Positions 1 to 64,000 of a stretch of 64,000 nucleotides of DNA are shown here, in pieces. Source of the stretch: Clostridia bacterium (GTDB lineage: Bacteria; Bacillota; Clostridia; Christensenellales; CAG-138); contig JAZUMK010000012.1 in the NCBI GenBank assembly GCA_045603585.1, positions 5,176 through 69,175 on the forward strand, given 5' to 3'. Position 1 is the first letter of the stretch. Each line of letters opens with the position of its first letter. Both the position numbers and the translations under genes were made by a program. The notes under the pieces were generated by a model. The model saw only the letters and a list, made by a program, of their open reading frames with translations, was not told the origin of the DNA and did not search any database.

Positions 1-95
1 GGCTCATGTCCCTCAAGGCAGGGCCTTTTGCCTGCCTCTGCCAGCGGGCAGCAATCCGCCAGAAAAAAGTCCAGATCTATATCCAGTACCCTCAC
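1..95 (-). CDS. Partial CDS (5' end only), UPF0489-like protein
   Basis: Read on the minus strand: RBS GGAGGT, then GTG at 95, giving MRVLDIDLDFFLADCCPL..., which runs off the window edge. The LDIDLDFF motif is typical of UPF0489 proteins. Confidence 0.55.
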   Translation of the reverse strand, partial: MRVLDIDLDFFLADCCPLAEAGKRPCLEGHE

Positions 96-196
96 GGGAC
101 ACCTCCATAATCATTGCTGATATCAGCATACCATAAATACCGTATTTCCCCAATCGGGATATTAAAAAAAGCTATGATTTATCTGATATTTTTGTA

Positions 197-239
197 TTGA
201 CACCACCCGCAGCGGGCACTATACTAAACACGTATTTAG
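197..239 (+). promoter_or_regulatory. sigmaA promoter of psuK-psuG with an overlapping palindrome
   Basis: TTGACA (197-202), 17-bp spacer, TATACT (220-225). Inverted repeat CTAAA-cacgta-TTTAG at 224-239. Confidence 0.75.
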
Positions 240-274
240 ATAGTAAATATTTGTTGCAAAGGATTGCCTGAAAA

Positions 275-1372
275 ATGACCAATCGCGAGCGGGAAATACT
301 GGATATAATCAAGCAGCAGCCGGATATTGAGCAGAGCGAAATCGCCGCCCGGCTTAACATTGCGCGCGCTTCCGTGGCAGTGCACATTTCCAACCTTCAA
401 AAGAAGGGATACATCGGCGGGCGCATCTACCTTGTAAACGACGAGCCCTACGCCGTGGGCATAGGCGCCGCCAATGTGGACATATGCGGACGCAGCAGCC
501 AGCCCGTGATAATTCACGACAGCAACCCCGGCCGCATGAATATCTCCGCAGGAGGCGTTACCCGCAATATCTGCGAAAACATTGCGCGCCTCGGCGGCAG
601 CGTAAGGCTTATCTCTGCCCTTGGCAGCGATATTTACGGCCGCATGATAAGGGACGACTCCACCGCAGCGGGAATAGACATGAGCCAGTGCATGGTGGTG
701 GAAAATCACTCCTCATCCTCCTACATATCCATGCTGGATGACCACGGTGAGATGTACGTTGCCCTGTCGGATATGACGGTGCTGCAGAATATGAACATGG
801 AATTCATCCGCCGTCGCGAAGGCGTTATCAAGGGCGCCAAGCTGATGGTGTTTGACCCCGGCCTGCCTGAGGATGTTATAGACGGCATCACCATGCTGTA
901 CAGCAGCACTCTGCCCCTGTTCTGCGATCCTGTTTCCTCCGCCTATGCCACCCGCCTTAAGCCCTATGTAGGCCGTGTGCATACCCTCAAGCCCAATCTT
1001 ATGGAGCTGGCCGTGCTGAGCGGACACAAAACCAATACCCTCGAGCAAACCAAGGCCGCCTGTTCCATTCTTCTGGATAAAGGCATACAGCGCATATTTG
1101 TATCCTTGGGTCAGAAGGGCTGCCTCTATATGGATAGGGATGACAACATAATTACCCGCTCCCTCAGCCCTGTATCCGATCCTGTAAACACCTCCGGCGC
1201 AGGCGATGCCTTTATGGGTGCAGTTGCATACGGATACCTGACCGATATGGATATAGACAGCACCCTCAATTATGCCCTTGCCGCAGGCGTTGCGGCAATA
1301 TCCGATCCGAATACCATTAATCCCCGCATGAGCGTGGAAATGATAGAAAAAATAATTGCCGAAAGAGGATAA
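275..1372 (+). CDS. psuK: Pseudouridine kinase (N-terminal HTH fused to PfkB kinase)
   Basis: N-terminal wHTH (QSEIAARLNIARASVAVHISNL), PfkB motifs GGVTRN and NTSGAGDAF, directly upstream of psuG. Confidence 0.85.
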   Translation: MTNREREILDIIKQQPDIEQSEIAARLNIARASVAVHISNLQKKGYIGGRIYLVNDEPYAVGIGAANVDICGRSSQPVIIHDSNPGRMNISAGGVTRNICENIARLGGSVRLISALGSDIYGRMIRDDSTAAGIDMSQCMVVENHSSSSYISMLDDHGEMYVALSDMTVLQNMNMEFIRRREGVIKGAKLMVFDPGLPEDVIDGITMLYSSTLPLFCDPVSSAYATRLKPYVGRVHTLKPNLMELAVLSGHKTNTLEQTKAACSILLDKGIQRIFVSLGQKGCLYMDRDDNIITRSLSPVSDPVNTSGAGDAFMGAVAYGYLTDMDIDSTLNYALAAGVAAISDPNTINPRMSVEMIEKIIAERG

Positions 1373-1377
1373 ATATT

Positions 1378-2298
1378 ATGACTATGAAGGATTATCTCAG
1401 CATCACCCCCGAAATTCAGCAGGCAATCGACGAAGGCCGCCCCATAGTAGCCCTTGAAAGCACCATTCTCAGCCACGGTATGCCCTTCCCCCAGAATGTG
1501 GAATTTGCCCACAAGGTAGAAGAGATCGTTCGCGGCGAAGGCGCCATCCCCGCCACCACCGCCATCATCGGCGGCAAGCTGAAGGTTGGCCTTACCTCCG
1601 AAGAGCTTGAGCTTATGTGCAAGGGCGAGAATGTAGGCAAGGTAAGCCGTCGTGACGTAGCCGTATACCTTGCCACCGGCAAGACCGGCGCAACCACCGT
1701 TGCCACCACCATGATGATCGCTGCCATGGCAGGCATCCCCATCTTTGCTACCGGCGGTATCGGCGGCGTACATCGCGGCGCAACCGAAACCATGGACATC
1801 AGCGCAGACCTGCAGGAACTGGCTCACACCCCCGTTGCAGTTGTTGGCGCAGGCGCAAAGTCCCTGCTGGACATCGGCCTTACCCTGGAATATCTCGAAA
1901 CCATGGGTGTACCCGTTATCGGCGTTGACACAAATGACTTCCCCGCTTTCTACTGCCGTAAGAGCGGCTACAAGGTAGACCACAATGCCAAGGATGCAAA
2001 CGAGATCGCCCGCATCCTCAAGACCAAGTGGGATCTGGGTCTGGAAGGCGGCGCCCTTATCGCCAACCCCATCCCCGAAGAATTTGAGCTGGACTTTGAC
2101 GAGATGGAAACCGTTATCAACAACGCTCTGGCTCTGGCCAAGGAACAGGGCATCCGCGGCAAGGATACCACCCCCTTCCTGCTGTCCCATATCAAGGACA
2201 TGACCGAAGGCGTTTCCTTCGCTTCCAATCTGGAGCTTGCCTACAACAACGCCCGCGTTGCCTCCCGCATCGCCGTGGAATACAGCAAGCTGTCCTGA
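1378..2298 (+). CDS. psuG: Pseudouridine-5'-phosphate glycosidase
   Basis: Signature motifs VALESTILSHGMPFPQN, KVSRRD, GATTVA, TGGIGGVHRG, DISADL, GKDTTPFLL. Confidence 0.95.
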   Translation: MTMKDYLSITPEIQQAIDEGRPIVALESTILSHGMPFPQNVEFAHKVEEIVRGEGAIPATTAIIGGKLKVGLTSEELELMCKGENVGKVSRRDVAVYLATGKTGATTVATTMMIAAMAGIPIFATGGIGGVHRGATETMDISADLQELAHTPVAVVGAGAKSLLDIGLTLEYLETMGVPVIGVDTNDFPAFYCRKSGYKVDHNAKDANEIARILKTKWDLGLEGGALIANPIPEEFELDFDEMETVINNALALAKEQGIRGKDTTPFLLSHIKDMTEGVSFASNLELAYNNARVASRIAVEYSKLS

Positions 2299-2312
2299 TA
2301 AAACATTTATGC

Positions 2313-2345
2313 AAAGGCTTCCCATATGGGGAGCCTTTTTGCTTT
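2313..2345 (+). terminator. Rho-independent terminator
   Basis: AAAGGCTTCCC-atat-GGGGAGCCTTT followed by a T run, just after the psuG stop. Confidence 0.8.
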
Positions 2346-2453
2346 ATGCAATACGGGTTTATCCCGCCTGTGCGATTGACTTTTATCCTGAAAGAATGTA
2401 CTATCTGCTTGTAGCGGCAAGCTGATCGCCAATCTATCCCAAAGGAGAACAAC

Positions 2454-3656
2454 ATGACTGCAACAGAGCGCTTTTTAAAATATGTGTCTTTCGACACCGC
2501 ATCGGATTACGATTCCGAAACCTCCCCTTCCACCATGAAGCAGAAAGAGCTGGGCGCTGCATTGCTTGAAGAAATGCAGCGCATTGGCCTTACAGACGTT
2601 CATATGGATGACTGCGGCAATGTTATCGGCACGCTGAGCGCCAATGCATCCGCCCCTGTAATAGGCCTTATCGCCCATATGGATACCTCCCCCGATGCAT
2701 CCGGCAAAGACATAAAGGCCGCCATAGTAAACTATCAGGGCGGCGAACTGAAGCTTTCGGATGATGTATCCCTCAGCGAATCCCTCTGCCCCGGCCTGGA
2801 GGAATACATCGGCAAGGATATTATCGTTACCGACGGCACCACCCTGCTGGGCGCAGACGATAAGGCGGGCATCGCCGAAATAATGACTGCCCTTGAGACC
2901 ATCATTACCAAAGATCTGCCCCACGGAGAGATTCGCGCAGTGTTCACCACCGACGAAGAAGTGGGCAAGGGCACAGACGGCCTCAACGTGAAGGAGCTGG
3001 GCTGTGATTTTGCCTATACCGTAGACGGCGGCCCCATAGGCGAAATAGAATACGAAAACTTCAACGCCGCAAATGCAGTAGTATCCATAAAAGGCGTTGG
3101 GGTCCACCCCGGGCGGGCAAAGGGCGTAATGGTAAACGCCACCACCGTCGCAATGGAATTCAATGCCCTGCTGCCTGCCGATGAAGTTTGCGAAAAGACC
3201 GAGGGCTACGAAGGCTTCTTCCATCTGCATACCATGATGGGCGGCACAGTGGAAACCGACCTTCACTACCTTATCCGCGACCACGATATGGCATCCTTTG
3301 AGCGGCGCAAGGAGCAGATGCGCGCCGCCGCAGAGGAGATAAACCGCATATACGGCCCCGGCACCGCCACCGCCGTGATCCGGGACAGCTACTACAACAT
3401 GAAGGAAAAGATACTGCCCCATATGCATCTTATTTCCCGGGCGGAAGAAGCCTTCCTTTCAAACGGCGTAACTCCCATGATAATCCCCATCCGTGGAGGC
3501 ACTGACGGCGCAAGGCTTTCCTGGGACGGTCTGCCCTGCCCCAATATTTCCACCGGAGGATACAATTTCCACGGTGTGCGGGAATGGATACCCGTAAGCA
3601 GCATAGAGAAGATGACAGACGTCATAATTTCCCTTGCTCAGAGCTTTATCGAGTAA
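2454..3656 (+). CDS. pepT: Peptidase T (tripeptide aminopeptidase, M20B)
   Basis: Motifs AHMDTSPD, TDGTTLLGADDKAG, DEEVG, ENFNAA, HPGxAKG, IRGGTDG, NFHG. Upstream TTGACT-17-TACTAT at 2376-2404. Confidence 0.95.
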   Translation: MTATERFLKYVSFDTASDYDSETSPSTMKQKELGAALLEEMQRIGLTDVHMDDCGNVIGTLSANASAPVIGLIAHMDTSPDASGKDIKAAIVNYQGGELKLSDDVSLSESLCPGLEEYIGKDIIVTDGTTLLGADDKAGIAEIMTALETIITKDLPHGEIRAVFTTDEEVGKGTDGLNVKELGCDFAYTVDGGPIGEIEYENFNAANAVVSIKGVGVHPGRAKGVMVNATTVAMEFNALLPADEVCEKTEGYEGFFHLHTMMGGTVETDLHYLIRDHDMASFERRKEQMRAAAEEINRIYGPGTATAVIRDSYYNMKEKILPHMHLISRAEEAFLSNGVTPMIIPIRGGTDGARLSWDGLPCPNISTGGYNFHGVREWIPVSSIEKMTDVIISLAQSFIE

Positions 3657-3762
3657 AACCATAAAGGCCCTGCGCTAAGCGGGGCTTTTGTTTTGTGCAG
3701 ACGTCCTTTTATATGGCGATATGCACAGCATATGTGCTATACTGGAAAAAATGGAGGACGAT

Positions 3763-4464
3763 ATGAAGGTAACATACATTTATCACAGCGGATTTCTCAT
3801 CGAAACCGCTTCCGGCTATTATATCTTTGACTATTACAAGGGCGAACTGCCCGCCATGGACCCGGACAAGCCTGTAGTGGTTTTCGCCAGCCATCATCAC
3901 GAGGACCATTATAATCCGGAAATTTTCCGCATACTGAAGGACAGAGGGATGACCTATATACTGGCAGTGCTTGCCAAGGATATCTTCCCCCATAAACATC
4001 CCGAAGGTATTGTCGTTCTATCCGTCCACGGCAAAAAGGATTATGAGCTGCCCCATGGCGAAAAGCTCCATACCCTCATTTCAAATGATTCCGGCGTTGC
4101 CTTTTTGCTGAAAACAGATGAAGGCACCATCTATCATTCCGGCGACCTGAATGACTGGACATGGGAAGGGGAAAGCGAAAAATTCAATCAGCAGATACGT
4201 GAATGTTTCCGCCGCAGAATAGACGAAATCCAGGGCACCGAAATAGACGTGGCCATGCTGCCATTGGATTCCCGTCAGGAAAGCCACTATGCAGACGGAG
4301 CCGCATACTTTTTATCCGTGATAACCCCCCGGGAAGTTTATCCCATGCATTACTGGCAAAAGCCGGAGGTTATTGACCGCTTTGTCCGTGAATACCCCCA
4401 ATACAGGGCAATTATCAAAAATACCGAAAAATACGCAGGAGGTATACCATGCAGTTCAAAATGA
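3763..4464 (+). CDS. MBL-fold metallo-hydrolase
   Basis: ATG at 3763 after GGAGG. Motifs YIYHSGF, SHHHEDH, HSGDLN, PMH. Confidence 0.8.
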   Translation: MKVTYIYHSGFLIETASGYYIFDYYKGELPAMDPDKPVVVFASHHHEDHYNPEIFRILKDRGMTYILAVLAKDIFPHKHPEGIVVLSVHGKKDYELPHGEKLHTLISNDSGVAFLLKTDEGTIYHSGDLNDWTWEGESEKFNQQIRECFRRRIDEIQGTEIDVAMLPLDSRQESHYADGAAYFLSVITPREVYPMHYWQKPEVIDRFVREYPQYRAIIKNTEKYAGGIPCSSK

Positions 4465-4814
4465 TCCACGAAAACTACAACGTAAGCAATCTTGAGCGCT
4501 CTCTGGAGTTTTACAACAAGGCTCTGGGTCTCAGCGAAAAGCGCCGCAAAACCGGCAAAGGCTTCACCATAGTATACATCGGCAATGATGCGGCTGACTT
4601 TGAGCTGGAGCTTACCGTTCTGGATGAGCATCCCCAGAAATACGACCTTGGCGAATGCGAATTCCATCTTGCATTTCAGGCAGAGGACTTTGACGCCGCC
4701 CATGCCCTCCATGAAGAAATGGGCTGCATCTGCTATGAAAATCCCGCCATGGGCATATACTTCATTCAGGACCCCGACGGATACTGGCTGGAGATAGTGC
4801 CTGTGCGCAAATAA
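4449..4814 (+). CDS. VOC/glyoxalase family protein (lactoylglutathione lyase-like)
   Basis: HENYNVSNLERSLEFY, ELELT, HLAF, FIQDPDGYWLE. Confidence 0.85.
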   Translation: MQFKMIHENYNVSNLERSLEFYNKALGLSEKRRKTGKGFTIVYIGNDAADFELELTVLDEHPQKYDLGECEFHLAFQAEDFDAAHALHEEMGCICYENPAMGIYFIQDPDGYWLEIVPVRK

Positions 4815-4823
4815 GGAGCTGCC

Positions 4824-4994
4824 ATGGAGCCCAAAGAATACATTCTCACCCGCATAGACGGCGACTATGCATACCTTAAGCGCACGGATATCCCCTGCGA
4901 GGAGGAGCTTTTCATCGCCCGGGCGCTGCTTCCGCAGGAAGCGGATGAGGGCAGCCGCCTGAGATACGAAATGCTGGAATACACCGTAATCTGA
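4824..4994 (+). CDS. Small 56-aa protein, not in the ORF track
   Basis: AAGGAG RBS, ATG at 4824, MEPKEYILTRIDGDYAYLKRTDIPCEEELFIARALLPQEADEGSRLRYEMLEYTVI*, followed by a terminator. Confidence 0.7.
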   Translation: MEPKEYILTRIDGDYAYLKRTDIPCEEELFIARALLPQEADEGSRLRYEMLEYTVI

Positions 4995-5002
4995 CACATA
5001 CC

Positions 5003-5033
5003 AAAAAGCAGTACCCTTCCGGTACTGCTTTTA
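5003..5033. terminator. Bidirectional terminator
   Basis: AAAAGCAGTACC-cttcc-GGTACTGCTTTT between convergent genes. Confidence 0.8.
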
Positions 5034-5042
5034 TATTGCGTA

Positions 5043-8000
5043 CTATTCCGCGCTCTTTAGGGATTCCACCATGTCTATGCCCTTCATCTGCCTGTGGGCG
5101 ATCACATTCACGATGACGGAAAACAGCGCTGTAAGCCCTCCCGAAACCACATAACAGCCCGGGGTGACCACTCTGCCGAACATCATCACATCTATCTCCA
5201 CAGAGCGAATCATCCAGCCATGGAGATATTTGCCCATTATGCAGCCCAGAGCTATGCCTGCTATGGTAAGCACCACATTCTCCCTGTACACATAGGCGCT
5301 CACTTCGCCGTCATAGAAGCCGAGCACCTTGATCGTAGCCAGTTCCCTCATGCGCTCCGTCATATTGATATTGGACAGATTATACAGCACGACTATGGCC
5401 AGCGCTGCGGCGCACAGTATTATAACGACCACTACGAAATCCACCCGGGCCATGCTCTGCATATAGGTATCCTGAGTATCCGCTGCCCGCGTGGCTGCGG
5501 ATATGCCGTTTAAGGCAAGCAGTTCGGTGGTTATCCGTTCGCTGTTCTCACGGCTGTCGTCGGCAAGATTGAGCATTGCGCCGTTCAGCTGGGGCTGTTC
5601 GCCGAATATCTGCTGATATGCATCTGCAGTCAGGTATATAAAATGTCCAACGTAGTTTTCGTATATGCCTGCCACAACGGCCTCATGCATGCCATCGCTG
5701 TCTATAAGGAAGCTGTCGCCAACCTTCAGCTGCAGCAGCTCGCTGAGCTTTATATCCATCAATACGCCGCTCTTGGGCAGGTCAAGCGGCTCCTTGGTAT
5801 CGTAATCCCTCAGGACAACAAACTTTGCTATATCCTCAGGAGAGAATACCTCAAGGTATGCGCTGATGGAATACGCATCGGACTGGGCAGTTACGCCCGC
5901 GGCATATATTTCGGCCCAATCTTTTATCCCGTCAGAAGCGGCAAGATACTGCCGTATCTCATCCCGCTCCTCATCCAGCACGCCCTCTGCATAGGCTATC
6001 TGAGCATCGTAATTAAACAGTTCATCATACTGAACGCCTGAGGCCATGGTGAGAGAATCCCTGAGGCCAACGCCCGCTATGACAAGGGCAGTACACCCGC
6101 CTATACCTATTACCGTCATCCAGAACCGCTTCTGATAGCGGAAAAGATTTCGGGAGGTTATCTTCCAGTTAAAGCTCATCCGCTTCCACAAAGGCGCTAT
6201 CCGCTCCAGCAATACCCGCTTGCCCGGCATGGGAGCCCGGGGGCGCATAAGGTTTGCGGGAGAATCCTCAAGGGTGGACAGACAAGCCCACATGGTGGAT
6301 ACCGTAGTACAGGCCACCGCCATAAGAACTGACATTATGCTAAGCCCCGGATATACCCTGAGGGTGATATTGGGCATTTCATACATTATCTGATAGGATA
6401 TGTATATCATTGCCGGGAACAGCGTATGACCTATCACAAGGCCGATAAGGCCGCCTGCAAGGCTGGGCAGCAAGCCATAGCTCAGATACTTTGCGGAAAT
6501 GGTCCAGCGGCCATAGCCCAGCGCCTTCATAAGGCCTATCTCTGTGCGGTGCTCCTCCACCATGCGGGTCATGGTGGTAAGGCATACCAATCCTGCCACA
6601 AGGAAGAATATTACAGGGAATACCGCCGCCAGGTTTGCCATGCGGTCCGCATCCTGCCCAAAGCCGGTGTAGCCGGGATTATATCCTCTGGAAAGAATAT
6701 ACCATTCGCATTGCTCTATTTCTGCCACTTCGCGGCGGGCATCCGCAAGTTTTTCCTTTGCCTCGGCGATCTCCTCCGCCGCTTCTATCTTGCCCTCTTC
6801 AAGGTCGATCAGGCCGTCCTCATATTCCTTTTCGCCGTCCTTCAGCTCCTGCAGGGCTTCCGGCAATTCTTCCATTCCGTCGTAATATTCCTGCCAGCCG
6901 TCCTCAAGCTCCCGCCTGCCCTTGTTATATGCTTTTCGGCCGGATTCCAGCTCCGCATATCCTGCATCCAGCTGTGCCTTTGCCCCATCAAGCTCCGCCT
7001 TGACGGCATCCAGCATGCTTTTGCCCTGATTGTATTCAGCCAGTGCGGTATTGAGCTGCTGCCTGCTTTGTTCTATAACTGCGGCAGCGCCGTTTATGGC
7101 GGTAAGATTCTGATCAAGAGAATCCAGCTGAGCCTGCACGGCATCAATGGCAGCCTGCTTGTTTTCGTATCCTTCGTCGCCCTCCTGAAGTCCATTCAGA
7201 TAGTCAAGCTGCTGCTTACAGGCTTCAATATCCTGCAGTACTTCGGCTTTGCTGCGTTCGCATGCTTCCGTCTGTTCTTCTATTTGGGCAAAGCCTGCAT
7301 CTATCTGCGCTTTGGATGATTCGAATGCTGCTGCACTTTCCTGATACTGGTCATAGCCGTCCTGATACTGCTTGAGGGCTTCTTCATATTCTCTCTGGCC
7401 CGCTCTCAGCTCAGCCCTGCCGTCCTTGAGCTTTTCTTCAGCATCCACAAGGTCGATATACGCCTGCTCAAGATCCTTCTTGCCCTTGCGGTATTCATAC
7501 CAGCCGTCATCCAGCTTTTTCCTTGCATCCGCAAGCTCCTGCTCCGCATCCGCTATTTCCTCTGCAACCTCTCTTTCAGCATCTGCAAGCTCCTGCTCCG
7601 CATCTGTTATCTCTTCCATTGCCTCGCCTATTATTTCATCATAGCGAAGCTGCGCCCTTTCCTCGCCAAGGGGCTCAAGACCGTCTATAACATCATCGAT
7701 ATAATCGTCGTATTCATCCGTAAATGCGGTAAGGTATTCTGCCTCCCGTACCCTGAGATATGCTATGGTATAGCAATCCATATTAAAAGCCGTCTCTTTA
7801 AGGTATACATATCCCTGCACAGAGCCGGAGCCAATGGAGGCAGAGCCCCTCTCCACGCTCACATAATAGGGACTGCGCACAGTACCAACTATGCGGAAAC
7901 TATCGTAAATAAAGCCGCCCTCATTATCCTCAGAGGGTATTATGGACAGCTTATCTCCTATGGAAAGCCCCAGCTTATCCAGGAAGTTTGTATCCACCAC

Positions 8001-8399
8001 GCATTCCCGGCTGACTATGGGCAGGCGGCCCTGCATCAGCACCAGACGGTTTACATCCTCTGCGATGGAATACACCTTGGCAACAGCATCTCCCGCCCAG
8101 GCATCCGTAACGTATGCGCCCACGGCATACTCTATTTCCTGCCTTTTGGAAAGCTCCGCAACGTCCTCCTCCGTTATGCCCAATGTTGACATAACCTGGA
8201 TATCTATAAGCTTCTGCTGATCCAGATAATCGTCGCCTGTACCCTTCATATCAGGCGCGGTAACCTTAAGGCCGCACAAGAACGCAACCGCCAGCGCGCT
8301 CAGTATCATTATGGCAAGGAAGCGGTTCCTGCTGTTTTTTATTTCTCTGAGTATGTCTTTTTTTGCTGCGGATTTCACAGGGATCGCCCTCCTTTCCAT
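5043..8399 (-). CDS. FtsX/MacB-type ABC permease with a long coiled-coil insert
   Basis: Two FtsX-like TM blocks (TTMTRMVEEHRTEIGLMKALGY; ERMRELATIKVLGF) around a central coiled coil. Confidence 0.85.
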   Translation of the reverse strand: MERRAIPVKSAAKKDILREIKNSRNRFLAIMILSALAVAFLCGLKVTAPDMKGTGDDYLDQQKLIDIQVMSTLGITEEDVAELSKRQEIEYAVGAYVTDAWAGDAVAKVYSIAEDVNRLVLMQGRLPIVSRECVVDTNFLDKLGLSIGDKLSIIPSEDNEGGFIYDSFRIVGTVRSPYYVSVERGSASIGSGSVQGYVYLKETAFNMDCYTIAYLRVREAEYLTAFTDEYDDYIDDVIDGLEPLGEERAQLRYDEIIGEAMEEITDAEQELADAEREVAEEIADAEQELADARKKLDDGWYEYRKGKKDLEQAYIDLVDAEEKLKDGRAELRAGQREYEEALKQYQDGYDQYQESAAAFESSKAQIDAGFAQIEEQTEACERSKAEVLQDIEACKQQLDYLNGLQEGDEGYENKQAAIDAVQAQLDSLDQNLTAINGAAAVIEQSRQQLNTALAEYNQGKSMLDAVKAELDGAKAQLDAGYAELESGRKAYNKGRRELEDGWQEYYDGMEELPEALQELKDGEKEYEDGLIDLEEGKIEAAEEIAEAKEKLADARREVAEIEQCEWYILSRGYNPGYTGFGQDADRMANLAAVFPVIFFLVAGLVCLTTMTRMVEEHRTEIGLMKALGYGRWTISAKYLSYGLLPSLAGGLIGLVIGHTLFPAMIYISYQIMYEMPNITLRVYPGLSIMSVLMAVACTTVSTMWACLSTLEDSPANLMRPRAPMPGKRVLLERIAPLWKRMSFNWKITSRNLFRYQKRFWMTVIGIGGCTALVIAGVGLRDSLTMASGVQYDELFNYDAQIAYAEGVLDEERDEIRQYLAASDGIKDWAEIYAAGVTAQSDAYSISAYLEVFSPEDIAKFVVLRDYDTKEPLDLPKSGVLMDIKLSELLQLKVGDSFLIDSDGMHEAVVAGIYENYVGHFIYLTADAYQQIFGEQPQLNGAMLNLADDSRENSERITTELLALNGISAATRAADTQDTYMQSMARVDFVVVVIILCAAALAIVVLYNLSNINMTERMRELATIKVLGFYDGEVSAYVYRENVVLTIAGIALGCIMGKYLHGWMIRSVEIDVMMFGRVVTPGCYVVSGGLTALFSVIVNVIAHRQMKGIDMVESLKSAE

Positions 8400-8415
8400 G
8401 TTTTTCAGCTATATT

Positions 8416-9120
8416 CTACCACTCTATCTCTTCAACAGGGGTGGGGTCGGGATTGTATTCTTCCTTGTCGACCTTTCCGTTTCGTATGTGTATAACGTGA
8501 TCTGCCATGGGACGTATTGCGCCGTTATGGGTTATGACGATAACCGTAACGCCCTTTGTGCGGCAGGTATCCTGCAATAGCTTCAATATGGATTTGCCGG
8601 TAACATAATCCAGCGCACCTGTGGGCTCATCGCAAAGAAGCAGCTTTGGATTCTTTGCAAGAGCCCTTGCAATGGATATGCGCTGCTGCTCGCCGCCGGA
8701 AAGCTGGCTGGGGAAATTATTGCTGCGCTCGGTCAGCCCTACGCCTGCCACTGCCTCCGCCGCGTCCATGGGGTCTCTGCATATCTGGGCTGCAAGCTCC
8801 ACGTTTTCAAGGGCGGTAAGATTCTGCACCAGATTGTAAAACTGAAAAACAAAACCCACATCATGCCTGCGGTAAGTGGTAAGTTCTTTTGGGGAAAGGC
8901 CGCTGATGGTGGTGCCGTCCACGGTTATTTCGCCTTCAGTGCAGCTGTCCATGCCTCCCAGCATATTCAGCACGGTGGTTTTGCCTGCGCCGGAAGGACC
9001 AACGATAATGCAGAACTCACCCTTTGCAATGGAAAAATTAATATGATCCACCGCATTGATGGTAACCTGCCCCATCTGATATCGCTTTGACACGTCATTG
9101 AATACTACGAAATCCTTCAT
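8416..9120 (-). CDS. ABC exporter ATP-binding protein (LolD/MacB type)
   Basis: [28 protein letters not shown]. Confidence 0.92.
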
Positions 9121-9283
9121 ATGTCCCTTCCTTTATAATCGCAAATAAACACAAGCCCTATTTTTCTATTATAATTATATCACTCTTTGTTTTCTGCACA
9201 ACCAGCCATATATGACATTGCGGTGAAATTTATACAAACCCGCGCAACAAAAAGGCCATGCCCCTCAGCACAGCCCTTATTGC

Positions 9284-9739
9284 TTATTTGTTGTATTCCA
9301 TTGGAATGAATGTCATGCCCTCAGCGGTTTCGGCGTTTCCTGTGGAAACAAACCCCATGCGTTCATATGCAGCCATTGCGTAGGGTGAGGCGTTAACAGT
9401 AAGCCTTTCTGTGGCGGAATCACGGATAATCGCCTTAACAAGCTTTGCGGCAATACCGCGACGGTGATAGGCTTTGTCCACAAACAGCAGCATGATATGG
9501 CTGCCATTCTTTCGGCTTGCGGCGGTGCCAACAATCTTATCATTTGAAAATGCGCCGTAAAATGCGTATTCCCCCGTCTGCCAGCCGATAATATTATTCT
9601 CCTCCTCCGTTACCCTGTAAAAGGTATCGCGGCCTTCCCGGGTATAATCCGGAGCTACAAACTCGTCAAATACCCTCCGGCAAAGGGCAAGCGCCTCTCT
9701 GACCTCATCCGCCGAAGCAAGTTTTCTTATTTCTTCCAC
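9284..9739 (-). CDS. GNAT family acetyltransferase
   Basis: LFVDKAYHRRGIA, VNASPYA, YERMGF. Likely GTG start at 9739, overlapping the upstream stop. Confidence 0.8.
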   Translation of the reverse strand: MEEIRKLASADEVREALALCRRVFDEFVAPDYTREGRDTFYRVTEEENNIIGWQTGEYAFYGAFSNDKIVGTAASRKNGSHIMLLFVDKAYHRRGIAAKLVKAIIRDSATERLTVNASPYAMAAYERMGFVSTGNAETAEGMTFIPMEYNK

Positions 9740-10827
9740 CAATCCAGCACCCTCAGGCTTCTGTCTGCCTTGTTGAGTATCTCGGTTTCGCCCTTTTCGT
9801 TTATGCATACGATGTTCTCAATGCGCATGCCGAAGCGGCCTGCAAGATATACGCCGGGCTCAACGGAGAAGCACATGCCCTTCTCAAGGGGGCGGTGATT
9901 TATCTGGTTGATATAGGGGCCTTCGTGTACAGAATAGCCTATGCCATGGCCAACGCGGTTAACAAGGGTTTCCGCATAGCCATGCTCTGCCAGCACGTTC
10001 CTTGCGGCGATATCGATCTCGGGAATATTTACGCCTTCCTTTGCGGTCGCTTCGCCAACCAGCTGAGACTTATCCACGATTTCGTAGATTTTGCGCTGCT
10101 CATCGGTGATGCTGCCCACAAACACGGTGCGGCTCATATCAGACATCATCTCATTTACCGCGCAGCCCCAGTCCAGCACTATGCAGTCGCCTTCCTCGAT
10201 TACGCGGTCATAGCTGCTGTAATGGGGGAAGCCGGAATTGGGGCCGGAAGCTACGATGCAGAACATGCCGCTTCCGCCGCCACCCTGCTTTGTCATTTCG
10301 CTTACCATTACGTCGCGTATATCCGCCTCGGTGATTCCGGGACGAATCATGCCGCATACCACATCATATACATTATCCGCTACCTTGGCGGCCTTACGCA
10401 TATTTTCAAGCTCTTCGTGGGTCTTCCTTATGCGAACTTCCTCAAGCAAAGGCTTGCCGTTTACAAACCTGATATTGCAGTTTTCCCCAATATCCAGCAC
10501 ATTGAAAGCCTGAGCGCTGCTGTTTACGCCAACGGTGCAGCCCCAGAGGCCGTTTTCCTTCAATATGCTGTATACCTTGTCCATGCCCTCATTGTCATGC
10601 CAGGTATATACAGGACATTCGCCCTTTACCTCTGCCATTATCTCGCCGCCGTAGAGGGCATTGCAAAGGTAGAACAGGCTGCCATCCTTCTTGACAAACA
10701 GGCCCTGAAAACGCTCGCACATCATGGGAGAAAATCCCGTGAAAAACAGCAGCTCCTCAGAGGGGCATATAAGCACGGCGTCATATTCCATCATATCTGT
10801 CAGTTTCTTTATATATTCGGCTCTCAT
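9727..10827 (-). CDS. Xaa-Pro aminopeptidase (M24)
   Basis: LDWG, SDMSRT, GHGIGYSVHE, SVEPGVY, RIEN metal-binding motifs. Start taken at MRAEY; the ORF track starts at 10860. Confidence 0.88.
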   Translation of the reverse strand: MRAEYIKKLTDMMEYDAVLICPSEELLFFTGFSPMMCERFQGLFVKKDGSLFYLCNALYGGEIMAEVKGECPVYTWHDNEGMDKVYSILKENGLWGCTVGVNSSAQAFNVLDIGENCNIRFVNGKPLLEEVRIRKTHEELENMRKAAKVADNVYDVVCGMIRPGITEADIRDVMVSEMTKQGGGGSGMFCIVASGPNSGFPHYSSYDRVIEEGDCIVLDWGCAVNEMMSDMSRTVFVGSITDEQRKIYEIVDKSQLVGEATAKEGVNIPEIDIAARNVLAEHGYAETLVNRVGHGIGYSVHEGPYINQINHRPLEKGMCFSVEPGVYLAGRFGMRIENIVCINEKGETEILNKADRSLRVLDWWKK

Positions 10828-10901
10828 ATGTAATCTCTCTTTCTTATCTTTAAAAAACACATAAAGGCTGCCCCGAAGGGCAACCTTTATTATAAACCTG
10901 T

Positions 10902-12218
10902 TTATTTATCCATATTCTTAACTGCGTCCTCAGGCTCAAGGGTGAGCTCAGCGCGCTTATTGGTACGCCATACATAGAGACCAAGCGCAAGGCCGATTAC
11001 GCCGTATACCATGAAGGTACGGAAGTATTCGCCCAGTATAGCCTGACCAAATACGGCACGGCCGATTTCGGGGCTGAGGATGAACATGGAGTGGAACAGC
11101 AGAGTGCCCATTATTGCCTGGGAAACGGTGGCCTTGCTTACGGATGCGCCGCCTACCAGTATGGCCGCTACGGAGAACAGACCGATCTGGTTGTGTGCGG
11201 TGTAGGTATTCAGGGTACCGATGTTCTGCATATAAATGATCATGCCCCATGCCGCAAATACGGTGGAGATGATAGTGGCAATAATACGGGTGCGGTCAAC
11301 GTCAATACCGTTGGACTCGGCGATATGCTGATTCTGTCCGCAGGCGCGGAAATCCTGACCCAGCTTGGTGGTCATGATCCACTTATTGAAGATGGCCAGC
11401 AGCACGATGACGCCTACGGTTACCAGAGGCACCTTGCGAACCATGGTGAGCCTGCCGCCGGTGAGCATGTTGTAGAGGAATACGCCGAATATGACAGCGC
11501 TTATTGCCATATACAGAGCGAACTTGAAGTTGCTCATGCGCTCCATGCCCGCCTTCATCTTGCGGATGAACTTATTCCACAGCACATACAGCATTGCCAG
11601 GCCGGAAGCCGCTACCATAAAGGTGGCAAAGGGGATCTGGCAGATGTCATCCATTGCATACTTGATGGTATCCATGTCAACGCTCATACGAACGCCAACG
11701 TCGCCGGGCAGTATCATGGGATGACCGGGCTCAACGGGAATAACAGCGCCGATAACAAACAGCACTATGAACATGTAGACAGCATTGCCGAAATAGCCGA
11801 CTATCAGGGATGCTATCATTTCCTGACCACGGGTCTTGTTGTACAAGGTACCGGTGAGCCAGCCTACCAGAATAGCGATGGGCAGGGCAATGAGCATGCA
11901 CAGAGCAAGGCCGCCAAAGCCGCCGATGCTGAAATAGCGGACGAATATGATGGCCAGCTGACCGGAGATAGCGCCTACTACGATACCGAAGTTAAGACCC
12001 AGACCGGCGATTACCGGGATTATAAGGGACAGCACCAGGAAGGCATTGCGGTATACGCGGTTGCTAAGCTCGGTAAGGAACCAGTTGAAGGTAACGCCTT
12101 CTGCAAGGGCAAAGCCCACCAGAATGAATACCCAGAAGATAATGGTTACGATATTGTCCAGAATAAATTCCTTAAGGTCGAACTTATTCTTAATGTTTTT
12201 CTTTACCATATCAGACAT
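10902..12218 (-). CDS. CUT2-type ABC permease
   Basis: Polytopic membrane protein with AGLGLNFG and VAAILVGGAS, in an operon with an ATPase and a binding lipoprotein. Confidence 0.85.
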   Translation of the reverse strand: MSDMVKKNIKNKFDLKEFILDNIVTIIFWVFILVGFALAEGVTFNWFLTELSNRVYRNAFLVLSLIIPVIAGLGLNFGIVVGAISGQLAIIFVRYFSIGGFGGLALCMLIALPIAILVGWLTGTLYNKTRGQEMIASLIVGYFGNAVYMFIVLFVIGAVIPVEPGHPMILPGDVGVRMSVDMDTIKYAMDDICQIPFATFMVAASGLAMLYVLWNKFIRKMKAGMERMSNFKFALYMAISAVIFGVFLYNMLTGGRLTMVRKVPLVTVGVIVLLAIFNKWIMTTKLGQDFRACGQNQHIAESNGIDVDRTRIIATIISTVFAAWGMIIYMQNIGTLNTYTAHNQIGLFSVAAILVGGASVSKATVSQAIMGTLLFHSMFILSPEIGRAVFGQAILGEYFRTFMVYGVIGLALGLYVWRTNKRAELTLEPEDAVKNMDK

Positions 12219-13261
12219 TAGCGGTCTCCTTTCTTAACCTTGGTGAGGGCGTAGAGGATAACGCCGTTCTGTATAGCCTGACGCATGATATCGGAAAGGT
12301 CGGTTCCGGTAAAGATCGCGTTTGCAACAGGCACCGCTGCAGTCATCAGACCCTGGAAAATGCAGGTACCGATGAGCACGTGTACGCAGTTTGCAGTGGA
12401 AGCGGTAGCGCCGCCGATAAGAACTGCGGCAACAGCGGGGAATGCCATCATCAGGGGGCCGTTGTAAAGCTGTACATAGCCGTAGCCCTGAGCGTAAACG
12501 ATGATGCCCAGACCTGCGATAATGGTGGAAACAACGTTTGCAAGGATGCGGTTCCTGTTGATGTTAAGACCTGCCGCATCGGCAAAGCGGGGATTTACGC
12601 CGCCTGCATAGATGGCAAGGCCGGGCTTGGTCTTGAAGAAGAAGCTTACTATGAGGCAGCAGACGACCAGCAGAATCAGCATGCCGGTGGGCACGCTTAC
12701 CTTGCCGATGTTGAATGCGCCAAACTCGGAAATTATCTGAGCCGCTTCAAAGCCGTCCAGCTGAATGGTCTCACGGAGACCGCTGCCCAGCATCCAGCCC
12801 ATCTTGCGGTTGGAGAAGGGAAGTATCAGCCAGAAGATATTGAACAGCGCAACTATGGAGAAGCCGGCATAGGTGGCGATGGTCATTTCGTCGCCCTTAA
12901 CGGCATTCAGCAGCTTGCCGTATGCAAGGCCCAGCAGAGTGCACAGCACGATTGCCAGCAGCATGGAGCATATGATAAGCTTCCAGCCGGAAAGATCCAT
13001 CTGCATGCAGCATACCATTGCAAAGAGGCCGCCCTCGATGCCGATAGGCAGTGCAAAGTTGGGGCCGGTACCGGACTTGATGGAGGGAACCATTGCAAGC
13101 ACAAGCAGACCGTTCATGCCAACGCGGCGGAGAATATCCGACATCAGTATGGACATGGACTGACCCATGGCCGCTGCGGTAATCAATACCACTGCCAGCA
13201 ATGCGCCTACCGCAAAGGTGGGGATGCCGATCTTATTTATCAGTTTACCTATCTTAGCCAT
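12218..13261 (-). CDS. CUT2-type ABC permease
   Basis: SGTGPNFALP and VAAVLIGGA; stop overlaps the next start. Confidence 0.85.
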   Translation of the reverse strand: MAKIGKLINKIGIPTFAVGALLAVVLITAAAMGQSMSILMSDILRRVGMNGLLVLAMVPSIKSGTGPNFALPIGIEGGLFAMVCCMQMDLSGWKLIICSMLLAIVLCTLLGLAYGKLLNAVKGDEMTIATYAGFSIVALFNIFWLILPFSNRKMGWMLGSGLRETIQLDGFEAAQIISEFGAFNIGKVSVPTGMLILLVVCCLIVSFFFKTKPGLAIYAGGVNPRFADAAGLNINRNRILANVVSTIIAGLGIIVYAQGYGYVQLYNGPLMMAFPAVAAVLIGGATASTANCVHVLIGTCIFQGLMTAAVPVANAIFTGTDLSDIMRQAIQNGVILYALTKVKKGDR

Positions 13262-14859
13262 TAGTTCTCCCCTCCTTTACCGGATTCGCTCAGCCTGGAG
13301 CCGGACATCATGAGGCCGTATTCCTCATCGGAAGCGTCGGGAAGCAGTTCGCCTGCAACCTTGCCCTCGCAGATGATGAGCACTCTGTCGCAGATGCTGC
13401 GGAGCTCTGCAAGCTCGGAGCAGGTCATGACGATGGTCATGCCCTTTTCCTCTGCCAGCTGCTTGAGCAGGTCAAGGATAAGCTTCTTGGCGCCGATGTC
13501 AATACCGCGGGTAGGCTCGGAAACCAGAAGCAGCTCGGGGCTCTGAGTAAGGGCGCGGGCAACGCAGACCTTCTGCTGATTGCCGCCGGAAAGGCTTCCG
13601 GTGTTCTGTGCGGCAGAGGTGCAGCGGATGTCCAGTTCCTTTATCATCTTGTCCGCATGCTCGCGGATGGCCTTCTTATCGGTTACCTTGAAGGGACCGA
13701 ACTTCTTGATGGGGGCGTCTTCGTTCGGCTGAGCGGTAAAGGCTATGTTCATATCTATGGGGCTGTTGAGCAGCAGGCCAACGCCCTTGCGGTCTTCGGA
13801 TACGAATGCCAGATCTTCCTTGAGAGCAGCCTTGGTATCGTTCAGCTTAAGCTCCTGACCCTTGAAGATTACCTTGCCATCGGCAGGATACAGACCCATT
13901 ATGCCGTTAGCAATGCCCAGCTTGCCCTGGCCTGCAAGGCCGCCGATGCCGACAACTTCGCCCTTGCGAACAGTGAAATCAACACCCTTTACAACTTCGC
14001 CAGGCATATTTACGCGAAGGTTCTTTACCTCCAGCATGGGTTCATCGCCGATAACCCGCTTGGTCTCGTTGCGCTCAAGGGTAAGAGCACGTCCGACCAT
14101 CAGACGGGCGATCTCCGCTGCGGTAAGGTCCTTGGTATCCTTGGTTGCGACCCATTCGCCGTCGCGAAGAACGGTAACGCGGTCGGATACGTTTATGATC
14201 TCATCCAGACGATGGCTGATGAATACTATGCCGATGCCCTGTGCTGCGAGGCGCCTGATGGCAGCCAGCAGGTTCTCGGTTTCGCTCTCGGTAAGTACGG
14301 CGGTGGGCTCGTCAAATACAAGATAGCGAATACCGGTCTTGTCTATTTCGCGGGCGATCTCAACAAACTGCATGTGGCCTACAGGCAGGCCATGAACCAT
14401 GGTGTATTCTTCAATGTCCATACCCATGGTATCCAGTGCCTTGCGTGCATCAGCATGCATAGCGTCCATATCCATAGTTTCCAGGCGTTTGCCGAAAAGC
14501 TTGGATGCGGCGCTGGGCTTGGTGATCTCACGATTGAGCTTGATGTTTTCGGTAATGGTAAAGCCGGGAATAAGCATGAATTCCTGATGTACCATGCCGA
14601 TGCCCTTTACCATGGCATCGTGGGGAGTCATGATGTGAGCATCCTCGCCGTCTATTTCAACGGTACCTTCAAAGCCGCCGGTTTCATGAATAACAGGCAT
14701 GCCGAAGAGGATGTTCATGAGGGTGGACTTTCCGGCGCCGTTCTCGCCTATGAGGGCATGGATCTCACCGGGGCGAACATCCATATTGATGCCCTTAAGT
14801 ACCTGATTGTCACCGTAGAACTTGCCCACGTTTACAAAACGCAAAATTGATTCTGCCAA
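13261..14859 (-). CDS. CUT2-type ABC ATP-binding protein (two NBDs)
   Basis: GENGAGKST, FDEPT, LSGGNQQK, SEPTRGID. TTG start at 14859 after AAGGGG. Confidence 0.9.
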   Translation of the reverse strand: MAESILRFVNVGKFYGDNQVLKGINMDVRPGEIHALIGENGAGKSTLMNILFGMPVIHETGGFEGTVEIDGEDAHIMTPHDAMVKGIGMVHQEFMLIPGFTITENIKLNREITKPSAASKLFGKRLETMDMDAMHADARKALDTMGMDIEEYTMVHGLPVGHMQFVEIAREIDKTGIRYLVFDEPTAVLTESETENLLAAIRRLAAQGIGIVFISHRLDEIINVSDRVTVLRDGEWVATKDTKDLTAAEIARLMVGRALTLERNETKRVIGDEPMLEVKNLRVNMPGEVVKGVDFTVRKGEVVGIGGLAGQGKLGIANGIMGLYPADGKVIFKGQELKLNDTKAALKEDLAFVSEDRKGVGLLLNSPIDMNIAFTAQPNEDAPIKKFGPFKVTDKKAIREHADKMIKELDIRCTSAAQNTGSLSGGNQQKVCVARALTQSPELLLVSEPTRGIDIGAKKLILDLLKQLAEEKGMTIVMTCSELAELRSICDRVLIICEGKVAGELLPDASDEEYGLMMSGSRLSESGKGGEN

Positions 14860-15044
14860 AGCTTTAAAACCCCTTTCCGGTTCGGGTGTGGAACCTTCAG
14901 TGTAAATCAGAGCGCAAGAACACACATCCTGCGCGCTTACGCACACCGAAGGTATTAACGCTAAAAGAAACGGGGCAGCGGCGCCATTGCTCCGCCGCCC
15001 CGTATTCAGTTCTTCAATAATACCTATCAGTGATAGCTATTAAA

Positions 15045-16265
15045 TTAGTAGGTAATGTAACCCAGCTGGTATACCTGATAGTTCTCGGTAACTTCGCCGG
15101 TACCGGGATCTACGAAGGGCTCGAGGGCAGCCTCGGTGCCGCAGTAGTTGCTAAGAATAGCAGACATGATCTCGGGATCGCAATCGGGAGCCAGACCGGC
15201 CATCCACAGGAAGGCGTACTCGGTGAGGCCTACGGTGTTGGCGATGGAAGCGGGAACTGCCCAGGTGGAGAAGTGACCGGTCAGACCAGCGTCAGCAACG
15301 TACTTCATGGAAGCATCGATGGTCTCCTGAATGCCGTTTACCAGGTCAGAGGGAGTCTCAAGACCGAAGGCGCTGGGGAAGCCATGATAGGGGCTGGGGC
15401 AGCAGGGCTGTACAAAGTAAGCGCCGGCATCAAATACAGCCTCAATGAGGGGTACCTGCATGGAGCAGTTGGTGGAGAAGAAGGCGGTTTCCTTGCCGTA
15501 CTTTTCTACCATCTTGGGTACGTCCTCAAGGATGAACATCTGAGCACCGGTGGTACCAGCGTCGCTGGTGGGGTCGGGAGCGGTGGCATCTACGAACTCA
15601 ATGCCCAGCTCGGCGCACTTTTCAGCGATCTTGTCACGGCAGCCTGCCAGGGTTACCTGAGCCATGTGACGGGGGAAGCTGTAATGTACGAAGGTCTTGC
15701 AGCCCATGTCATAGGCCTGCTGAGCCATGTAAGTACCCTTACCTACTTCGTCAACGGAGATGGTGAAGTCTGCACGGGAAGTGATATCGGTGGGGTTCTC
15801 CTGGGGAGTGGCATAACCTACGAACAGGTCAGCAAGATCACGAACCTCAGCTACCTTGTCGATACCGGGGTTGGAACCGGGGCAAGCCTGGTTGATGATG
15901 ATGGCCTTAACGTCGGGATCGGTGCCGTACTTGTTGATTACGGAGATGAACTGCTCCTGCTCAGCCATGAAGTTGTCGGGCATGGTGTCGTGGATTATAC
16001 GATCACCGTACTTTTCAACCATAGCCTGGGCGGAACGATATTCTTCTTCGTTCTGGGATACGGTGTTGGTGATGATGGCAATCTTGCCTTCGGTAGCGGC
16101 TACGGCTGCGTCGATGGAGCCCTGAACATCTTCGGGATTCCAAACGAGCTCTACGGCCTCAGCAGCTTCCTCAGCGGGAGCGGCTTCTTCTACAGCAGGC
16201 TGTGCACAAGCTGCAAAGGACAGTGCCAGTGCGAGAACCAGCATCAGAGAGATGAGCTTCTTCAT
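15045..16265 (-). CDS. DUF3798-type substrate-binding lipoprotein
   Basis: Lipobox FAAC; motifs TVSQNEEEYR, FVHYSFPRHM, TAPDPTSDAG, FFSTNC, CCPSPYHG. Confidence 0.8.
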   Translation of the reverse strand: MKKLISLMLVLALALSFAACAQPAVEEAAPAEEAAEAVELVWNPEDVQGSIDAAVAATEGKIAIITNTVSQNEEEYRSAQAMVEKYGDRIIHDTMPDNFMAEQEQFISVINKYGTDPDVKAIIINQACPGSNPGIDKVAEVRDLADLFVGYATPQENPTDITSRADFTISVDEVGKGTYMAQQAYDMGCKTFVHYSFPRHMAQVTLAGCRDKIAEKCAELGIEFVDATAPDPTSDAGTTGAQMFILEDVPKMVEKYGKETAFFSTNCSMQVPLIEAVFDAGAYFVQPCCPSPYHGFPSAFGLETPSDLVNGIQETIDASMKYVADAGLTGHFSTWAVPASIANTVGLTEYAFLWMAGLAPDCDPEIMSAILSNYCGTEAALEPFVDPGTGEVTENYQVYQLGYITY

Positions 16266-16521
16266 TCTGTTTTTTCCTCCTTAAATAGTTGCGTAGGGTT
16301 ATAATTGATATATTACTTGCCTAACATATCTTACTTAGTTTAACAGCATACACTTTTCTTGTCAAATAAACTTTTCATATAGATATTATTTTTTCCATAG
16401 GAAAAAATATAGGCATACGGCGTTTAATTACTCCGTATGCCCTTCTTGCCCAACATTTGCCCGTCAATAAAAGTTCACATTCTTTTGATTTTATGTCGTG
16501 CATTTATGTCTTTTATCGCTT

Positions 16522-17043
16522 TTATATAAGTTTTTTCTCAAGGCAAACAAGGTTTACATTGGGGATGCCGCAGAATACGCAGGGAATTATACCGGCTTCC
16601 CTGTAGCCAAGCTTTTTGTACATTCTGCGGGCTCTGTGGTTTATGGCATTTGTGTCTATGCGAAGGAAGGGACAATTGTTTTTCAAGGCCATGGCCTCAT
16701 ATTCTGCCACAAACTCGCTGCCGTATCCTTTGCCGCCCTCCCCGGGAGATACCACCAGCGTATGCAGCACGAGCACCTGCTCATCCTCCGCCTGATGTTC
16801 CCACTGTACCTCTGCATATGCAGGCATCTGTTCCTTGTTTATTTTGCCTGCGGCCACAATTTTGCCCTCTTTTTCCAGAACATACATTTCTCCCGCCTCA
16901 ACTGCCTGCCGGGCGGTTTCCTCAGTGGGATAAATGCTGCGTATCCAGCCTACCTGCTTTGGACCCGCTTCTTCTTTTGTATGTATATGGTCATATATCT
17001 CTGCTATTGCGGAAATATCCTGAAGATCTGCCAAGCGGAACAT
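16522..17043 (-). CDS. GNAT family acetyltransferase
   Basis: LHTLVVSP..GKGYG, LRIDTN, YKKLGY. Confidence 0.85.
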   Translation of the reverse strand: MFRLADLQDISAIAEIYDHIHTKEEAGPKQVGWIRSIYPTEETARQAVEAGEMYVLEKEGKIVAAGKINKEQMPAYAEVQWEHQAEDEQVLVLHTLVVSPGEGGKGYGSEFVAEYEAMALKNNCPFLRIDTNAINHRARRMYKKLGYREAGIIPCVFCGIPNVNLVCLEKKLI

Positions 17044-17194
17044 AACCTTCCTCCTCTGTATACTTCTTGTGCCTATATGAATTTTACATTAACTGCCCTA
17101 TGCCTGTCACTATTTTTATATTGGTGACAACGTCACGGTTTATGTATTATCATATGTATATAATAATACCATCAAAACTCACAGGAGACCGCTT

Positions 17195-17572
17195 ATGAAA
17201 AGAATAATACCTCTGCTGCTGGCCGTTCTTGCTTTGGCCGGATGCGGACCTAAATACACCTATACCCAGATATCGATGGAGCAAGCCATTGCCATGATGG
17301 AGGAAAACACCGATTACATTCTGCTGGACGTACGCACCCATGAGGAATTTGAGGAGCTTCACATTCCCGGCGCAATATGCGTTCCCAATGAGGATATCGG
17401 CACCGACGACATTCCTCAGCTGCCGGATAAAGAGCAGCTTATTCTGGTATACTGCCGCAGCGGCAACCGCAGCAAGCAGGCCTCTGAAAAGCTGGCAGCC
17501 ATTGGTTATTCAAACGTATACGAATTTGGCGGCATAATAGACTGGCCGGGAGAAACCGTATCCGGCAGTTGA
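17195..17572 (+). CDS. Rhodanese-domain lipoprotein
   Basis: Lipobox LAGC, LLDVR, HIPGA, catalytic CRSGNRS. Confidence 0.88.
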   Translation: MKRIIPLLLAVLALAGCGPKYTYTQISMEQAIAMMEENTDYILLDVRTHEEFEELHIPGAICVPNEDIGTDDIPQLPDKEQLILVYCRSGNRSKQASEKLAAIGYSNVYEFGGIIDWPGETVSGS

Positions 17573-17608
17573 TCTACATAATAAATAATTACAACGGAGG
17601 AAATCACA

Positions 17609-17914
17609 ATGTCAGTTATTCATATCACAGAAGAAAACTTCCAGAGCGAAGTAATGGAAAGCAATGTTCCTGTCCTCATAGACTTCTGGGCAACCTGGTG
17701 CGCCCCCTGCCGCATGATAGCTCCACATCTTGAGGCCGTTGCAGAGGAACGTCCCGATGTTAAGGTGTGCAAGGTAAATATCGACGAGCATCCCGCCCTT
17801 GCCAATATGTTTCAGGTAATGAGCATCCCCCTTCTTGTGGTAATGAAGGAAGGCAAGATAGTCAACAAGTCCCTTGGCCTTATTCCCAAGGAGCGCATAC
17901 TGGAGCTGCTGTAA
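17609..17914 (+). CDS. trxA: Thioredoxin
   Basis: DFWATWCAPCR (CAPC active site), followed by a terminator hairpin at 17936-17970. Confidence 0.9.
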   Translation: MSVIHITEENFQSEVMESNVPVLIDFWATWCAPCRMIAPHLEAVAEERPDVKVCKVNIDEHPALANMFQVMSIPLLVVMKEGKIVNKSLGLIPKERILELL

Positions 17915-18058
17915 AACAAAATATGCATATATAGTGAGCGTATCAGTGAGATGTTGATACGCTCCTTTTTATTGCGTTGTATTTTATGATTTCCTATTAT
18001 ATACTGTCATTGTAATACAGCCCCCTGTATTTTCATCTCTGAGAGGATAATTCAAAAA

Positions 18059-19018
18059 ATGCGAAAAATAGCAGTATGCGTGCCCTATGTACTGGGCGTA
18101 TATGAGGATAAAATCAACTGCGCCGCCAAAGAGTACGGCTTTTGCGTTGATTACTTTGATTCTGCCCACAGCCTTGCATCAAGGATAGACGAATACGAGG
18201 TACTTTACGGAGATGTTGGCCCGGATATCATAAAAAACGCCGCCAATCTTCGCTGGGTATGCAGCCCCAATGCGGGAGTGGAAAAATACCTGCCGGATGA
18301 TGCCATGCCCAAAGGCTGCATGCTTTCCAATTCCTCCGGAGCATACGGCCCCGCCATCGCGGAGCATATCGTAATGGTGCTTCTTATGCTGATGCGCCGC
18401 ATGCCGGAGTATCAATCGGCAATGCAAAACCGCAGCTGGCCCTGCTTCTCCCCCATCCGCTCCATTTTGGGCAGCAATATACTGCTGCTGGGCACAGGGG
18501 ATATCGGCTCCAATACCGCCCGCAGGCTCAGCGCCCTGGGCGCAAAGGTAACAGGCATATGCCGCAGCGGGAAAAGCGGCGAGCCCGCTTTTGGCAAGGT
18601 GGTAAAAATTGAAGAACTGGACGGGCTTCTGCCCCATGCGGATGCCCTCATAATGTCCCTTCCCTCCACACCGGATACCATCGGCATATTGAATAAGGAG
18701 CGCATAGCAAAGCTTGGCAAACAGGCACTGGTGATAAACGTGGGCCGCGGCTCTGCGATCGATCAGGATGCGCTGGTACAGGCCCTGCAGGAACACCGAA
18801 TTGCCGGAGCCGCTCTGGACGTTATGACTCCCGAACCTCTGCCCGCCGACCATCCGCTGTGGAGCTGTCCAAACACCATAATCACACCCCACGTATCCGG
18901 CAACGATGCGCTGGAAAGCACCCGCGACGCAGACGTTTCCATGTTTCTCTCGGACCTTGCCCTCTATGCTCAGGGCAAAGCTCCCGCCCATCTGGTAAAC
19001 AGAAAAACCGGCTATTAA
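18059..19018 (+). CDS. D-2-hydroxyacid dehydrogenase family protein
   Basis: GTGDIG, NVGRG, LDVxxPEPL, TPHVSG. Confidence 0.9.
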   Translation: MRKIAVCVPYVLGVYEDKINCAAKEYGFCVDYFDSAHSLASRIDEYEVLYGDVGPDIIKNAANLRWVCSPNAGVEKYLPDDAMPKGCMLSNSSGAYGPAIAEHIVMVLLMLMRRMPEYQSAMQNRSWPCFSPIRSILGSNILLLGTGDIGSNTARRLSALGAKVTGICRSGKSGEPAFGKVVKIEELDGLLPHADALIMSLPSTPDTIGILNKERIAKLGKQALVINVGRGSAIDQDALVQALQEHRIAGAALDVMTPEPLPADHPLWSCPNTIITPHVSGNDALESTRDADVSMFLSDLALYAQGKAPAHLVNRKTGY

Positions 19019-19042
19019 AATACATATTCAGGAGGTAAAAAT

Positions 19043-19327
19043 ATGCTTATCCTTCACGTTACCTATACCGTAAAGCCCGGCATGGCAAAAGCATTCCTTG
19101 CAGAGCTGGAGCAGGATGCCGCCCCCAGGGTAAGGGCAGAAGACGGCAATTTCTGCTATGATTACTTCTACTCCTCCGCAGACGAAAACAAGATACTGCT
19201 GGTGGAAAAATGGCGCGATGAGGCCGCCCTTGCCGCCCACATGGTCATCCCCCACATGAACGACATTCGGGCGATAAAGGATAAATACGTTGACGCTACC
19301 AAGCTGGAAAAATACACAGTGGAATAA
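19043..19327 (+). CDS. Antibiotic biosynthesis monooxygenase (ABM) family protein
   Basis: VRAEDGNxxY, LVEKW, AAHM..PH. Confidence 0.8.
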   Translation: MLILHVTYTVKPGMAKAFLAELEQDAAPRVRAEDGNFCYDYFYSSADENKILLVEKWRDEAALAAHMVIPHMNDIRAIKDKYVDATKLEKYTVE

Positions 19328-19368
19328 AGCATAACCGGCATATATTCCGGGCATTTTGCGCCGTTAAA

Positions 19369-19436
19369 ACCGATAAGACACAATAAACTACCGATAAGGC
19401 AAAAAACAGCTTTTCTCTGTTTTTATCTGCTATGAT
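19369..19436 (+). promoter_or_regulatory. LytTR-type direct repeat and extended -10 element
   Basis: ACCGATAAG at 19369-19377 and again at 19390-19398 (12-bp spacer). TG-c-TATGAT at 19428-19436. Confidence 0.75.
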
Positions 19437-19469
19437 GATATCGGCAAATAAAAACGGAGGACGGTATAA

Positions 19470-20198
19470 ATGCAGGCGATCAAAACAATGGAGCTTGTCA
19501 AGCAGTACAAGGATATAACTGCTGTTGACAGGCTCCTTTTGGAAATTGAACAGGGCGAGCTGTTTTCCCTGCTGGGCGTTAACGGCGCAGGGAAAACCAC
19601 AACCATAAAAATGCTTTCCTGCCTTACAAAACCCACAGCCGGAGATGCAATCGTAGGCGGATACAGCATTATAAATGAACCGGAGCAGGTAAAACGGCTT
19701 ATAGGCGTATCTCCTCAGGAGACCGCCGTTGCGCCCAATCTTTCCGTAAAGGAAAACCTGGAGCTTATCTGTGGCATCCATGGGTTTTCCAAAGAAAAAA
19801 CCCAGGCAAAAATCAGCGAGCTTGATAGTCAATTTGCTCTGAATACCGTTCTGCACAGAAAAGCCGGAAAATTATCCGGCGGCTGGCAGCGCCGCGTCAG
19901 CATTGCCATGGCGCTGATCAGCGAGCCACAGATTTTGTTTCTGGATGAGCCCACCCTCGGGCTGGATGTCATTGCAAGACATGACCTGTGGGATACCATC
20001 CGCTCCTTAAAAGGCAAAATAACCATTATTCTTACCACCCATTACATGGAAGAAGCCGAGGCCCTTTCCGACCGTATCGGCATTATGAAAGACGGTCGGC
20101 TTCTTGCGGCGGGAACCGTGGAAGAGCTGAAGGACATGGCCGACACAGGGGACTTTGAAGCTGCGTTCCTGGCCATTGTAAAGGAGAGCATGGTATGA
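19470..20198 (+). CDS. ABC-2 exporter ATP-binding protein
   Basis: GVNGAGKTT, LSGGWQRR, LDEPT, TTHYMEEAE. Confidence 0.92.
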   Translation: MQAIKTMELVKQYKDITAVDRLLLEIEQGELFSLLGVNGAGKTTTIKMLSCLTKPTAGDAIVGGYSIINEPEQVKRLIGVSPQETAVAPNLSVKENLELICGIHGFSKEKTQAKISELDSQFALNTVLHRKAGKLSGGWQRRVSIAMALISEPQILFLDEPTLGLDVIARHDLWDTIRSLKGKITIILTTHYMEEAEALSDRIGIMKDGRLLAAGTVEELKDMADTGDFEAAFLAIVKESMV

Positions 20199-20926
20199 GA
20201 ATGATGACTTTTGCAAAAAGATGTACAAAGGAGATTTTACGGGACCCCATTAATCTGGGGTTTGGTCTGGGATTTCCTCTGGTGCTGCTGCTTCTTCTCA
20301 GCGCTTTGCAGGCCAATATTCCTGTAAGCCTGTTTGAAATCGACACACTGACTCCCGGCATTACAATATTCGGTCTGTCCTTTATGACGCTTTTTTCCGC
20401 AACGCTGATCGCCCGTGACCGGGAAAGCGCCCTTTTGCAGAGATTGTACACAACACCCCTTACGGCCTTTGACTTTATACTGGGTTATATGCTGCCGATT
20501 TTGCCCATCTCCCTTGGGCAGACGGTCATATGCTATCTCTTTGCGCTTCCTTTGGGGCTGACTTTCAGCGCAAATATTATTTATGCCATAATCGGAATAA
20601 TACCCATGGCGGTTTTCAATATTGCATTGGGGCTTTTATGCGGAAGTGTTTTTGGCGTCAAGCAGGTTGGCGGCATCTGCGGCGCGTTGCTTACAAATCT
20701 TTCCGCATGGCTTTCGGGGGTATGGTTTGACTTGACGCTCGTAGGGGGATTCTTTGAAAAAGCAGCCAATGCGCTGCCCTTTGTTCACGCCGCGGAGATG
20801 GAAAAGGCCCTGTTCAATGGAAATTTTGAGCTTGCGGCCTCCCACCTTCCGCCTGTTATCCTGTACAGCGCAGCTATAACGGCGGCAGCAATATTCTGTT
20901 TCCTCAGGCAAATGAAAAAGCAATAA
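20195..20926 (+). CDS. ABC-2 permease
   Basis: About six TM segments; ATGA overlap with the ATPase gene. Confidence 0.85.
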   Translation: MRMMTFAKRCTKEILRDPINLGFGLGFPLVLLLLLSALQANIPVSLFEIDTLTPGITIFGLSFMTLFSATLIARDRESALLQRLYTTPLTAFDFILGYMLPILPISLGQTVICYLFALPLGLTFSANIIYAIIGIIPMAVFNIALGLLCGSVFGVKQVGGICGALLTNLSAWLSGVWFDLTLVGGFFEKAANALPFVHAAEMEKALFNGNFELAASHLPPVILYSAAITAAAIFCFLRQMKKQ

Positions 20927-20938
20927 GGATTTGAGGCG

Positions 20939-21382
20939 ATGAAATACAAACTCATTATCGACAAAAACGCGGAAGAAGAAATAACAGCTATCGTTCATGC
21001 GCCTTCCTCCCTGACCCAGCAGATAGAAAATCTCGTATACAGCTTTTCCGGCGATGACAGCATTATGGGATACAGGGATGACGAAATGCGAAAGCTGACC
21101 TTCAGCGAAATAGAGTGTATTACAATTCTTGAGCGAAAGGTGATCGCAATCGACACCAATGGCAGCCATTACCGCATTCAGGACAGGCTTCGGGATCTGG
21201 AGGATATCCTTCCCTCTTATTTTATCCGCATCAACAAATCCGCCCTCGCCAATGAACACCGTATTCTGCGATTTGATGCGGCGTTCAGCGGCGGCGTGGA
21301 TGCCGTATTTCAATGCGGCTATCGGGAATATGTTTCCAGACGTTGTTTTGCACAGATCAAAAGGAGGTATGAAGGAATATGA
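20939..21382 (+). CDS. Stand-alone LytTR transcriptional regulator
   Basis: FIRINKSALAN and YVSRR LytTR motifs; no receiver domain. Confidence 0.85.
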   Translation: MKYKLIIDKNAEEEITAIVHAPSSLTQQIENLVYSFSGDDSIMGYRDDEMRKLTFSEIECITILERKVIAIDTNGSHYRIQDRLRDLEDILPSYFIRINKSALANEHRILRFDAAFSGGVDAVFQCGYREYVSRRCFAQIKRRYEGI

Positions 21383-21828
21383 AAAAGAATGTGCCGGAGT
21401 TTTTCCGCCGCGGCATTGCGGCCTGTGGTCTGGGGCCGATTGTTCTGGCGGTATTATATTTGATCCTGCAGCGCCATGCCGTCATAGATACCCTCAGCGT
21501 AAATCAGGTGTGCATCGGTATCTTTTCATTATCCGCCCTTGCCTTTATTGCCGGAGGCATGAATGTGGTCTATCAAATTGAGCGGCTGCCCCTCATGATA
21601 GCGATTCTGATTCACGGCTGCGTTTTATATTTTGCCTATCTGGCCACTTATTTGATAAACGACTGGCTGGAATGGGGCACGGCTCCCATTTTGGTTTTTT
21701 CCGCTATCTTTGTTGTTGGCTATCTGGCGATATGGGCTGTCATTTATTCCGTAACCAAACGAAATACAAAAAAGCTCAATGAAATGCTGAAAAAACAGCA
21801 GCAAAACAAGAACAGTATGTCCGATTGA
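21379..21828 (+). CDS. DUF3021 membrane protein
   Basis: Four TM helices with LIH...YLINDW...YLAIW, coupled to the LytTR gene. Confidence 0.75.
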   Translation: MKKNVPEFFRRGIAACGLGPIVLAVLYLILQRHAVIDTLSVNQVCIGIFSLSALAFIAGGMNVVYQIERLPLMIAILIHGCVLYFAYLATYLINDWLEWGTAPILVFSAIFVVGYLAIWAVIYSVTKRNTKKLNEMLKKQQQNKNSMSD

Positions 21829-21851
21829 CTTGTTCCCTCCCAATACACCGA

Positions 21852-21880
21852 AAAGCCGCCGATGTAATATCGGCGGCTTT
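21852..21880. terminator. Bidirectional terminator
   Basis: AAAGCCGCCGAT-gtaat-ATCGGCGGCTTT. Confidence 0.85.
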
Positions 21881-21906
21881 GATATTGCTTGCTCTGTATT
21901 CGAAAG

Positions 21907-23298
21907 CTAAGCCGTTTCCGCAGGGAATACCCTTACTTTATGATATATCACATAAGATACACATACGTTTATCACATCCGCTATTACCTGAGTCCATACT
22001 ATTCCGCTTGCACCGAAGAGATGATCCATAAGGAACAGTATAGGGATATTCAGGCACAGCTGACGTATGGCCGCAAGATAAAAGGATACCTCTCCTTTTT
22101 TTACCGACTGCATGTAATGCACCATATGGAAGCTGAGGAACATGAAGGCAGGAGCAAAGCACCTTACCCTTAAAAATTCCGTGCCGAGGCGCACCGTCTC
22201 AGGCTCTGAGATAAATGCTTGCATTATATCCGCTGCAAAGACTCTGTACAGCAGCAGGCTCACCGCCGAAACTATCAGGCCGTATATCCTTGCCGTGGAA
22301 AAGATGGACTTCATGCGCTCCCTGTTGCCGGAAGCAAAGTTATACGCAATAAGCGGTGTCATGCCCATGCATATTCCGATGCAAATATTAAGCGGAAGCC
22401 GCTCCACCTTGAGCACTATGCCCATTGCCGCCAATGCAATATCTCCATGGGATGATGCAAGGCGGTTTATCACTATATTGGTAAGGTCATAGAGCATGAT
22501 GGATACCGCAGCAGGCACGCCCACAGCCAGCATCGCCCTGAGGGATTCTTTTCTGACCCGCTCTATGCGCCTGGGCATCTCCAGTATGCTGTTGTTCTGC
22601 AGTTTTTTGTATACTGCCACAAAATATACGAAAGAAATCACATTTGACAGCATGGTTGCTATTGCCGCACCCACGACCTCATATCCGTCCGGCATGATCA
22701 GGAACATGAAAATGGGGTCCAGTATAACATTGAGTATGCCGCCCATGCTGAGGCCAAAGCCTGCCTTGCGGGAATAGCCCGCGTTGCGCACCATTGAGCT
22801 CATGGTCTGGGAAAGCACCGTAGGCACGCCGCCTATCACCACAACGAAAAACAGATACTGCTTTGCATATCCTATGGTATTGTCGCTTGCGCCCATCGTT
22901 CTGAGCAGCGGATCCATAAACACAAGGCAAAGCAAAGAGAACAGCAGCGCAATGCCGCCCGCCAGGACAATGCTCAGCGAAGCAACTCTGCGGGCCTCCT
23001 CCTCATCTTTGCTGCCCATCAGCTGCACGGCCAGCGTTCCGCCCCCTGTGCCAAACAAGGCCGCAAGGGCAGTCATCATAAATACCAGCGTAAGCACCAG
23101 CGAGGATGCCGCCACCATATAGGGATTATCCGTACGGGCTATGAACCATGTGTCCGCAATATTATAAACTAGCGTTACCAGCTGGCTGGCAATAGTCGGC
23201 ATAGCCATCTTCATCAATGCGGAAGATACCGGCATTTCCTCGAACAGATATTTTGTTTGCAGCGCCTTTTGCGGCTCCTTCATAGTTTTTTGCTCCAT
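21907..23298 (-). CDS. MATE efflux transporter (MepA-like)
   Basis: YNIADTWFI, NVILDPIF, about 12 TM segments. Confidence 0.9.
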   Translation of the reverse strand: MEQKTMKEPQKALQTKYLFEEMPVSSALMKMAMPTIASQLVTLVYNIADTWFIARTDNPYMVAASSLVLTLVFMMTALAALFGTGGGTLAVQLMGSKDEEEARRVASLSIVLAGGIALLFSLLCLVFMDPLLRTMGASDNTIGYAKQYLFFVVVIGGVPTVLSQTMSSMVRNAGYSRKAGFGLSMGGILNVILDPIFMFLIMPDGYEVVGAAIATMLSNVISFVYFVAVYKKLQNNSILEMPRRIERVRKESLRAMLAVGVPAAVSIMLYDLTNIVINRLASSHGDIALAAMGIVLKVERLPLNICIGICMGMTPLIAYNFASGNRERMKSIFSTARIYGLIVSAVSLLLYRVFAADIMQAFISEPETVRLGTEFLRVRCFAPAFMFLSFHMVHYMQSVKKGEVSFYLAAIRQLCLNIPILFLMDHLFGASGIVWTQVIADVINVCVSYVIYHKVRVFPAETA

Positions 23299-23307
23299 CC
23301 GGCTTTT

Positions 23308-24669
23308 TTACTTTGCCTGCTCCTTGTCCATTTTGTCAAACAGCTTTTTATACGGCGCAAGCATACCCTCGTTCATCTTGTTTCCCATTTTGGAAAGCAC
23401 CTTTTCATTGGACAGAAGTGCGCCCACAAAATACATTTTTAATGAATCCGCCCATTTCTTCTGGGGGAAATCGTATATGCCCTGCTTTTTGTAGAATTTG
23501 TGATCCGCCCGCATCATGCCCCGCATCTGATAGATAAGATCGCGGAATATTTTCATGCCGCCCACTCCCCAGAAATTCTGAGGTGCGGTATGCTTTGTTT
23601 CCAATGCGAAGGCAAGGCTCTTTGCCAGCTCATCCACCTGCCTGTCGGTTTCCCTTTCATCCGAAGCAACGCCGCAGAGGAAATTGCCGCCGGTCTCGCT
23701 TCGGGCTTCTATCACCGTACGGAGGTTGTTTTCCGTGGAATATCCGCCGGAAACAAGATAGCCCACCGGCATGCCTGCGGTTACGGTTCTGTGACCGTTG
23801 CAGAAGTTGCGGTCATCATACATTTTGAACCTTGCGCCCATAGAATGATCCGACAGGGTAAATGCATACACGATGGCATCTGCTTTTTGTATGTTTTCCC
23901 TGAGAAAAGTATCAAATCCATCTTTATAAACGCATTTTTCCGAAACGGCGCATCTGAAGCAGCCCAGGCATCCGCCCCCAAGGGGATATTCCGAAATATT
24001 GACCATCCTTGTCTGGTATGGCAGTGCTGCTCTGAATCTTCGTATCATGCCGCTGAGGTTTGAGGATTCATCGGTCTCGTCGGTGATTATGACGATATCC
24101 CTGTCATCGTTTTTCATACGGACGGGCTCTTCATATTCAGATACGGGAACACAGACATACTCTGCCTGTGTTTTTTCAGCATGCTGGTATATTCCCTCAC
24201 TTACAGCCCAAAGGAAACGTTCAAAAAACTTTTCCGCATCCCTGCGTCCCTGTTCACTGAGCAGGTCTTCCATATCCGCAGACAGGCCGCGGATATATCT
24301 CATGCCTAAATCCAGCGCATTTTCCTCTATGTATTTATGTGCTGTAACGTCATAAAAGTGCTTTGATGTGGATATCTGGGTGGCGTATTTTCCGCTAAGG
24401 TCAATTCCATCAGCCTTGACAAGCTCAATAAAGCGATGCAGCTGAGAGGGTGCAAGAAAAGTGTATACGGGATAGCTGAAAATCACCCCCTCTGCGGCTT
24501 CCAGCAATTCCCTCGCCTCACTGAAGTCCTTTTCAAGGGCCTTTATCCTCCGGCCTGCATGCAGCACGCAAAAATCATGCCCGGGATATTTTCGGGCAAG
24601 GTAATTTACGGTTTGCAGGGTTATGCTGTATTCTCCCTTTGGGCTGCCGTTTATGACCACAATTTTCAT
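23308..24669 (-). CDS. Tandem flavodoxin-fold NAD(P)H oxidoreductase / iron-sulfur flavoprotein
   Basis: N-terminal INGSPK...SYPVY; second domain carries CLGCFRC-x5-C. Confidence 0.7.
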   Translation of the reverse strand: MKIVVINGSPKGEYSITLQTVNYLARKYPGHDFCVLHAGRRIKALEKDFSEARELLEAAEGVIFSYPVYTFLAPSQLHRFIELVKADGIDLSGKYATQISTSKHFYDVTAHKYIEENALDLGMRYIRGLSADMEDLLSEQGRRDAEKFFERFLWAVSEGIYQHAEKTQAEYVCVPVSEYEEPVRMKNDDRDIVIITDETDESSNLSGMIRRFRAALPYQTRMVNISEYPLGGGCLGCFRCAVSEKCVYKDGFDTFLRENIQKADAIVYAFTLSDHSMGARFKMYDDRNFCNGHRTVTAGMPVGYLVSGGYSTENNLRTVIEARSETGGNFLCGVASDERETDRQVDELAKSLAFALETKHTAPQNFWGVGGMKIFRDLIYQMRGMMRADHKFYKKQGIYDFPQKKWADSLKMYFVGALLSNEKVLSKMGNKMNEGMLAPYKKLFDKMDKEQAK

Positions 24670-24815
24670 TGACCTGTTCCTCTCGTTTTACCTGCATATA
24701 TTTGTTTTATTATACCAAACATTATCCCGGTTGCACACTTTATATGATCATTATCCGCCACATTCAAAGCAATATTGTGATATAATAATCAAGATAACAA
24801 AAAGGAGGGTGCTCT

Positions 24816-25565
24816 GTGGGTAAAGTTTTGGAGATATGCGTGGATTCCCTTACTTCCGCCCGGGCTGCCATACAAGGGGGCGCTGACCGACTGGAGCTGT
24901 GCAGCGCGCTGCCGGTAGGCGGGCTTACGCCATATACCGCCCTTCTAAGGCAGATACGCAGGGCATCAGACATACCTGTCCGCTGTCTCATGCGGCACCG
25001 TTCCGGTGATTTTCTTTATGCTCCGGAGGAAACAGAGCTGCTGTGCATGCAGATCGCCGAACTCAGGCAGGCCGGTGCAGACGGCTTTGTTATAGGCTGC
25101 CTCACCCCCCACGGCAATCTTGACAAACCCGCCATGAAGCAGCTGATATCCGCCTGCGGCAGCAGCGGCATCACTCTGCACAGATGCATAGACGTTTCCT
25201 CAGACCCCTGCCGCACCTATCTGGATGCAATGGAGCTGGGTATCGATACCGTCCTTACCAGCGGCACGGCATCCTGCTGTCTGAATGGCACAGAGGTTAT
25301 AAAGCAGCTTATTTCCCTGCGCGATCTTCACAGCGGCCCCGAAGTGCTGATAGGCGCAGGCGTAAATGCAGCTGTGATCACCCGCTTCCGCACAGAAATT
25401 CCCCAGGCCTGCGCGTTCCACATGAGCGGCAAAAAGGACATCCCCAGCGGCATGGTTTTCCGCAGGGAAGGAGTTCCCATGGGGCTGCCCGGCCTTGACG
25501 AATGGCACATACAGCATACGGATATACAGGCAGTGACCGCAGCACATGATGCGCTGTACCAATAA
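24816..25565 (+). CDS. cutC: Copper homeostasis protein CutC
   Basis: LEICVDS, GADRLELC, GGLTP, TLHRCID, VLTSG. Confidence 0.9.
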   Translation: MGKVLEICVDSLTSARAAIQGGADRLELCSALPVGGLTPYTALLRQIRRASDIPVRCLMRHRSGDFLYAPEETELLCMQIAELRQAGADGFVIGCLTPHGNLDKPAMKQLISACGSSGITLHRCIDVSSDPCRTYLDAMELGIDTVLTSGTASCCLNGTEVIKQLISLRDLHSGPEVLIGAGVNAAVITRFRTEIPQACAFHMSGKKDIPSGMVFRREGVPMGLPGLDEWHIQHTDIQAVTAAHDALYQ

Positions 25566-25586
25566 AAACAAGACAGATCAAAGATT

Positions 25587-26945
25587 ATGAGTAAACGCAC
25601 AAGAGACATGACAACGGGAAGCCCTGCGAGGCACATTCTGGGCCTTGCCTTCCCTCTGATCCTCACAAACATGGGTCAGCAGTTTTATATGATAGCGGAC
25701 AGCGCGATCGTCGGCCGCGGCGTGGGAGTAAAAGCCCTTGCAGCCGTCGGCGCAACGGATTGGTGCTGCTGGCTGTTTCTGTGGACAATGGGCGGACTTA
25801 CCCAGGGTATTTCCACCTTTATTTCCCGCGCCTTTGGCGAAAAGAACTATCAGGAACTGAACAAAAACATAGCCGCATCGGTGGTGCTTTGCGCCCTCGT
25901 GGGCACTTTTCTGACAATAGTGGGCTTTTCTGTGGCCAAGCCGCTGCTGCAGCTGCTGCACACCCCCGCCGATATCCTGCCCGGAGCCACAGCATACCTT
26001 ACCACCATGCTTATCGGCACACTGTTTGTAATGGGCTACAACATGTCCGCATCCATTCTGCGCGCATTGGGCGACGGCAAATCGCCCCTTACGGCCATGA
26101 TAATTGCAGGCCTGCTTAATATAGGACTGGATTGCCTGTTTGTATTTGTGTTTGACTGGGGTATAGTGGGCGCAGCGCTGGCATCTGTAACAGCGCAGAC
26201 AGTAGCTTTTCTGTATTGCCTTATCGTAATATCAAAGATAGGCTTTATCCATCTCGGCAAGAACGCATGGCAGCTTGGCAACGGCAAGCTGAAAAGCATG
26301 TTTATGTTTGGCCTTCCCATTGCCCTGCAATATGTTGTTATAACCCTTGGCGGCATAATACTGCAGTCCAGCATAAACCTTCAGGGCAGCATCTTTATTG
26401 CAGGCTATACCGCCACCAACAAGCTTTACGGCCTCCTCGAGTGCTTCGCCATGTCCCTCGGCCTTGCCAGCTGCACATTCACGGCGCAAAACTACGGCGC
26501 AGGCCTGTATTCCCGTGTAAGGCGCGGCGTTGCGGATTCCGTAAAAATCATTTCGGTTATAGCCTTGATCGTTACGGCTCTCTCCATAGCCACCCGCTGG
26601 CACATCCTCCGCGTGTTTATCGACGTAAATCAGCCCGGCGGATGGGAAGCCCTTGAAATAGCCGTCCGCTACCTTGTGATCATGGCTGCCTGCTTTATCA
26701 TACTCCACATACTGCACGTATTCCGCAACTCCCTTCAGGCCATGGGCATAGCCTTCTGGCCCATGATGTCCGGCTTTGCCGAGTTCGCCGCCCGCGTTAT
26801 TATGGCCAAGGTGATAATAAACCACATCGGCACCGATGCCCTCTTCATATCCGAGCCCGCGGCATGGTTCAGCGCACTGCTGTGCGTAATGCTGCCCTAT
26901 TTCTTCTATAAGGGCAGACTGCTGCCGGAGGAGCTGCAGGAATAA
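25587..26945 (+). CDS. MATE efflux transporter
   Basis: DMTTGSP, YMIADSAIVG, RALGDGKSP, NIGLD. Terminator hairpin at 26960-26997. Confidence 0.9.
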   Translation: MSKRTRDMTTGSPARHILGLAFPLILTNMGQQFYMIADSAIVGRGVGVKALAAVGATDWCCWLFLWTMGGLTQGISTFISRAFGEKNYQELNKNIAASVVLCALVGTFLTIVGFSVAKPLLQLLHTPADILPGATAYLTTMLIGTLFVMGYNMSASILRALGDGKSPLTAMIIAGLLNIGLDCLFVFVFDWGIVGAALASVTAQTVAFLYCLIVISKIGFIHLGKNAWQLGNGKLKSMFMFGLPIALQYVVITLGGIILQSSINLQGSIFIAGYTATNKLYGLLECFAMSLGLASCTFTAQNYGAGLYSRVRRGVADSVKIISVIALIVTALSIATRWHILRVFIDVNQPGGWEALEIAVRYLVIMAACFIILHILHVFRNSLQAMGIAFWPMMSGFAEFAARVIMAKVIINHIGTDALFISEPAAWFSALLCVMLPYFFYKGRLLPEELQE

Positions 26946-27009
26946 ATTCCACAAAGCAAAACAGAGCTGACCGATAAAAAACGGTCAGCTCTTTGTTATT
27001 GAATGTATT

Positions 27010-27990
27010 TTATTCCCACTCTATTGTGCCGATGGGCTTGGGGGTGAGGTCGTAGAGAAGGCGGTTGATGCCCTCTACCTCGTGAGTGATACGGTCGGTG
27101 ATCAGGTGGAGAACAGCATAGGGAATCTCTTCGATGGTGGCGGACATGGCATCGGAGCTGTTGACCGCACGGATGATGGCGGGCCAGCCCTCGTAGCGCC
27201 TGCCGTCCCTTACGCCGACGCTCTTGGTGTCGGGTACGGCAATGAAGTACTGCCAAACCTTGCCTGCAAGGCCGGCATTGTCAAACTCCTCGCGGAGAAT
27301 GGCATCCGCCTCGCGCAGAGCGTGGAGACGGTCGCGGGTGATGGCGCCCAAGCACCTTACGCCGAGGCCGGGGCCGGGGAAGGGCTGACGGTATACCATG
27401 TTATCGGGCAGACCAAGAGCGGAGCCAACCATGCGAACTTCGTCCTTATAAAGCAGCTTAACCGGCTCAACCAGCTCAAACTGCATATCTTCAGGCAGGC
27501 CGCCTACGTTGTGATGGGCCTTTACGCCGTCGCTTTCAAGAATGTCGGGATATATCGTTCCCTGGGCAAGGAAGGAAATTCCTTCCAGCTTGCCGGCTTC
27601 TTCGTCAAATACTTTGATGAATTCGCCGCCGATGATCTTGCGCTTTTTCTCGGGCTCGGATACGCCTGCAAGAAGATCCAGGAAGCGGTCGGTAGCGTCA
27701 ACATAGATGAGGTTGGAATCCAGCTCCTTGCCGAATACCTCAATAACCTGCTCGGATTCACCCTTACGCATCAGGCCGTGGTTTACATGAACGCAAACCA
27801 GCTGCTTTCCTATTGCCTTAATCAGCAGCGCAGCCACAACAGAGCTGTCAACGCCGCCGGAAAGAGCCAGCAGAACCTTCTTATCGCCTACCTGAGCGCG
27901 TATGGCCTCAACCTGCTCTGCAATGAATGCATCTGCAAGGGCCTTGGTGTTTATACGCTGCATATCCTGGGGTCTTACATTACTATCCAT
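27010..27990 (-). CDS. guaA: GMP synthase ATP-pyrophosphatase and C-terminal domains only (no glutaminase domain)
   Basis: LSGGVDS PP-loop, EKKRKIIG, LAQGTIYPD, HHNVGGLP, RQPFPGPGL, KPIGTIEWE. 326 aa with its own RBS and a TTGCGC-17-TATAAT promoter. Confidence 0.85.
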   Translation of the reverse strand: MDSNVRPQDMQRINTKALADAFIAEQVEAIRAQVGDKKVLLALSGGVDSSVVAALLIKAIGKQLVCVHVNHGLMRKGESEQVIEVFGKELDSNLIYVDATDRFLDLLAGVSEPEKKRKIIGGEFIKVFDEEAGKLEGISFLAQGTIYPDILESDGVKAHHNVGGLPEDMQFELVEPVKLLYKDEVRMVGSALGLPDNMVYRQPFPGPGLGVRCLGAITRDRLHALREADAILREEFDNAGLAGKVWQYFIAVPDTKSVGVRDGRRYEGWPAIIRAVNSSDAMSATIEEIPYAVLHLITDRITHEVEGINRLLYDLTPKPIGTIEWE

Positions 27991-28118
27991 CTATTTGCCT
28001 CCAAAAATTCGCAAGATTATAAATTATTATACCCCTCATTTTTTCCATGCGCAATATTCTCATACATCAATTAACGCTATATCCGTATCCGCTTTGCTTA
28101 TAATACACACATGTGAGT

Positions 28119-28877
28119 TTACCCCAGCAGAAAATCAGTGGCCAGCATTACGCAGAAGCCCGCAAGCAGAGCGTATGTTGCCGCACGCTCGCTGCCATGG
28201 GCATGGGTTTCGGGGATCATTTCGTCGCTTACCACGTATATCATAGTTCCCCCTGCAAAAGCTAAGGCAAAGGGCAGCAACGCCGTGGACACGGTTACCG
28301 CAAAATAGCCTATAAATGTGCCCAGTACTTCGATAAGACCTGTGGCCGCGGCGCAGAGGAAAGTGCGCTTTGGGGAAATCCCCGCCGCAAGCATAGGGCC
28401 TATTATCACCATGCCTTCGGGAATATTCTGCAGTGCTATGCCGCCTGCAACGGTAAGCGCCTCCGCCACATTGCCTGAACCGAAGCTGACGCCTGCGGCA
28501 ATTCCCTCAGGCAGATTATGTATGGCAATGGCCAGAACAAACAGCAGCACCTTATCCAGCTTTTCCGTACCGTCAGGGTGATTTTCCGGCTCTATTCCGC
28601 TGAGCTTATGGAGATGGGGTATCAGCCTGTCAAAAAGATTAAGGCACAATGCGCCGCAGAATATACCGGCAATCGTGGTAATCAGGGCAAAATTTCCGCC
28701 GTATTCCAGCGATGGCAGCACAAGGCCTATCACCGCCGCCGCCAGCATAACCCCCGCCGCAAAGGACAAAACTATGTCGCTGAAACGATGGGAAAAGCCT
28801 TTGAATACAAAGCCCATCACGCTGCCGATAACAGTTGCGCCGCCCACGCCCAGGGCGGTAAGGAGCACCAGTTTCAT
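28119..28877 (-). CDS. ZIP family metal transporter (ZupT-like)
   Basis: FAAGVM, HNLPEG, QNIPEG, EMIPE. Confidence 0.9.
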   Translation of the reverse strand: MKLVLLTALGVGGATVIGSVMGFVFKGFSHRFSDIVLSFAAGVMLAAAVIGLVLPSLEYGGNFALITTIAGIFCGALCLNLFDRLIPHLHKLSGIEPENHPDGTEKLDKVLLFVLAIAIHNLPEGIAAGVSFGSGNVAEALTVAGGIALQNIPEGMVIIGPMLAAGISPKRTFLCAAATGLIEVLGTFIGYFAVTVSTALLPFALAFAGGTMIYVVSDEMIPETHAHGSERAATYALLAGFCVMLATDFLLG

Positions 28878-29074
28878 CTATATCCTCCGTAAAAATGCAA
28901 ATGCGTTGTTTTCACATTAAAATGATAGCACATATACCGCCAAATGATAATACGGATATTGGCCCATTACCATATACCATGGCCCGGGAAACGGCGCAGT
29001 ATATCATTTTCCGTGTTTTTGTGATATTATTTAATTCATTCATAAAAATCAAGCTAAAGGAGTCAGCTTTAAGT

Positions 29075-29788
29075 ATGGCCGTTACCGCTGTATTGTTCGA
29101 CCTGGACGGCACCCTGCTCCCCATGGATCAGGACGACTTCACCAAGTCATATTTTGGCAATCTGGCCGCAAAGGCCGCCACCAGAGGATATGATCCCAAG
29201 GCCCTCACAGATACAGTTTGGGCAGGCACCGCAGCCATGATAAAAAACACCGGCGAAAAAACCAACGAGGCTGTTTTCTGGGATTTTTTCTCGGCAAAGT
29301 ACGGCACTGACGCCCTTGATGATATACCCTTTTTTGAGGAATTTTACCGCACCGATTTTCAGAAGGCCAAGGAACTGTGCGGCTTTGCACCGGAATCAAG
29401 GGAAATAGTGCACAGGCTCAGGCAGCGGGGATTCCGGGTAATCCTTGCGACCAATCCCCTCTTCCCTGCCATCGCCACCCAAAGCCGCATACGCTGGGCA
29501 GGCCTTGAGCCTGAGGATTTTGAGCTGTATACCACATACGAAAACTCCCGCCACTGCAAGCCCAATCCGGAATATTACAGGGACATTCTTTCTGAACTTG
29601 GCCTTTGCGCCGAGGAATGCGTAATGGTGGGCAACGATGTTGACGAGGATATGATAGCCGCTCAGCTGGGCATGAAGGTATTTTTGCTTACTGATTGCCT
29701 TATAAACAGAAAAAATGCGGATATTGATAAATATCCCCATGGCGGCTTTAAGGAATTGGCAGACTTTTTGGATAATCTCCAAAGATAA
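29075..29788 (+). CDS. HAD family hydrolase
   Basis: FDLDGTL, ATNP, KP, MVGND; ATG at 29075. Confidence 0.88.
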   Translation: MAVTAVLFDLDGTLLPMDQDDFTKSYFGNLAAKAATRGYDPKALTDTVWAGTAAMIKNTGEKTNEAVFWDFFSAKYGTDALDDIPFFEEFYRTDFQKAKELCGFAPESREIVHRLRQRGFRVILATNPLFPAIATQSRIRWAGLEPEDFELYTTYENSRHCKPNPEYYRDILSELGLCAEECVMVGNDVDEDMIAAQLGMKVFLLTDCLINRKNADIDKYPHGGFKELADFLDNLQR

Positions 29789-29793
29789 AACAT

Positions 29794-29859
29794 AACAGCA
29801 GACACAAAACCGTGTCTGCTGTTTTTATGCAAAGCAAAAAGGCAGGTATTACCTGCCTT
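29794..29859. terminator. Two hairpins terminating convergent genes
   Basis: AACAGCAGACAC-aaaacc-GTGTCTGCTGTT followed by Ts, and AAGGCAGGTA-t-TACCTGCCTT. Confidence 0.7.
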
Positions 29860-29876
29860 GATCGTATTTTTGATTA

Positions 29877-30293
29877 TTATCTGTGCAGAGGACGCATGCC
29901 CCTTACCTGCTTTGCGTATTCCACGGGAACGCTTATGCGTACCACGGCGGTATTGTGGGCATTCTTGCGCATCATCACATTTTCAACCTTACCGTCGCAT
30001 ACCTTGCAGCCCTCGTTGTCGCGGGCTTCCACCACCATGCCAACCTCAGGCAGAGGGAGATATTCGTAGGGGAAATCCACGGTGGCAATACCGGGAGCAA
30101 ATTCTTCATCCAGCAGGAAACATGCCTGACCGGGACAGGCGGCAACGCAAAGGCCGCAGCCGGTGCACTTTTCCGGAGTAAGGGCGGGGCGGGCAGTTAT
30201 ATCGTCACCGATAAATATGGCTCCGGTAGGGCAGGCGTGAGTGCAGGGATTGCAGGGAATATTCTGGGGACAATCCACCATTATTTTACGCAT
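29877..30293 (-). CDS. 4Fe-4S dicluster subunit of a dye-linked amino-acid dehydrogenase complex
   Basis: CPQNIPCNPCxxxCP and CTGCGLCVAACP, C-terminal PYEYLPLP; resembles the small subunits of archaeal proline dehydrogenase complexes. Confidence 0.75.
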   Translation of the reverse strand: MRKIMVDCPQNIPCNPCTHACPTGAIFIGDDITARPALTPEKCTGCGLCVAACPGQACFLLDEEFAPGIATVDFPYEYLPLPEVGMVVEARDNEGCKVCDGKVENVMMRKNAHNTAVVRISVPVEYAKQVRGMRPLHR

Positions 30294-30296
30294 AGA

Positions 30297-30617
30297 CTAT
30301 TCCTCCTCTTTACCTTTGCAGGAGCAGAAGGCATCCTCGGTTTCTGCAATGAGTCCCAGCTTTACGGGAGTCACGGGCAGACGGATGCTGCCGGGAAGGT
30401 ATCTGTCCACCGGCTGAGAATAATACTCGGACAGCATTCTTGCTATCATCTTGCGGCAGGTACGTCCCTGACAGAAGCCCATTCCCGCGCGGGTGCGCTT
30501 CTTTATGGAATCCAGAGAGTTTGCACCCTCTCTCATTGCCTGAAGTATCTCTTCTTTGGATACTTCTTCGCAGCGGCAAACAACTTCGCGGGGAGTCTTT
30601 ACTTCATGCTGTTCCAT
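30297..30617 (-). CDS. BFD-like [2Fe-2S] protein (SoxA/HcnB C-terminal-like)
   Basis: VCRCEEV...KKRTRAGMGFCQGRTC...RLPV; own AAGGAGG RBS. Confidence 0.85.
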   Translation of the reverse strand: MEQHEVKTPREVVCRCEEVSKEEILQAMREGANSLDSIKKRTRAGMGFCQGRTCRKMIARMLSEYYSQPVDRYLPGSIRLPVTPVKLGLIAETEDAFCSCKGKEEE

Positions 30618-31684
30618 ACGGCCTCCTTAGCAAGCCTTCTGCGTTCGCCGAAAGGACCGGTGCGCAGAGTATTGAGCCTGTTGAGTATAGTCTGGCGGGC
30701 TTCGGCATACTGGTTATCTGTAAGATAGCCCAGCCTGTATGCGGCGCAGGTGCCGGCAAGACGGCCCTCGTCAAGGGCAGTGCTGGCTTCTTCGATGCCA
30801 GCGGCATCGCCTGCGACCAGAATGCGCTCATCGCTGGTTTCAAGGTCTGCGGTGTGGGCTGGGATCACGCCGCCCAAAGGTGCGGAATTGATAAGCTTGC
30901 AGCCGCTTACGTCGGCGATTTCGATTCTGGGAGTAAGACCTACCGCAAGGGCGACCGTATCGCATTCAATGGTTTCTTCGGTGCCGGGGATGGGGCAGAA
31001 CTTTTCATCCAGCTTTGCAATGACCACACGCTCAACGCATCCGTCGCCTTCAGCCCTGAGTACGGTGTGGGAGGTGAGGACCGGTACGCCTGCCCTCTTT
31101 ACCTTGGCGGCGTGAACGGCATATCCGTTTATTCTGGGAGCGGCTTCAAGTATGCAGGCAACATCCGCGCCTGCCTGAAGCAGCTGATATGTAACAATGA
31201 GGCCAACGTTGCCGGAGCCCACAACCACAAACCTGTTGCCGGGCAGAACGTGCTGCACGTTCATGAAGGTCTGGGCTGCGCCTGCGGTGATAACGCCGGG
31301 CAGAGTGCATCCGGGGAAGCTGAGGGCGTTCTCGGAGGCGCCTGTTGCAAGTACAATGCGCTTTGCATTGAAATGCCAGCTCTGCTTTTCATCGGTGGCG
31401 GCAACGCTACCATCGGGATAAATACCCCAAACGCGGGTATTGAGGCGGGTCTCTACGCCAAGGCTTGCAGCCTCGTCCAGCAGCATCTGGCCTATGGCAA
31501 AGCCGCGGGTACCGGCATAGTGCTCCTCGGAACCGAAAAATTTATGTATCTGCTTGAACAGCTGTCCGCCGGGACGGCTGTTTTCATCCAACAGCAGCAC
31601 GCTTGCGCCGTGGCGGCGTGCCTCTATTGCAGCGCCGAGACCGGCAGGGCCTGCGCCTATGACAATTACGTCGTAGCTATTCAT
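30599..31684 (-). CDS. FAD/NAD(P) oxidoreductase (HcnB / sarcosine oxidase alpha-like)
   Basis: GAGPAG, GGQLFKQIH, LATGASE, GSGNVG, AGDAAG; start at MNSYD (31684). Confidence 0.85.
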   Translation of the reverse strand: MNSYDVIVIGAGPAGLGAAIEARRHGASVLLLDENSRPGGQLFKQIHKFFGSEEHYAGTRGFAIGQMLLDEAASLGVETRLNTRVWGIYPDGSVAATDEKQSWHFNAKRIVLATGASENALSFPGCTLPGVITAGAAQTFMNVQHVLPGNRFVVVGSGNVGLIVTYQLLQAGADVACILEAAPRINGYAVHAAKVKRAGVPVLTSHTVLRAEGDGCVERVVIAKLDEKFCPIPGTEETIECDTVALAVGLTPRIEIADVSGCKLINSAPLGGVIPAHTADLETSDERILVAGDAAGIEEASTALDEGRLAGTCAAYRLGYLTDNQYAEARQTILNRLNTLRTGPFGERRRLAKEAVWNSMK

Positions 31685-31997
31685 TGGTTTCCTCCCCGGC
31701 GCCAAGGCCTTCCTGAGTTCTGACCACCATTCCGGGCTTGGCAATGGTCATGCATGCGCGGACGTTCATAACGCCGTCTATCTCCATGATGCAGTCTGTG
31801 CACTGGCCGATGCCGCAGAAAATACCTCTGGGCTCATGGTGCTTTGCAGTGTGCCTGAAGGTCCTTATCCCATTGGCCATCAGCGCAGCCGCCACAGTTT
31901 CGCCTTCCCGCGCAGTAACCTCCCTGCCATCCATCGTAAAGGTGAATACGGGAGCTTCGGGTATGCTCAATATCGGATGTTGGGTTATCCTGTGCAT
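31677..31997 (-). CDS. [2Fe-2S] protein (HcnA / sarcosine oxidase alpha N-terminal-like)
   Basis: GETVAAAL, RGIFCGIGQCTDC, NVRAC. Confidence 0.88.
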   Translation of the reverse strand: MHRITQHPILSIPEAPVFTFTMDGREVTAREGETVAAALMANGIRTFRHTAKHHEPRGIFCGIGQCTDCIMEIDGVMNVRACMTIAKPGMVVRTQEGLGAGEETNE

Positions 31998-32137
31998 AGC
32001 GATAATACCTTCCTTTTTGTAATGTATTTAAAAAAATTTTGTATGAATCGTGCAGAGAAATGCCATTGCGCTGTTACTCAGTTTGAATTATACATGATTT
32101 TTTAGACATATACAGCCCTATACGGATAAAAACACAA

Positions 32138-32156
32138 AACTTGCACAAATGTGCTG
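32138..32156. promoter_or_regulatory. Candidate operator, copy 1
   Basis: AACTTGCACAAATGTG (32138-32153) is identical to 51666-51681; pseudo-palindrome TTGCACA-aa-TGTG. Confidence 0.6.
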
Positions 32157-32287
32157 ATGATTTTACTGTACATGTCCACCGTAAAGAGGTTAAAATGTTT
32201 ATATGAAAAGTGCGGCATATCTAAAACCGCACCATGACGTATTTCATATCTAAATACGCAAAACACATCATCAAGGAGGAAAACATT

Positions 32288-32992
32288 GTGAAGAAGTTTT
32301 TTGCTACCCTGCTGGTTCTGGTAATGGCTCTGTCCCTGGTAGCCTGCGCCGCCCCCGCCGCTGAGGAAGCCCCCGCTGTTGAGGAAGCTCCCGCTGTTGA
32401 AGAAGCCCCCGCTGAGGAAGCCGCTGTTGAAGAAGCTCCCGCAGCTGATGGCGTAAACCGCATCATCGTATGGAACACCGCTATTGCTGACCTGACCAGC
32501 AGCGAACAGCCCCGCGGCGCCGAGACCCGCGTAGCTTATGCATTCGCCGATGTAGTAGCCAAGTGCGAAGTAGCCGGCACCGAGCCCTGCCAGGTAATCG
32601 GTTCTGACGGCTATGCTGCAGACGAAATGTATGACGACCTTATGCAGAAGTACTTCACCCTGGAAGGCGAATCCGCTCCCATCGTAGTTGGCGAAGCACA
32701 GGATCCCGACTGGGCAGTTTGGGAAGTAGCTTATGTTCGCGTAGGCAGCGATGTTATGATGGCCTGCGTTAAGGACGAGTATCCCGTTGCTGACGTATTT
32801 GCCGCTGTAGGCATGGCCGAAGCTGACAGCTACGACTTCGTATGCGCCGACGGTTATGTTCACAACGTTCTTGCCAGCGAGATCGCTGAGTGCACCGTAA
32901 AGCTGATGGAGGATGGCGGTTATGATGGAACCGCTCCCGGTCTGGGCGACTACACCCTCTATGATCTGCTCTACATCCAGCCCGCTGCTTAA
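32288..32992 (+). CDS. Acidic lipoprotein with an internally duplicated xDGY module
   Basis: AAGGAGG RBS, GTG at 32288, lipobox LVAC, EEAPAV linker, two segments ADV...(GS/CA)DGY. Confidence 0.8.
   Translation: MKKFFATLLVLVMALSLVACAAPAAEEAPAVEEAPAVEEAPAEEAAVEEAPAADGVNRIIVWNTAIADLTSSEQPRGAETRVAYAFADVVAKCEVAGTEPCQVIGSDGYAADEMYDDLMQKYFTLEGESAPIVVGEAQDPDWAVWEVAYVRVGSDVMMACVKDEYPVADVFAAVGMAEADSYDFVCADGYVHNVLASEIAECTVKLMEDGGYDGTAPGLGDYTLYDLLYIQPAA
32360..32443 (+). repeat. Imperfect in-frame tandem repeat (15-18 bp units) encoding an EEAPAV linker
   Basis: GAGGAAGCCCCCGCTGTT / GAGGAAGCTCCCGCTGTT / GAAGAAGCCCCCGCT..., about 5 units. Confidence 0.8.
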
Positions 32993-33016
32993 TTATCCGC
33001 TTTAGCTAAAATCAAG

Positions 33017-33057
33017 ATTTGGCTGATGTGGCTCATGCCACATCGGCCAAATTTATT
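33017..33057 (+). terminator. Terminator after the lipoprotein gene
   Basis: ATTTGGCTGATGTGGC-tcat-GCCACATCGGCCAAAT followed by TTATT. Confidence 0.75.
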
Positions 33058-33507
33058 AATTCCACCAGCTATTATTTTTATCGAATATCTCAGGTTTCAG
33101 CTTTTCACTATTTTCGCCATGCGGAAACGCGCATGAAAAAACGCCGTTTCCCCACGTCGCGTCACCTATCCTGAAAAATACGAAAAAACACTGATAAACA
33201 GGGGTATTTCCCGCAAAACCCAACACATTGCATCAACCGAAATCAAGTTATCCGTATATCATATTCCACCAACATAAGTTTTAAGGCTGTACTGCAGCCA
33301 AGGCACTCCGCCCCCCGTCACACGCTGACATACGGGGCAGCTGATCCCGAAAATGACTGCCGCACACGCAAATTCAAGGCAGACATTATAAAATTAAACC
33401 GGCTAAAAGCAAACACCGGCCGCCTGCAAGCCAGCTTTTTTGCAGATACGGAAAAAGTAAGCGAAATAACAAATTTCAACAACATTATTGTCAACGGAGG
33501 AAAGACT

Positions 33508-34485
33508 ATGGCATTGAGCAAAGAAAGACTTCTCGGCCTGTACCGCGACATGGTTTTGATCCGCAAGTTTGAGGATTGCATCCAGGAATACGCGGCAAAC
33601 GGCACCGTTCCCGGCTTCGTGCACCTGTCCACCGGCCAGGAAGCCTGTCAGGCCGGCGTGGTACGCGCACTTCGCACCACCGACTACAAATACCCCGATC
33701 ATCGCGGACACGGCGCTATCCTGCTGTGCGGCACTGATCCCAAGCTGGTAATGGCCGAAATATTCGGCAAGGCCACCGGCGTAAACGGCGGACGCGGCGG
33801 TTCAATGCATATCCATGACTGGTCCTGCCATAATCACGGCTTCAACGGCATTCAGGGTTCCACCGTGGTTACCGCTCTGGGTACTGCTTTTGCCTCCAGA
33901 TATAAGAATAACGACGACGTATCCGTAGTCTTCATGGGCGACGGTACTCTGGGCGAAGGTACCTGCCACGAGAGCATGAACCTGGCAGCAACCTGGAAGC
34001 TCCCCGTAGTATATGCCCTCATCAACAACGGCTATGCCATCAGCACCCCCTGCTCCGTAGCTCATCCCCAGGAAGAGCTGAGGCAGTGGGCAGACGGTTA
34101 CGGCGTTCCCTCCTGGCGAATTGACGGCAACGATATCGAAGCCGTTGTGGAAGCCACCGAAAAGGCCGTAGAAATGGCCCGCAAGGGCGAAGGCCCCTCC
34201 CTGCTGGAGTTCGTTACCTACCGCTGGCAGGGTCACTTCGCAGGCGACCCCGCTGCTTACCGTCCCAAGGAAGAGATGGAATACTGGAAGAAGCGCGATC
34301 CCATCGTCCTCTGCGCCAATGTGCTTAAGGACAGGGAAGGCGTAAGCGAAGATGAGCTGAAGGCCATCGAAGCCGACGTTGACGCACAGGTTGCGGATAT
34401 GCTCAAGTTCACCCTTGAGAGCCCCTTGCCCGATGTTTCCAGCGCAACCAGCCATGTTTATGAAGGATTCAACTGGGAGGTATAA
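33508..34485 (+). CDS. TPP-dependent 2-oxoacid/acetoin dehydrogenase E1 alpha
   Basis: GFVHLSTGQEA, HRGHG, GRGGSMH, GDG...NN TPP motif, TYRxxGH. Confidence 0.92.
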   Translation: MALSKERLLGLYRDMVLIRKFEDCIQEYAANGTVPGFVHLSTGQEACQAGVVRALRTTDYKYPDHRGHGAILLCGTDPKLVMAEIFGKATGVNGGRGGSMHIHDWSCHNHGFNGIQGSTVVTALGTAFASRYKNNDDVSVVFMGDGTLGEGTCHESMNLAATWKLPVVYALINNGYAISTPCSVAHPQEELRQWADGYGVPSWRIDGNDIEAVVEATEKAVEMARKGEGPSLLEFVTYRWQGHFAGDPAAYRPKEEMEYWKKRDPIVLCANVLKDREGVSEDELKAIEADVDAQVADMLKFTLESPLPDVSSATSHVYEGFNWEV

Positions 34486-34488
34486 CCA

Positions 34489-35466
34489 ATGAGCAGAATA
34501 CTTACCTACACCAAGGCCATCAACGAGGCCATGATTCAGGAAATGGAGCGCGACGAAAACGTATTCGTGCTGGGCGAAGACGTTGCCCGCATGGGCGGTG
34601 ACTTTGGTCTTACCCAGGGCATCTATCAGCGCTGGCCCAATCGTATCTTTGATACCGCCCTGTCCGAGGCCGCTATCGTAGGCCTTGCAAACGGCGCGGC
34701 CATCGCAGGCCTCCGTCCCGTTGCCGAAATGATGTTCGCAGACTTTGCCGGCGTTGCTTTCGACCAGATCGTAAACAGCTCCGCCAAGCTGAACTTCATG
34801 TTCCAGGAAGAGGCAAACTGCCCCGTTACCATCCGCATGCCCCAGGGCGCCGGCATCCGCTGCGCTTATCATCACAGCGCCTGCGTTGAGAGCTGGTTCC
34901 TCAACACCCCCGGTCTTGTAATCGTATCCCCCGCCAATCCCTACGAGGCAAAGGGCCTGCTGATCTCCGCAATCCGCAGCGATGACCCCGTGCTCTTCCT
35001 TGAGCACAAGATGCTGCTGAATGCCCGCGGCGAAGTACCCGAAGAGCCCTACGCTCTCCCCCTGGGCAAAGGCGTAATAGAAAAAGAAGGCAAGGATGTT
35101 ACCATCGTTGCCCTGCAGATAACCGTAGGCATGGCTCTCAAGGCTGCCAAGGCTCTGGAAAAGGAAGGCATCAACGCAGAGGTAATCAACCTGCGTACCA
35201 TCAAGCCCTACGATGAGCAGCTCATCGCCGAATCCGTTGCCAAGACCGGCCGTCTGGTAATCGCTCAGGAAGGCCCCAAGGTTGGCGGCTGGGCATCCGA
35301 GATCAGCGCCATGGTAACCGAAAAGTACTTCGAGTATCTGGCTGCTCCCGTAGAGAGAGTGACCTGCCTCGATATCCCCGTATCCTTCGCTCCCACTCTG
35401 GAGGATTACTACATGCTGAGCCCTGAAGATATCGTCTCCGCGGTCAAGAAGACCGTAGCATTCTAA
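34489..35466 (+). CDS. 2-oxoacid/acetoin dehydrogenase E1 beta
   Basis: LGEDV, DTALSE, EMMFADF, HHS, FLEHK, VAKTGR. Confidence 0.92.
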   Translation: MSRILTYTKAINEAMIQEMERDENVFVLGEDVARMGGDFGLTQGIYQRWPNRIFDTALSEAAIVGLANGAAIAGLRPVAEMMFADFAGVAFDQIVNSSAKLNFMFQEEANCPVTIRMPQGAGIRCAYHHSACVESWFLNTPGLVIVSPANPYEAKGLLISAIRSDDPVLFLEHKMLLNARGEVPEEPYALPLGKGVIEKEGKDVTIVALQITVGMALKAAKALEKEGINAEVINLRTIKPYDEQLIAESVAKTGRLVIAQEGPKVGGWASEISAMVTEKYFEYLAAPVERVTCLDIPVSFAPTLEDYYMLSPEDIVSAVKKTVAF

Positions 35467-35480
35467 AGGAGGCTTTGTCT

Positions 35481-37127
35481 ATGGCTGTTATTGAAGTAAT
35501 GCCCAAATTCGGGCTCTCTATGGAGGAAGGCATAGTAGGCGAATGGCTGGTAAAGGAAGGCGCAACCGTTAAGCGCGGCGATGCCCTTGCCGTTATCGAA
35601 GCCGAAAAGCTGGTCAACAATGCCGTAGCCTCCCGTGACGGCGTAGTGCTCAAGTGCTACCTTGCAGCAGGCGAATCCGCTCCCTGCGGCTCTCCCCTCT
35701 GCGTCATAGGCGATGCAGGCGAAGCAGTTCCCGATGCAGCAGGCGAAGCTCCCGCCAAGGAAGAAGCCCCCGCTGCAGCCCCTGCCGCCGCTCCCGCTGC
35801 TCCTGCCGCTTCCGACAGCAATGCCACCATCGAAGTAATGCCCAAGTTCGGCCTTTCCATGGAAGAAGGCATAGTTGGCGAATGGCTGGTAAAGGAAGGC
35901 GCAGCCGTTAAGCGCGGCGACGCTCTTGCAGTTATCGAAGCTGAAAAGCTCACCAATAACGCTGTTGCTTCCCGCGACGGCATAGTGCTCAAGCTGTACC
36001 TTGCAGAAGGCGACTCTGCTCCCTGCGGCTCTCCCCTTTGCGCCATAGGCGAAGAGGGTGACGTTGCTCCCGCAGCTCCCGGCGAAGCCCCCGCTGCCGA
36101 AGCAGCTCCCGCACCCGCAGCTGCTCCTGCCGCTGCCCCCGCTCCCGTTGTTCAGGCCGCCATGACCCCCCGCGCTGCCGCAGCTGCCGCCGCTCACGGC
36201 GTAAACGTTGCAGGCGTTAAGGGCACCGGCAAGGACGGCGAGATCACCGTTGACGATGTACGCTTTGCAGCATCTCACCCCGCTGCAGCTCCTGCCGTTC
36301 CCGCAGGTCCCGTAAGCATCACTCCCAGAGCAAAGATGATGGCTGCCAAGCTGGGCCTCAGCTATGACCACATCGTAGGCACCGGCCTGCTGGGCATGGT
36401 AACCGTTGCCGACCTTAAGGCACACGGCAAGGCCATCCAGCTGCAGGATGAGATCATCCCCATGAACGGCATACAGCGCGCGACCGCAGCCGCCATGAAG
36501 GCCAGCCTTGCAAATTCCGCTCAGGCAGTGGTAACCATCGAAGAGTCCTTCGCTCCCATGGTAAAGGCATACAAGCGCCTCAAGCCCGTTTATGCCGAGA
36601 AGGGCCTCAAGCTCAGCTACACCGCAATGATCATAAAGGCCGTTGCCCTTGCCATCAAGGACAGGCCGGACATCCGCATGCAGTACATGGATGCATCCCA
36701 CTTCCGCCTCCCCGCCGCCATCAATATCGGCGTTGCCGTGGATACTCCCAAGGGACTGGTCGTGCCTGTCATCCGCAATGCTGACGTAAAAACTCTTGGC
36801 GAAATCTGCAAGGACCTTGCGGAGCTTTCCGCAAAGGCAAACGCAGGCCGCCTTACCGCCGATGATATGGGCAACGCAGTGACCACCGTTACCAATCTGG
36901 CAATGGCCAACGTCACCGCCTTCACCCCCATCCTCAATCCCCCCGAGTCCACTATTCTCGGCGTTTGCAAGCTGAGGGAAGTACCCGTAGTCAAGAACGG
37001 CGGCATATTCATCGAGCCCGTTATGAACCTCTGTCTCACCTATGACCACAGGGTAATCAACGGCGCACCTGCAGGACGCTTCACCACCGAAGTTGCCAAC
37101 CTGCTCAATACCATTGACTGGCAGTAA
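35481..37127 (+). CDS. Dihydrolipoamide acyltransferase E2 (two lipoyl and two E3-binding domains)
   Basis: Duplicated MPKFGLSMEEG...EAEKL, two PR..GTG..G binding domains, catalytic DHRVING. Confidence 0.92.
   Translation: MAVIEVMPKFGLSMEEGIVGEWLVKEGATVKRGDALAVIEAEKLVNNAVASRDGVVLKCYLAAGESAPCGSPLCVIGDAGEAVPDAAGEAPAKEEAPAAAPAAAPAAPAASDSNATIEVMPKFGLSMEEGIVGEWLVKEGAAVKRGDALAVIEAEKLTNNAVASRDGIVLKLYLAEGDSAPCGSPLCAIGEEGDVAPAAPGEAPAAEAAPAPAAAPAAAPAPVVQAAMTPRAAAAAAAHGVNVAGVKGTGKDGEITVDDVRFAASHPAAAPAVPAGPVSITPRAKMMAAKLGLSYDHIVGTGLLGMVTVADLKAHGKAIQLQDEIIPMNGIQRATAAAMKASLANSAQAVVTIEESFAPMVKAYKRLKPVYAEKGLKLSYTAMIIKAVALAIKDRPDIRMQYMDASHFRLPAAINIGVAVDTPKGLVVPVIRNADVKTLGEICKDLAELSAKANAGRLTADDMGNAVTTVTNLAMANVTAFTPILNPPESTILGVCKLREVPVVKNGGIFIEPVMNLCLTYDHRVINGAPAGRFTTEVANLLNTIDWQ
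35493..36061 (+). repeat. Near-identical intragenic duplication of the lipoyl domain (339-bp offset)
   Basis: GAAGTAATGCCCAA(A/G)TTCGG at 35493 and 35832; the two protein copies differ at only a few residues. Confidence 0.85.
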
Positions 37128-37144
37128 TTCATGGAGGATCTGCA

Positions 37145-38539
37145 ATGCATTTCGACATTATCGTAATAGGCGGCGGCCCCGGTGGTTATGTAACCGCCAT
37201 CCGCGCCGCACAGCTGGGCAAAAACGTTGCCCTTATAGAGCGTGAAAGAGTTGGCGGCACCTGCCTGAACCACGGCTGCATCCCCACCAAGACCCTGTAT
37301 CGTTCCGCAGAGGTCATGAATATCATCGCCGAAGCTGAAAAGTACGGCGTTGCCGCAGCTGCCGCTTCCGTTTCCGCTGAAGGCGTACGCGCCCGCAAGG
37401 AACAGGTAGTTAACCAGCTTACCTCCGGCGTTGCTTCCCTGCTGAAGGGCAATGGCGTAACCGTTATCACCGGCGAAGCCTCCATCGGCAAGGACAAGAC
37501 CGTTACCGCAGCAGGCGAAAGCTACACTGCCGACCACATCATCATCGCGACCGGCAGCAAGACCGCCCGCCTCCCCGTTCCCGGCATTGACCTGCCCGGC
37601 GTAATGGGCAGCACCGAAGCTCTGGCTCTGGAAGAGATCCCCCAGAGCCTGGTAATCATCGGCGGCGGCGTTATCGGCGTGGAAATGGCCGGTATTTACA
37701 AGGCATTCGGCTCCGAGGTAACCATCGTTGAATTCCTTCCCGCAGTGCTGTCCACTCTGGATGGCGAGCTGTCCAAGTTTGCCGCAAAGCGCCTTGCCGC
37801 TCAGGGCATAAAGGTTCTCACCGGCGCCAAGGTCACCTCCATCGAGGGCGACAAGGGCAACATGGTAGTTACCGCCGAAACCGGCGAAGGCACCGTTGCC
37901 ATCCCCTGCACCCACGTTCTCAACGGCGCAGGCCGTACCCCTTGCATCGACGGTCTCGGCATTGAAGAAGCCGGCATCGAAATGGATGGCAGAAAGATAA
38001 AGGTAGACGAAAACTACCGCACCAACGTTCCCGGCATCTATGCCATCGGCGATGTTATAGGCGGCGCAATGCTGGCACACGTAGCATCCGACGAAGGCCG
38101 CGTATGCGTAGAGCGCATCTGCGGAATGAGCACCTACGTGGATTACGACATCATCCCCGCCTGCGTATTCGCCTTCCCCGAGCTTGCAAGCGTGGGCAAG
38201 ACCGAAGAGCAGCTCAAGGCCGAGGATGTTAAATACAACGCAGCCCGCTTTGCCTTTTCCGGCAACGGCAAGGCCCTGAGCCTTGGCGAAACCGAGGGTC
38301 TCGTAAAGATAATCGCTTCCGAGGATCTCCGCTCCATTCTGGGCGTACACATCGCAGGTCCCCACGCAAGCGACCTTATCCATGAGGCCGTAATCGCCAT
38401 GAAGAGCATGCTCACCGTTGAGGAAGCCGCTCATACCATGCACGCACATCCCAGCCTTGCCGAGGCATTCATGGAGTGCATGCAGCGCCTTATCGGCGAA
38501 GCGATCCACGTTCCCCCTGCAAGACGCCGCGCCAAATAA
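37145..38539 (+). CDS. lpdA: Dihydrolipoyl dehydrogenase E3
   Basis: GGGPGGY, GGTCLNHGCIP, GGGVIG, HAHPSLAE. Confidence 0.95.
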   Translation: MHFDIIVIGGGPGGYVTAIRAAQLGKNVALIERERVGGTCLNHGCIPTKTLYRSAEVMNIIAEAEKYGVAAAAASVSAEGVRARKEQVVNQLTSGVASLLKGNGVTVITGEASIGKDKTVTAAGESYTADHIIIATGSKTARLPVPGIDLPGVMGSTEALALEEIPQSLVIIGGGVIGVEMAGIYKAFGSEVTIVEFLPAVLSTLDGELSKFAAKRLAAQGIKVLTGAKVTSIEGDKGNMVVTAETGEGTVAIPCTHVLNGAGRTPCIDGLGIEEAGIEMDGRKIKVDENYRTNVPGIYAIGDVIGGAMLAHVASDEGRVCVERICGMSTYVDYDIIPACVFAFPELASVGKTEEQLKAEDVKYNAARFAFSGNGKALSLGETEGLVKIIASEDLRSILGVHIAGPHASDLIHEAVIAMKSMLTVEEAAHTMHAHPSLAEAFMECMQRLIGEAIHVPPARRRAK

Positions 38540-38567
38540 TACGCAACCCCAAACAGGAGGTTTTACT

Positions 38568-39878
38568 ATGCAGCGTACAGTAATTCACGGCGGATACCTT
38601 ATGACCCGCAACGGCATAGTTGCCGACAGCGGCGTTATAATCGAAGGAAACCGCATTGCAGCCGCAGGCCCAAACGCCTCTCTCCTTCCCAATGAAGGGG
38701 ACACGGTGATCGATGCTACGGATAAGCTCATTGCTCCCGGCTTTATAAACGGCCATAACCATATGTACGGCATGCTGTCCCACGGCATAACCGTAGAGGC
38801 GCTGGTAACCGAATTTTCCAGCTTCCTTGAGGATTTCTGGTGGCCCTACGTTGAAAACAGGGTAGACCACGATCTGGTCCGCACCACCGCCGCATGGAAC
38901 ATGGTGGAAATGATCGACAGCGGTGTTACCTGCTTCTGCGACATTCTGGAAGCGCCCAACTCCATTCCCGGCGCACTGGAGATCGCAGCGGAAGTGACCG
39001 AGGCCGCCGGTCTCAGAGGCGTTCTCTGCTTCGAAGCCTGCTGCCGCATCAGCGAGGAAAACGGCGCGCTGGGTCTTAAGGAAAACGCTGATTTTATCCG
39101 CAGCCACAATAAGCCCGATTCCACCGTTACCGGCATAATGAGCATACACACCCTGTTCACCTGCCCCGAGGACTATGTTTCCGAGGCAAAGGCCATGGCT
39201 AAGGAACTGGGCGCGGATATCCACATGCATCTCTCCGAGAGCGTTTTCGAACCCACCTGGGTCAAGGAGCATCTCAACAGCACCCCGGTTGAAGTTTACG
39301 ACAAGCTGGGCTACCTTGACGATAAGGTCATCGCCTCCCAGTGCGTACAGCTCAGCCCCGATGAGCTGAAGCTCCTTGCAAAGCGCGGCGTACGCGCAGT
39401 ACACATGCCCCTGTCCAACTGCGAGGTCGGCGGCGGCGTAGCCCCTGTAAGCGATATGCTGGAGCTGGGCATGAAGGTGGGCCTTGGCTCCGACGGCTAT
39501 ATAAACAACTTCTTCGAAATAATGCGCGGAGCATTCCTCATCCCCAAAGCCCATTGGCAGTCCACCACCATAATGCCTGCAAAGGCAGTATATGAACTGG
39601 CCACATGGCGCGGCGCCGAAGCCCTGGGCATTCAGGCCGGCGCCCTGGAAGAGGGACTCCTTGCAGACCTGATCACAATTGATCTGGATACGCCCACCCC
39701 CATCAATCCGGACAATGTATACGATCAGCTGGTACTTTTCCGCAATCCCCAGAACGTTTGCGATGTAATGGTAAACGGCCGCTTCCTCAAGCGCGACCAT
39801 ACCCTGCTCACCGTGGACATACCCAAAGCAAAATCAGACCTCAGGGATGCTGCTCAGCGTTTCTGGTCGGGAAATTAA
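38568..39878 (+). CDS. Amidohydrolase (SsnA / MTA-SAH deaminase-like), copy 1
   Basis: PGFINGHNH, SGVT, HTLF, HLSE, PLSN, GLGSDG; ATG at 38568 after GGAGG. Confidence 0.85.
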   Translation: MQRTVIHGGYLMTRNGIVADSGVIIEGNRIAAAGPNASLLPNEGDTVIDATDKLIAPGFINGHNHMYGMLSHGITVEALVTEFSSFLEDFWWPYVENRVDHDLVRTTAAWNMVEMIDSGVTCFCDILEAPNSIPGALEIAAEVTEAAGLRGVLCFEACCRISEENGALGLKENADFIRSHNKPDSTVTGIMSIHTLFTCPEDYVSEAKAMAKELGADIHMHLSESVFEPTWVKEHLNSTPVEVYDKLGYLDDKVIASQCVQLSPDELKLLAKRGVRAVHMPLSNCEVGGGVAPVSDMLELGMKVGLGSDGYINNFFEIMRGAFLIPKAHWQSTTIMPAKAVYELATWRGAEALGIQAGALEEGLLADLITIDLDTPTPINPDNVYDQLVLFRNPQNVCDVMVNGRFLKRDHTLLTVDIPKAKSDLRDAAQRFWSGN

Positions 39879-39890
39879 GGAGAAAAGAAA

Positions 39891-41102
39891 ATGTTTGATC
39901 CCAAACTTTGCAAAGGCGCAGATATCTCCACCACCTATGCGGGCATAAAGCTCCGCTCCCCCTTCATCCTCAGTTCCGGCCCGCTGGGCTACGGTTCTGA
40001 AGGCCTTATCAGGGCACACAAGGCCGGCTGCGGCGCAGTTGTCACCAAGACCCTCCGCCTCAACAGGGCTATCAACCCCGCCCACCACATCGGCACCATG
40101 GGCCCCAATTCCCTGATAAACTGCGAAAAATGGGCTGACTCCGACAGGCTTCAGTGGTATGAAAAGGAAATCCCCGAAGCCAAAGCCGCAGGCGCAGTGG
40201 TCATCGCATCCGTTGGCCATACTCCCGCCGAAGCCGAAGCGATCGTCGCCGATGCCGAAAAGGCAGGCGCAGATATGCTGGAGCTGGTATCCTATACCGA
40301 GGACACCCTGCTGCCCATGCTCCGCATTGCAAAGAAAAAGGTTAATATTCCTGTTATCTGCAAGCTTTCCGCCAACTGGCCTGATCCTGTTTCCGCAGGT
40401 ATCCGCTGCATGCAGGAAGGCGCAGATGCCCTTTGCGCCATTGACTCCATAGGCCCCGGCCTCAAGATCGATATCAAGAACGCCCGCCCCGAGCTGATGG
40501 GCGCTGACGGCTGCGGCTGGATAAGCGGCGGCGCAATCAAGCCCCAGTCCATGTACATCAACGCTGCCCTTTCCCGCAAGATACCTAACCTTGACATATA
40601 CGGCTCCGGCGGATGCATGAGCGCTGCTGATGCAGTTGAGTTCATCATGGCAGGCTGCCGCGGCGTGGGCTACTGCTCCGCAGGTATCCTCTACGGTATG
40701 GATTATGTGGAAAAGATGTGCTATGAGCTTTCCGCTCTGCTGGCAAAGCTGGGCTATACAAGCCTTGAAGAAGCCAGAGGCGCCGCTCTCGGCAGCTTCC
40801 CCGACAGAGACCTGGTTACCAGGCTGGCATTCGAATACCGTCCCGATGCAGACCCCGCCACCGGCTTCAAGGGCTGCACTCACTGCAACCGCTGCGTAAA
40901 GGCCTGTTGCTATGAGGCAAGAAAGCTGGATGAAACCGGCATGCACGTGGATGCAGACCTGTGCCGCGACTGCGGCGTATGCGTAAGCATCTGCCCCACC
41001 GGTGCTCTCACCGCAACCATGCTGCCCCAGTCCCAGACTGATCTGGACAGGGTTGCCGAAGCAGCTGCCTTTGACGAATACGTAAAGAAGATCAACAGCT
41101 GA
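39891..41102 (+). CDS. Dihydropyrimidine dehydrogenase PreA-like FMN protein with two C-terminal [4Fe-4S] motifs
   Basis: SPFILSSGP, VVTKT, SGGAIKP, GSGG; C-terminal CxxCxxCxxxC twice. The NxSCP loop is absent. Confidence 0.8.
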   Translation: MFDPKLCKGADISTTYAGIKLRSPFILSSGPLGYGSEGLIRAHKAGCGAVVTKTLRLNRAINPAHHIGTMGPNSLINCEKWADSDRLQWYEKEIPEAKAAGAVVIASVGHTPAEAEAIVADAEKAGADMLELVSYTEDTLLPMLRIAKKKVNIPVICKLSANWPDPVSAGIRCMQEGADALCAIDSIGPGLKIDIKNARPELMGADGCGWISGGAIKPQSMYINAALSRKIPNLDIYGSGGCMSAADAVEFIMAGCRGVGYCSAGILYGMDYVEKMCYELSALLAKLGYTSLEEARGAALGSFPDRDLVTRLAFEYRPDADPATGFKGCTHCNRCVKACCYEARKLDETGMHVDADLCRDCGVCVSICPTGALTATMLPQSQTDLDRVAEAAAFDEYVKKINS

Positions 41103-41127
41103 TGCAGTGACTGAAAGGAAGGTAAAT

Positions 41128-42072
41128 ATGTCTCTTCCCCTCCAAGCAATCCAAGCCCGTTGTTCCAGAATACTCAACGACCTTAACGATAACGCCTGCG
41201 CGTACGGCATCGAAGTTTCTTCGATGCCCTGCGGCGCAAAGCTTATGGATGCAGGCATCAATGCTATCGGATCCTATCAGGCAGGCGCTCTGGTAACAGA
41301 ACTCTGTCAGGGTGGTCTGGCTTCCGCATCCATACGCCCCCAGAATCTGGGCAAGCTTCTTCTTCCCCACATCTTTGTAGAAACCTATATCCCCCGCTGC
41401 GCAAATCTCGTTCTGCAGTCTGCACGTCCCTTTGAGGGCGAAATGATATCCGGTCCCATAAAGATGTTCCTGGAAAATGATGTTCCCGATCCCGCCGAAT
41501 GCAGCGCAGCCCTTACCGCTGTTCTGCAGTGCGATAAGTTCCCCTCTGATGAGTGGACAGTAAGCCTCGCAAAGGCCGCAGGCTGCGAACCCGCTCAGCT
41601 TACCCTGGTAGCGGTTCCTCAGGGAAGTGCCGCAGGCAGCACCCAGATCGCAGGCCGCATGAATGAAAACATGCTCTTCACCATGGAAAACTCCCTTGGC
41701 TATGATTCCTCCATGGTTCGCCACATACTGGGCTACTGCCCCATCGGCCCCTACGGCCCCGCTCCCGAAGGCAAGCATCTCCTGCTTCCCGATGACTATC
41801 TCCACTATGCTTCCGGCGCATGCCTTACCATAGACGCCCCCGAGGGACTGGATATCCAGAAGCTGGCCGACGATCTGGCCTTCAATTCCCTCAGCATTTA
41901 CGGCAAGCTGTTCTATGAGCTGCTGGAGCAGGCCGGCTGGGACTTCTTCAAGATCCCCGATGTTATGCACATCAACAAGCTGGCTGAAGTAACCATATGC
42001 GACATCCGCTCCGGCAAAACCGCCGTTGCAGGATGCAAAGATACCGAAATACTCACAAATCAACTTGTATAA
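41128..42072 (+). CDS. Methenyl-H4MPT cyclohydrolase (Mch) homologue 1
   Basis: GAKLMDAGI..GS..AG..TELCQGGL, SGP, P.GSAAGSTQIAGRMNE, YGKLF...AGWDFFKI, EVTICDIRSGK; Mch-like length of about 315 aa. Confidence 0.8.
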   Translation: MSLPLQAIQARCSRILNDLNDNACAYGIEVSSMPCGAKLMDAGINAIGSYQAGALVTELCQGGLASASIRPQNLGKLLLPHIFVETYIPRCANLVLQSARPFEGEMISGPIKMFLENDVPDPAECSAALTAVLQCDKFPSDEWTVSLAKAAGCEPAQLTLVAVPQGSAAGSTQIAGRMNENMLFTMENSLGYDSSMVRHILGYCPIGPYGPAPEGKHLLLPDDYLHYASGACLTIDAPEGLDIQKLADDLAFNSLSIYGKLFYELLEQAGWDFFKIPDVMHINKLAEVTICDIRSGKTAVAGCKDTEILTNQLV

Positions 42073-42090
42073 TTCGAAGGAGGACTCACA

Positions 42091-43179
42091 ATGAAGCGCA
42101 GATTCCTTATCATCACCCTGGTACTCGCCCTCGTACTGACCGCAGTAGGCTGCGGCAGCTCCACCCCTGCTGCTGACGATTCCGGCAGCGGCGAAGGCGG
42201 CTATGCCGATTTCCAGACCGCTATCATGCTGCCCGGTATTGAAGGCGAAAACGCCATCTTCCAGATGATTGCCAGCGGCATCCGCGATGCCTGTGCTGAT
42301 CTTGGCGCTCCCGAACCCAAGGTAGTTGAAGGCGGCGACCAGTGGACCAGCTACGGTAAGTACCTCACCAGCCTTGCCGCTGCAGGTATCTACGACGTAA
42401 TCTTCACCACCACCGACGTTATGCGCTATTGCGTAAACGACACTCTGAAAGTTTATCCCGATCAGAAGATCGTTCTGGTAGACGCAGACCTGCTGAACTA
42501 TGAGTCCAAGTTCGACGGCGGCAAGATCCCCGATACCGTATGGGGCATTTCCTTCGATATGTATCAGCTGGGCTACCTCGGCGGCCACTTCTGCGCTCTC
42601 GTTACCCAGAGCGACATGGAACGCGCCAATCCCGACCTGAAGGTTGGCCTTGTAACCACCGACATTTACGATGCATGGGACGTTGACCTTAAGACCGGCT
42701 TCACCAACGGCGTTAAGGACGTAAACCCCGATATCGAGATCATCACTTCCGTAATCGGCGACTGGGTAGACCCCGCTAAGGGAGCTGCCGTTACCCGCGC
42801 CCTCATCGCTCAGGGTGTTGACATCGTTTACTACACCAGCGGCGCATCCGCATACGGCTGCGTAACCGAAGCCGAAGCCCAGAACTGCTACGCTATCCCC
42901 CACGACAACAACTCCATCTCCCTGGCTCCCGGCACCATCATCGGCGCTTCTCTGGTTCAGGGCTATGATGCAGCTTACAGTGCCGCCAAGGGCGCAATCG
43001 AAGGCACTCTGGAATACGGCACCGGCCGCAGGGCAGGCGTAGCTGAAGACGTAATCGCCTTCACCACCGATGATCCCACTTACCTCGAAACCGTTTCCGA
43101 AGACATCCGTGCCGCCATGGATGCCGCTCTCCAGGGCCTTGCCGATGGCAGCATCGATGCCCGCAGACCCATTGCATAA
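42091..43179 (+). CDS. BMP-family (nucleoside-type) ABC substrate-binding lipoprotein
   Basis: Lipobox AVGC; GYLGG, GFTNGVKDVNPD, GDWVDPAKG, QGVDIVY. Confidence 0.85.
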   Translation: MKRRFLIITLVLALVLTAVGCGSSTPAADDSGSGEGGYADFQTAIMLPGIEGENAIFQMIASGIRDACADLGAPEPKVVEGGDQWTSYGKYLTSLAAAGIYDVIFTTTDVMRYCVNDTLKVYPDQKIVLVDADLLNYESKFDGGKIPDTVWGISFDMYQLGYLGGHFCALVTQSDMERANPDLKVGLVTTDIYDAWDVDLKTGFTNGVKDVNPDIEIITSVIGDWVDPAKGAAVTRALIAQGVDIVYYTSGASAYGCVTEAEAQNCYAIPHDNNSISLAPGTIIGASLVQGYDAAYSAAKGAIEGTLEYGTGRRAGVAEDVIAFTTDDPTYLETVSEDIRAAMDAALQGLADGSIDARRPIA

Positions 43180-43220
43180 TTTAACTCCCTACCAAACCGC
43201 TATTTAAAAGGAGACATTAT

Positions 43221-44789
43221 ATGTCCGATTATTTGTGCATGCGGGGCATCACAAAGACCTATCAGGCCTATGGCCGTGAGGTCCGTGCCCTGAAAAACGT
43301 GGATTTCTCCGTTCGCCGCGGCACTGTACACGGTTTGCTGGGCGAAAACGGTGCAGGTAAATCCACCCTTATGAAAATACTGTCCGGCGTAGAGCGCATG
43401 GACAGCGGTACCGTCACCTTCAACGGCCAGGAAGTAACCCTGGGCAATGCCATGCAGGCTCAGAAGCTGGGCATCGGCATGGTTCATCAGCACTTCTCCC
43501 TCATCGATGACTATACCGTTGCAGAAAACGTGGTTCTGGGCATGGAGCCCACCAAGAAGCTCGGTTTCGTTGACCTTAAAGCTCAGCGTGCGGCCGCCGA
43601 AGAAGCTGCAAGACAGTGCGGCTTCACCATCGACCTGGACCGCAAGGTAGGCACGCTCTCCATGGGTGAACGCCAGAAGGTTGAGATCATGCGCGTCGTA
43701 TTCAGCAAGGCCGACCTGCTGATATTCGACGAGCCCACTTCCGTTCTGGTAGAGCAGGAGATCCAGGGCCTGCTGGACACCATCAGGCTGCTCAAGGAAA
43801 ACGGAAAGACCATCATTTACATCAGCCACAAGGTTGAAGAGGTTATTTCCATAACCGACGATCTGACTGTTCTTCGCGACGGCGAGTCCGTCCGTACCGA
43901 CAAGACCGCCGCAGTTGACGCTGCTGAGATCATCCGCATGATGGTAGGCCAGACCCTTTCCCTCCATCTGGATAAGACTCCCGCCAACCCCGGCAACATC
44001 GTTCTTCAGGCCAATAACCTCTGGGTCAAGAACGGCCTGCTGGATGCGGTAAAGCACGTAAGCTTTACCGTCCGCTCCGGCGAAATCGTAGCCATTGCCG
44101 GTATAAACGGCAACGGCCAGCCCGAGCTTCTGGAAGTTCTCTTCGGTCTGCGCAAGGCCGATAAGGGCAGCATCCGCCTGATGGGCAAGGATATCACCAA
44201 CCTTACCCCCCAGAAGCGCAGAGATGCAGGCATGAGCTATGTTCCCGAAGACCGTATCCACGTGGGTTCCTGCGCCACTGCCAGCGTATCCGAAAACCTG
44301 CTGGTAGACCGCCGCAGCAAGGAGCCTTACAGCAAGCACGGCTTCCTCAAGGCAAAGCCTCTGTCTGACCTCAGCAAGCAGCTCATAGACCAGTACAGCA
44401 TCAAGGTAAGCGGTGAAAACCACATCGTCGGCGCTCTTTCCGGCGGTCACATTCAGCGCACCATACTGGCTCGCGAGCTTTCTGCCAACCCCAAGGTGCT
44501 GCTGGCAAGCGAAGTTACCATGGGTCTTGACGTTCTGAGCACCCGCTACGTCCACGAGACCATGCTGCAGCTCAGGGATCAGGGTCTTGGCATACTGCTG
44601 GTATCCAGTAATATCAACGAGATCCTTGCTCTGGCTGACAGGATCCTGGTCATCCATGACGGCGCCCTCACCGCCTCCTTTGTAAACGATGACATGATAA
44701 CCCGTGAGGAAATCGGCGAATATATGCTCGGTATTAAGTTCATGACTGAACTTACCCGCGGATCGGAGGATGACGATGCAGCGGTCTAA
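43221..44789 (+). CDS. Nucleoside ABC ATP-binding protein (NupA/YufO-like)
   Basis: GENGAGKST, GMVHQHF, FDEPT, VPEDR, LSGG. Confidence 0.9.
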   Translation: MSDYLCMRGITKTYQAYGREVRALKNVDFSVRRGTVHGLLGENGAGKSTLMKILSGVERMDSGTVTFNGQEVTLGNAMQAQKLGIGMVHQHFSLIDDYTVAENVVLGMEPTKKLGFVDLKAQRAAAEEAARQCGFTIDLDRKVGTLSMGERQKVEIMRVVFSKADLLIFDEPTSVLVEQEIQGLLDTIRLLKENGKTIIYISHKVEEVISITDDLTVLRDGESVRTDKTAAVDAAEIIRMMVGQTLSLHLDKTPANPGNIVLQANNLWVKNGLLDAVKHVSFTVRSGEIVAIAGINGNGQPELLEVLFGLRKADKGSIRLMGKDITNLTPQKRRDAGMSYVPEDRIHVGSCATASVSENLLVDRRSKEPYSKHGFLKAKPLSDLSKQLIDQYSIKVSGENHIVGALSGGHIQRTILARELSANPKVLLASEVTMGLDVLSTRYVHETMLQLRDQGLGILLVSSNINEILALADRILVIHDGALTASFVNDDMITREEIGEYMLGIKFMTELTRGSEDDDAAV

Positions 44790-45855
44790 ACAAACTCTTT
44801 TTCAGCTGTTGGTAATACTGTCCGGCCTTATAATGGCAGTAGTGGTTATACTGCTCTGCTCCAGTGAGCCCGGCATTGCCCTCAAGTTCTTTTTCACCGG
44901 CCCCTTCTCCAGCCAGTTCTTCCTTGGCGACATGATCAACACCGCGGTGCCTCTCATCATCTGCGGTCTTGCGGCAAGCGTATCCTTTACCGCTTCCGTA
45001 TGGAACCTGGGTCTTGAAGGCATGGTTTATTTCGGCATGCTCACCGGCACCATGGCCGGCGTATGGATGGAAGGCTGGCCCGCAGCCGTTGCGATCCCCC
45101 TGATGTTTGTCGCAGCCTTCGTTGGCGGCGCAGCACTTTCTCTGCTGTGCAATTTCTTCCGCCGCCGCTTCAACGTAGATATCATGATGAGCTCCCTCAT
45201 GATCGCAAACGTGATATTCTACCTTGTCATGATGCTGGTCGAAGGCCCCTTCAGGGATATGGATTCCGGTCAGGGCGTTACCACTGCCATGATCCCCGAA
45301 GCATTCCAGTTCCCCAATCTGCTGGCTGCTTCCGAGCTGAATGCAACCCTATTCATAGCCATTGCCCTTACGGCCATCATGTACTTCTGTCTGCGCCGCA
45401 CCAAGGTTGGCTATGAGATCCGCATAACCGGCGAAAACCCCTCCTTTGCCGCTTACGGCGGAATCAGCACCCTTGCTGTTGCAAGCCTTGCTATGATCCT
45501 CTCCGGCGGTCTGGGCGGCGTTGGCGGCCTCAGCTATGTACTGTGCACCTCCAATCGCGTCCGCAATCAGCTTTGCGGTATCGGCTGGAGCGGCCTTTCC
45601 ATCGCAATGATCAGCCGCAACAACCCCCTGCTGGTGCTGCCTGTATCCCTGTTCTTCGCCTATCTTACCAAGGGCGCTGAATGTGCGGCCCTCTTTGCCG
45701 ACATCACCCCCGACGTGGCGCAGATCATCCAGGGCGCGATCCTGCTGCTGGTTACCAGCGAAAAGCTCATCAGCACCCTTTCCGGCAGCAACAGGAAAAA
45801 GAAAAAGGCCGCTGTTAAGCCCAAGGCCGAAGAAACCAAGGAGGTGGCAGAGTAA
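44770..45855 (+). CDS. Nucleoside ABC permease (NupB/YufP-like)
   Basis: PLIICGL..WNLGLEG, GYEIRITGENP. Confidence 0.87.
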   Translation: MTMQRSKQTLFQLLVILSGLIMAVVVILLCSSEPGIALKFFFTGPFSSQFFLGDMINTAVPLIICGLAASVSFTASVWNLGLEGMVYFGMLTGTMAGVWMEGWPAAVAIPLMFVAAFVGGAALSLLCNFFRRRFNVDIMMSSLMIANVIFYLVMMLVEGPFRDMDSGQGVTTAMIPEAFQFPNLLAASELNATLFIAIALTAIMYFCLRRTKVGYEIRITGENPSFAAYGGISTLAVASLAMILSGGLGGVGGLSYVLCTSNRVRNQLCGIGWSGLSIAMISRNNPLLVLPVSLFFAYLTKGAECAALFADITPDVAQIIQGAILLLVTSEKLISTLSGSNRKKKKAAVKPKAEETKEVAE

Positions 45856-46772
45856 TGAACGAATTCATCGGTGGCGCTCTTTATACCATCATTGCCTATG
45901 GCACCCCTTTGATCCTGTGCTCTCTGGGCGGACTGATGACCGGCCTTTCCGGCCGCTTCAATCTGGGTATGGAAGGTATGATGCTTTTCTCTGCCTTCTT
46001 CTCCCTCTATTTTGCAAACCTGTTCAACAACCTTATTCTGGGTCTGGTTATCGGCGTGCTGATCACCGTACTCATCGGCCTGTTCATGGCCTTCATGAGC
46101 CTCAGGTTTGATGTTGACATTTACATCGTAGGTATGGCCATCAATACCCTCGGTACCGGCCTTACCACCTTCCTGATTTTCCTGCTTACCGGCGCTCAGG
46201 GTTCCATTATCTACCCTGATGCTCCCCGGCTGGAAAATCTTACCACCCCCATTATCTCCAACATACCCTACCTCAACCAGATACTCAGCAACCACACGGT
46301 TCTTGATTATCTCACCATAGTTCTGGTAATCGTCATGTACGCCGTCATCTTCAAGACCGCTTACGGACGCAGGCTCAGGGCTGTGGGTATGAGCGAATGG
46401 GTAGCCTCTGCCCGCGGTATATCCGTTGACCGTATGATCTACTCCTCCTATGCTCTGTGCGGCCTGTTCTGCGGCCTTGCCGGCGCATCCCTGTCCCTCT
46501 CTCAGGGCATTTTCGTAGGCGGTTTCACCGGAATGACCAACGGCCGCGGCTGGCTGGCCATGGCTCTGGTAATAGTTGCCCAAAACAACCCTTACACCAT
46601 TCTGGTGTTCTCCTGGGCGCTGGGCCTGCTTTCCGCCCTTGGCGATATTCTCCAGACCACCGGCAATTTCTCTGCCCGCGTGGTTCAGATGCTTCCCTTC
46701 TTTGGCGCCCTTGCAGCAGCTGCAATTTACTCCCTGCGCATGGCCCGCAAAGAAAAATCCACCAAGATTTAA
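45855..46772 (+). CDS. Nucleoside ABC permease (NupC/YufQ-like)
   Basis: TPLILCSLGG..SGRFNLGMEG, GMTNGRGWLAMA. Confidence 0.87.
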   Translation: MNEFIGGALYTIIAYGTPLILCSLGGLMTGLSGRFNLGMEGMMLFSAFFSLYFANLFNNLILGLVIGVLITVLIGLFMAFMSLRFDVDIYIVGMAINTLGTGLTTFLIFLLTGAQGSIIYPDAPRLENLTTPIISNIPYLNQILSNHTVLDYLTIVLVIVMYAVIFKTAYGRRLRAVGMSEWVASARGISVDRMIYSSYALCGLFCGLAGASLSLSQGIFVGGFTGMTNGRGWLAMALVIVAQNNPYTILVFSWALGLLSALGDILQTTGNFSARVVQMLPFFGALAAAAIYSLRMARKEKSTKI

Positions 46773-46791
46773 TGAATAGAGGGCTAACCCT

Positions 46792-48102
46792 ATGACATTA
46801 TTGATTCAGAATATCAGTTACCTCATAGTAAACTCCGGCACAGTGCTGAAGGATGTTGATCTGCTTATTGAAAACGGCCGCATCTCCTCCTTCGGCAAGG
46901 ACCTGAAGGTTCCTGCCGATGCAGAAATCGTAGACGGCAGCGGTCAGGCCATTATGCCCGGCTTTGTAAATGCTCACACCCATCTGTGGCAGATGACCAT
47001 CAAGGGAAGGCGGGATGATCTTCCCCTGAGCACCTGGTGCGACGAAGTTCTTACCCCCACCATCAACGCCCTCTATGCAGAAGAGGATCCCGCAGTTAAG
47101 GAGCGCCGCAGCTATCTGTGGACCGCTCTGGGCATCTGCGACATGCTCCACAGCGGCGTAACCGCATTTGTGGATATGGACCTTAACTACCGTCAGGACG
47201 GTATGTTCAAGGCCGCAGAGGATGCCGGTATCCGCGGTTTCTTCGGCATTGAGCTTGCAGATTACTTCATGGACGGCTCCATCAACAGCGATGCTCTGGA
47301 AGTGGTAAGGCTGATCAACGACCATCCCGGCCAGTGCGTACTCACCCCCTCCGAGCTGAATATCTGCACCGATGACACTCTGTCCTTTGTGGCAGAAGCG
47401 GCAAGGGGCAACAACGTTCACGTTCAGATCCACGTGGACGAGACCGAAGCCGAGGCCAAGCAGTCCGTTGCCCAGCGCGGCGCAGCTGAGCTGCTGTACC
47501 TTGATAAATTCGGTCTGCTGGACGGCAGCTTCTCCGCTGTACACGGCATCCACCTCTCCAAGAAGGAAATGGAGCTTGCCGCAAAGAAGGACATCACCGT
47601 TGTTTACAATCCCAAGAGCAACATGAAGCTTGGCAGCGGCGTATGCCCCATCAGGGAGCTGCTTGATGCCGGCATCAACGTGGCTCTGGCCACCGACGGC
47701 CCCGCATCCAACGACATACTGGATATGTTCGAAGAAATGCGTATGGGCGCAATGCTCCAGAAGGTATCCGCAAAGGACGCTTCCGCCGTTCTTGCAAAGG
47801 ATGTATTTGACATGGCCACCGCAGGCGGCGCACACATGCTCAACATCGATGCAGGCAGCCTGGAAGCCGGCCGCTATGCCGACTTTATCGTTATCCCCAT
47901 GGATAAGCCCAACCTTATCAGCGATGGCAGCGACCTGATCAGCACCATCGTATACTGCGCTCAGTCCCGCGACGTTAAGGACGTATACATCGGCGGTAAG
48001 CCCGTTGTAAAGGACTACAACATTGTAAACCTTGACGAAGCTGCCCTTACCGCAGAATTCATGAAGCACATGGCAGCTATTAAGGAGGTTACCAATGTTT
48101 AG
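46792..48102 (+). CDS. Amidohydrolase (MTA/SAH deaminase-like), copy 2
   Basis: PGFVNAHTH, SGVT, HVDET, VHGIH, NPKSNMKLGSG, ATDGPASN. Confidence 0.87.
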   Translation: MTLLIQNISYLIVNSGTVLKDVDLLIENGRISSFGKDLKVPADAEIVDGSGQAIMPGFVNAHTHLWQMTIKGRRDDLPLSTWCDEVLTPTINALYAEEDPAVKERRSYLWTALGICDMLHSGVTAFVDMDLNYRQDGMFKAAEDAGIRGFFGIELADYFMDGSINSDALEVVRLINDHPGQCVLTPSELNICTDDTLSFVAEAARGNNVHVQIHVDETEAEAKQSVAQRGAAELLYLDKFGLLDGSFSAVHGIHLSKKEMELAAKKDITVVYNPKSNMKLGSGVCPIRELLDAGINVALATDGPASNDILDMFEEMRMGAMLQKVSAKDASAVLAKDVFDMATAGGAHMLNIDAGSLEAGRYADFIVIPMDKPNLISDGSDLISTIVYCAQSRDVKDVYIGGKPVVKDYNIVNLDEAALTAEFMKHMAAIKEVTNV

Positions 48103-49063
48103 TCTAAGCCAGCAGACCGTAGAACTTATCGAAAAAGAAATACGCCCCCGTCTGTGGGAGCTCAACTGCGAAGAACACCGTCTGGAAAGCGGCGCCCTGG
48201 TAATCGATATGGGCGTTAACGTTCCCGGCAGCTGGGAAGCAGGCAGGCTGTTTACTCTGGTTACCCTTGGCGCTCAGGGCGAAGTGACCTTCGGCACCAT
48301 GCAGGTAGGCGATCATGAGATCCCCAGCGTAAACGTATATCTCGCCCGTCCCCATGAGGCAGCGCTTTCCGCCCAGTTCTCCGCATGGAAGGTTGCCCCC
48401 TCCGGCGAATACAATCTGCCCGGCTTCGCATCCGGTCCTGCCCGCGCCATCTCTTACGATGACAGCATTGCAAGGATGTGGCCCTATCGGGACAAATACG
48501 AAAAGACGGTTCTTGCAGTACAGACCGCAGAACTGCCCGGCGAAGAGCTGGTTGCAGACGTTGTTGCAAAGTGCGGCGTAAAGCCCGAAAACGTATACCT
48601 GCTGGCAGCAAAGACCGGCAGCCTTGTAGGCGGTATTCAGATCGCCGCCCGTATGGCAGAGGTTTCCCTGTGGGGTCTTGGCTTCTTTGGCTTCCCCCTC
48701 GAGAAGGTTCTCTCCTTCAGCGGCAGCGGCGCTGTTCCTCCCGTGATCAGCGATGAGCTGATCGCTATGGACAGAGTAAACAGCTCTACCCTGTACGGCT
48801 CTGTTGCAAGGTATGTTGTGGATTGCGACGATGATGAGATCCATGCCGTGATCCCCCGCCTGGCCTGCGCCAATACCGCTCACTACGGCAAGACCTTTGC
48901 CGAGCTTTACGATGCGGCTGACAGGGATATCTTCAAGATGGATCTGGATGTGCATAAGGTATCCGTGATCGAGATCACCAACCTGCGCACCGGACGCACC
49001 TTCAAACAGGGCAATATCTGCCCCGAAATGCTGCTCAAGAGCTTTTACGAAAATACTCTTTAA
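48095..49063 (+). CDS. Methenyl-H4MPT cyclohydrolase (Mch) homologue 2
   Basis: GALVIDMGV..GSWEAG, Q..AW, SGPARA, TGSLVGGIQIAARMAE, AMDRVN..LYG, YGKTF...DIFKMD, TGRTF. Confidence 0.85.
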   Translation: MFSLSQQTVELIEKEIRPRLWELNCEEHRLESGALVIDMGVNVPGSWEAGRLFTLVTLGAQGEVTFGTMQVGDHEIPSVNVYLARPHEAALSAQFSAWKVAPSGEYNLPGFASGPARAISYDDSIARMWPYRDKYEKTVLAVQTAELPGEELVADVVAKCGVKPENVYLLAAKTGSLVGGIQIAARMAEVSLWGLGFFGFPLEKVLSFSGSGAVPPVISDELIAMDRVNSSTLYGSVARYVVDCDDDEIHAVIPRLACANTAHYGKTFAELYDAADRDIFKMDLDVHKVSVIEITNLRTGRTFKQGNICPEMLLKSFYENTL

Positions 49064-49075
49064 AGGGTGATTTTT

Positions 49076-50224
49076 ATGACAGAACGTAAATTTGATGTTG
49101 CAGTGGTTGGCGGCGGCGTAGTAGGCGCTGCCGCTGCCTGGAAGCTCAGCAAGGCCGGAGCAAAGGTAGTCCTCATCGAAAAGGACGACCTTTGCGCAGG
49201 TGCATCCTGCACCAACCCCGGCTTCTGCGTGCTCAGCTACAGGGAAAATCCCCTTGTAATGGATATGGCTCTGCGTCAGCAGGCCCAGTGGGATGCCCTT
49301 GTAAGCGAAATAGGCGATGTGGAATACAATCCCTCCGGTGGACTTATTCCCCTTACCGATTCTGCTCAGCAGGGCATACTGGAAGGCCTCTGCAAGCACG
49401 TGAAGGGCATGGGTCTGAGCGATATCCACATGATAACCGCTGAAAAGGCCAAGGAGCTGGAGCCTGAACTGGATGCAAGCAAGCTGGTAGGCGCCTGCTG
49501 GTGTCCCGGCGAAGGCCGTCTGAATCCCTTCAAGCTCAACCTTAACATGGCGGACAGGGCAGTTGCTCTGGGCGCCACCGTTATGACCCATACCGCCGTT
49601 ACCGGCCTCAGGATGAATAACGGCATTGTTGAGGCAGTTGAAACCACCAACGGCGACGTATTTGCAGACCTTGTGATTCTCTGCGGCGGCGCATGGACAA
49701 GGGATCTTGCAGCCATGGCGGGCCATGATCTGCCCATATTTTATGAGCGCGGCGAAGCCATGGTAAGCATGCAGGTGCGCCCCACCATCAAGCGCATGAT
49801 AACCGACGGCGCCCTGTTCAATCAGCCCCTTACCGATGACCATCCCATGGTAATAGGCGCATGTCTGGGCCAGACACACAGCGGCAATATAGTAATTGCC
49901 CAGGCTACATCCCGCCCGGGCAACTATGATAAGTCCAATACTCTGGAAGGTATGAAGGGCGTAGCAAACAGGGTAATCTCCCTGTTCCCCAGCCTGAAGG
50001 ATATTGATATCATCCGTATGTGGTCCGGTCTGGTATCCTACGCCGCGGATAAGGATCCTGTATTCGGCGCATTTGACAGCCCCAAGAACCTGTTCATCGC
50101 CAACTCTTTCCACAGCGCGATAGCTCTGTCTCCCTCAATAGGCGACATGATCGCAGATTACTGGAAGAACGGCACCATACCCGAAGCCGCCAAGGGATAC
50201 ACCCCCATGCGCTTCTGCAAGTAA
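49076..50224 (+). CDS. FAD-dependent amine/amino-acid oxidoreductase (DAO / HcnC / SoxB family)
   Basis: VVGGGVVG, LIEK, GAS, NP, GAW, RMWSG. Confidence 0.87.
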   Translation: MTERKFDVAVVGGGVVGAAAAWKLSKAGAKVVLIEKDDLCAGASCTNPGFCVLSYRENPLVMDMALRQQAQWDALVSEIGDVEYNPSGGLIPLTDSAQQGILEGLCKHVKGMGLSDIHMITAEKAKELEPELDASKLVGACWCPGEGRLNPFKLNLNMADRAVALGATVMTHTAVTGLRMNNGIVEAVETTNGDVFADLVILCGGAWTRDLAAMAGHDLPIFYERGEAMVSMQVRPTIKRMITDGALFNQPLTDDHPMVIGACLGQTHSGNIVIAQATSRPGNYDKSNTLEGMKGVANRVISLFPSLKDIDIIRMWSGLVSYAADKDPVFGAFDSPKNLFIANSFHSAIALSPSIGDMIADYWKNGTIPEAAKGYTPMRFCK

Positions 50225-50231
50225 ATAACGC

Positions 50232-51602
50232 TTAATTCTGCTGGGTACTTCTGAGGAACTTTCCCTCGGGGCTGCCCAGCAGTTTTCCGTTTTCAGCGGC
50301 CAGTTCGCCCCTGAGATACACCCTGCGCACAGTACAGCCCACAGGATATCCCTCAAAGATGGTATAGCCTGCGTTGCTGTGCTCTTCTTTTGCGGTAATT
50401 ACTCTGGGGGCATTGGGGTCCATAAGCAGTATATCCCCATCACTGCCCACGGCAATTGCACCTTTTTGGGGATAAATGCCATGCCTTTTTGCCGCTTCTG
50501 CGGAAAGCCTGTCGGCAAGCTGTTCAAGGGTAAGTCTGCCCTTCTGATAGCCCTCTGAGAACATGAGCGAAGGCATGCTTTCGCAGCCGCCCACGCCGGG
50601 CAGCACGTCAAAGCAGCTGTCTGCCCTCATCTTCTGCTCAATGGTGTAAGGACAATGGTCGGTGGATATCATGCCGATATCACCGTTTATCACATGCTGC
50701 CACAGCCTGCTGCAGTCATCGGCCTTTCTCAGGGGAGGAGTCATTATGTATTTCTGGGGCTCGCTGCCCTCGTAGCAGCTGTCGGTAAGCAGCAGATAAT
50801 GGGGGCAGGTTTCAGCATACACCTTTACGCCCTGTTTGCGCGCCTCGGCAACAAGGTCTGCTCCGTCTCCGGAGGATACATGGGCAATTATCAGCTGAAC
50901 GCCGGTCTTTTCCGCCACCCGGATCAGCTCCTTTACCGCTGCAGCTTCCGCTGCGGCAGGACGGCTTTCGCCATGGCGCCCGGCACCCACTCTGCCCTCA
51001 GCGATAAAGTCCTGCTTTATCCGGGCTATCATGTCGTCATCCTCGCAGTGTGCAAGAATGGACATGCCCAGCTTTGCGGCATTTGAAAACAGCCTTTCCA
51101 TATCCTCACTGGGGAATTTATCCGCGCCGTATGTGGTGTATATCTTGAGTACGCTGATACCCTCGGCAGCAATATCTTCAAGCCTGTCGATATCCTGATA
51201 AAATGCTCCGGTAACCTCCATATGCAGGGCGTAATCGGCATAAGTGCTGCCATCGGCCTGGGCTTTTCTTGCATTTACGCCGTCGGCCCAGCTTTTTTCG
51301 GGCAGAGGGCTTGCAAAGTCCACAAATGTGGTTATTCCGCCGCATACGGCCACTGCAGAGCCCGCACCAAAGTCATCGGCGTTAAATCCGCCGTCAGGAG
51401 TGGGGATCTGAAAATGCACGTGGGAATCAATGGCTCCCGGCAGGGCGATAAGACCGCTTGCATCAAAGAAGTCGCAGCCTTCCGGGGATATTCCCTTCTC
51501 TATGCGGCATATTTTGCCCTCGGATATAAGTATATCGGTATTCACCGCTCCGCCGGGAGTAACCGCCGTTGCGTTTTGAATGAGTACAGGTTTTTTATGC
51601 AT
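50232..51602 (-). CDS. Dihydropyrimidinase / hydantoinase (HydA/HyuA family)
   Basis: PGAIDSHVH, GGITT, candidate carboxylated Lys (LKIY), AHCED, AHVS, ETCPHYL, PPLR, STDH; start at 51602. Confidence 0.9.
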   Translation of the reverse strand: MHKKPVLIQNATAVTPGGAVNTDILISEGKICRIEKGISPEGCDFFDASGLIALPGAIDSHVHFQIPTPDGGFNADDFGAGSAVAVCGGITTFVDFASPLPEKSWADGVNARKAQADGSTYADYALHMEVTGAFYQDIDRLEDIAAEGISVLKIYTTYGADKFPSEDMERLFSNAAKLGMSILAHCEDDDMIARIKQDFIAEGRVGAGRHGESRPAAAEAAAVKELIRVAEKTGVQLIIAHVSSGDGADLVAEARKQGVKVYAETCPHYLLLTDSCYEGSEPQKYIMTPPLRKADDCSRLWQHVINGDIGMISTDHCPYTIEQKMRADSCFDVLPGVGGCESMPSLMFSEGYQKGRLTLEQLADRLSAEAAKRHGIYPQKGAIAVGSDGDILLMDPNAPRVITAKEEHSNAGYTIFEGYPVGCTVRRVYLRGELAAENGKLLGSPEGKFLRSTQQN

Positions 51603-51665
51603 TTTTGTCACCCTCCTTACCGCTTCATTATACGACATAAAGCCGCTGTAACGCCACATAATTCG

Positions 51666-51749
51666 AACTTGCACAAATGTGTAATTTGTCATATGGCACA
51701 AGTATTTATTGCGTATTGATTGATTTAAACCCTGCCAATTTTATATAAT
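51666..51749. promoter_or_regulatory. Candidate operator copy 2 and promoter of the xdh-like operon
   Basis: AACTTGCACAAATGTGTAA (palindrome TTGCACA-aa-TGTGTAA), adjacent TTGT-N8-ACAA (51686-51701), TTGATT-18-TATAAT (51720-51749). Confidence 0.6.
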
Positions 51750-51831
51750 TTAGGTGGGATGATATCTTATTTTATTTTACACAACCATTTACATTACCCC
51801 TCTAAAAAATCTATCCGAAAGGAATACTGCC

Positions 51832-54153
51832 ATGCCGTTGTACGGTAAAAAACAATTTCATGAGATCAACCGTTCTGCCCCCCGCGTAGACGGAGTGGAC
51901 AAGGTAACCGGAAGAGCTACCTACGCCGCTGACCTTACTTTCCCCGGTATGGTTTACGGCGCTATGCTCAGGCTCAACAAAGTGCCCAGCGCCAAGATAA
52001 CCTCAATCGATGCTTCCGAGGCTCTGGCTATCCCCGGAGTTCTTGCCGTTGTTACTCCTTGGGATCTTCCCAAATGCAGAAGCTGGTCCAATTACATGTA
52101 CCTCACTGACCGCGTTCGCTACGTGGGCGATGTTGTTGCGCTTATAGCTGCGGAAACCCGCGAGCTTTGCGAAGAAGCAAAGAAGCACATCAAGGTGGAG
52201 TATGAAGAGCTTCCTGCCGTATTTGATGTTCTCGAAGCCATGAAGGACGGCGCTCCTCAGCTTCACGAGGAGTATCCTAACAACATCTTCACCCCTTCCC
52301 GCTATACCCTTGAAAAGGGCGACGCTGAAAAAGCATTTGCAGAAGCAGCAATAGTTCTGGAAAGGGAATACACCACCCAGTATGCAGAGCACGCCTACAT
52401 CGAGCCCGAAGCGGTTGTAGCCGTTGAAGAGCCCACCGCAGGCGAAATGACCGTTCACGCCTCTGCTCAGAACCCCTTCTTTACCCGTCACTACGTTGCG
52501 GATATCCTCGGCATGCCCATGAACAGGGTACGCGTCATTCAGGAAACCGTTGGCGGAACCTTTGGCGGCAAGGAAGAAGGTCTCGGCCTTATCGCAGGCC
52601 GCAGCGCATATCTGAGCAAGCTTCTCCACCGCCCCGTAAAGATGGTCTTCACCCGCGAAGAGTCCATCATCGAGAGCAGCAAGCGCCATCCCTTCGTGCT
52701 GCGCTACAAGGCAGGCCTGGATAAGGAAGGCCATATCATTGCATGGAAGGCCGAGCAGATCGACAACTCCGGCGCATACAACAACCAGACCCAGTTCATG
52801 AACTGCCGCGCAACCATTCACTGCGCCGGCGCATACAATATCCCCAATATCTCCGGTGTTACCTACGGCGTATTCACCAACAACATCCACAGCGGCGCAT
52901 TCCGTGGCTACTCCAGCCCCGAGCTGCTGTTTGCTCAGGAGCAGTTCGTGGAAGAGCTGGCCGAAGCAGCAGGCATGACCGCTCTGGAATTCCGCAAGCT
53001 CAACTGCCTGAAGGATGGCGCCACCGTTGCCGTGGGCACCAAAGTGGACAACGTGATCCTTCCCGAAATGATTGACTATACTGCAGAGCAGACCGATTAT
53101 CAGGCAAAGCAGGATAAGTACAGGAACCAGACCGGCCGCTTCCGCAAGGGCATCGGCATGGCCATCTCCCACCGCGGCTGCGGCTACGGTGCAGAAACTC
53201 CCGATGCAGCAGGCTGCTTCCTCATCATAAACGAAGACGGCTCCGTAATGCTGCACTCCGGCATGGCCGAAAACGGTCAGGGACTTAAAACCGCATTCTG
53301 CCAGATAGCCGCCGAAGCTCTGGGCGTGACCCTGGACAGCATCCACTTCTACGGTACAGACACCCACTCCATCGCAGACTGCGGCATGACCGTTGCTTCC
53401 CGCGGTACCGTAATGGGCTCTCAGCCCGTACGCAAGGCAGGCGAAAAGCTCAACGGCATCCTCAGAAACAATGTCATCGAGCTGGGCTTCTTTGCCGCAG
53501 GCAAGGGCGGCTGCGATAAGGACAGAACCGCGGATGACATCATTCTCCGCGACAGCATGTTCTACGATCCCAACTATCCCGATTATAAGCTCCCCCTCTC
53601 CCAGGCAGCAGGCGCCATTTTCTGGACCGGCCAGTGCCTCTCCGCCTACGAGTGGTTCTCTCCCCCTGCCTACGATTTGAATCACCACACCATGCAGGGC
53701 AAGGCATTCCCCAACTACTCCTATGCCTGCGTAGTTGCAGAAGTGGAAGTAGATACCGCTACCGGCGAAGTTGTGGTTGAAAAGGTAACCAGCAGCCACG
53801 ACGTGGGCACCGCCATAAACCCCGCCCTCATTACCGGTCAGGTATACGGCGGCATCGTAATGGGTCAGGGCTACGGCACTATGGAAGAAGTTGAAACCCG
53901 CAAGGGCATGCTTCTGAGCCGCAACCTGGACGAATACCTTATCCCCACCGCAATGGACATGCCCGAAATGCAGGTAAACATTTTCGAATGTGACGACCCC
54001 AACGGCACCTACGGCGCAAAGAGCGTTGGCGAGCCTGCCACTGAGGCAGTTGCCGCTGCAGTTGCAAACGCCGTTGCAAACGCAACCGGCAAGCGCATCC
54101 GCAACAACCCCGCCACACTTGAAAACGTACGCCTTGGCAAGAAGCTGAGATAG
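51832..54153 (+). CDS. Xanthine dehydrogenase-family molybdopterin-binding subunit 1
   Basis: KVTGRATY, HAYIEP, QNPF, GGTFGGK, AFRGYS, GQG, ASRGT, KSVGEP. Confidence 0.92.
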   Translation: MPLYGKKQFHEINRSAPRVDGVDKVTGRATYAADLTFPGMVYGAMLRLNKVPSAKITSIDASEALAIPGVLAVVTPWDLPKCRSWSNYMYLTDRVRYVGDVVALIAAETRELCEEAKKHIKVEYEELPAVFDVLEAMKDGAPQLHEEYPNNIFTPSRYTLEKGDAEKAFAEAAIVLEREYTTQYAEHAYIEPEAVVAVEEPTAGEMTVHASAQNPFFTRHYVADILGMPMNRVRVIQETVGGTFGGKEEGLGLIAGRSAYLSKLLHRPVKMVFTREESIIESSKRHPFVLRYKAGLDKEGHIIAWKAEQIDNSGAYNNQTQFMNCRATIHCAGAYNIPNISGVTYGVFTNNIHSGAFRGYSSPELLFAQEQFVEELAEAAGMTALEFRKLNCLKDGATVAVGTKVDNVILPEMIDYTAEQTDYQAKQDKYRNQTGRFRKGIGMAISHRGCGYGAETPDAAGCFLIINEDGSVMLHSGMAENGQGLKTAFCQIAAEALGVTLDSIHFYGTDTHSIADCGMTVASRGTVMGSQPVRKAGEKLNGILRNNVIELGFFAAGKGGCDKDRTADDIILRDSMFYDPNYPDYKLPLSQAAGAIFWTGQCLSAYEWFSPPAYDLNHHTMQGKAFPNYSYACVVAEVEVDTATGEVVVEKVTSSHDVGTAINPALITGQVYGGIVMGQGYGTMEEVETRKGMLLSRNLDEYLIPTAMDMPEMQVNIFECDDPNGTYGAKSVGEPATEAVAAAVANAVANATGKRIRNNPATLENVRLGKKLR

Positions 54154-54162
54154 GAGGGCAAT

Positions 54163-55038
54163 ATGAGAGAATTTTCCTACGTAAGACCCAAAACTCTTGA
54201 CGAGGCCCTGGAGCTTATGCAGCTTCACGCAGGCAGCATCCGCCCCTATGCAGGCGGTACCGACATAATGGTACACCTGAGAGCAGGCAGCGCAAGATTT
54301 GACAACCTGGACTATATGATGGACCTTGGCGACCTTCAGGAGCTTAAGGGCGTTACTTACGAAAACGGCACCGTAACCGTTGGCGCAATGGTCTCTCATG
54401 AGTGCGTATCCCATCACCCCATCGTACTGGAGCATGCTCCCATGCTGGCTCAGGCCTGCCACACCGTAGGCGCAACCCAGATCCGCAATGCCGGTACCAT
54501 CGGCGGCAACGTCTGCAATGCTTCCATCGCAGCAGACAGCCTTTCTCCCCTTGCTGCCATGGATGCCGTATGCAACCTGCAGAGCAAGACCGCAAGCCGC
54601 AGCATTCCTCTCGCCCAGTTTATCACCGGATCCGAGAAGACCTGTATCCAGCCCGATGAGCTGCTGGTAAGCATCAGCTTCCCCTCCTTCAAGGAATGGA
54701 ACACCGCTTTCTTCAAGCTGGGCCGCAGGCGCGCGCTGGCCATCTCCAGAATAACCGCCTCCACCGCCCTTCGCGTTGTGGATGGAAAGATAGCAGAAGC
54801 CCGCATCGCCCCCGGCTGCGTATTCGTATCCCCCAGGCGCTGCACCGCGGCTGAAGATATGCTCAAGGATAAGGAACCCTCTCTGGCCCTGTTCAACGCA
54901 GTAGGCGAAGAGGTGGCAAACGAAATGGTGGCCGTAACCGGCGTACGCTGGAGCACAGAGTACAAGCAGCCTGTTCTTGCAAGCGTTGTAAGCAGCGCAC
55001 TCTGCATGGCAGCAGGCATATCTATGGAGGAAAAATAA
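54163..55038 (+). CDS. XDH-family FAD subunit
   Basis: AGGTD, QIRNAGTIGGN, ADS, KLGRR. Confidence 0.92.
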   Translation: MREFSYVRPKTLDEALELMQLHAGSIRPYAGGTDIMVHLRAGSARFDNLDYMMDLGDLQELKGVTYENGTVTVGAMVSHECVSHHPIVLEHAPMLAQACHTVGATQIRNAGTIGGNVCNASIAADSLSPLAAMDAVCNLQSKTASRSIPLAQFITGSEKTCIQPDELLVSISFPSFKEWNTAFFKLGRRRALAISRITASTALRVVDGKIAEARIAPGCVFVSPRRCTAAEDMLKDKEPSLALFNAVGEEVANEMVAVTGVRWSTEYKQPVLASVVSSALCMAAGISMEEK

Positions 55039-55500
55039 ATGCCTACACTTAATTTCACCCTTAACGACAAGCCTGTCTCCGTTGAAGTAAGCGCAAACGC
55101 AAGGCTGTTGGATGTTATCAGAGAGCAGCTGGGTCTCACCGGCACCAAAGAAGGCTGCGGCGTTGGCGAATGCGGCGCATGCACCGTTATCGTGGACGGC
55201 GACGCAGTGGATTCCTGCCTCACCCTGGCCATGAGCGTAGAGGGCAAGAGCGTTCTCACCGTTGAAGGCCTTGCAAAGGACGGAAGGCTCAGCAGGCTTC
55301 AGCAGGCGGTTCTGGATCACCATGCTCTCCAGTGCGGCTATTGCACTCCCGGCTTCCTTATGAGCGCAACCGCCCTGCTCAACAAGAATCCCCATCCCAC
55401 CCGTGAAGAAATAAAAGTAGCCATCGCCGGCAACCTTTGCCGCTGCACCGGCTATGAACAGCTCATTCAGGCTATCCTGGATGCGTCACAGGACGAATAA
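55039..55500 (+). CDS. XDH-family 2x[2Fe-2S] subunit 1
   Basis: GCGVGECGACTV, QCGYCTPG, NLCRCTGY. Confidence 0.95.
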   Translation: MPTLNFTLNDKPVSVEVSANARLLDVIREQLGLTGTKEGCGVGECGACTVIVDGDAVDSCLTLAMSVEGKSVLTVEGLAKDGRLSRLQQAVLDHHALQCGYCTPGFLMSATALLNKNPHPTREEIKVAIAGNLCRCTGYEQLIQAILDASQDE

Positions 55501-55513
55501 AAATCATAATAAA

Positions 55514-55549
55514 TTAATGCAACCGCATATTTCTGTGCGGTTGCATTAA
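55514..55549. other. Strong intergenic hairpin
   Basis: TTAATGCAACCGCA-tatttctg-TGCGGTTGCATTAA, with no T tract on the plus strand. Confidence 0.7.
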
Positions 55550-55591
55550 ACGTATCAGGATAATTTATAAAAAGTATTGGAGGTACTTATT

Positions 55592-56578
55592 TTGGCGCAG
55601 CTTTATACTGTAGCATTGTTCAAGCCTCTCGGCATGACAATCAAGGGCGCAGCAGCATGCTATGTGTTTGCTCTGGCCTATGTGGTCATACTGGTAGCGC
55701 TGGGTCTCTGGTGGAACCGCAATCAATATTCCGCCGTTGTTGAAGAAGGCTGGAGCAGCCGCGTTATTGCTCGAATCGCAATATTCACCGCTCTTTCCGC
55801 CGCCGGCGGCCTTATTACCCTCCCCGGCGCGACCAGCATCCGCTTTGACTCCCTTTCCGGCTATTTCGCAACCCTGATGTTCGGCTGGCAGATAGGCGCC
55901 ATAGTAGCTGCCTTCGGCGCATTCTTCTCCGAGCTTATGTCCGGTTTCTCCGGCTGGGCTCCCCTCGCGCCCTATTACATGATAACCATGGCATTTGCAG
56001 TTACCTGCTTTGGCGCAGCCACCAAGAAGTGGGGCCGCACCGCCGGTATCATCTGCGGTACTCTGGCAAACACCATGTGCGTTGTTCCCTGGCCTCTCAT
56101 GATGGGCTGGGGCATGCTGGCCACCACCTTTGTTCAGCAGGTTGTAGGTTCCTATGCAAACTGCCTGTTGGCAGCCATCGCGTTCTCCATGATTTCCGCC
56201 GCTCAGATGCGCCGTCGCTATGAAGAGCCCGTGGACGAAGAAGAGCTCAGGATAGTTAACGCCATGCTGGAAGAGGATGCACGCCTGCATCCCGGCAAGG
56301 CCAGGAAGTACGAGGAAGCCGGCAAATCCGGCAGCAAGGGCAAGAAGGGCTCCATCATGCTGTTCCTGGGCATTTCCCTCGTAATCCTTCAGGTAATCAT
56401 GCTTATCAACACCAAGGTGCGCACCAAGAAGTTCCCCGATCTCACCGTACAGGATATGCAGGATCTCATCAACTTCGTGCAGGTCATGTGGATCGGCGTT
56501 CTCGGCATTGTATTCGCCATTGCCGGTGCAGTAAAGCGCATTAAGAGCAGCCGCAGCAGTGCAAAGGAGGTTCAGTAA
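55592..56578 (+). CDS. ECF transporter S component (CblT-like core with N- and C-terminal extensions)
   Basis: Core IAIFTALSAAGGLITLP..SIRFDSLSGYFATL.FG..GAIVAA; TTG at 55592 after GGAGG; lies upstream of ECF A-A' and T genes. Confidence 0.75.
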   Translation: MAQLYTVALFKPLGMTIKGAAACYVFALAYVVILVALGLWWNRNQYSAVVEEGWSSRVIARIAIFTALSAAGGLITLPGATSIRFDSLSGYFATLMFGWQIGAIVAAFGAFFSELMSGFSGWAPLAPYYMITMAFAVTCFGAATKKWGRTAGIICGTLANTMCVVPWPLMMGWGMLATTFVQQVVGSYANCLLAAIAFSMISAAQMRRRYEEPVDEEELRIVNAMLEEDARLHPGKARKYEEAGKSGSKGKKGSIMLFLGISLVILQVIMLINTKVRTKKFPDLTVQDMQDLINFVQVMWIGVLGIVFAIAGAVKRIKSSRSSAKEVQ

Positions 56579-58291
56579 GTGAGCGAGCCCATCATCAAAG
56601 TACAAGACGTTAATTTTGTTTACGAAGGCAGCAAAAGGCGCGCCATCGCAGACATTAATCTTACCGTAAACAAGGGCGAATTTCTGGTAATCACCGGCCC
56701 CACCGGCGCCGGTAAATCCACCCTGTGCCAGTGTCTCAACGGCATAATCCCCAACTTTACCAAGGGCGTTATGACCGGCAAGGTTGAGGTTTGCGGCATG
56801 AACACCCGCGAACATCCCGTATACGAACTGGCCCCCCATGTAGGTCTGGTATTTCAGGATGCAGACTCTCAGCTGTTCGGCATGACCGTTGAAGAGGATA
56901 TCGTATTCGGTCCCAGCAATCTGGGTCATGATTACGAAGAATGTATGCGCCGCATCGACAAGGCCCTTAAGGACCTTCACATCGAGCACCTCAGGGACCG
57001 CAAGCCTCAGGAGCTTTCCGGCGGCCAGAAGCAGTCCGTTGCAGTTGGCGGCGTATACGCCATGCTTCCCGATGTCATCATCTTTGATGAACCTACCAGC
57101 ATGCTGGACCCCTGGGGCAAGCACAACGTATTCTCCATAATCAAGGATATCAACAAGCTCTACGGCATCACCATCGTGCTGGTTGAGCATGAAATGAACC
57201 ATATCGCAGCCTATGCGGACAGAGTTGCCGTAATGGACAAGGGCAGAATAGTTCTTCAGGGCACCACCGAAGAGGTATTCGCACAGACCGAAAGGCTTGC
57301 AGAGCTTGGTATGAACGTTCCTCAGGCCATCGACCTGGGCCGCAAGCTGGTTGCAGACGGCGTTCTCTCCTCTGTTCCCATGAGCGCAGATGCAATGATC
57401 GCCGCCCTTAAGGACGTGGAAGTAAAGGGCATTGCCCAAAAGGAAGCAGCAAAGTCCGCTCCTGTTTCCGCAAACCCTGTTATCAATGCTCAGAATCTGG
57501 TATTCAGCTATCTTGGCGATACCCGTCAGCTGGACGACGTATCCGTTTCCTTTGACAAGGGGGATTTCGTTGCAGTTATCGGCCAGAACGGCGCAGGCAA
57601 GACCACCCTTATGCGCAGCATAATCGGTCTGCTCAAGCCCCAGTCCGGCGTGATAACCGTAAACGGCGAAGATATTTCCGCAAAGACCGTTGCAGAGCTG
57701 TCCGCATCCGTTGGTTATGTATTCCAGAACCCCGATGAACAGATATTCACCGACAGCGTTCTTGATGAGCTGAAGTTCGGCCCCGAAAATCTGGGCCGCG
57801 ACGTTTCCTCCAGCGAAGCGCTGATAGAAGAAATCCTCGCTGAGGTTGGCCTTAACCATCACCGCAACACCTGGCCCAAATACCTGAGCAAGGGCGAGCG
57901 TCAGAGGCTTACCATGGGCGCAATCATCGCCATGGATCCCGACGTAATCATCGTTGACGAGCCCACCACCGGTCAGGACTGGCGCGAGACCCTGTGGATA
58001 ATGGAGCTGCTCAAGAAGATGAACCAGCGCGGCAAGACCATCCTCATCATCACCCACAATATGGAAATAGTAAACCGCTACTGCAAGCGCGTGCTTGTAA
58101 TGCAGGGCGGCCACATACTCCTGGATGGCACCCCCGAAGAAGTATTCACCCATTCCGAGCTGCTGAGCGAAGCAAGAGTAGAGCCCACCGATATCATGAA
58201 GATCGCCCAGGCGCTCCCCTATATGCCGGATAATATCCTCTCCGTGGATGACTTCTACAAACTCTTCAGCGAAATCAGAAAGGAGGCCTAA
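56579..58291 (+). CDS. ECF transporter fused A-A' ATPase
   Basis: GPTGAGKST / FQD / LSGGQKQ / DEPT and GQNGAGKTT / FQNPD / DEPTTGQD. Confidence 0.92.
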   Translation: MSEPIIKVQDVNFVYEGSKRRAIADINLTVNKGEFLVITGPTGAGKSTLCQCLNGIIPNFTKGVMTGKVEVCGMNTREHPVYELAPHVGLVFQDADSQLFGMTVEEDIVFGPSNLGHDYEECMRRIDKALKDLHIEHLRDRKPQELSGGQKQSVAVGGVYAMLPDVIIFDEPTSMLDPWGKHNVFSIIKDINKLYGITIVLVEHEMNHIAAYADRVAVMDKGRIVLQGTTEEVFAQTERLAELGMNVPQAIDLGRKLVADGVLSSVPMSADAMIAALKDVEVKGIAQKEAAKSAPVSANPVINAQNLVFSYLGDTRQLDDVSVSFDKGDFVAVIGQNGAGKTTLMRSIIGLLKPQSGVITVNGEDISAKTVAELSASVGYVFQNPDEQIFTDSVLDELKFGPENLGRDVSSSEALIEEILAEVGLNHHRNTWPKYLSKGERQRLTMGAIIAMDPDVIIVDEPTTGQDWRETLWIMELLKKMNQRGKTILIITHNMEIVNRYCKRVLVMQGGHILLDGTPEEVFTHSELLSEARVEPTDIMKIAQALPYMPDNILSVDDFYKLFSEIRKEA

Positions 58292-58293
58292 TC

Positions 58294-59109
58294 ATGCTTA
58301 TAGATTATCGCAAGCTTGATACCTGGGTACACGCACTCAACCCCAAATTCAGCATGCTGTGCGTGCTGCTGGTCATAATTGCCTCCATAGTCTGGACCAA
58401 TGTTATTCATCTGGCCATACTTACCCTTGCCCTCTACCTTATCGGCGTAAGCTGCAAGGTGCCCTGGAAGCAGATTTCCTGGTTCCTGAAGTTCGCTCTG
58501 GCTGCCTCTTTGCTGATTCTGGTAATTCAGGCATTCACCATCGACCCTTCTCTGATCAAAAACGAAGCCATCAGCAAGGTAGTTCTTTTCCACGTTCTGC
58601 CCAACGGCAAGGGCGCGGTAAAGCTGGCCGGTGTGCTGTACGGCATAGCCGCAAGCCTTAAGATTTACATGGTAGTATTTGCCATCTGCATTCTGGGCTT
58701 CACCGTTCCCCCCACAGAGTTCATTCAGATGCTGGGCAAGCTGCCCTTCGCATCCAAGCAGATAAGCTTCATCTTCTCCACCGCTTGGCGCTTTATCCCC
58801 ATCATTCAGGGTCAGGCAATCAACCTTATGAACGCCCAGAAGACCCGCGGCATGGATATGGACAAGGGCAAGCTGCTGGAAAAGCTCAAGAAGATGATGA
58901 GCATCGTTGCTCCTCTGCTTTCCAATGCGATCGAAGTTGGTTCCGACATCGCTCTGACCATGGAAGCCCGCGGCTTTGGCTCCACCAAAAAGGGCAGCTT
59001 TGTTCGCCCCAACACCATGACCGCAAAGGATCGTATCGGCTGCGTAATAGTTGTTCTGCTTATCGCCGCCATGATCTACGGCACCACTCTGGGCTTCGGG
59101 GTGATGTAA
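58294..59109 (+). CDS. ECF transporter T component
   Basis: HALNP, AQKTRG, MEARGF. Confidence 0.9.
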   Translation: MLIDYRKLDTWVHALNPKFSMLCVLLVIIASIVWTNVIHLAILTLALYLIGVSCKVPWKQISWFLKFALAASLLILVIQAFTIDPSLIKNEAISKVVLFHVLPNGKGAVKLAGVLYGIAASLKIYMVVFAICILGFTVPPTEFIQMLGKLPFASKQISFIFSTAWRFIPIIQGQAINLMNAQKTRGMDMDKGKLLEKLKKMMSIVAPLLSNAIEVGSDIALTMEARGFGSTKKGSFVRPNTMTAKDRIGCVIVVLLIAAMIYGTTLGFGVM

Positions 59110-59110
59110 C

Positions 59111-60007
59111 TTGGCACGCATATTCGTAATGGGCGCGGCGGCTATGGATACCATAGTCAAGGTGGAGGAATTTCCCGTCCTGGACTCCATAGTCTCCCCC
59201 CTTGAAGTAGTACGCACCCCCGGCGGCAGCACCGCAAACGTGGCAGTAGGCCTTTCCCGGCTGGGAAACAGCTGCGAATTCTTAGGCTGCTGCGGCGAGG
59301 ATACCGACGGTAGGCTGCTTAAGGATTCCTTCATTGACGAAGGAGTTGGCATTGCAGGGCTGCTGTCTCAGCCTGACTGGCGCACTCCCGGCGCATTTAT
59401 CGCGGTAAATCACGCAGGCGATCGCGTTATGTACTCCTTGGGCGGCGATGCGCTGTACACCGAGCCCTCCCAGCTCAATGGCATTGATATGTCCTCTGCC
59501 GATGCGATGTACATCGGCGAGGCATTCTCCTCAGTTGCCGTTGAAGCGGCCGCAAGGATACATGCCGCAGGCGGAAAGGTATTCTTCGGACCCGGCGGAG
59601 TTATGTGTTCCTTCGGTCTTGAGGAACTTGCCCCCATTATCGCCTGCTGCGATGTGCTGTTTTTAAGCCGCAGCGAGCTGGCTCAGCTTACGGAAGGCGA
59701 TATAGACAGCGGCGCAGAAAAGCTTCTTGCCATAGGTGCAAAGGCTCTGGTCGTCACCGACGGCAGCAAGGGCGCACACCGCTTCACCGCCGATGAGCAC
59801 ATCTCGGTTTCCGCCCTTAAGGTCACACCGGTGGATACAACAGGCGCCGGCGATGCATTTACCTCCGCCTTTATCCACTCCACCCTCAGCGGAATGGCTC
59901 CCCAGGCCGCTCTGCAATTTGCCTGCAAGGCAGCCGCCTATGCCATAACAAAAACCGGCGGCCGCTGTTCCCCCACAATAGACCAAATTAACGATTGGAG
60001 GATTTAA
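59111..60007 (+). CDS. PfkB family carbohydrate/nucleoside kinase
   Basis: PGGSTANVA, VTDGSKG, VDTTGAGDAF. Confidence 0.9.
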   Translation: MARIFVMGAAAMDTIVKVEEFPVLDSIVSPLEVVRTPGGSTANVAVGLSRLGNSCEFLGCCGEDTDGRLLKDSFIDEGVGIAGLLSQPDWRTPGAFIAVNHAGDRVMYSLGGDALYTEPSQLNGIDMSSADAMYIGEAFSSVAVEAAARIHAAGGKVFFGPGGVMCSFGLEELAPIIACCDVLFLSRSELAQLTEGDIDSGAEKLLAIGAKALVVTDGSKGAHRFTADEHISVSALKVTPVDTTGAGDAFTSAFIHSTLSGMAPQAALQFACKAAAYAITKTGGRCSPTIDQINDWRI

Positions 60008-60011
60008 TTTA

Positions 60012-61199
60012 ATGAATACCCAGCTTTTTGAAGAAGCCGTATCCCTGTGCCGCGCTCTTATTGCCGCTCCCAGCGATTCCGGTCATGAGGACGGCGTAGT
60101 TAATGCCCTTTCCGAGTATTTCCGCAGCAACGGCGTAGAAGATATCGTAGTTGACCGTTTCGGCAACTTCATCGCCACCATCCACGGCAGCAAGCCCGGC
60201 AAGACCGTTCTCTTTGACGGCCATATGGATACCGTTCCCGTAACCGATGCTGACCAGTGGATCCATCCTCCCTATGCAGGCGAAATCGCAGACGGCAAAA
60301 TGTACGGCCGCGGCACCTCTGATATGAAGTGCGCTCTGGGCTGCATGGCAGTTGCCGCCGTGGAATATTTCCGCGCAACCAAGGGCAACTTTGCAGGCAA
60401 CATCGCCGTAGCCGGCGTTGTTCACGAGGAGTGCTTTGAAGGCGTAGCAGCCCGCGAAATCAGCGCCCGCGTACATCCCGATCTGGTAGTTATCGGCGAA
60501 GCTTCCGAGTGCAACCTGAAGATCGGTCAGCGCGGCCGCGGCGAGATCGTCGTGGAAACCTTCGGCAAGAGCGCCCACTCCGCCAACCCCGATCAGGGCA
60601 TCAATGCCGTATACCATATGTGCAAGCTCATCGAAATGATCAAGGAAATCCAGCCCCCCATGTCCGATGTACTTGGTCCCGGCATCCTTGAGCTTACCGA
60701 TATCAAGTCCACTCCCTATCCCGGAGCTTCCGTTGTTCCTTCCCACTGCCGCGCCACCTATGACAGGCGTCTGCTGGTAGGCGAGACCAAGGAAAGCGTT
60801 CTCGCTCCCATTCAGGAAGTTATCGACAAGGCTGCCGCCATCATTCCCGGCTTCAGCGCAAAGGTATCCCTTGCCACCGATACCCAGGAATGCTTCACCG
60901 GCAACTGGATCGAGGGCGAAAGGTTCTTCCCCGGCTGGGCATTTGACGAAAATGCCGATTTCGTTCAGCTGGTACTTGCCGGCCTTAAGGACGGCGGCGT
61001 AGAGCCCCAGATCACCCACTACAACTTCTGCACCAACGGCAGCCATTATGCAGGCGAAGCCGGTATCCCCACCATCGGCTTTGGTCCCTCCACCGAAAAG
61101 CTGGCTCACACCAGGAACGAGTACATCGAGCTTGCTCAGATGGAAGCCGTTCTTTCCGGCTATCTCGGCATGATCGGCCGCGTTTGCCCTCAGGACTAA
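60012..61199 (+). CDS. M20 metallo-hydrolase, YgeY-like
   Basis: DGHMDTV, GRGTSDMK, HEE, IGE, TNGSHYAGEAGIPTIGFGP..AH. Confidence 0.85.
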   Translation: MNTQLFEEAVSLCRALIAAPSDSGHEDGVVNALSEYFRSNGVEDIVVDRFGNFIATIHGSKPGKTVLFDGHMDTVPVTDADQWIHPPYAGEIADGKMYGRGTSDMKCALGCMAVAAVEYFRATKGNFAGNIAVAGVVHEECFEGVAAREISARVHPDLVVIGEASECNLKIGQRGRGEIVVETFGKSAHSANPDQGINAVYHMCKLIEMIKEIQPPMSDVLGPGILELTDIKSTPYPGASVVPSHCRATYDRRLLVGETKESVLAPIQEVIDKAAAIIPGFSAKVSLATDTQECFTGNWIEGERFFPGWAFDENADFVQLVLAGLKDGGVEPQITHYNFCTNGSHYAGEAGIPTIGFGPSTEKLAHTRNEYIELAQMEAVLSGYLGMIGRVCPQD

Positions 61200-61227
61200 T
61201 CAGAATCCCCTTACAGGAGATTAACTT

Positions 61228-61701
61228 ATGCAGGAATTCCACATCACGGTAAATGGTATGGAGCATACCATATGTGCCGAACCCAATACAATATTGCTGA
61301 ACGTACTCAGGAATGACCTGGGACTTACCGGCGCAAAGTGCGGCTGCGGCACCGGCGACTGCGGTGCCTGCACCGTGATAATGGACGGCGAAGCTGTTCG
61401 CAGCTGCATTGTTCCCATGCGCAATGCCGACGGCAAGAGCATTCTCACCATCGAAGGCCTTGCAGACGGTCCCAGGCTGCATCCCCTGCAGCAGGCCTTT
61501 GTGGATGCCGGCGCTATCCAGTGCGGCTTCTGCACCCCCGGCATGATACTGGCCGCCAAGGCGCTGCTTGACAAGAACCCCTCCCCCACCGAAGAGGAAA
61601 TTCGTCAGGCCATCGCTCCCAACCTTTGCCGCTGCACCGGCTATGCAAGAATAGTTGCGGCGGTTCAGCTGGCGGCAGAAAGAATGGAGGCTGCAAAATG
61701 A
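61228..61701 (+). CDS. XDH-family 2x[2Fe-2S] subunit 2
   Basis: GCGTGDCGACTV, QCGFCTPG, NLCRCTGY. Confidence 0.95.
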   Translation: MQEFHITVNGMEHTICAEPNTILLNVLRNDLGLTGAKCGCGTGDCGACTVIMDGEAVRSCIVPMRNADGKSILTIEGLADGPRLHPLQQAFVDAGAIQCGFCTPGMILAAKALLDKNPSPTEEEIRQAIAPNLCRCTGYARIVAAVQLAAERMEAAK

Positions 61702-63977
61702 TTCAGAAGCCTGTAAACGGAATAGTCGGCGTTCCCCATCCCATCGATGATGCAGCCCTCAAGGCCACCGGTCAGCTTCGCTATGTGGATGATATCACTA
61801 TGCCCGGCATGCTGCATGCAAAGGTGCTCTTCAGCCCCCATCCCCATGCAAAAATAACCCGCCTTGATGCTTCAAAGGCGCTGGCCCTGCCCGGCGTAAG
61901 GGGCGTTGTAAGCTATCTCAACACCCCCGACGTCTGCTTCAACAGCAGCGGCGAAACCCTCAACTTTTTCAAGACCGAGCGCGTATTTGACAGCGTAGTC
62001 CGCTACGTTGGCGACAGGGTCGCAGCAGTTGCTGCGGATACCCCCGAAATCGCCGCCAAGGCCCTTCGCCTTATAGAGGTGGACTACGAGCCCCTGCCTG
62101 CAAACTTCGACCCCGAAAAAGGCGCTCAGGATGACGCATACGTCATTCTGGACAGAGGCGGCCTGCAGAAGGGCAATATTATGGAAACCGTATGCCAGCA
62201 GTGCGGCGATGTGGATAAGGCCATGGAGGAAGCCCCCCATGTATTTACCGACACATTCACCGTACCCCCCATTCACCACGGCGCAATAGAGCCCCACGGC
62301 TGCATTGCGGATTACGATGCAAGGGGCAAGCTGACGGTTTATACTCCTTCTCAGGACAGCTTTGCTGTACGCGCAAACCTTAGCCGTATATTCTCCATGC
62401 CCATGAGCAAGGTACGCGTCAGCGTGCCTGCCGTTGGCGGCGCATTCGGCGGCAAGGTCGATATGATCATAGAGCCCGTTGCGGCAGCCCTGGCAATTCA
62501 GTGCGGCAGGCCTGTAAAGCTGATTTACAACCGCAGGGAAGATATCGCTTCCTCCCGTACCCGCCATGCCATGAAGATAACCATGCGCACCGCATTCAAC
62601 GACGAGGGCGAGATACTTGCCGAGGATATGAAGGTATACTGCAACGCAGGCGCCTATGCCTCCGGCACCAGCAATATCGTATGGGCAATGTGCGGCAAGT
62701 TCTTTAAGGTACATCGCTGCACCAATATGCGCTTTACCGGTTATCCCGTTATCACCAACACCACTCTGGGCGGCCCCATGCGCGGCTTCGGCAGTCCCCA
62801 GTGCTTCTTTGCCCAGCAGCGTCAGCTCAATCGCATTGCCAACTTCCTTGGCATGGATATGCTGGAGCTTCAGCGCAAAAACCTTACCCTGCCCGATGGC
62901 GTTGACTATCGCTTCAACCAGCCCCACGGCAACGCAAGGCCCCTTGACTGCCTTAACAGGGCAGCGGAGCTTATCAACTACGAAGCCTGCGTACAGGAGC
63001 AGAAAGCCACCGCTTCCGACCGCTTCCGCATAGGCGTTGGCATAGGCGTTGGCGCCCACGGCAACGGCATGTTCGGCATCCGTGCGGATGATATCACCGG
63101 CATAGTTCTCAAAATGAACGACGACGGCAGCTGCGTTCTTTACACCGGCTCCCACGAAATGGGCAATGCTTCCATCACCACCCAGAAGCAAATGGTTGCC
63201 GAAACCCTCGGCGTTTCCATGGATATGGTATCCGCAGTAAGCGCAGATACCGAACTTGCGCCCTTCCAGCTGGCAGACTATTCCAGCCGCGGTACCTTCG
63301 TATCCGGCCGTGCAGCCCTGCTGGCAGCCGAAGCGATGCGGGATAAGCTGGCCCTTTACGCCGCAAAGCTGCTGGACGCCAATGCAGAGGACTTTACCTT
63401 TGCAAACGGATACGCCACCACCGCTGACGGCAAGCAGGCCACCCTTGAACAGATCGTAATGTACGCCCGCTGCACCTGCTCCACCGAGCTTATAGTGGAG
63501 CGCACCACCGCCGCCAATGCCGCCGTTATCAGCTATGGCGCACACATCGTCAAAGTAAAGGTAGACACCGAAACCGGAAACGTTGAGCTGCTGGACTACG
63601 CCGCAGTTCACGATCTGGGCTATGCCATCAACCCCCTGTCCGTTCGCGGCCAGATCGAAGGCGCAGTACAGATGGGCGCAGGCTATGCCCTCTCTGAAGG
63701 AGTACAGATCGACGAAAACGGCAAGGTAAAGAACACCACCCTCAGAACCTACCGTATGCTCAGGGCTACGGATATGCCCCGCAGCCTGCATGTTGACTGG
63801 ATTCAGGAAGGCGAAGAAGCCGGTCCCTTCGGCGCAAAGAGCATTGGCGAATGTTCCGTTGTACCCAGCGTTGCAGCCATTTCCAACGCTGTATCCAATG
63901 CGATCGGCGTGGAATGCAACCACCTGCCCCTTGACTCCAAGCGTATCACCGAGCTTTTGGCGAACAAGGCAGAATAA
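61698..63977 (+). CDS. Xanthine dehydrogenase / aldehyde oxidoreductase-family Mo subunit 2
   Basis: KATGQLRY, HGAIEP, GGAFGGK, PMRGFG, HEMG, SSRGT, KSIGEC; ATG at 61698 overlaps the upstream gene. Confidence 0.92.
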   Translation: MIQKPVNGIVGVPHPIDDAALKATGQLRYVDDITMPGMLHAKVLFSPHPHAKITRLDASKALALPGVRGVVSYLNTPDVCFNSSGETLNFFKTERVFDSVVRYVGDRVAAVAADTPEIAAKALRLIEVDYEPLPANFDPEKGAQDDAYVILDRGGLQKGNIMETVCQQCGDVDKAMEEAPHVFTDTFTVPPIHHGAIEPHGCIADYDARGKLTVYTPSQDSFAVRANLSRIFSMPMSKVRVSVPAVGGAFGGKVDMIIEPVAAALAIQCGRPVKLIYNRREDIASSRTRHAMKITMRTAFNDEGEILAEDMKVYCNAGAYASGTSNIVWAMCGKFFKVHRCTNMRFTGYPVITNTTLGGPMRGFGSPQCFFAQQRQLNRIANFLGMDMLELQRKNLTLPDGVDYRFNQPHGNARPLDCLNRAAELINYEACVQEQKATASDRFRIGVGIGVGAHGNGMFGIRADDITGIVLKMNDDGSCVLYTGSHEMGNASITTQKQMVAETLGVSMDMVSAVSADTELAPFQLADYSSRGTFVSGRAALLAAEAMRDKLALYAAKLLDANAEDFTFANGYATTADGKQATLEQIVMYARCTCSTELIVERTTAANAAVISYGAHIVKVKVDTETGNVELLDYAAVHDLGYAINPLSVRGQIEGAVQMGAGYALSEGVQIDENGKVKNTTLRTYRMLRATDMPRSLHVDWIQEGEEAGPFGAKSIGECSVVPSVAAISNAVSNAIGVECNHLPLDSKRITELLANKAE

Positions 63978-64000
63978 TCAAAAACAATAATTCCAATAGA

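What the first reader, a model, noticed from the sequence alone, without database searches (positions are those of the whole stretch)
29877..63977. Catabolic island of at least 34 kb: candidate undescribed anaerobic pathway for a modified nucleoside, pterin or other N-heterocycle
Seen: 29 clustered genes covering two importers (BMP-ABC, ECF), two XDH-family Mo enzymes, a PreA-like reductase, two deaminase-type amidohydrolases, a dihydropyrimidinase, a YgeY-like hydrolase, two Mch homologues, a DAO/Hcn-like dehydrogenase, a PfkB kinase and E1a-E1b-E2-E3. Known: xdh, ssnA, hyuA and ygeY are core genes of the anaerobic purine/urate cluster of E. coli and gut Clostridia, which also uses YgeW carbamoyltransferase, YgeX/DpaL lyase, YgfK and carbamate kinase. 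None of those four is visible in this window. Inference: the Mch homologues, variant PreA, flavin amine oxidase and 2-oxoacid dehydrogenase fill those roles. The route would be import, Mo hydroxylation or deamination, ring reduction, ring opening, deacylation, oxidation to a 2-oxoacid and then acyl-CoA. Candidate substrates are N-methylated purine nucleosides (the oxidase could handle sarcosine), pterins or folate/methanopterin fragments, and benzimidazole ribosides.
Basis: partly seen in the sequence, partly recalled or inferred. Interest (0 to 1): 0.92.

Follow-up and report, generated by a model that had tools for sequence, protein, structure and literature searches.

The report
Gut N-heterocycle island with methanogen-type enzymes
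A conserved gene island of gut Oscillospiraceae combines relatives of the anaerobic urate-degradation enzymes with formyl-handling enzymes known from methanogens and methylotrophs, in genomes where no genes for making those enzymes' usual cofactors were found, so it probably encodes an undescribed way to break down a purine-, pterin- or flavin-like compound.

Summary
In detail: I count 30 genes, not 29. The island does not stop at 63977. Directly beyond the window lie Ftr/FhcD, a shortened FhcB, FhcA, FhcC and a RimK/MyfB-like glutamate ligase, then a DeoC-like aldolase and a SorC regulator.

The block is syntenic in six further genomes or contigs of the same family.

It is not the plain urate cluster with its missing genes just outside. 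This genome holds true SsnA-YgfK-XDH, YgeW and carbamate kinase on other contigs.

The two Mch homologues therefore go with a complete formyltransferase/hydrolase set. Carriers of this family gave no match for RFAP synthase, Mtd (Mpt_N) or MfnB (0 of 8 each). Other Bacillota with the same cassette gave matches (4/4, 5/6, 3/4). Mch is expanded to 2-8 paralogues per genome, and all keep the catalytic Arg/Glu.

Best reading (about 0.45): catabolism of a ribosyl- or ribityl-bearing fused-pyrimidine heterocycle. The steps would be reductive ring opening, Mch-type amidine hydrolysis, release of formate through the Fhc-like complex, then amine dehydrogenase and a PDH-like complex.

The substrate is open, between a purine nucleoside and a pteridine or flavin.

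Interest is high; this is a new variant of a known kind.

The parts
29877..31997 (-). Four small redox subunits: Fer4 dicluster protein (29877-30293), BFD-[2Fe-2S]/SoxA-A3 (30297-30617), Pyr_redox_2 flavoprotein (30599-31744) and Fer2_4 (31677-31997). Together they resemble a split N-terminal half of SoxA, HcnA/B or OoxA, the presumed electron-transfer partners of the DAO enzyme.
   Evidence: Pfam. NCBIfam soxA subfamily hits of 154.5 and 42.8 bits, far below the cut-off. Syntenic in 4 of 4 g46 genomes.
32234..32992 (+). Secreted lipoprotein of unknown family. It has a signal peptide with a lipobox, an Ala/Glu/Pro-rich linker and a conserved C-terminal domain of about 180 aa whose first half resembles the SUOX/PruR pterin-binding fold (weak).
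   Evidence: No Pfam family. Sequence features. The plus-strand frame is the conserved one. 36 relatives, all unnamed or 'hypothetical'. AF2 pLDDT 78.6. VIA wide: SorT Z 6.2, SoxCD Z 6.2, PruR+neopterin 7rkb Z 6.2 with rmsd 2.8 over 98 aa. Foldseek E values are only 0.1-0.4.
33508..38539 (+). PDH-like 2-oxoacid dehydrogenase complex: E1alpha 33508-34485, E1beta 34489-35466, E2 with two lipoyl domains 35475-37127, E3 37145-38539.
   Evidence: Pfam. NCBIfam: E1beta 344 vs 321 (met), E3 529.6 vs 408.8 (met), E1alpha 330.7 vs 393.85 (below).
38418..39878 (+). Amidohydrolase AH1, the island's SsnA-like paralogue. The true start is probably near 38553.
   Evidence: Pfam Amidohydro_1. TIGR03314 241.9 vs 455.5. 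Orthologues align over about 437-441 aa.
39891..41102 (+). PreA/PydA-like FMN reductase with a C-terminal 2x[4Fe-4S] domain. This is the UacX-type architecture.
   Evidence: Pfam DHO_dh + Fer4. NF006183 PreA 155.8 vs 335. The UacX precedent is described in PMC12507026.
41107..42072 (+). Mch1, a divergent methenyl-H4MPT cyclohydrolase homologue.
   Evidence: PF02289 166.9 bits. TIGR03120 144 vs 228.8. Arg183/Glu186 equivalents are kept. It keeps 19 of 58 columns that are invariant in canonical Mch.
42091..46772 (+). BMP-type ABC importer: binding protein 42091-43179, double ATPase 43221-44789, permeases 44770-45855 and 45855-46772.
   Evidence: Pfam. Best solved relative of the binding protein is TP0298/RfuA, the riboflavin binder 4iil (123 bits), against PnrA at 41 bits. 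Ligand-stacking residues are compared. The importer is absent from G211 and G214.
46792..48102 (+). Amidohydrolase AH2, of the TRZ/ATZ / 5'-deoxyadenosine / MTA-deaminase type.
   Evidence: Pfam. NCBIfam best hits are 318, 299 and 283 bits, all below their cut-offs.
48095..49063 (+). Mch2, a cyclohydrolase homologue that passes the NCBIfam Mch cut-off. It overlaps AH2 by 8 nt.
   Evidence: PF02289 281 bits. TIGR03120 242 vs 228.8. It keeps 26 of 58 canonical invariant columns.
49067..50224 (+). DAO-family FAD amine dehydrogenase (ThiO/SoxB-like).
   Evidence: Pfam. ThiO 130 vs 250.8.
50232..51701 (-). Dihydropyrimidinase/hydantoinase (HyuA family).
   Evidence: TIGR02033 395.3 vs 393.25.
51832..55500 (+). 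XDH1: Mo subunit 51832-54153, FAD subunit 54163-55038, 2x[2Fe-2S] subunit 55039-55500.
   Evidence: Pfam. Equivalents of Glu802, Arg880 and Glu1261 are kept.
55577..59109 (+). ECF transporter: long S component 55577-56578, fused A-A' ATPase 56579-58291, T component 58294-59109.
   Evidence: Pfam. The S component has no NCBIfam match and no solved relative. Absent from G211 and G214.
59111..60007 (+). PfkB-family (ribokinase-like) kinase.
   Evidence: Pfam. Ribokinase TIGR02152 143 vs 299.65.
60012..61199 (+). YgeY-family M20 deacylase/decarbamoylase.
   Evidence: NF009555 446.6 vs 321.
61228..63977 (+). XDH2: [2Fe-2S] subunit 61228-61701 and Mo subunit 61626 (or about 61700)-63977. It has no FAD subunit.
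   Evidence: Pfam/NCBIfam. Val and Ala stand at the Glu802 and Arg880 positions. Best solved relative is 4-hydroxybenzoyl-CoA reductase 1rm6.
63978..64000 (.). Placeholder at the window's last bases for the part of the island that lies BEYOND the window. Coordinates below are in locus L001 = G000:C12:68000-87999; the extrapolated window coordinate is the L001 position + 62824. Minus strand: RimK/MyfB-like glutamate ligase (L001:1206-2072), FhcC-like GXGXG protein (2078-2764), FhcA-like metallohydrolase (2766-4223), shortened FhcB-like scaffold (4220-5047), Ftr/FhcD (5047-5940). Plus strand: DeoC/LacD-family aldolase (6203-6943), SorC-type regulator (6971-7948), then a syntenic sugar module up to L001:17999.
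   Evidence: FhcA ligands. FhcD. FhcB-like: AF2 pLDDT 88.8, Foldseek FwdB 5t5i_B E 6.9e-13 and FhcB 6s6y E 4e-11, hhalign 95.9% to the protein that precedes FhcA in a canonical cassette. Synteny.

Best explanation
The island is one conserved catabolic supercluster of gut Oscillospiraceae. It spans about 39 kb of core genes, from window 29.9 kb to about 4.8 kb past the window end, plus a syntenic sugar module. Its substrate is an imported N-heterocycle with a fused uracil- or xanthine-like ring and probably a ribosyl or ribityl side chain.

Substrate odds: purine nucleoside or oxopurine about 0.4, pteridine/lumazine/flavin type about 0.3.

Steps shown by sequence:
- uptake by a BMP-type ABC system and an ECF system;
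- a xanthine-type Mo hydroxylase (XDH1) and a second Mo enzyme without a FAD subunit (XDH2);
- a deaminase-type amidohydrolase (AH2);
- paralogues of the enzymes of the reductive urate pathway (PreA/UacX-like reductase next to SsnA-like AH1, a HyuA-family hydantoinase, a YgeY-family deacylase);
- two Mch paralogues that keep the catalytic Arg/Glu;
- a complete FhcABCD-like formyltransferase/hydrolase set with a MyfB-like glutamate ligase;
- a DAO-type amine dehydrogenase with four electron-transfer subunits;
- a PDH-like complex.

Inferred mechanism:
1. The ring is first dearomatised by the flavin reductase.
2. The resulting cyclic amidine (an imidazoline-type C-H carbon such as purine C8) is hydrolysed by the Mch paralogues to an N-formyl intermediate. 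This is the same chemistry as methenyl- to N5-formyl-H4MPT.
3. FhcD passes the formyl group to a polyglutamylated amine carrier held by the Fhc-like complex, and FhcA releases formate.
4. Ureido groups are removed by the hydantoinase and YgeY.
5. The remaining amino acid is oxidised to a 2-oxoacid and then to acyl-CoA.

On this reading the methanogen-type enzymes work here without H4MPT made by the cell.
For: (1) Co-conservation. The full gene order recurs in G215 and G207, and with module losses in G211 and G214. It also recurs in L003/G134 and L004. Part of it recurs in G062 (L048). Ftr lies within about 20-30 kb of the Mch1 orthologue in G032 and G020.

(2) The Mch genes sit inside the operons: PreA end 41102 and Mch1 start 41107; AH2 and Mch2 overlap by 8 nt; DAO starts 3 nt after Mch2.

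(3) The Fhc set is complete.
- FhcD 361.6 vs 292.6 bits; best solved relative is FhcD 6s6y_D.
- FhcA keeps the HxH, Lys, His, His and Asp metal ligands named in PMC6926001 section 6.
- FhcC matches PF01493 and TIGR03122.
- The FhcB-like subunit is supported by fold and profile.
- The RimK-family ligase scores 205.7 vs 143.4. In methylotrophs the RimK-like MyfB builds the polyglutamate of the Fhc-bound carrier (PMC8141765, abstract).

(4) No cofactor synthesis genes were found. Counts are carriers of this family against other Bacillota with the Fhc-Mch cassette, which serve as positive controls:
- RFAP synthase: 0 of 8 against 4 of 4.
- Mpt_N: 0 of 8 against 5 of 6.
- MfnB: 0 of 8 against 3 of 4.
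Three of the eight carriers are single-contig genomes.

(5) Mch has radiated. There are 2-8 copies per genome in at least 5 paralogue clades, separated from the cassette Mch by a branch with 99% SH-aLRT. Every one of the 29 copies keeps the catalytic Arg and Glu, but the clades keep only 19-39 of 58 columns that are invariant in canonical Mch, each with its own pattern. G083 (95% complete) has two Mch paralogues and no Ftr.

(6) A reductase next to an Mch recurs: PreA-Mch1 here, and FMN_red beside Mch in 3 of the G062 clusters annotated.

(7) This is a second system, not the urate cluster. True SsnA (578 bits), YgfK (1317 bits), an XDH, YgeW (780 bits) and carbamate kinase lie on contigs C23, C2 and C57.

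(8) XDH1 keeps the equivalents of Glu802, Arg880 and Glu1261.
Against: - No substrate, intermediate or cofactor has been observed. Every chemical step is inferred.
- Ftr is conservative: it keeps 51 of 65 columns invariant in canonical Ftr. That fits continued use of a pterin-type donor and a furan-type acceptor, meaning salvaged cofactors, as well as it fits a new donor.
- A missing HMM match does not prove that a cofactor is absent. An unknown biosynthetic route or uptake (an ECF importer lies in the island) is possible.
- Mch has no metal and natively attacks a cationic amidinium. Whether a reduced purine or pteridine is reactive enough is unknown.
- G211 lacks both importers and PfkB. G214 lacks AH1, PreA, XDH1 and most of YgeY. 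The island is therefore modular and may serve more than one pathway.
- The binding protein resembles a riboflavin binder more than the purine-nucleoside binder PnrA, which weakens the purine reading.
- Fhc could in principle be replaced by a simple deformylase. Why a carrier-based complex would be kept is unexplained.
- The Mch tree was rooted on assumed outgroups and held no archaeal rows.
Confidence: 0.45

Rival explanations
1. Same island and same general logic, but the substrate is a pteridine or flavin-type compound rather than a purine. Candidates are pterin, lumazine, ribityl-lumazine, riboflavin, or a folate or methanopterin fragment such as a formyl- or methenyl-pterin. Mch and Ftr would then act on a pterin-like ring close to their ancestral substrate.
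For: - The BMP binding protein is far closer to the riboflavin binder TP0298/RfuA (123 bits) than to PnrA (41 bits).
- At the four residues that PMC3573665 calls discriminatory (Tyr27, Asn82, Tyr157, Trp189) it has Phe, Thr, Tyr and Trp. The Thr variant also occurs in a clade that the authors suspected of binding riboflavin (passages read).
- The operon-leading lipoprotein gives its best fold matches to SUOX-fold Mo-pterin domains and to PruR with bound neopterin (Z 6.2). Foldseek and the Atlas give weak hints in the same direction.
- Other G062 Mch clusters carry RibD_C and FMN_red beside BMP importers.
- The ECF S component hits the riboflavin-type S model weakly, 26.5 vs 26.7 bits.
- From my own knowledge, not tested here: XDH enzymes also oxidise pterins.
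- No FMN riboswitch was found, which argues against simple vitamin salvage.
Against: - The fold matches have Z below 8 and Foldseek E values of 0.1-0.4, the range the tool calls common.
- Only 2 of the 4 discriminatory residues are identical.
- AH2 is nearest to adenosine-analogue deaminases.
- Four enzymes are paralogues of purine (urate) pathway enzymes.
- These compounds are scarce as energy sources, yet the island carries a PDH-like complex.
Confidence: 0.3
2. The Mch/Fhc genes are a true H4MPT/methanofuran-dependent C1 oxidation module running on salvaged cofactors, for example from gut methanogens through the ECF importer, with the RimK-like ligase adding glutamates for retention. It would oxidise C1 units released in the island, such as N-methyl groups removed by the sarcosine-oxidase-like DAO complex.
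For: - Ftr, FhcA and the ligase stay close to the canonical versions: they keep 51/65, 88/147 and 50/72 invariant columns.
- Mch2 passes the NCBIfam equivalog cut-off.
- An ECF importer of unknown specificity lies in the island.
- The DAO and SoxA-like subunits resemble sarcosine oxidase.
- The carriers come from gut-type samples.
Against: - No Mpt_N (methylene-H4MPT dehydrogenase) in 0 of 8 carriers (with positive controls). C1 at the formaldehyde level therefore could not reach methenyl by the known route. I did not search for Fae.
- Two to eight divergent Mch paralogues per genome make little sense for one cofactor-bound substrate.
- G083 has Mch paralogues but no Ftr.
- G211 and G214 keep Mch and Fhc but lack the ECF genes in the island.
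- No Pfam GCV_T or folate-binding domain was reported for the SoxA-like pieces.
Confidence: 0.15
3. There is no single pathway. The block is a mosaic of independent operons kept together by inheritance or by transfer as one island. The pieces would be a purine or pyrimidine ring module, an Mch/DAO/Mo-enzyme module, a PDH operon, a formate-releasing module and a sugar module.
For: - Module losses in G211 and G214.
- A separate paralogous set of XDH2-like, Mch, DAO, SoxA-like and AH genes in G062 (L054).
- The Fhc-Mch-RimK cassette exists on its own in other families.
- The syntenic sugar module has no obvious chemical link to the rest.
- GC of the island is 0.55-0.60, against 0.45-0.54 in the flank, which would fit import of a block.
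Against: - The order is kept across at least five genera at 45-88% protein identity.
- Genes of different 'modules' are packed tightly in the same transcription units.
- Mch next to PDH-like E1/E2 recurs in 3 of the 8 G062 Mch loci.
Confidence: 0.2
4. It is the ordinary reductive urate (2,8-dioxopurine) or uracil pathway, with the missing genes lying just outside the window.
For: Homologues of XDH, SsnA, UacX/PreA, HyuA and YgeY are present.
Against: - AH1 fails the SsnA models (241.9 vs 455.5 bits), while a true SsnA-YgfK-XDH cluster lies on C23 and YgeW on C2.
- The sequence beyond the window holds Fhc genes, not ygeW or ygeX.
- No YgeX was found in the genome: best 21 bits against a cut-off of 532, in a genome 90.7% complete.
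- Neither urate-pathway paper mentions cyclohydrolase (as an enzyme of the pathway), methanopterin or formyltransferase in its main text.
Confidence: 0.05

Closest known systems
Reductive uric acid / 2,8-dioxopurine pathway cluster. E. coli: xdhD-ygfM, ygfK, ssnA, hyuA, ygeW, yqeA, ygeY, ygeX. C. difficile variant: UacX and UacY. Sources: PMC12507026 (Results part 1 read); bioRxiv 10.1101/2025.04.24.650524 (abstract and outline read).
   Same: XDH-family Mo enzymes. A flavin reductase of PydA/PreA architecture beside an SsnA-like amidohydrolase. A HyuA-family hydantoinase and a YgeY-family M20 hydrolase. A selenium trait in the genome: SelD with an in-frame TGA on the same contig.
   Different: AH1 is not an SsnA orthologue by the NCBIfam cut-offs. 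The island has no YgeW/UacY, carbamate kinase or YgeX. The genome has its own canonical SsnA-YgfK-XDH and YgeW elsewhere. The island adds two Mch, FhcABCD, a glutamate ligase, a DAO complex, a PDH-like complex and two importers.
H4MPT/methylofuran-linked C1 module of methylotrophs: Mch, FhcABCD, MyfB. Sources: PMC6926001 (section 6 read); PMC8141765 (abstract read); PMC5020050 (passages read). The same cassette, FhcA-Ftr-FhcC-Mch-RimK, is found here in other Bacillota families.
   Same: All five protein types are present. The FhcA metal ligands, the equivalent of FhcD Glu252 and the Mch Arg/Glu are kept. A RimK-type ligase sits next to the Fhc genes.
   Different: No RFAP synthase, Mpt_N or MfnB was found in 0 of 8 carriers, while cassette-bearing Bacillota have them next to the cassette. 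FhcB is shortened to 275 aa. Mch has left the cassette, is duplicated 2-8 times and lies inside catabolic operons.
Reductive pyrimidine degradation: PydA/PreA, dihydropyrimidinase, decarbamoylase (from my own knowledge of the pathway).
   Same: The trio of PreA-like reductase, TIGR02033 dihydropyrimidinase and M20 decarbamoylase is present.
   Different: The three genes are scattered among Mo hydroxylases and Mch genes. There is no PreT-type partner. The reductase is far below the PreA cut-off (155.8 vs 335).
RfuABCD riboflavin ABC importer of spirochetes: TP0298, PDB 4iil (PMC3573665, passages read).
   Same: BMP-fold binding protein with a double ATPase and two permeases. The stacking Tyr157 and Trp189 equivalents are kept.
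   Different: About 123 bits only. Tyr27 is Phe, Asn82 is Thr and Ser24 is Asn. It is embedded in a catabolic operon and no FMN riboswitch was found.
Multi-subunit amine dehydrogenases: heterotetrameric sarcosine oxidase, HcnABC, opine oxidases, archaeal proline dehydrogenase. The names are recalled. Only the soxA/soxB and ThiO model hits were computed here.
   Same: A DAO-family catalytic subunit plus Fer2_4, Pyr_redox_2 and BFD-type modules.
   Different: The SoxA-like part is split into three small proteins plus a Fer4 protein. No folate-binding domain was reported. All scores are far below the family cut-offs.
GTP cyclohydrolase III with the formamide hydrolase ArfB of archaeal riboflavin synthesis. 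This is a recalled analogy and was not tested.
   Same: The proposed chemistry: the imidazole ring of a purine is opened to a 5-formamidopyrimidine, which is then deformylated to give formate.
   Different: The protein families are unrelated. Here the proposed order is reduction first, then metal-free Mch-type hydrolysis and carrier-mediated deformylation.

Membership tests
Reductive urate (2,8-dioxopurine) gene cluster | SsnA orthologue (IPR017700/TIGR03314), the marker used in PMC12507026 | tested here: not met
   AH1 scores 241.9 vs 455.5 on TIGR03314 and 259 vs 444 on NF005540. A true SsnA lies at C23:36731-38047 with 578.2 bits.
Reductive urate (2,8-dioxopurine) gene cluster | Dearomatising reductase: YgfK or UacX (PF01180 with Fe-S, no FAD domain) | tested here: inconclusive
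   The PreA-like protein has PF01180 plus Fer4 and stands next to AH1. No UacX sequence was at hand to compare. YgfK itself is on C23 (1317.6 bits).
Reductive urate (2,8-dioxopurine) gene cluster | HyuA (TIGR02033) and YgeY | tested here: met
   TIGR02033 395.3 vs 393.25, which is marginal. NF009555 446.6 vs 321.
Reductive urate (2,8-dioxopurine) gene cluster | YgeW or UacY, carbamate kinase, and YgeX lyase in the cluster | tested here: not met
   None is in the island or its continuation. YgeW is on C2 and carbamate kinase on C57. YgeX was not found: best 21.4 bits vs 532, in a genome 90.7% complete.
H4MPT/MFR-linked C1 transfer pathway | Mch | tested here: met
   Mch2 scores 242 vs 228.8. 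Mch1 scores 144 and is below the cut-off. The catalytic Arg/Glu is kept in 29 of 29 copies from this family.
H4MPT/MFR-linked C1 transfer pathway | FhcABCD (Ftr, amidohydrolase, scaffold B, beta-helix C) | tested here: met
   D: 361.6 vs 292.6. A: 385.1 vs 392.75 (just below), with all six metal ligands aligned. C: PF01493 32.9 vs 32.5 and TIGR03122 74 vs 130.65. B: by fold (FwdB E 6.9e-13) and hhalign 95.9%. Physical assembly was not shown.
H4MPT/MFR-linked C1 transfer pathway | H4MPT biosynthesis (beta-RFAP synthase) | tested here: not met
   TIGR00144 found in 0 of 8 carriers. Positive controls gave 4 of 4.
H4MPT/MFR-linked C1 transfer pathway | Methylene-H4MPT dehydrogenase (Mpt_N) and the furan synthase MfnB | tested here: not met
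   Mpt_N found in 0 of 8 carriers, controls 5 of 6. MfnB found in 0 of 8 carriers, controls 3 of 4.
MyfB/MptN glutamate ligases | RimK-family ATP-grasp next to Fhc | tested here: inconclusive
   TIGR00768 205.7 vs 143.4 (met). MptN NF040720 244.2 vs 350 (not met). No MyfB model or sequence was available. It keeps 50 of 72 columns invariant in the cassette ligases.
Xanthine dehydrogenase proper | Substrate-pocket Glu802 and Arg880 plus catalytic Glu1261 (bovine/rat numbering; their roles are recalled) | tested here: met
   XDH1 has Glu, Arg and Glu, with Tyr at positions 914 and 1009. XDH2 has Val, Ala and Glu, so it does not meet the test. Both are below every NCBIfam XDH cut-off.
RfuA riboflavin-binding proteins | Four discriminatory residues: Tyr27, Asn82, Tyr157, Trp189 (PMC3573665) | tested here: inconclusive
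   The aligned residues are Phe, Thr, Tyr and Trp, so 2 of 4 are identical.
Pyruvate dehydrogenase complex | E1alpha, E1beta, E2 and E3 at equivalog level | tested here: inconclusive
   E1beta and E3 pass. E1alpha (330.7 vs 393.85) and E2 (best 253 vs 722) do not.

The most novel reading that the evidence does not exclude
Gut Oscillospiraceae have taken the Mch-FhcABCD-MyfB cassette of the H4MPT pathway, lost H4MPT and methanofuran synthesis, and turned the enzymes onto catabolic substrates themselves. A radiation of Mch paralogues would hydrolyse cyclic amidine rings of reduced purine- or pteridine-type heterocycles. An Fhc complex with a new polyglutamylated carrier would strip the resulting N-formyl groups as formate. 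That would be a new anaerobic route of N-heterocycle breakdown and the first catabolic, cofactor-independent use of these 'methanogenesis' enzymes. A still bolder variant (about 0.1) is that the bacteria run the module on H4MPT and methanofuran taken up from gut methanogens.
Probability: 0.35. Interest if true: 0.88.

Novelty: new variant of a known kind. Interest (0 to 1): 0.78.

Why it matters
- Anaerobic purine and urate breakdown by gut bacteria was solved only in 2025, and it matters for host urate balance. This island would be a second, chemically different route in abundant gut Clostridia, with formate rather than carbamate as the C1 product.
- It would show that Mch, Ftr and Fhc, which are read as markers of methanogenesis or methylotrophy, can work outside H4MPT metabolism. 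Genome annotation and metabolic models would need changing: Mch2 and Ftr pass the NCBIfam cut-offs and so would be named as H4MPT enzymes.
- If the substrate is a ribityl-lumazine or a flavin, the island would bear on vitamin B2 and on MAIT-ligand turnover in the gut. That link is my own speculation.
- The cofactor question (no carrier, a new carrier, or cross-domain salvage) can be tested directly, because single-contig genomes of carriers exist.

Tried and rejected
**Searches that found nothing or little**
- Rfam at gathering threshold over the window and L001: no RNA family and no riboswitch.
- FhcB-like protein: no Pfam family and no solved relative by sequence. It was resolved only by fold and profile.
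- ECF S component: no NCBIfam match and no solved relative.
- Lipoprotein: Atlas best score 0.83, a lead only. Foldseek gave no match at E <= 0.001.

**Jobs without an answer**
- Complex prediction with FhcA plus the FhcB-like protein returned 'no answer' (runs 0.00, 0.85, 0.00). It is not used for or against binding.

**A control that had to be repaired**
- The first Mpt_N search had no ringing control. Cassette-bearing Bacillota later supplied positive controls.

**Sequencing runs**
- The look-up of sequencing runs listed 20 rows from 11 studies that hold the stretch or part of it, 5 with at least half of the words. The labelled holders are gut, bovine or wildlife metagenomes.
- Contigs of two metatranscriptome runs (X18, X20) cover 27 and 24 of 30 bins of window 33500-53499 at 90-99% likeness.
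- The tool warns that DNA can be present in such libraries and that contigs show no expression level. I treat this as no more than a hint that the genes are transcribed somewhere.

**Literature**
- Searches turned up no paper that links Mch, Ftr or Fhc to purine, pterin or flavin catabolism, or to Oscillospiraceae. One search was badly posed and is uninformative.
- PMC5020050 (passages read) says only that Firmicutes carry H4MPT/MF genes.
- The Mch structure paper was not in the library.
- Supplements are closed. The neighbourhood tables of PMC12507026 and of the bioRxiv preprint could list such variants, and I could not see them.

**Considered and rejected**
- Nicotinate fermentation. By my recollection that pathway needs a B12 mutase and hydroxymethylglutarate-pathway genes, and none were seen among the families found.
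- Simple vitamin uptake by the BMP and ECF systems, because no riboswitch was found and the setting is a catabolic operon.
- The long minus-strand ORFs L001:6068-7477 and 4220-5209 and the 387-aa RimK start. Synteny and equal-length orthologues showed them to be wrong.

**Not done**
- No Fae search.
- No comparison with a UacX sequence.
- No archaeal rows in the Mch tree.
- The third homologous-protein search and the search of protein representatives were left unused.

Full report

- Four small redox proteins lie on the minus strand: Fer4, BFD/SoxA-A3, Pyr_redox_2 and Fer2_4.
- One unannotated ORF follows, then E1alpha-E1beta-E2-E3.
- Next come an SsnA-like amidohydrolase (AH1), a PreA-like DHO_dh+Fer4 reductase and Mch1.
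- A BMP-type ABC importer follows, then a TRZ/ATZ-type amidohydrolase (AH2), Mch2 and a DAO flavoenzyme.
- A dihydropyrimidinase lies on the minus strand.
- Then come an XDH with FAD and FeS subunits, an ECF importer, a PfkB kinase, a YgeY-family hydrolase and a second XDH-family enzyme with only an FeS subunit.

I count 30 genes. Within the two long plus-strand runs the genes abut or overlap. AH2 and Mch2 overlap by 8 nt, PreA ends 4 nt before Mch1, and DAO starts 3 nt after Mch2. No RNA family or riboswitch reaches its threshold.

**Where the island really ends.** The window is C12:5176-69175 of a 2.04-Mb assembly in 63 contigs, 90.7% complete. I fetched the rest of the contig.

Directly after the second XDH, on the minus strand, lie five genes:
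- a RimK-family glutamate ligase (TIGR00768 205.7 vs 143.4; MptN model 244 vs 350);
- a GXGXG protein (PF01493; FwdC/FhcC model 74 bits);
- an FwdA/FhcA-type amidohydrolase (TIGR03121 385.1 vs 392.75);
- a 275-aa protein of no family;
- a formylmethanofuran:H4MPT formyltransferase, Ftr/FhcD (361.6 vs 292.6).

Gene boundaries were corrected from the orthologues.

The 275-aa protein has only 27 relatives among 5.8 billion proteins, all unnamed. Its AlphaFold model (pLDDT 88.8) matches FwdB (5t5i_B, E 6.9e-13, TM 0.73) and FhcB of the Methylorubrum Fhc complex (6s6y, E 4e-11). Its profile aligns with the 425-aa protein that precedes FhcA in a canonical Bacillota cassette (hhalign 95.9%, E 5e-9). 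It is therefore a shortened FhcB.

FhcA aligns best to FhcA of 6s6y. It shows the HxH, Lys, His, His and Asp ligands named in PMC6926001 (section 6; alignment). Ftr aligns best to FhcD of 6s6y and keeps the Glu252 equivalent.

A DeoC-family aldolase and a SorC regulator follow on the plus strand. After them comes a sugar module: an ADH, a kinase-like protein, a CUT1-type ABC system, a TIM-barrel protein, an ADP-ribosylglycohydrolase and GlpA/B-like flavoproteins.

**Conservation.**
- A scan of species genomes found the Mch1 region at 96% identity in a 'Clostridia bacterium' MAG and at 50% in an 'uncultured Oscillospiraceae' MAG. Both have the same gene order.
- In the window's family, 16 of 240 genomes (6 of 50 genera, G000 included) have an Mch1 homologue.
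- In four genomes of genus g46, three of them single contigs, the block recurs from the Fer4 gene through XDH2, the Fhc genes, DeoC, SorC and the sugar module, at 45-88% protein identity.
- G211 lacks the BMP system, the ECF system and PfkB. G214 lacks AH1, PreA, XDH1 and most of YgeY. The block is therefore modular.
- The genes upstream of 29.8 kb are housekeeping genes (HAD, ZIP, GMP synthase, MatE, CutC) and are not syntenic.
- GC is 0.55-0.60 in the island against 0.45-0.54 upstream.

**It is not the plain urate cluster.** The published reductive urate pathway runs through XdhD, then YgfK or UacX, SsnA, HyuA, YgeW or UacY, YgeY and YgeX (PMC12507026, Results part 1; bioRxiv 10.1101/2025.04.24.650524, abstract).

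The genome holds a true SsnA (578 bits), YgfK (1317 bits) and an XDH side by side on contig C23. YgeW (780 bits) lies next to a YgeY-like gene on C2, and a carbamate kinase lies on C57. YgeX was not found.

AH1 reaches only 242 bits against the SsnA cut-off of 455.5. The island is therefore a paralogous second system. Only the dihydropyrimidinase (395.3 vs 393.25) and YgeY (446.6 vs 321) pass family cut-offs.

Neither urate paper mentions methanopterin, formyltransferase or an Mch-type cyclohydrolase in its main text.

**The Mch/Fhc genes without their cofactors.** Ftr is not rare in the phylum: 17 of 401 evenly sampled genomes have it, 11 above the cut-off.

In other families it lies in a compact cassette, FhcA-Ftr-FhcC-Mch-RimK. 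In the one case I annotated (G397), the cassette is flanked by a pterin-binding/DUF6513 protein, DUF447, a GHMP-type RFAP synthase, Mpt_N (Mtd), ATP-grasp, CitG-like and MfnB genes. That is the ordinary H4MPT/methylofuran pathway. The general presence of such genes in Firmicutes is known (PMC5020050, passages).

Counts for the three cofactor markers:

| Marker | Cassette genomes (controls) | Carriers of the window's family |
|---|---|---|
| RFAP synthase | 4 of 4 | 0 of 8 |
| Mpt_N | 5 of 6 | 0 of 8 |
| MfnB | 3 of 4 | 0 of 8 |

Ftr itself is present in 12 of the 13 family carriers tested.

**Mch has radiated.**
- Carriers have 2 to 8 Mch copies. G062 has 8 and G032 has 6.
- In a tree of 35 sequences, the 29 family copies are separated from the 6 cassette copies by a branch with 99% SH-aLRT. 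They fall into at least five supported clades (quick LG+G4 search, rooted on the cassette copies, no archaeal rows).
- All 29 copies keep the Arg and Glu that align with Arg183 and Glu186 of the M. kandleri enzyme. The catalytic role of Glu186 is recalled from the E186Q entries, not tested here.
- Of 58 columns invariant in the cassette Mch, the clades keep only 19 (Mch1), 26 (Mch2), 39, 36 and 26, each with its own fixed replacements.
- By the same measure Ftr keeps 51 of 65 columns, the ligase 50 of 72, FhcA 88 of 147 and FhcC 23 of 60.
- The extra Mch copies of G062 lie beside BMP-type ABC importers. Three of the eight are next to PDH-like E1/E2 genes. Three of the clusters I annotated have an FMN_red flavoprotein, one has RibD_C, and one has an XDH2-like enzyme, a DAO, SoxA-like pieces and an amidohydrolase.
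- G083 has two Mch paralogues and no Ftr.

Many divergent Mch copies against one conserved Fhc set fits ring-opening enzymes of different substrate specificity that feed a common formyl-removal system.

**Clues to the substrate.**

For a purine:
- XDH1 keeps the equivalents of Glu802, Arg880 and Glu1261, with Tyr at positions 914 and 1009.
- AH2 is nearest to the adenosine-analogue deaminase models.
- Four enzymes are paralogues of urate-pathway enzymes.
- A ribokinase-like kinase and a DeoC/SorC pair are present.

For a pteridine or flavin:
- The binding protein's best solved relative by far is the riboflavin binder TP0298 (123 bits, against 41 for PnrA).
- At the four residues that PMC3573665 calls discriminatory it has Phe, Thr, Tyr and Trp.
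- The ORF at 32234-32992 is a lipoprotein. Its model (pLDDT 78.6) finds SUOX-fold domains and the pterin-binding protein PruR at the top of an all-against-all structural search. The Z value is only 6.2. Foldseek and the Atlas give weak hints in the same direction.

XDH2 has Val and Ala at the two pocket positions and no FAD subunit. Its best solved relative is 4-hydroxybenzoyl-CoA reductase, so it may act reductively or on a different ring. I cannot decide between the two substrate classes.

**Mechanism proposed.** The shown and inferred steps are marked in the best explanation.
1. Import.
2. Deamination and Mo-dependent adjustment of the oxo pattern.
3. Flavin-dependent dearomatisation, coupled to hydrolysis by AH1. 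This follows the YgfK/UacX-SsnA precedent of PMC12507026.
4. Mch-type hydrolysis of the non-aromatic cyclic amidine to an N-formyl compound.
5. Transfer of the formyl group by FhcD to a polyglutamylated carrier and hydrolysis by FhcA to formate. This follows the Fhc precedent of PMC6926001 and PMC8141765.
6. Removal of ureido groups by the hydantoinase and YgeY.
7. Oxidation of the remaining amine by the DAO complex.
8. Oxidative decarboxylation by the PDH-like complex to acyl-CoA.

I put about 0.45 on this general scheme. The main rivals are listed separately: salvaged cofactors, a mosaic of independent operons, and pteridine or flavin as the substrate.

**Weak or failed lines.**
- The complex prediction gave no verdict.
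- RNA-library contigs cover most of 33.5-53.5 kb in two metatranscriptome runs, but they cannot prove transcription.
- Supplements of the papers could not be read.

**Verdict.** The feature is real and conserved. It is a new variant of the anaerobic N-heterocycle catabolic clusters. Its distinctive trait is a complete Fhc set and several Mch paralogues in genomes without detectable H4MPT or methanofuran synthesis genes. I found no description of this in the searched literature.

Noticed in passing
G000:C12:1391-2323 (minus strand; about 2.9 kb before the window start, locus L002): A selD gene (396.5 bits vs 125) with one in-frame TGA, presumably a selenocysteine form, on the same contig as the island. 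The genome therefore has the selenium trait typical of anaerobic purine users.
   Followed up: no
window 32234-32992 (+): The operon-leading gene is a lipoprotein found only in this kind of island (36 relatives, none named). It has an Ala/Glu/Pro repeat linker and a domain weakly like the pterin-binding protein PruR. It could be a surface receptor for the substrate.
   Followed up: partly
G062 loci L048-L055; G032 loci L056-L059: There are eight (G062) and six (G032) Mch paralogues per genome, each in its own cluster with a BMP-type ABC importer. In L050 (10575-11273) and L055 (10520-11236) a second, half-length Mch-like ORF follows the full one.
   Followed up: partly
L066 (G397:C91:41576-61575) and loci L064-L071: Other Bacillota families carry a compact FhcA-Ftr-FhcC-Mch-RimK cassette. 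In the one case annotated it sits inside a full H4MPT/methylofuran gene set (RFAP synthase, Mpt_N, MfnB, CitG-like, DUF447, pterin-binding protein). Ftr was found in 17 of 401 sampled genomes of the phylum.
   Followed up: partly
L001:7945-17999 (beyond the window): A sugar-type module is syntenic with the island in all four g46 genomes examined. It holds a Zn-ADH, a DAGK-like kinase, a CUT1 ABC system, a xylose-isomerase-like TIM barrel, an ADP-ribosylglycohydrolase, a GlpA-like DAO+BFD protein and a Pyr_redox_2+DUF1667 protein. Its link to the island is unexplained.
   Followed up: partly
window 35776-36114 (E2 gene): Contigs from RNA libraries of two runs skip 288-301 nt here, and orthologous E2 genes align in two pieces. 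Relatives seem to differ by one lipoyl-domain repeat.
   Followed up: no
G000:C63:16.6-27.1 kb and C63:47173-48501: A third XDH-type cluster lies here, with two amidohydrolases, a dihydropyrimidinase-like gene and XDH L/FAD/FeS subunits (Gln and Lys at the Glu802 and Arg880 positions). There is also a YgfK-like stretch with an internal TAA.
   Followed up: no
G214 (loci L040-L043): This is a deletion variant of the island. AH1, the PreA-like gene and XDH1 are gone and only about 82 codons of YgeY remain, while Mch1, AH2-Mch2-DAO, XDH2 and the Fhc genes are intact.
   Followed up: no
window 30001-48000 against 1-30000: GC is 0.55-0.60 inside the island and 0.45-0.54 in the upstream flank. Only 2 of the 8 species of the window's genus that were searched (G000 and G134) have an Mch1 homologue. 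Both points are compatible with acquisition of the block from a higher-GC relative.
   Followed up: no

Follow-up and report, generated by a model that had tools for sequence, protein, structure and literature searches.

Two divergent Mch-family proteins in a purine-degrading gene island of a gut Clostridia bacterium

Gene content of the island

The window, meaning the whole 64-kb stretch of DNA analysed, comes from a Clostridia bacterium, and its sequence is contained in animal gut metagenomes. It holds a large purine-degrading island, in which reductive uric acid (2,8-dioxopurine) pathway genes stand together with two xanthine dehydrogenases, a pyruvate-dehydrogenase-like complex, and transporters of the nucleoside-type ABC and ECF classes. 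All genes listed in this section lie on the forward strand except that of the hydantoinase, and the island is syntenic throughout in all seven relatives fetched.

The dehydrogenase complex comprises the E1 component of a TPP-dependent 2-oxoacid (pyruvate/acetoin-type) dehydrogenase (33508-35466; E1 alpha 33508-34485, E1 beta 34489-35466; Pfam E1_dh, Transket_pyr and Transketolase_C), an E2 acyltransferase with two lipoyl domains (35475-37127; 2-oxoacid_dh, Biotin_lipoyl in two stretches, E3_binding) and an E3 dihydrolipoyl dehydrogenase (37145-38539; Pyr_redox_2, Pyr_redox_dim). E1 alpha scores 331 bits against the PDH E1 alpha model TIGR03182, below the cut-off of 394. There follow AH1, an SsnA-like/ATZ-TRZ-type amidohydrolase (38568-39878; Amidohydro_1; 259.5 bits against SsnA PRK07203, below the cut-off of 444), and a PreA/PydA/UacX-like flavin reductase with two [4Fe-4S] motifs (39891-41102; DHO_dh and Fer4 families; 155.8 bits against PreA NF006183, below cut-off).

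Next comes the gene of Mch1 (41128-42072), and 6 kb further on, in a different gene neighbourhood, that of Mch2 (48095-49063); both are open frames. Between them lie a nucleoside-type ABC importer (42091-46772), composed of a Bmp/PnrA-type binding protein (42091-43179; Bmp), an ATPase (43221-44789; ABC_tran in two stretches) and two BPD_transp_2 permeases (44770-45855 and 45855-46772), and AH2, a deaminase-type amidohydrolase (46792-48102; Amidohydro_1, 205 bits) closest to the MTA/SAH/adenosine deaminase group, with 3lnp, 4dyk, 4f0r (5-methylthioadenosine/S-adenosylhomocysteine deaminase) and TM0936 as its nearest solved chains. The Pfam content thus agrees with a preliminary description of this DNA, in which the Mch pair was said to flank a nucleoside ABC transporter and a deaminase. 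Four bases 3' of Mch2 begins an FAD-dependent amine oxidoreductase of the DAO family (49067-50224; DAO, 209 bits), whose closest matches among solved chains are 1y56_B, glycine oxidase 4ysh and dimethylglycine dehydrogenase.

The remainder of the island encodes a HyuA-like D-hydantoinase/dihydropyrimidinase (50232-51701, reverse strand; TIGR02033, 395.3 bits, above the cut-off of 393.25), a first xanthine-dehydrogenase-family enzyme (51832-55500; Mo 51832-54153, FAD 54163-55038, [2Fe-2S] 55039-55500; MoCoBD_1/2, Ald_Xan_dh_C, FAD_binding_5, CO_deh_flav_C, Fer2_2, Fer2) and an ECF transporter (55577-59109; S component 55577-56578, double ATPase 56579-58291, T component 58294-59109; ECF_trnsprt, ABC_tran in two stretches, CbiQ). 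These are followed by a PfkB-family, ribokinase-like kinase (59111-60007; PfkB; ribokinase TIGR02152, 143 bits, below cut-off), a YgeY-family M20 hydrolase (60012-61199; NF009555, 446.6 bits, above the cut-off of 321) and a second xanthine-dehydrogenase-family enzyme (61228-63977; [2Fe-2S] 61228-61701, Mo 61626-63977; Fer2_2, Fer2, MoCoBD_1/2), which scores 557 bits against XdhA NF043082 (cut-off 780).

The UacX-like and SsnA-like enzymes, encoded side by side, together with HyuA, YgeY and the two xanthine dehydrogenases, correspond to the reductive uric acid pathway set of gut bacteria as outlined in PMC12507026, where UacX is a PF01180 protein (see also bioRxiv 10.1101/2025.04.24.650524). 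Pyruvate, the end product of that pathway, would fit the PDH-like complex. The island differs from the pathway in its additional Mch, DAO, AH2 and Fhc genes, and the genome yielded no YgeX (top match 21 bits). The main texts of these two reports do not mention methanopterin, Mch or a formyltransferase.

Family membership and divergence of Mch1 and Mch2

A genome-wide profile search detected only two MCH matches, Mch1 and Mch2. Against Pfam MCH (PF02289; profile length 311, cut-off 25 bits), Mch1 reaches 167 bits, spanning positions 3-309, and Mch2 281.4 bits, spanning positions 1-311, in keeping with the end-to-end Mch character previously claimed. Mch2 is nearer to canonical Mch, and passes the NCBIfam equivalog TIGR03120 (242.0 bits, cut-off 228.8), which Mch1 fails (144.3 bits). 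The AF2 model of Mch1 (pLDDT 96.4) aligns with 4fio, 1qlm and 4gvq at Foldseek TM values of 0.82-0.86, and its matches at E <= 0.001 are confined to six chains of four Mch entries; Mch2 matches 1qlm across residues 1-317 (E 3.5e-49). The catalytic motif occupies Q173-E180 in Mch1 (QIAGRMNE, 41644-41667) and Q182-E189 in Mch2 (QIAARMAE, 48638-48661), and these positions, like the variant segments LQSARPF/AQFSAW and LLPDDYLHY/MDRVNSSTLY, are as first described. Both proteins are under purifying selection (dN/dS = 0.064 for each, relative to the same-genus genome G141). Mch1 and Mch2 are true MCH-fold proteins with an intact Arg/Glu motif.

Both have diverged from canonical Mch. In a small comparison set of six methanogens from two orders and four Bacillota, 81 columns are conserved in at least nine of the ten sequences, and Mch2 keeps 46 of these and Mch1 43, whereas canonical Bacillota rows, when left out, keep 77/95, 77/89, 77/95 and 64/99. 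Changes fixed within a clade number 27 for Mch2 and 16 for Mch1. The SQxAGW segment is altered in Mch2 and has lost its GW in Mch1, and GRxND is altered in both. The motif Q, R and E are kept in 9/9 Mch2-clade sequences, 12/12 Mch1-clade sequences and at least 23 of 25 other paralogue rows, while D38 and G40, invariant elsewhere, vary among Mch1 orthologues (D in 4/12, G in 4/12). Mch2 is 32-34% identical to the proteins of Bacillota that make H4MPT, which share 46-47% among themselves.

The two proteins fall into separate old clades, each with its own fixed substitutions, which upholds their description as divergent paralogues. The long-branched Mch1 clade always adjoins E1/E2(/E3) complex genes, and members of the Mch2 clade invariably occur with a sarcosine/glycine-oxidase-like flavoenzyme and an adenosine-type deaminase. 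MCH paralogues are multiplied in these Clostridia, and lie in other catabolic operons as well: there are five to eight full-length genes in the genomes G007 and G015, and up to about eight per genome overall. Their recurrent neighbours are Bmp-ABC or ECF transporters, amidohydrolases, flavoenzymes, XDH and E1/E2, and most have no Ftr beside them. Five small genomes of one genus contain Mch-E1-E2-Mch operons or two to three MCH genes with zero FTR matches. Such multiplication departs from a single cofactor-bound C1 pool, for which one Mch would suffice.

One-carbon genes in the genome and beyond the window

The genome searched measures 2.04 Mb in 63 contigs and is 90.7% complete, so that the absences reported from it are not proof. 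Profile searches of it found no RFAP synthase, Mtd, Mpt_N, Mer, Fae or MfnB; MtdA/B, methylene-H4MPT dehydrogenases of any other known kind, and H4MPT and methanofuran synthesis genes were likewise not found. RFAP synthase is also missing from five of five further MCH-bearing relatives, of which four carry the island; one of the five is a single-contig genome. As positive controls, RFAP synthase was detected beside the Mch-Ftr operon in three of five other Bacillota, and Mpt_N and MfnB in the genome G547. In the H4MPT-making Bacillota, the synthesis genes adjoin the Mch-Ftr operon.

The preliminary description stated that C1/H4MPT partner genes were lacking. This holds within the window, but an operon beginning about 30 bases beyond its end encodes Ftr/FhcD, an FhcB-like protein, FhcA (an FwdA/FhcA-like amidohydrolase), FhcC and an MptN/MyfB-like glutamate ligase. 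The suggested genome search for ftr, mtd and cofactor synthesis genes accordingly came out negative for Mtd and RFAP synthase and positive for one Ftr. This sole FTR match (C12:73517-73939, about 3.9 kb past the last base of the window) exceeds both NCBIfam cut-offs (374 and 362 bits), while the FhcB-like protein is degenerate (22 bits) and the FhcC-like protein is short and below cut-off. The same components are described for the Fhc complex of Methylorubrum extorquens, which carries a methylofuran prosthetic group (PMC6926001, PMC8141765) and from which this set differs in its degenerate FhcB, its short FhcC and the MfnB (furan synthesis) not found in the genome. H4MPT-making Bacillota likewise encode this gene set together with Mch, which lies there between fhcC and the ligase gene.

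The Fhc genes adjoin the island in five of seven relatives, the contigs of the other two ending before this point, and also in G015. Because they adjoin the window and keep their linkage to the Mch pair in relatives, this system probably retains formyl chemistry, and the Mch proteins might act on a salvaged H4MPT-like cofactor. The island Ftr is 51-53% identical to that of H4MPT-making Bacillota (55-61% among themselves), and the ATP-grasp ligase 40% (40-44% among them). To judge from these sequences, such conservative partners would be equally compatible with a look-alike substrate and with an unchanged one of the formyl-pterin/methylofuran type.

Possible functions of the Mch pair

Canonical Mch (EC 3.5.4.27; methanogens, Archaeoglobus, methylotrophs; 1qlm, 4fio, 4gvq/4gvr/4gvs) shares with the island proteins the Pfam family, the two-domain fold, the Q-I-x-x-R-x-x-E motif and the linkage to Ftr/Fhc. 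The island proteins differ in their sequence divergence, in the lack of detected H4MPT synthesis, Mtd, MtdA/B, Mer and Fae genes in their genome, in their purine-catabolic setting and in the two to eight paralogues per genome. The reading that we tentatively place first is that Mch1 and Mch2 open amidine rings by hydrolysis during the breakdown of purines or nucleosides, and that the resulting N-formyl compound passes to the Fhc enzymes. They would be working MCH-fold hydrolases outside the classical H4MPT pathway, with which an animal-gut bacterium of Oscillospiraceae type degrades purines or nucleosides anaerobically. In a catabolic intermediate, the conserved Gln/Arg/Glu site would add water to the N-CH=N carbon of a cyclic amidine or amidinium group, so that the ring opens and leaves an N-formyl amine, from which the co-inherited Ftr/FhcD-FhcA-FhcC complex may release formate. 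The likeliest intermediate would be a purine-derived imidazoline or imidazolium ring, either produced by the neighbouring UacX-like reductase or borne by a cationic N-alkylated nucleoside, and Mch1 and Mch2 may carry out different jobs. The catabolic ring-opening role proposed earlier is thus retained in part: the fold, the motif, the N-heterocycle setting and the lack of cofactor synthesis genes agree with it, but C1 partner genes exist after all.

Comparable chemistry is performed by GTP cyclohydrolase III (ArfA) with the formamide hydrolase ArfB, and by GTP cyclohydrolases I/II, in which the imidazole ring is hydrolysed at C8 to a formamidopyrimidine that is then deformylated. These enzymes work like the proposed Mch route, but have unrelated folds, are metal-dependent and biosynthetic, and act on GTP.

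The main rival, which we consider possible though less probable, is classical Mch chemistry on a cofactor that is imported rather than made, H4MPT or a related pterin with a methanofuran-like carrier. Mch2 (perhaps Mch1), Ftr/FhcD, FhcA/C and the glutamate ligase would then form a methenyl-to-formyl-to-formate branch. Methanogens inhabit the animal gut, where this sequence also occurs, and the cofactor might be taken from them, for example via the ECF transporter, which is conserved in the island, as is a kinase. The C1 unit could come from a catabolised compound, for instance if an N-methyl or methylene group were oxidised in it by the DAO flavoenzyme, whose nearest relatives, sarcosine, glycine and dimethylglycine oxidoreductases, release C1 units. 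The equivalog-level Ftr, the closeness of Ftr and the ligase to their canonical counterparts, and the position of Mch within canonical Fhc operons, which marks the module as an old functional unit, favour this explanation. Two observations also count against the ring-opening reading itself, namely that Mch2 passes the Mch equivalog cut-off, and that an ECF (vitamin-type) transporter and a MyfB/MptN-like ligase could serve cofactor salvage. However, a borrowed cofactor explains neither why one genome has five to eight paralogues, spread over unrelated operons and mostly without Ftr, nor the 27 clade-fixed Mch2 changes at canonically conserved positions; no known methylene-H4MPT dehydrogenase, Fae or Mer was found in the genome, and we know of no salvage of H4MPT or methanofuran.

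A non-catalytic or regulatory role for Mch1, as a partner assembled with Mch2 into a single activity, is improbable. Mch is a trimer in solved structures, the pair is present in all seven fetched relatives and shares a contig in many assemblies, a partial MCH protein of roughly 230 amino acids is encoded after a full-length one in other operons, and the variability of D38 and G40 would suit such a role. Against it stand the complete retention of Q, R and E among Mch1 orthologues, the purifying selection on Mch1, and the distance and differing neighbourhoods of the two genes. The island of G015, which has Mch1 but no Mch2 between its deaminase and oxidase genes, argues weakly against an obligate pair. 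That the island has an ordinary Mch, belonging to an H4MPT pathway which the cell makes in full and whose other genes lie on unassembled parts of the genome, is very improbable, despite the incomplete, fragmented assembly and the Firmicutes with H4MPT genes seen here and documented in PMC5020050, given the RFAP synthase missing from all five relatives, the single-contig genome included, and the purine-catabolic neighbours found where H4MPT makers keep their synthesis genes.

No prior description of this system was found in the literature. On the ring-opening reading, a gut bacterium that has two Mch-family enzymes and a formyl-removing set in a purine-breakdown island, yet no detected H4MPT synthesis, points to an undescribed route that would remove a C1 unit from a nitrogen ring.

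Mch1, Mch2 and the purine-catabolic island

Mch1 (41128-42072, + strand) and Mch2 (48095-49063, + strand), of 314 and 322 amino acids, are the only two MCH genes in the Clostridia bacterium genome (2.04 Mb in 63 contigs, 90.7% complete). The preliminary description had placed both ORFs in the MCH family, and this is borne out: the Pfam profile (PF02289, gathering cut-off 25 bits) is matched at full length by Mch1 (167 bits, profile positions 3-309 of 311) and Mch2 (281 bits, positions 1-311 of 311), and the Mch motifs quoted for the two ORFs are present where they were placed. The cut-off of TIGR03120, the methenyl-H4MPT cyclohydrolase equivalog (228.8 bits), is narrowly exceeded by Mch2 (242.0 bits) and is not reached by Mch1 (144.3 bits). 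The two were also rightly described as divergent paralogues, sharing 27% identity and falling in separate clades of the family tree.

Mch2 residues 1-317 align to the solved Methanopyrus kandleri Mch (1qlm, E 3.5e-49), and Mch1 aligns to the solved Mch 4fio (E 2.2e-31). An AlphaFold model of Mch1, built from a 98-row alignment (pLDDT 96.4, pTM 0.93), has six PDB matches, all of them Mch chains (4fio, 1qlm, 4gvq and 4gvr, TM 0.82-0.86), before the next match at E 0.15; as modelled, Mch1 is a two-domain Mch fold. The fold of Mch2 is assigned from its sequence matches to solved Mch, as its single-sequence model has a pLDDT of 37.6. The Gln, Arg and Glu of the Q-I-x-x-R-x-x-E motif (Q173/R177/E180 in Mch1, Q182/R186/E189 in Mch2) are kept in all MCH clades aligned; work on the A. 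fulgidus Mch reportedly assigns a catalytic role to the Arg/Glu pair.

Both genes are under purifying selection, with dN/dS of 0.064 each against a genome of the same genus (G141), and of 0.078 and 0.164 in a comparison of two genomes of another genus (G170 and G176). The value of 0.064 and the conserved synteny led to rejection of chance ORFs or decaying genes. Long antisense ORFs of 603 to 1130 amino acids (41092-42903, 48104-50113, 52003-55395 and 55565-58153, all on the - strand) were rejected as genes because the one scanned has no family match and they lie opposite well-supported + strand genes; sequence composition accounts for them. Metatranscriptome contigs from two runs of one study cover parts of Mch1 (41206-41489) and Mch2 (48586-48829 and 47647-48180), but such libraries may contain DNA, so these contigs are not counted as evidence of transcription, and the uncovered parts are uninformative. 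Metagenomes with the sequence carry animal gut, feces, bovine and wildlife labels (12 studies), which indicate general habitat only. A 387-residue protein, P0024, is 67% identical to Mch2 and contains Pfam MCH followed by the start of DAO; it may represent read-through or fusion of the adjoining genes in another assembly.

The island runs as one block from 33.5 kb to the end of the window, with all genes but one on the + strand. It opens with E1 alpha, E1 beta, E2 (with two lipoyl domains) and E3 of a pyruvate/acetoin-type dehydrogenase complex, followed by an SsnA-like amidohydrolase (AH1) and a PreA/UacX-like DHO_dh reductase with two [4Fe-4S] motifs, both below their equivalog cut-offs. Mch1 comes next, then a Bmp/PnrA ABC importer, a deaminase-type amidohydrolase (AH2) nearest to MTA/SAH/adenosine deaminases, and Mch2. 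Four bases after Mch2 lies a DAO-family flavoenzyme, nearest to 1y56_B, glycine oxidase and dimethylglycine dehydrogenase. The sole - strand gene encodes a D-hydantoinase (HyuA-type, above the TIGR02033 cut-off), and the block continues with a three-subunit xanthine dehydrogenase (XDH), an ECF transporter, a PfkB kinase, a YgeY hydrolase (60012-61199, + strand, above the NF009555 cut-off) and a second pair of [2Fe-2S] and Mo subunits, which forms the second XDH.

This content resembles the reductive uric acid pathway, for which PMC12507026 lists an XdhD-type XDH, YgfK or UacX, SsnA, HyuA, YgeY, YgeW or UacY, and YgeX, with pyruvate as the end product; the island has two XDHs and UacX-like, SsnA-like, HyuA-type and YgeY proteins. 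YgeX, the terminal lyase of the pathway (diaminopropionate ammonia-lyase), was not found in the genome (best match 21 bits), and neither YgeW nor a D-aminoacylase-type UacY was seen in the ORFs annotated between window position 25587 and a point some 14.9 kb beyond the window, where the sole PF07969 protein is FwdA/FhcA-like. This bacterium may complete the pathway by other means, with the DAO enzyme and the E1-E3 complex as possible candidates. Neither methanopterin, Mch nor formyltransferase is mentioned in the main texts of PMC12507026 and the 2,8-dioxopurine preprint (bioRxiv 10.1101/2025.04.24.650524). The neighbourhood tables of PMC12507026, in which any PF07969 neighbour is coloured as UacY, could already include FhcA-like neighbours of SsnA.

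An adjoining Fhc operon and the supply of cofactor

The preliminary description had assumed that no C1 partner genes were present, a premise that fails within about 4 kb of the window's end. A - strand operon (L004) begins about 30 bases after the last base of the window. By rising coordinate, which is the reverse of transcription, it encodes an ATP-grasp glutamate ligase (best match MptN at 246 bits, below the cut-off of 350, and above the RimK-family cut-off), an FwdC/FhcC-like GXGXG protein (74 bits, below cut-off), an FwdA/FhcA-like amidohydrolase (385 bits against a cut-off of 393), a 275-residue protein with a faint FwdB match (22 bits) and Ftr/FhcD (374 and 362 bits, exceeding both cut-offs). 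The last is the only FTR match in the genome; it is located on the Mch2 contig, 18.8 kb downstream of that gene, and within the same syntenic island in relatives. For the ATP-grasp ligase, the bacterial counterpart found beside fhc genes is MyfB, the methylofuran polyglutamate ligase (PMC8141765). Beyond the operon (L004:10203-14855) lie a DeoC aldolase, a SorC/DeoR-type regulator, a Zn-dependent alcohol dehydrogenase and ABC permeases. DeoC and SorC keep their place beside Ftr in relatives, a hint that the substrate may contain a sugar or deoxyribose moiety.

When the region was compared by tblastn with window proteins in seven other MCH-bearing genomes of the family, the same genes were found in the same order in all seven; the Fhc operon adjoins the island in five, and in the other two the contig ends first. 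In an eighth genome (G015), Ftr, FhcB-like, FhcA, FhcC and ligase genes directly adjoin DAO, AH2, the ABC importer, Mch1 and E2. Its island (L028:9826-12347) has DAO directly beside AH2, with Mch1 kept and Mch2 missing. A compact version in G170 comprises E1, E2, E3, Mch1, AH2, Mch2, DAO, hydantoinase, XDH, ligase, FhcA and Ftr. The position of Mch1 is constant, after the E2/E3 genes either directly or past AH1 and the reductase, and Mch2, wherever present in the islands read, lies between AH2 and DAO.

The proposed absence of both Ftr and H4MPT genes thus holds in part: one Ftr is present, but no Mtd, Mpt_N (MtdA/B), RFAP synthase, Fae, MfnB or Mer was found in the 90.7% complete genome. RFAP synthase was likewise not found in any of five further MCH-bearing relatives, one of them a single-contig genome. 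RFAP synthase, Mpt_N and MfnB are found in other Bacillota, so such searches work in this phylum. Among 401 genomes sampled across it, 30 have MCH, 16 have FTR and 15 have both, with FTR present in 15 of the 30 MCH-positive and 1 of the 371 MCH-negative genomes. Some of these genomes have an Mch at 400 bits or more within 2 kb of Ftr, and RFAP synthase lies beside the operon in three of five checked, namely the three with such high-scoring pairs.

The canonical Bacillota operon has the order FhcA, Ftr, FhcC, Mch, ligase, and in G547 its neighbours are an Mpt_N dehydrogenase, MfnB, CitG and additional ATP-grasp genes. Complete methylotroph-style H4MPT modules occur in other Bacillota families (L035:4679-18912, L036, L037 and L043), with the same five genes, close to which lie an MtdA/B-type dehydrogenase, MfnB, CitG and RFAP synthase. 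Firmicutes are among the phyla listed with H4MPT-linked genes (Chistoserdova 2016, PMC5020050), and the canonical Bacillota operon is the methylotroph-type module noted for Firmicutes there. The island, which lacks the synthesis genes, is therefore descended from, or assembled out of, a genuine H4MPT module.

Radiation of the MCH paralogues

MCH genes are found in 11 of 201 genomes in a sample of the family, with about eight full-length copies in G015 and about five in G007. A quick IQ-TREE phylogeny of 152 rows, which keeps 110 of 149 representatives by length and omits fragments of fewer than 290 aligned residues and near-identical rows from G141, places Mch2 in a 47-row clade (SH-aLRT 100) together with its orthologues and every other Mch2-like paralogue from these genomes. 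This clade is called Clostridial from its labelled members, which come from the relatives' genomes and from Oscillospiraceae, Lachnospiraceae, Christensenellaceae and Pseudoflavonifractor. The Pseudoflavonifractor MCH falls in a sub-clade other than the island's. The Mch1 orthologues, 12 rows, make up a distinct clade on a long branch (SH-aLRT 100), and methanogen Mch a clade of their own (SH-aLRT 99).

The additional paralogues occupy several types of operon, most of them without any Ftr. At three loci, Mch and DAO are accompanied by an ECF transporter, an Amidohydro_2 protein, a Pyr_redox_2 flavoprotein and an AH2-like gene; in another type, Mch has Bmp-ABC importers, FMN reductases and XDH as neighbours. 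One genus contributes five small genomes in which two or three MCH genes occur without an FTR match. The order Mch, E1 alpha, E1 beta, E2, Mch, sometimes with a third Mch, recurs in four genomes from four other Bacillota families, G419, G283, G475 and G270 (L039:9469-15582, L040:8064-14656, L041:3580-10612 and L042:8147-13583), often with a GntR/FCD regulator and a short-chain dehydrogenase upstream and an FMN reductase after. In three genomes of the same family as ours (G015, G007 and G096), Mch directly precedes E1-E2(-E3) with no Mch after. Further loci of this recurrent kind are L023, L031 and L033. We know of no explanation for this coupling of MCH-fold proteins to a TPP/lipoyl complex. 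One Mch suffices for a C1 pool bound to a cofactor; a multitude of paralogues, each accompanied by a transporter of its own, suggests that their small-molecule substrates differ.

Proteins of about 230-240 residues adjoin full-length Mch paralogues (L025:9175-9873, L027:9020-9736, L032:9126-9749, L033:10841-11578, L040:14669-15391 and L041:10609-11325). They are conserved across genomes and match the MCH profile partially (positions 164-248, 56 bits), and may represent either half-Mch partners or copies in decay. A divergent Ftr-like paralogue (FTR 82-95 bits, partial FTR_C) is found in four genomes (L045:9507-10433; L046:9583-10452, - strand; L047:9944-10807; L048:9733-10617), in a conserved operon that also encodes an FGGY sugar kinase, an ATZ/TRZ-type amidohydrolase, Zn-dependent alcohol dehydrogenases, a DeoC-like aldolase and an ECF transporter. 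It seems to be a second H4MPT-pathway fold recruited elsewhere.

Divergence from canonical Mch and possible functions

Canonical Mch was represented by ten rows, six from methanogens and four from Bacillota, with 81 columns conserved in at least nine of the ten. Mch2 keeps 46 of these columns and Mch1 keeps 43; canonical Bacillota rows left out in turn as controls keep 77 of 95, 77 of 89, 77 of 95 and 64 of 99. There are 27 fixed changes at canonically conserved positions in the Mch2 clade and 16 in the Mch1 clade. In the SQxAGW segment, A-G has become S-A in the Mch2 clade, and the G-W pair is lost in the Mch1 clade. In GRxND, the G and D are altered in the Mch2 clade and the N is replaced by D in the Mch1 clade, which also has K in place of R117. 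An E-to-Q change is common to all Clostridial paralogues.

It is quite possible, if still tentative, that Mch1 and Mch2 are repurposed ring-opening hydrolases. The chemistry of the site would be addition of water to an N-CH=N carbon to form an N-formyl amine, or the opposite reaction. The obvious candidates among amidine carbons, in an island of purine-reducing and purine-hydrolysing enzymes, would be C8 and C2. A UacX-type reductase that dearomatises the purine would convert the C8-H imidazole to an imidazoline, a close analogue of the methenyl bridge; alternatively, N-alkylated nucleosides would offer a ready-made amidinium. The predicted product, a 5-formamido-pyrimidine, would be similar to the head of N5-formyl-H4MPT, and this likeness could explain why little-changed Ftr and Fhc proteins are retained for release of formate.

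The degree of change differs among the island proteins when they are compared with those of H4MPT-making Bacillota (G547, G358 and G287, with G395 included for FhcA and the ligase and G358 omitted for the ligase). Ftr is 51-53% identical to the canonical proteins, against 55-61% among the latter, and the ligase 40% against 40-44%. FhcA is at 33-39% against 47-55%, Mch2 at 32-34% against 46-47%, and Mch1 at 27-30% against 46-47%. The conservative Ftr and ligase sequences, the ECF transporter in the island and the TIGR03120 score of Mch2 all leave room for classical Mch chemistry on a salvaged pterin, which is a possible, though rather unlikely, account. That the Mch pair represents a heteromer or a pseudo-enzyme is improbable. 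A complete H4MPT pathway that was simply missed is hardly credible, given the searches of this genome for the synthesis genes and of five relatives for RFAP synthase.

If Mch1 and Mch2 are indeed ring-opening hydrolases, a broader proposal can be made, although we consider it doubtful as a whole: gut Clostridia may have recruited an entire archaeal-type C1 toolkit (Mch, Ftr and Fhc) away from H4MPT, so that the amidine carbon of the purine ring (C8 or C2) leaves as formate. Purines reduced by the UacX-type enzyme would serve as substrates, or cationic methylated nucleosides such as 7-methylguanosine and 1-methyladenosine. The MCH fold would have radiated into ring-opening amidine hydrolases of varied heterocycle specificity, up to about eight per genome, with many copies hard-wired to a TPP/lipoyl E1-E2 complex in the Mch-E1-E2-Mch operons. 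Purine ring breakdown would then have a third anaerobic route, in addition to those through xanthinase and 2,8-dioxopurine.

No description was found of MCH/Ftr paralogues in catabolic operons, purine or other, of Clostridia without H4MPT synthesis, in a literature that excludes supplements and subscription journals. H4MPT-linked genes in Firmicutes are already known (PMC5020050), but such paralogues in Clostridial catabolic operons are seemingly undescribed. The MCH fold is regarded in PMC13156950 as one without diversification; the repurposing proposed here, if true, would be its first non-H4MPT function. Because these genes are automatically annotated as methenyl-H4MPT cyclohydrolases, gut and rumen metagenome surveys can count Clostridial genes as methanogenesis genes.

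Host urate levels are affected by gut bacterial breakdown of purines and urate, a pathway elucidated only in 2025 (PMC12507026; bioRxiv 10.1101/2025.04.24.650524). By joining urate-pathway genes to Mch, Ftr and Fhc homologues, with no H4MPT synthesis genes found, the island suggests an unrecognised branch for formate-level ring carbons. The recurrent Mch-E1-E2-Mch operons provide a concrete, testable entry to an uncharacterised enzyme system.
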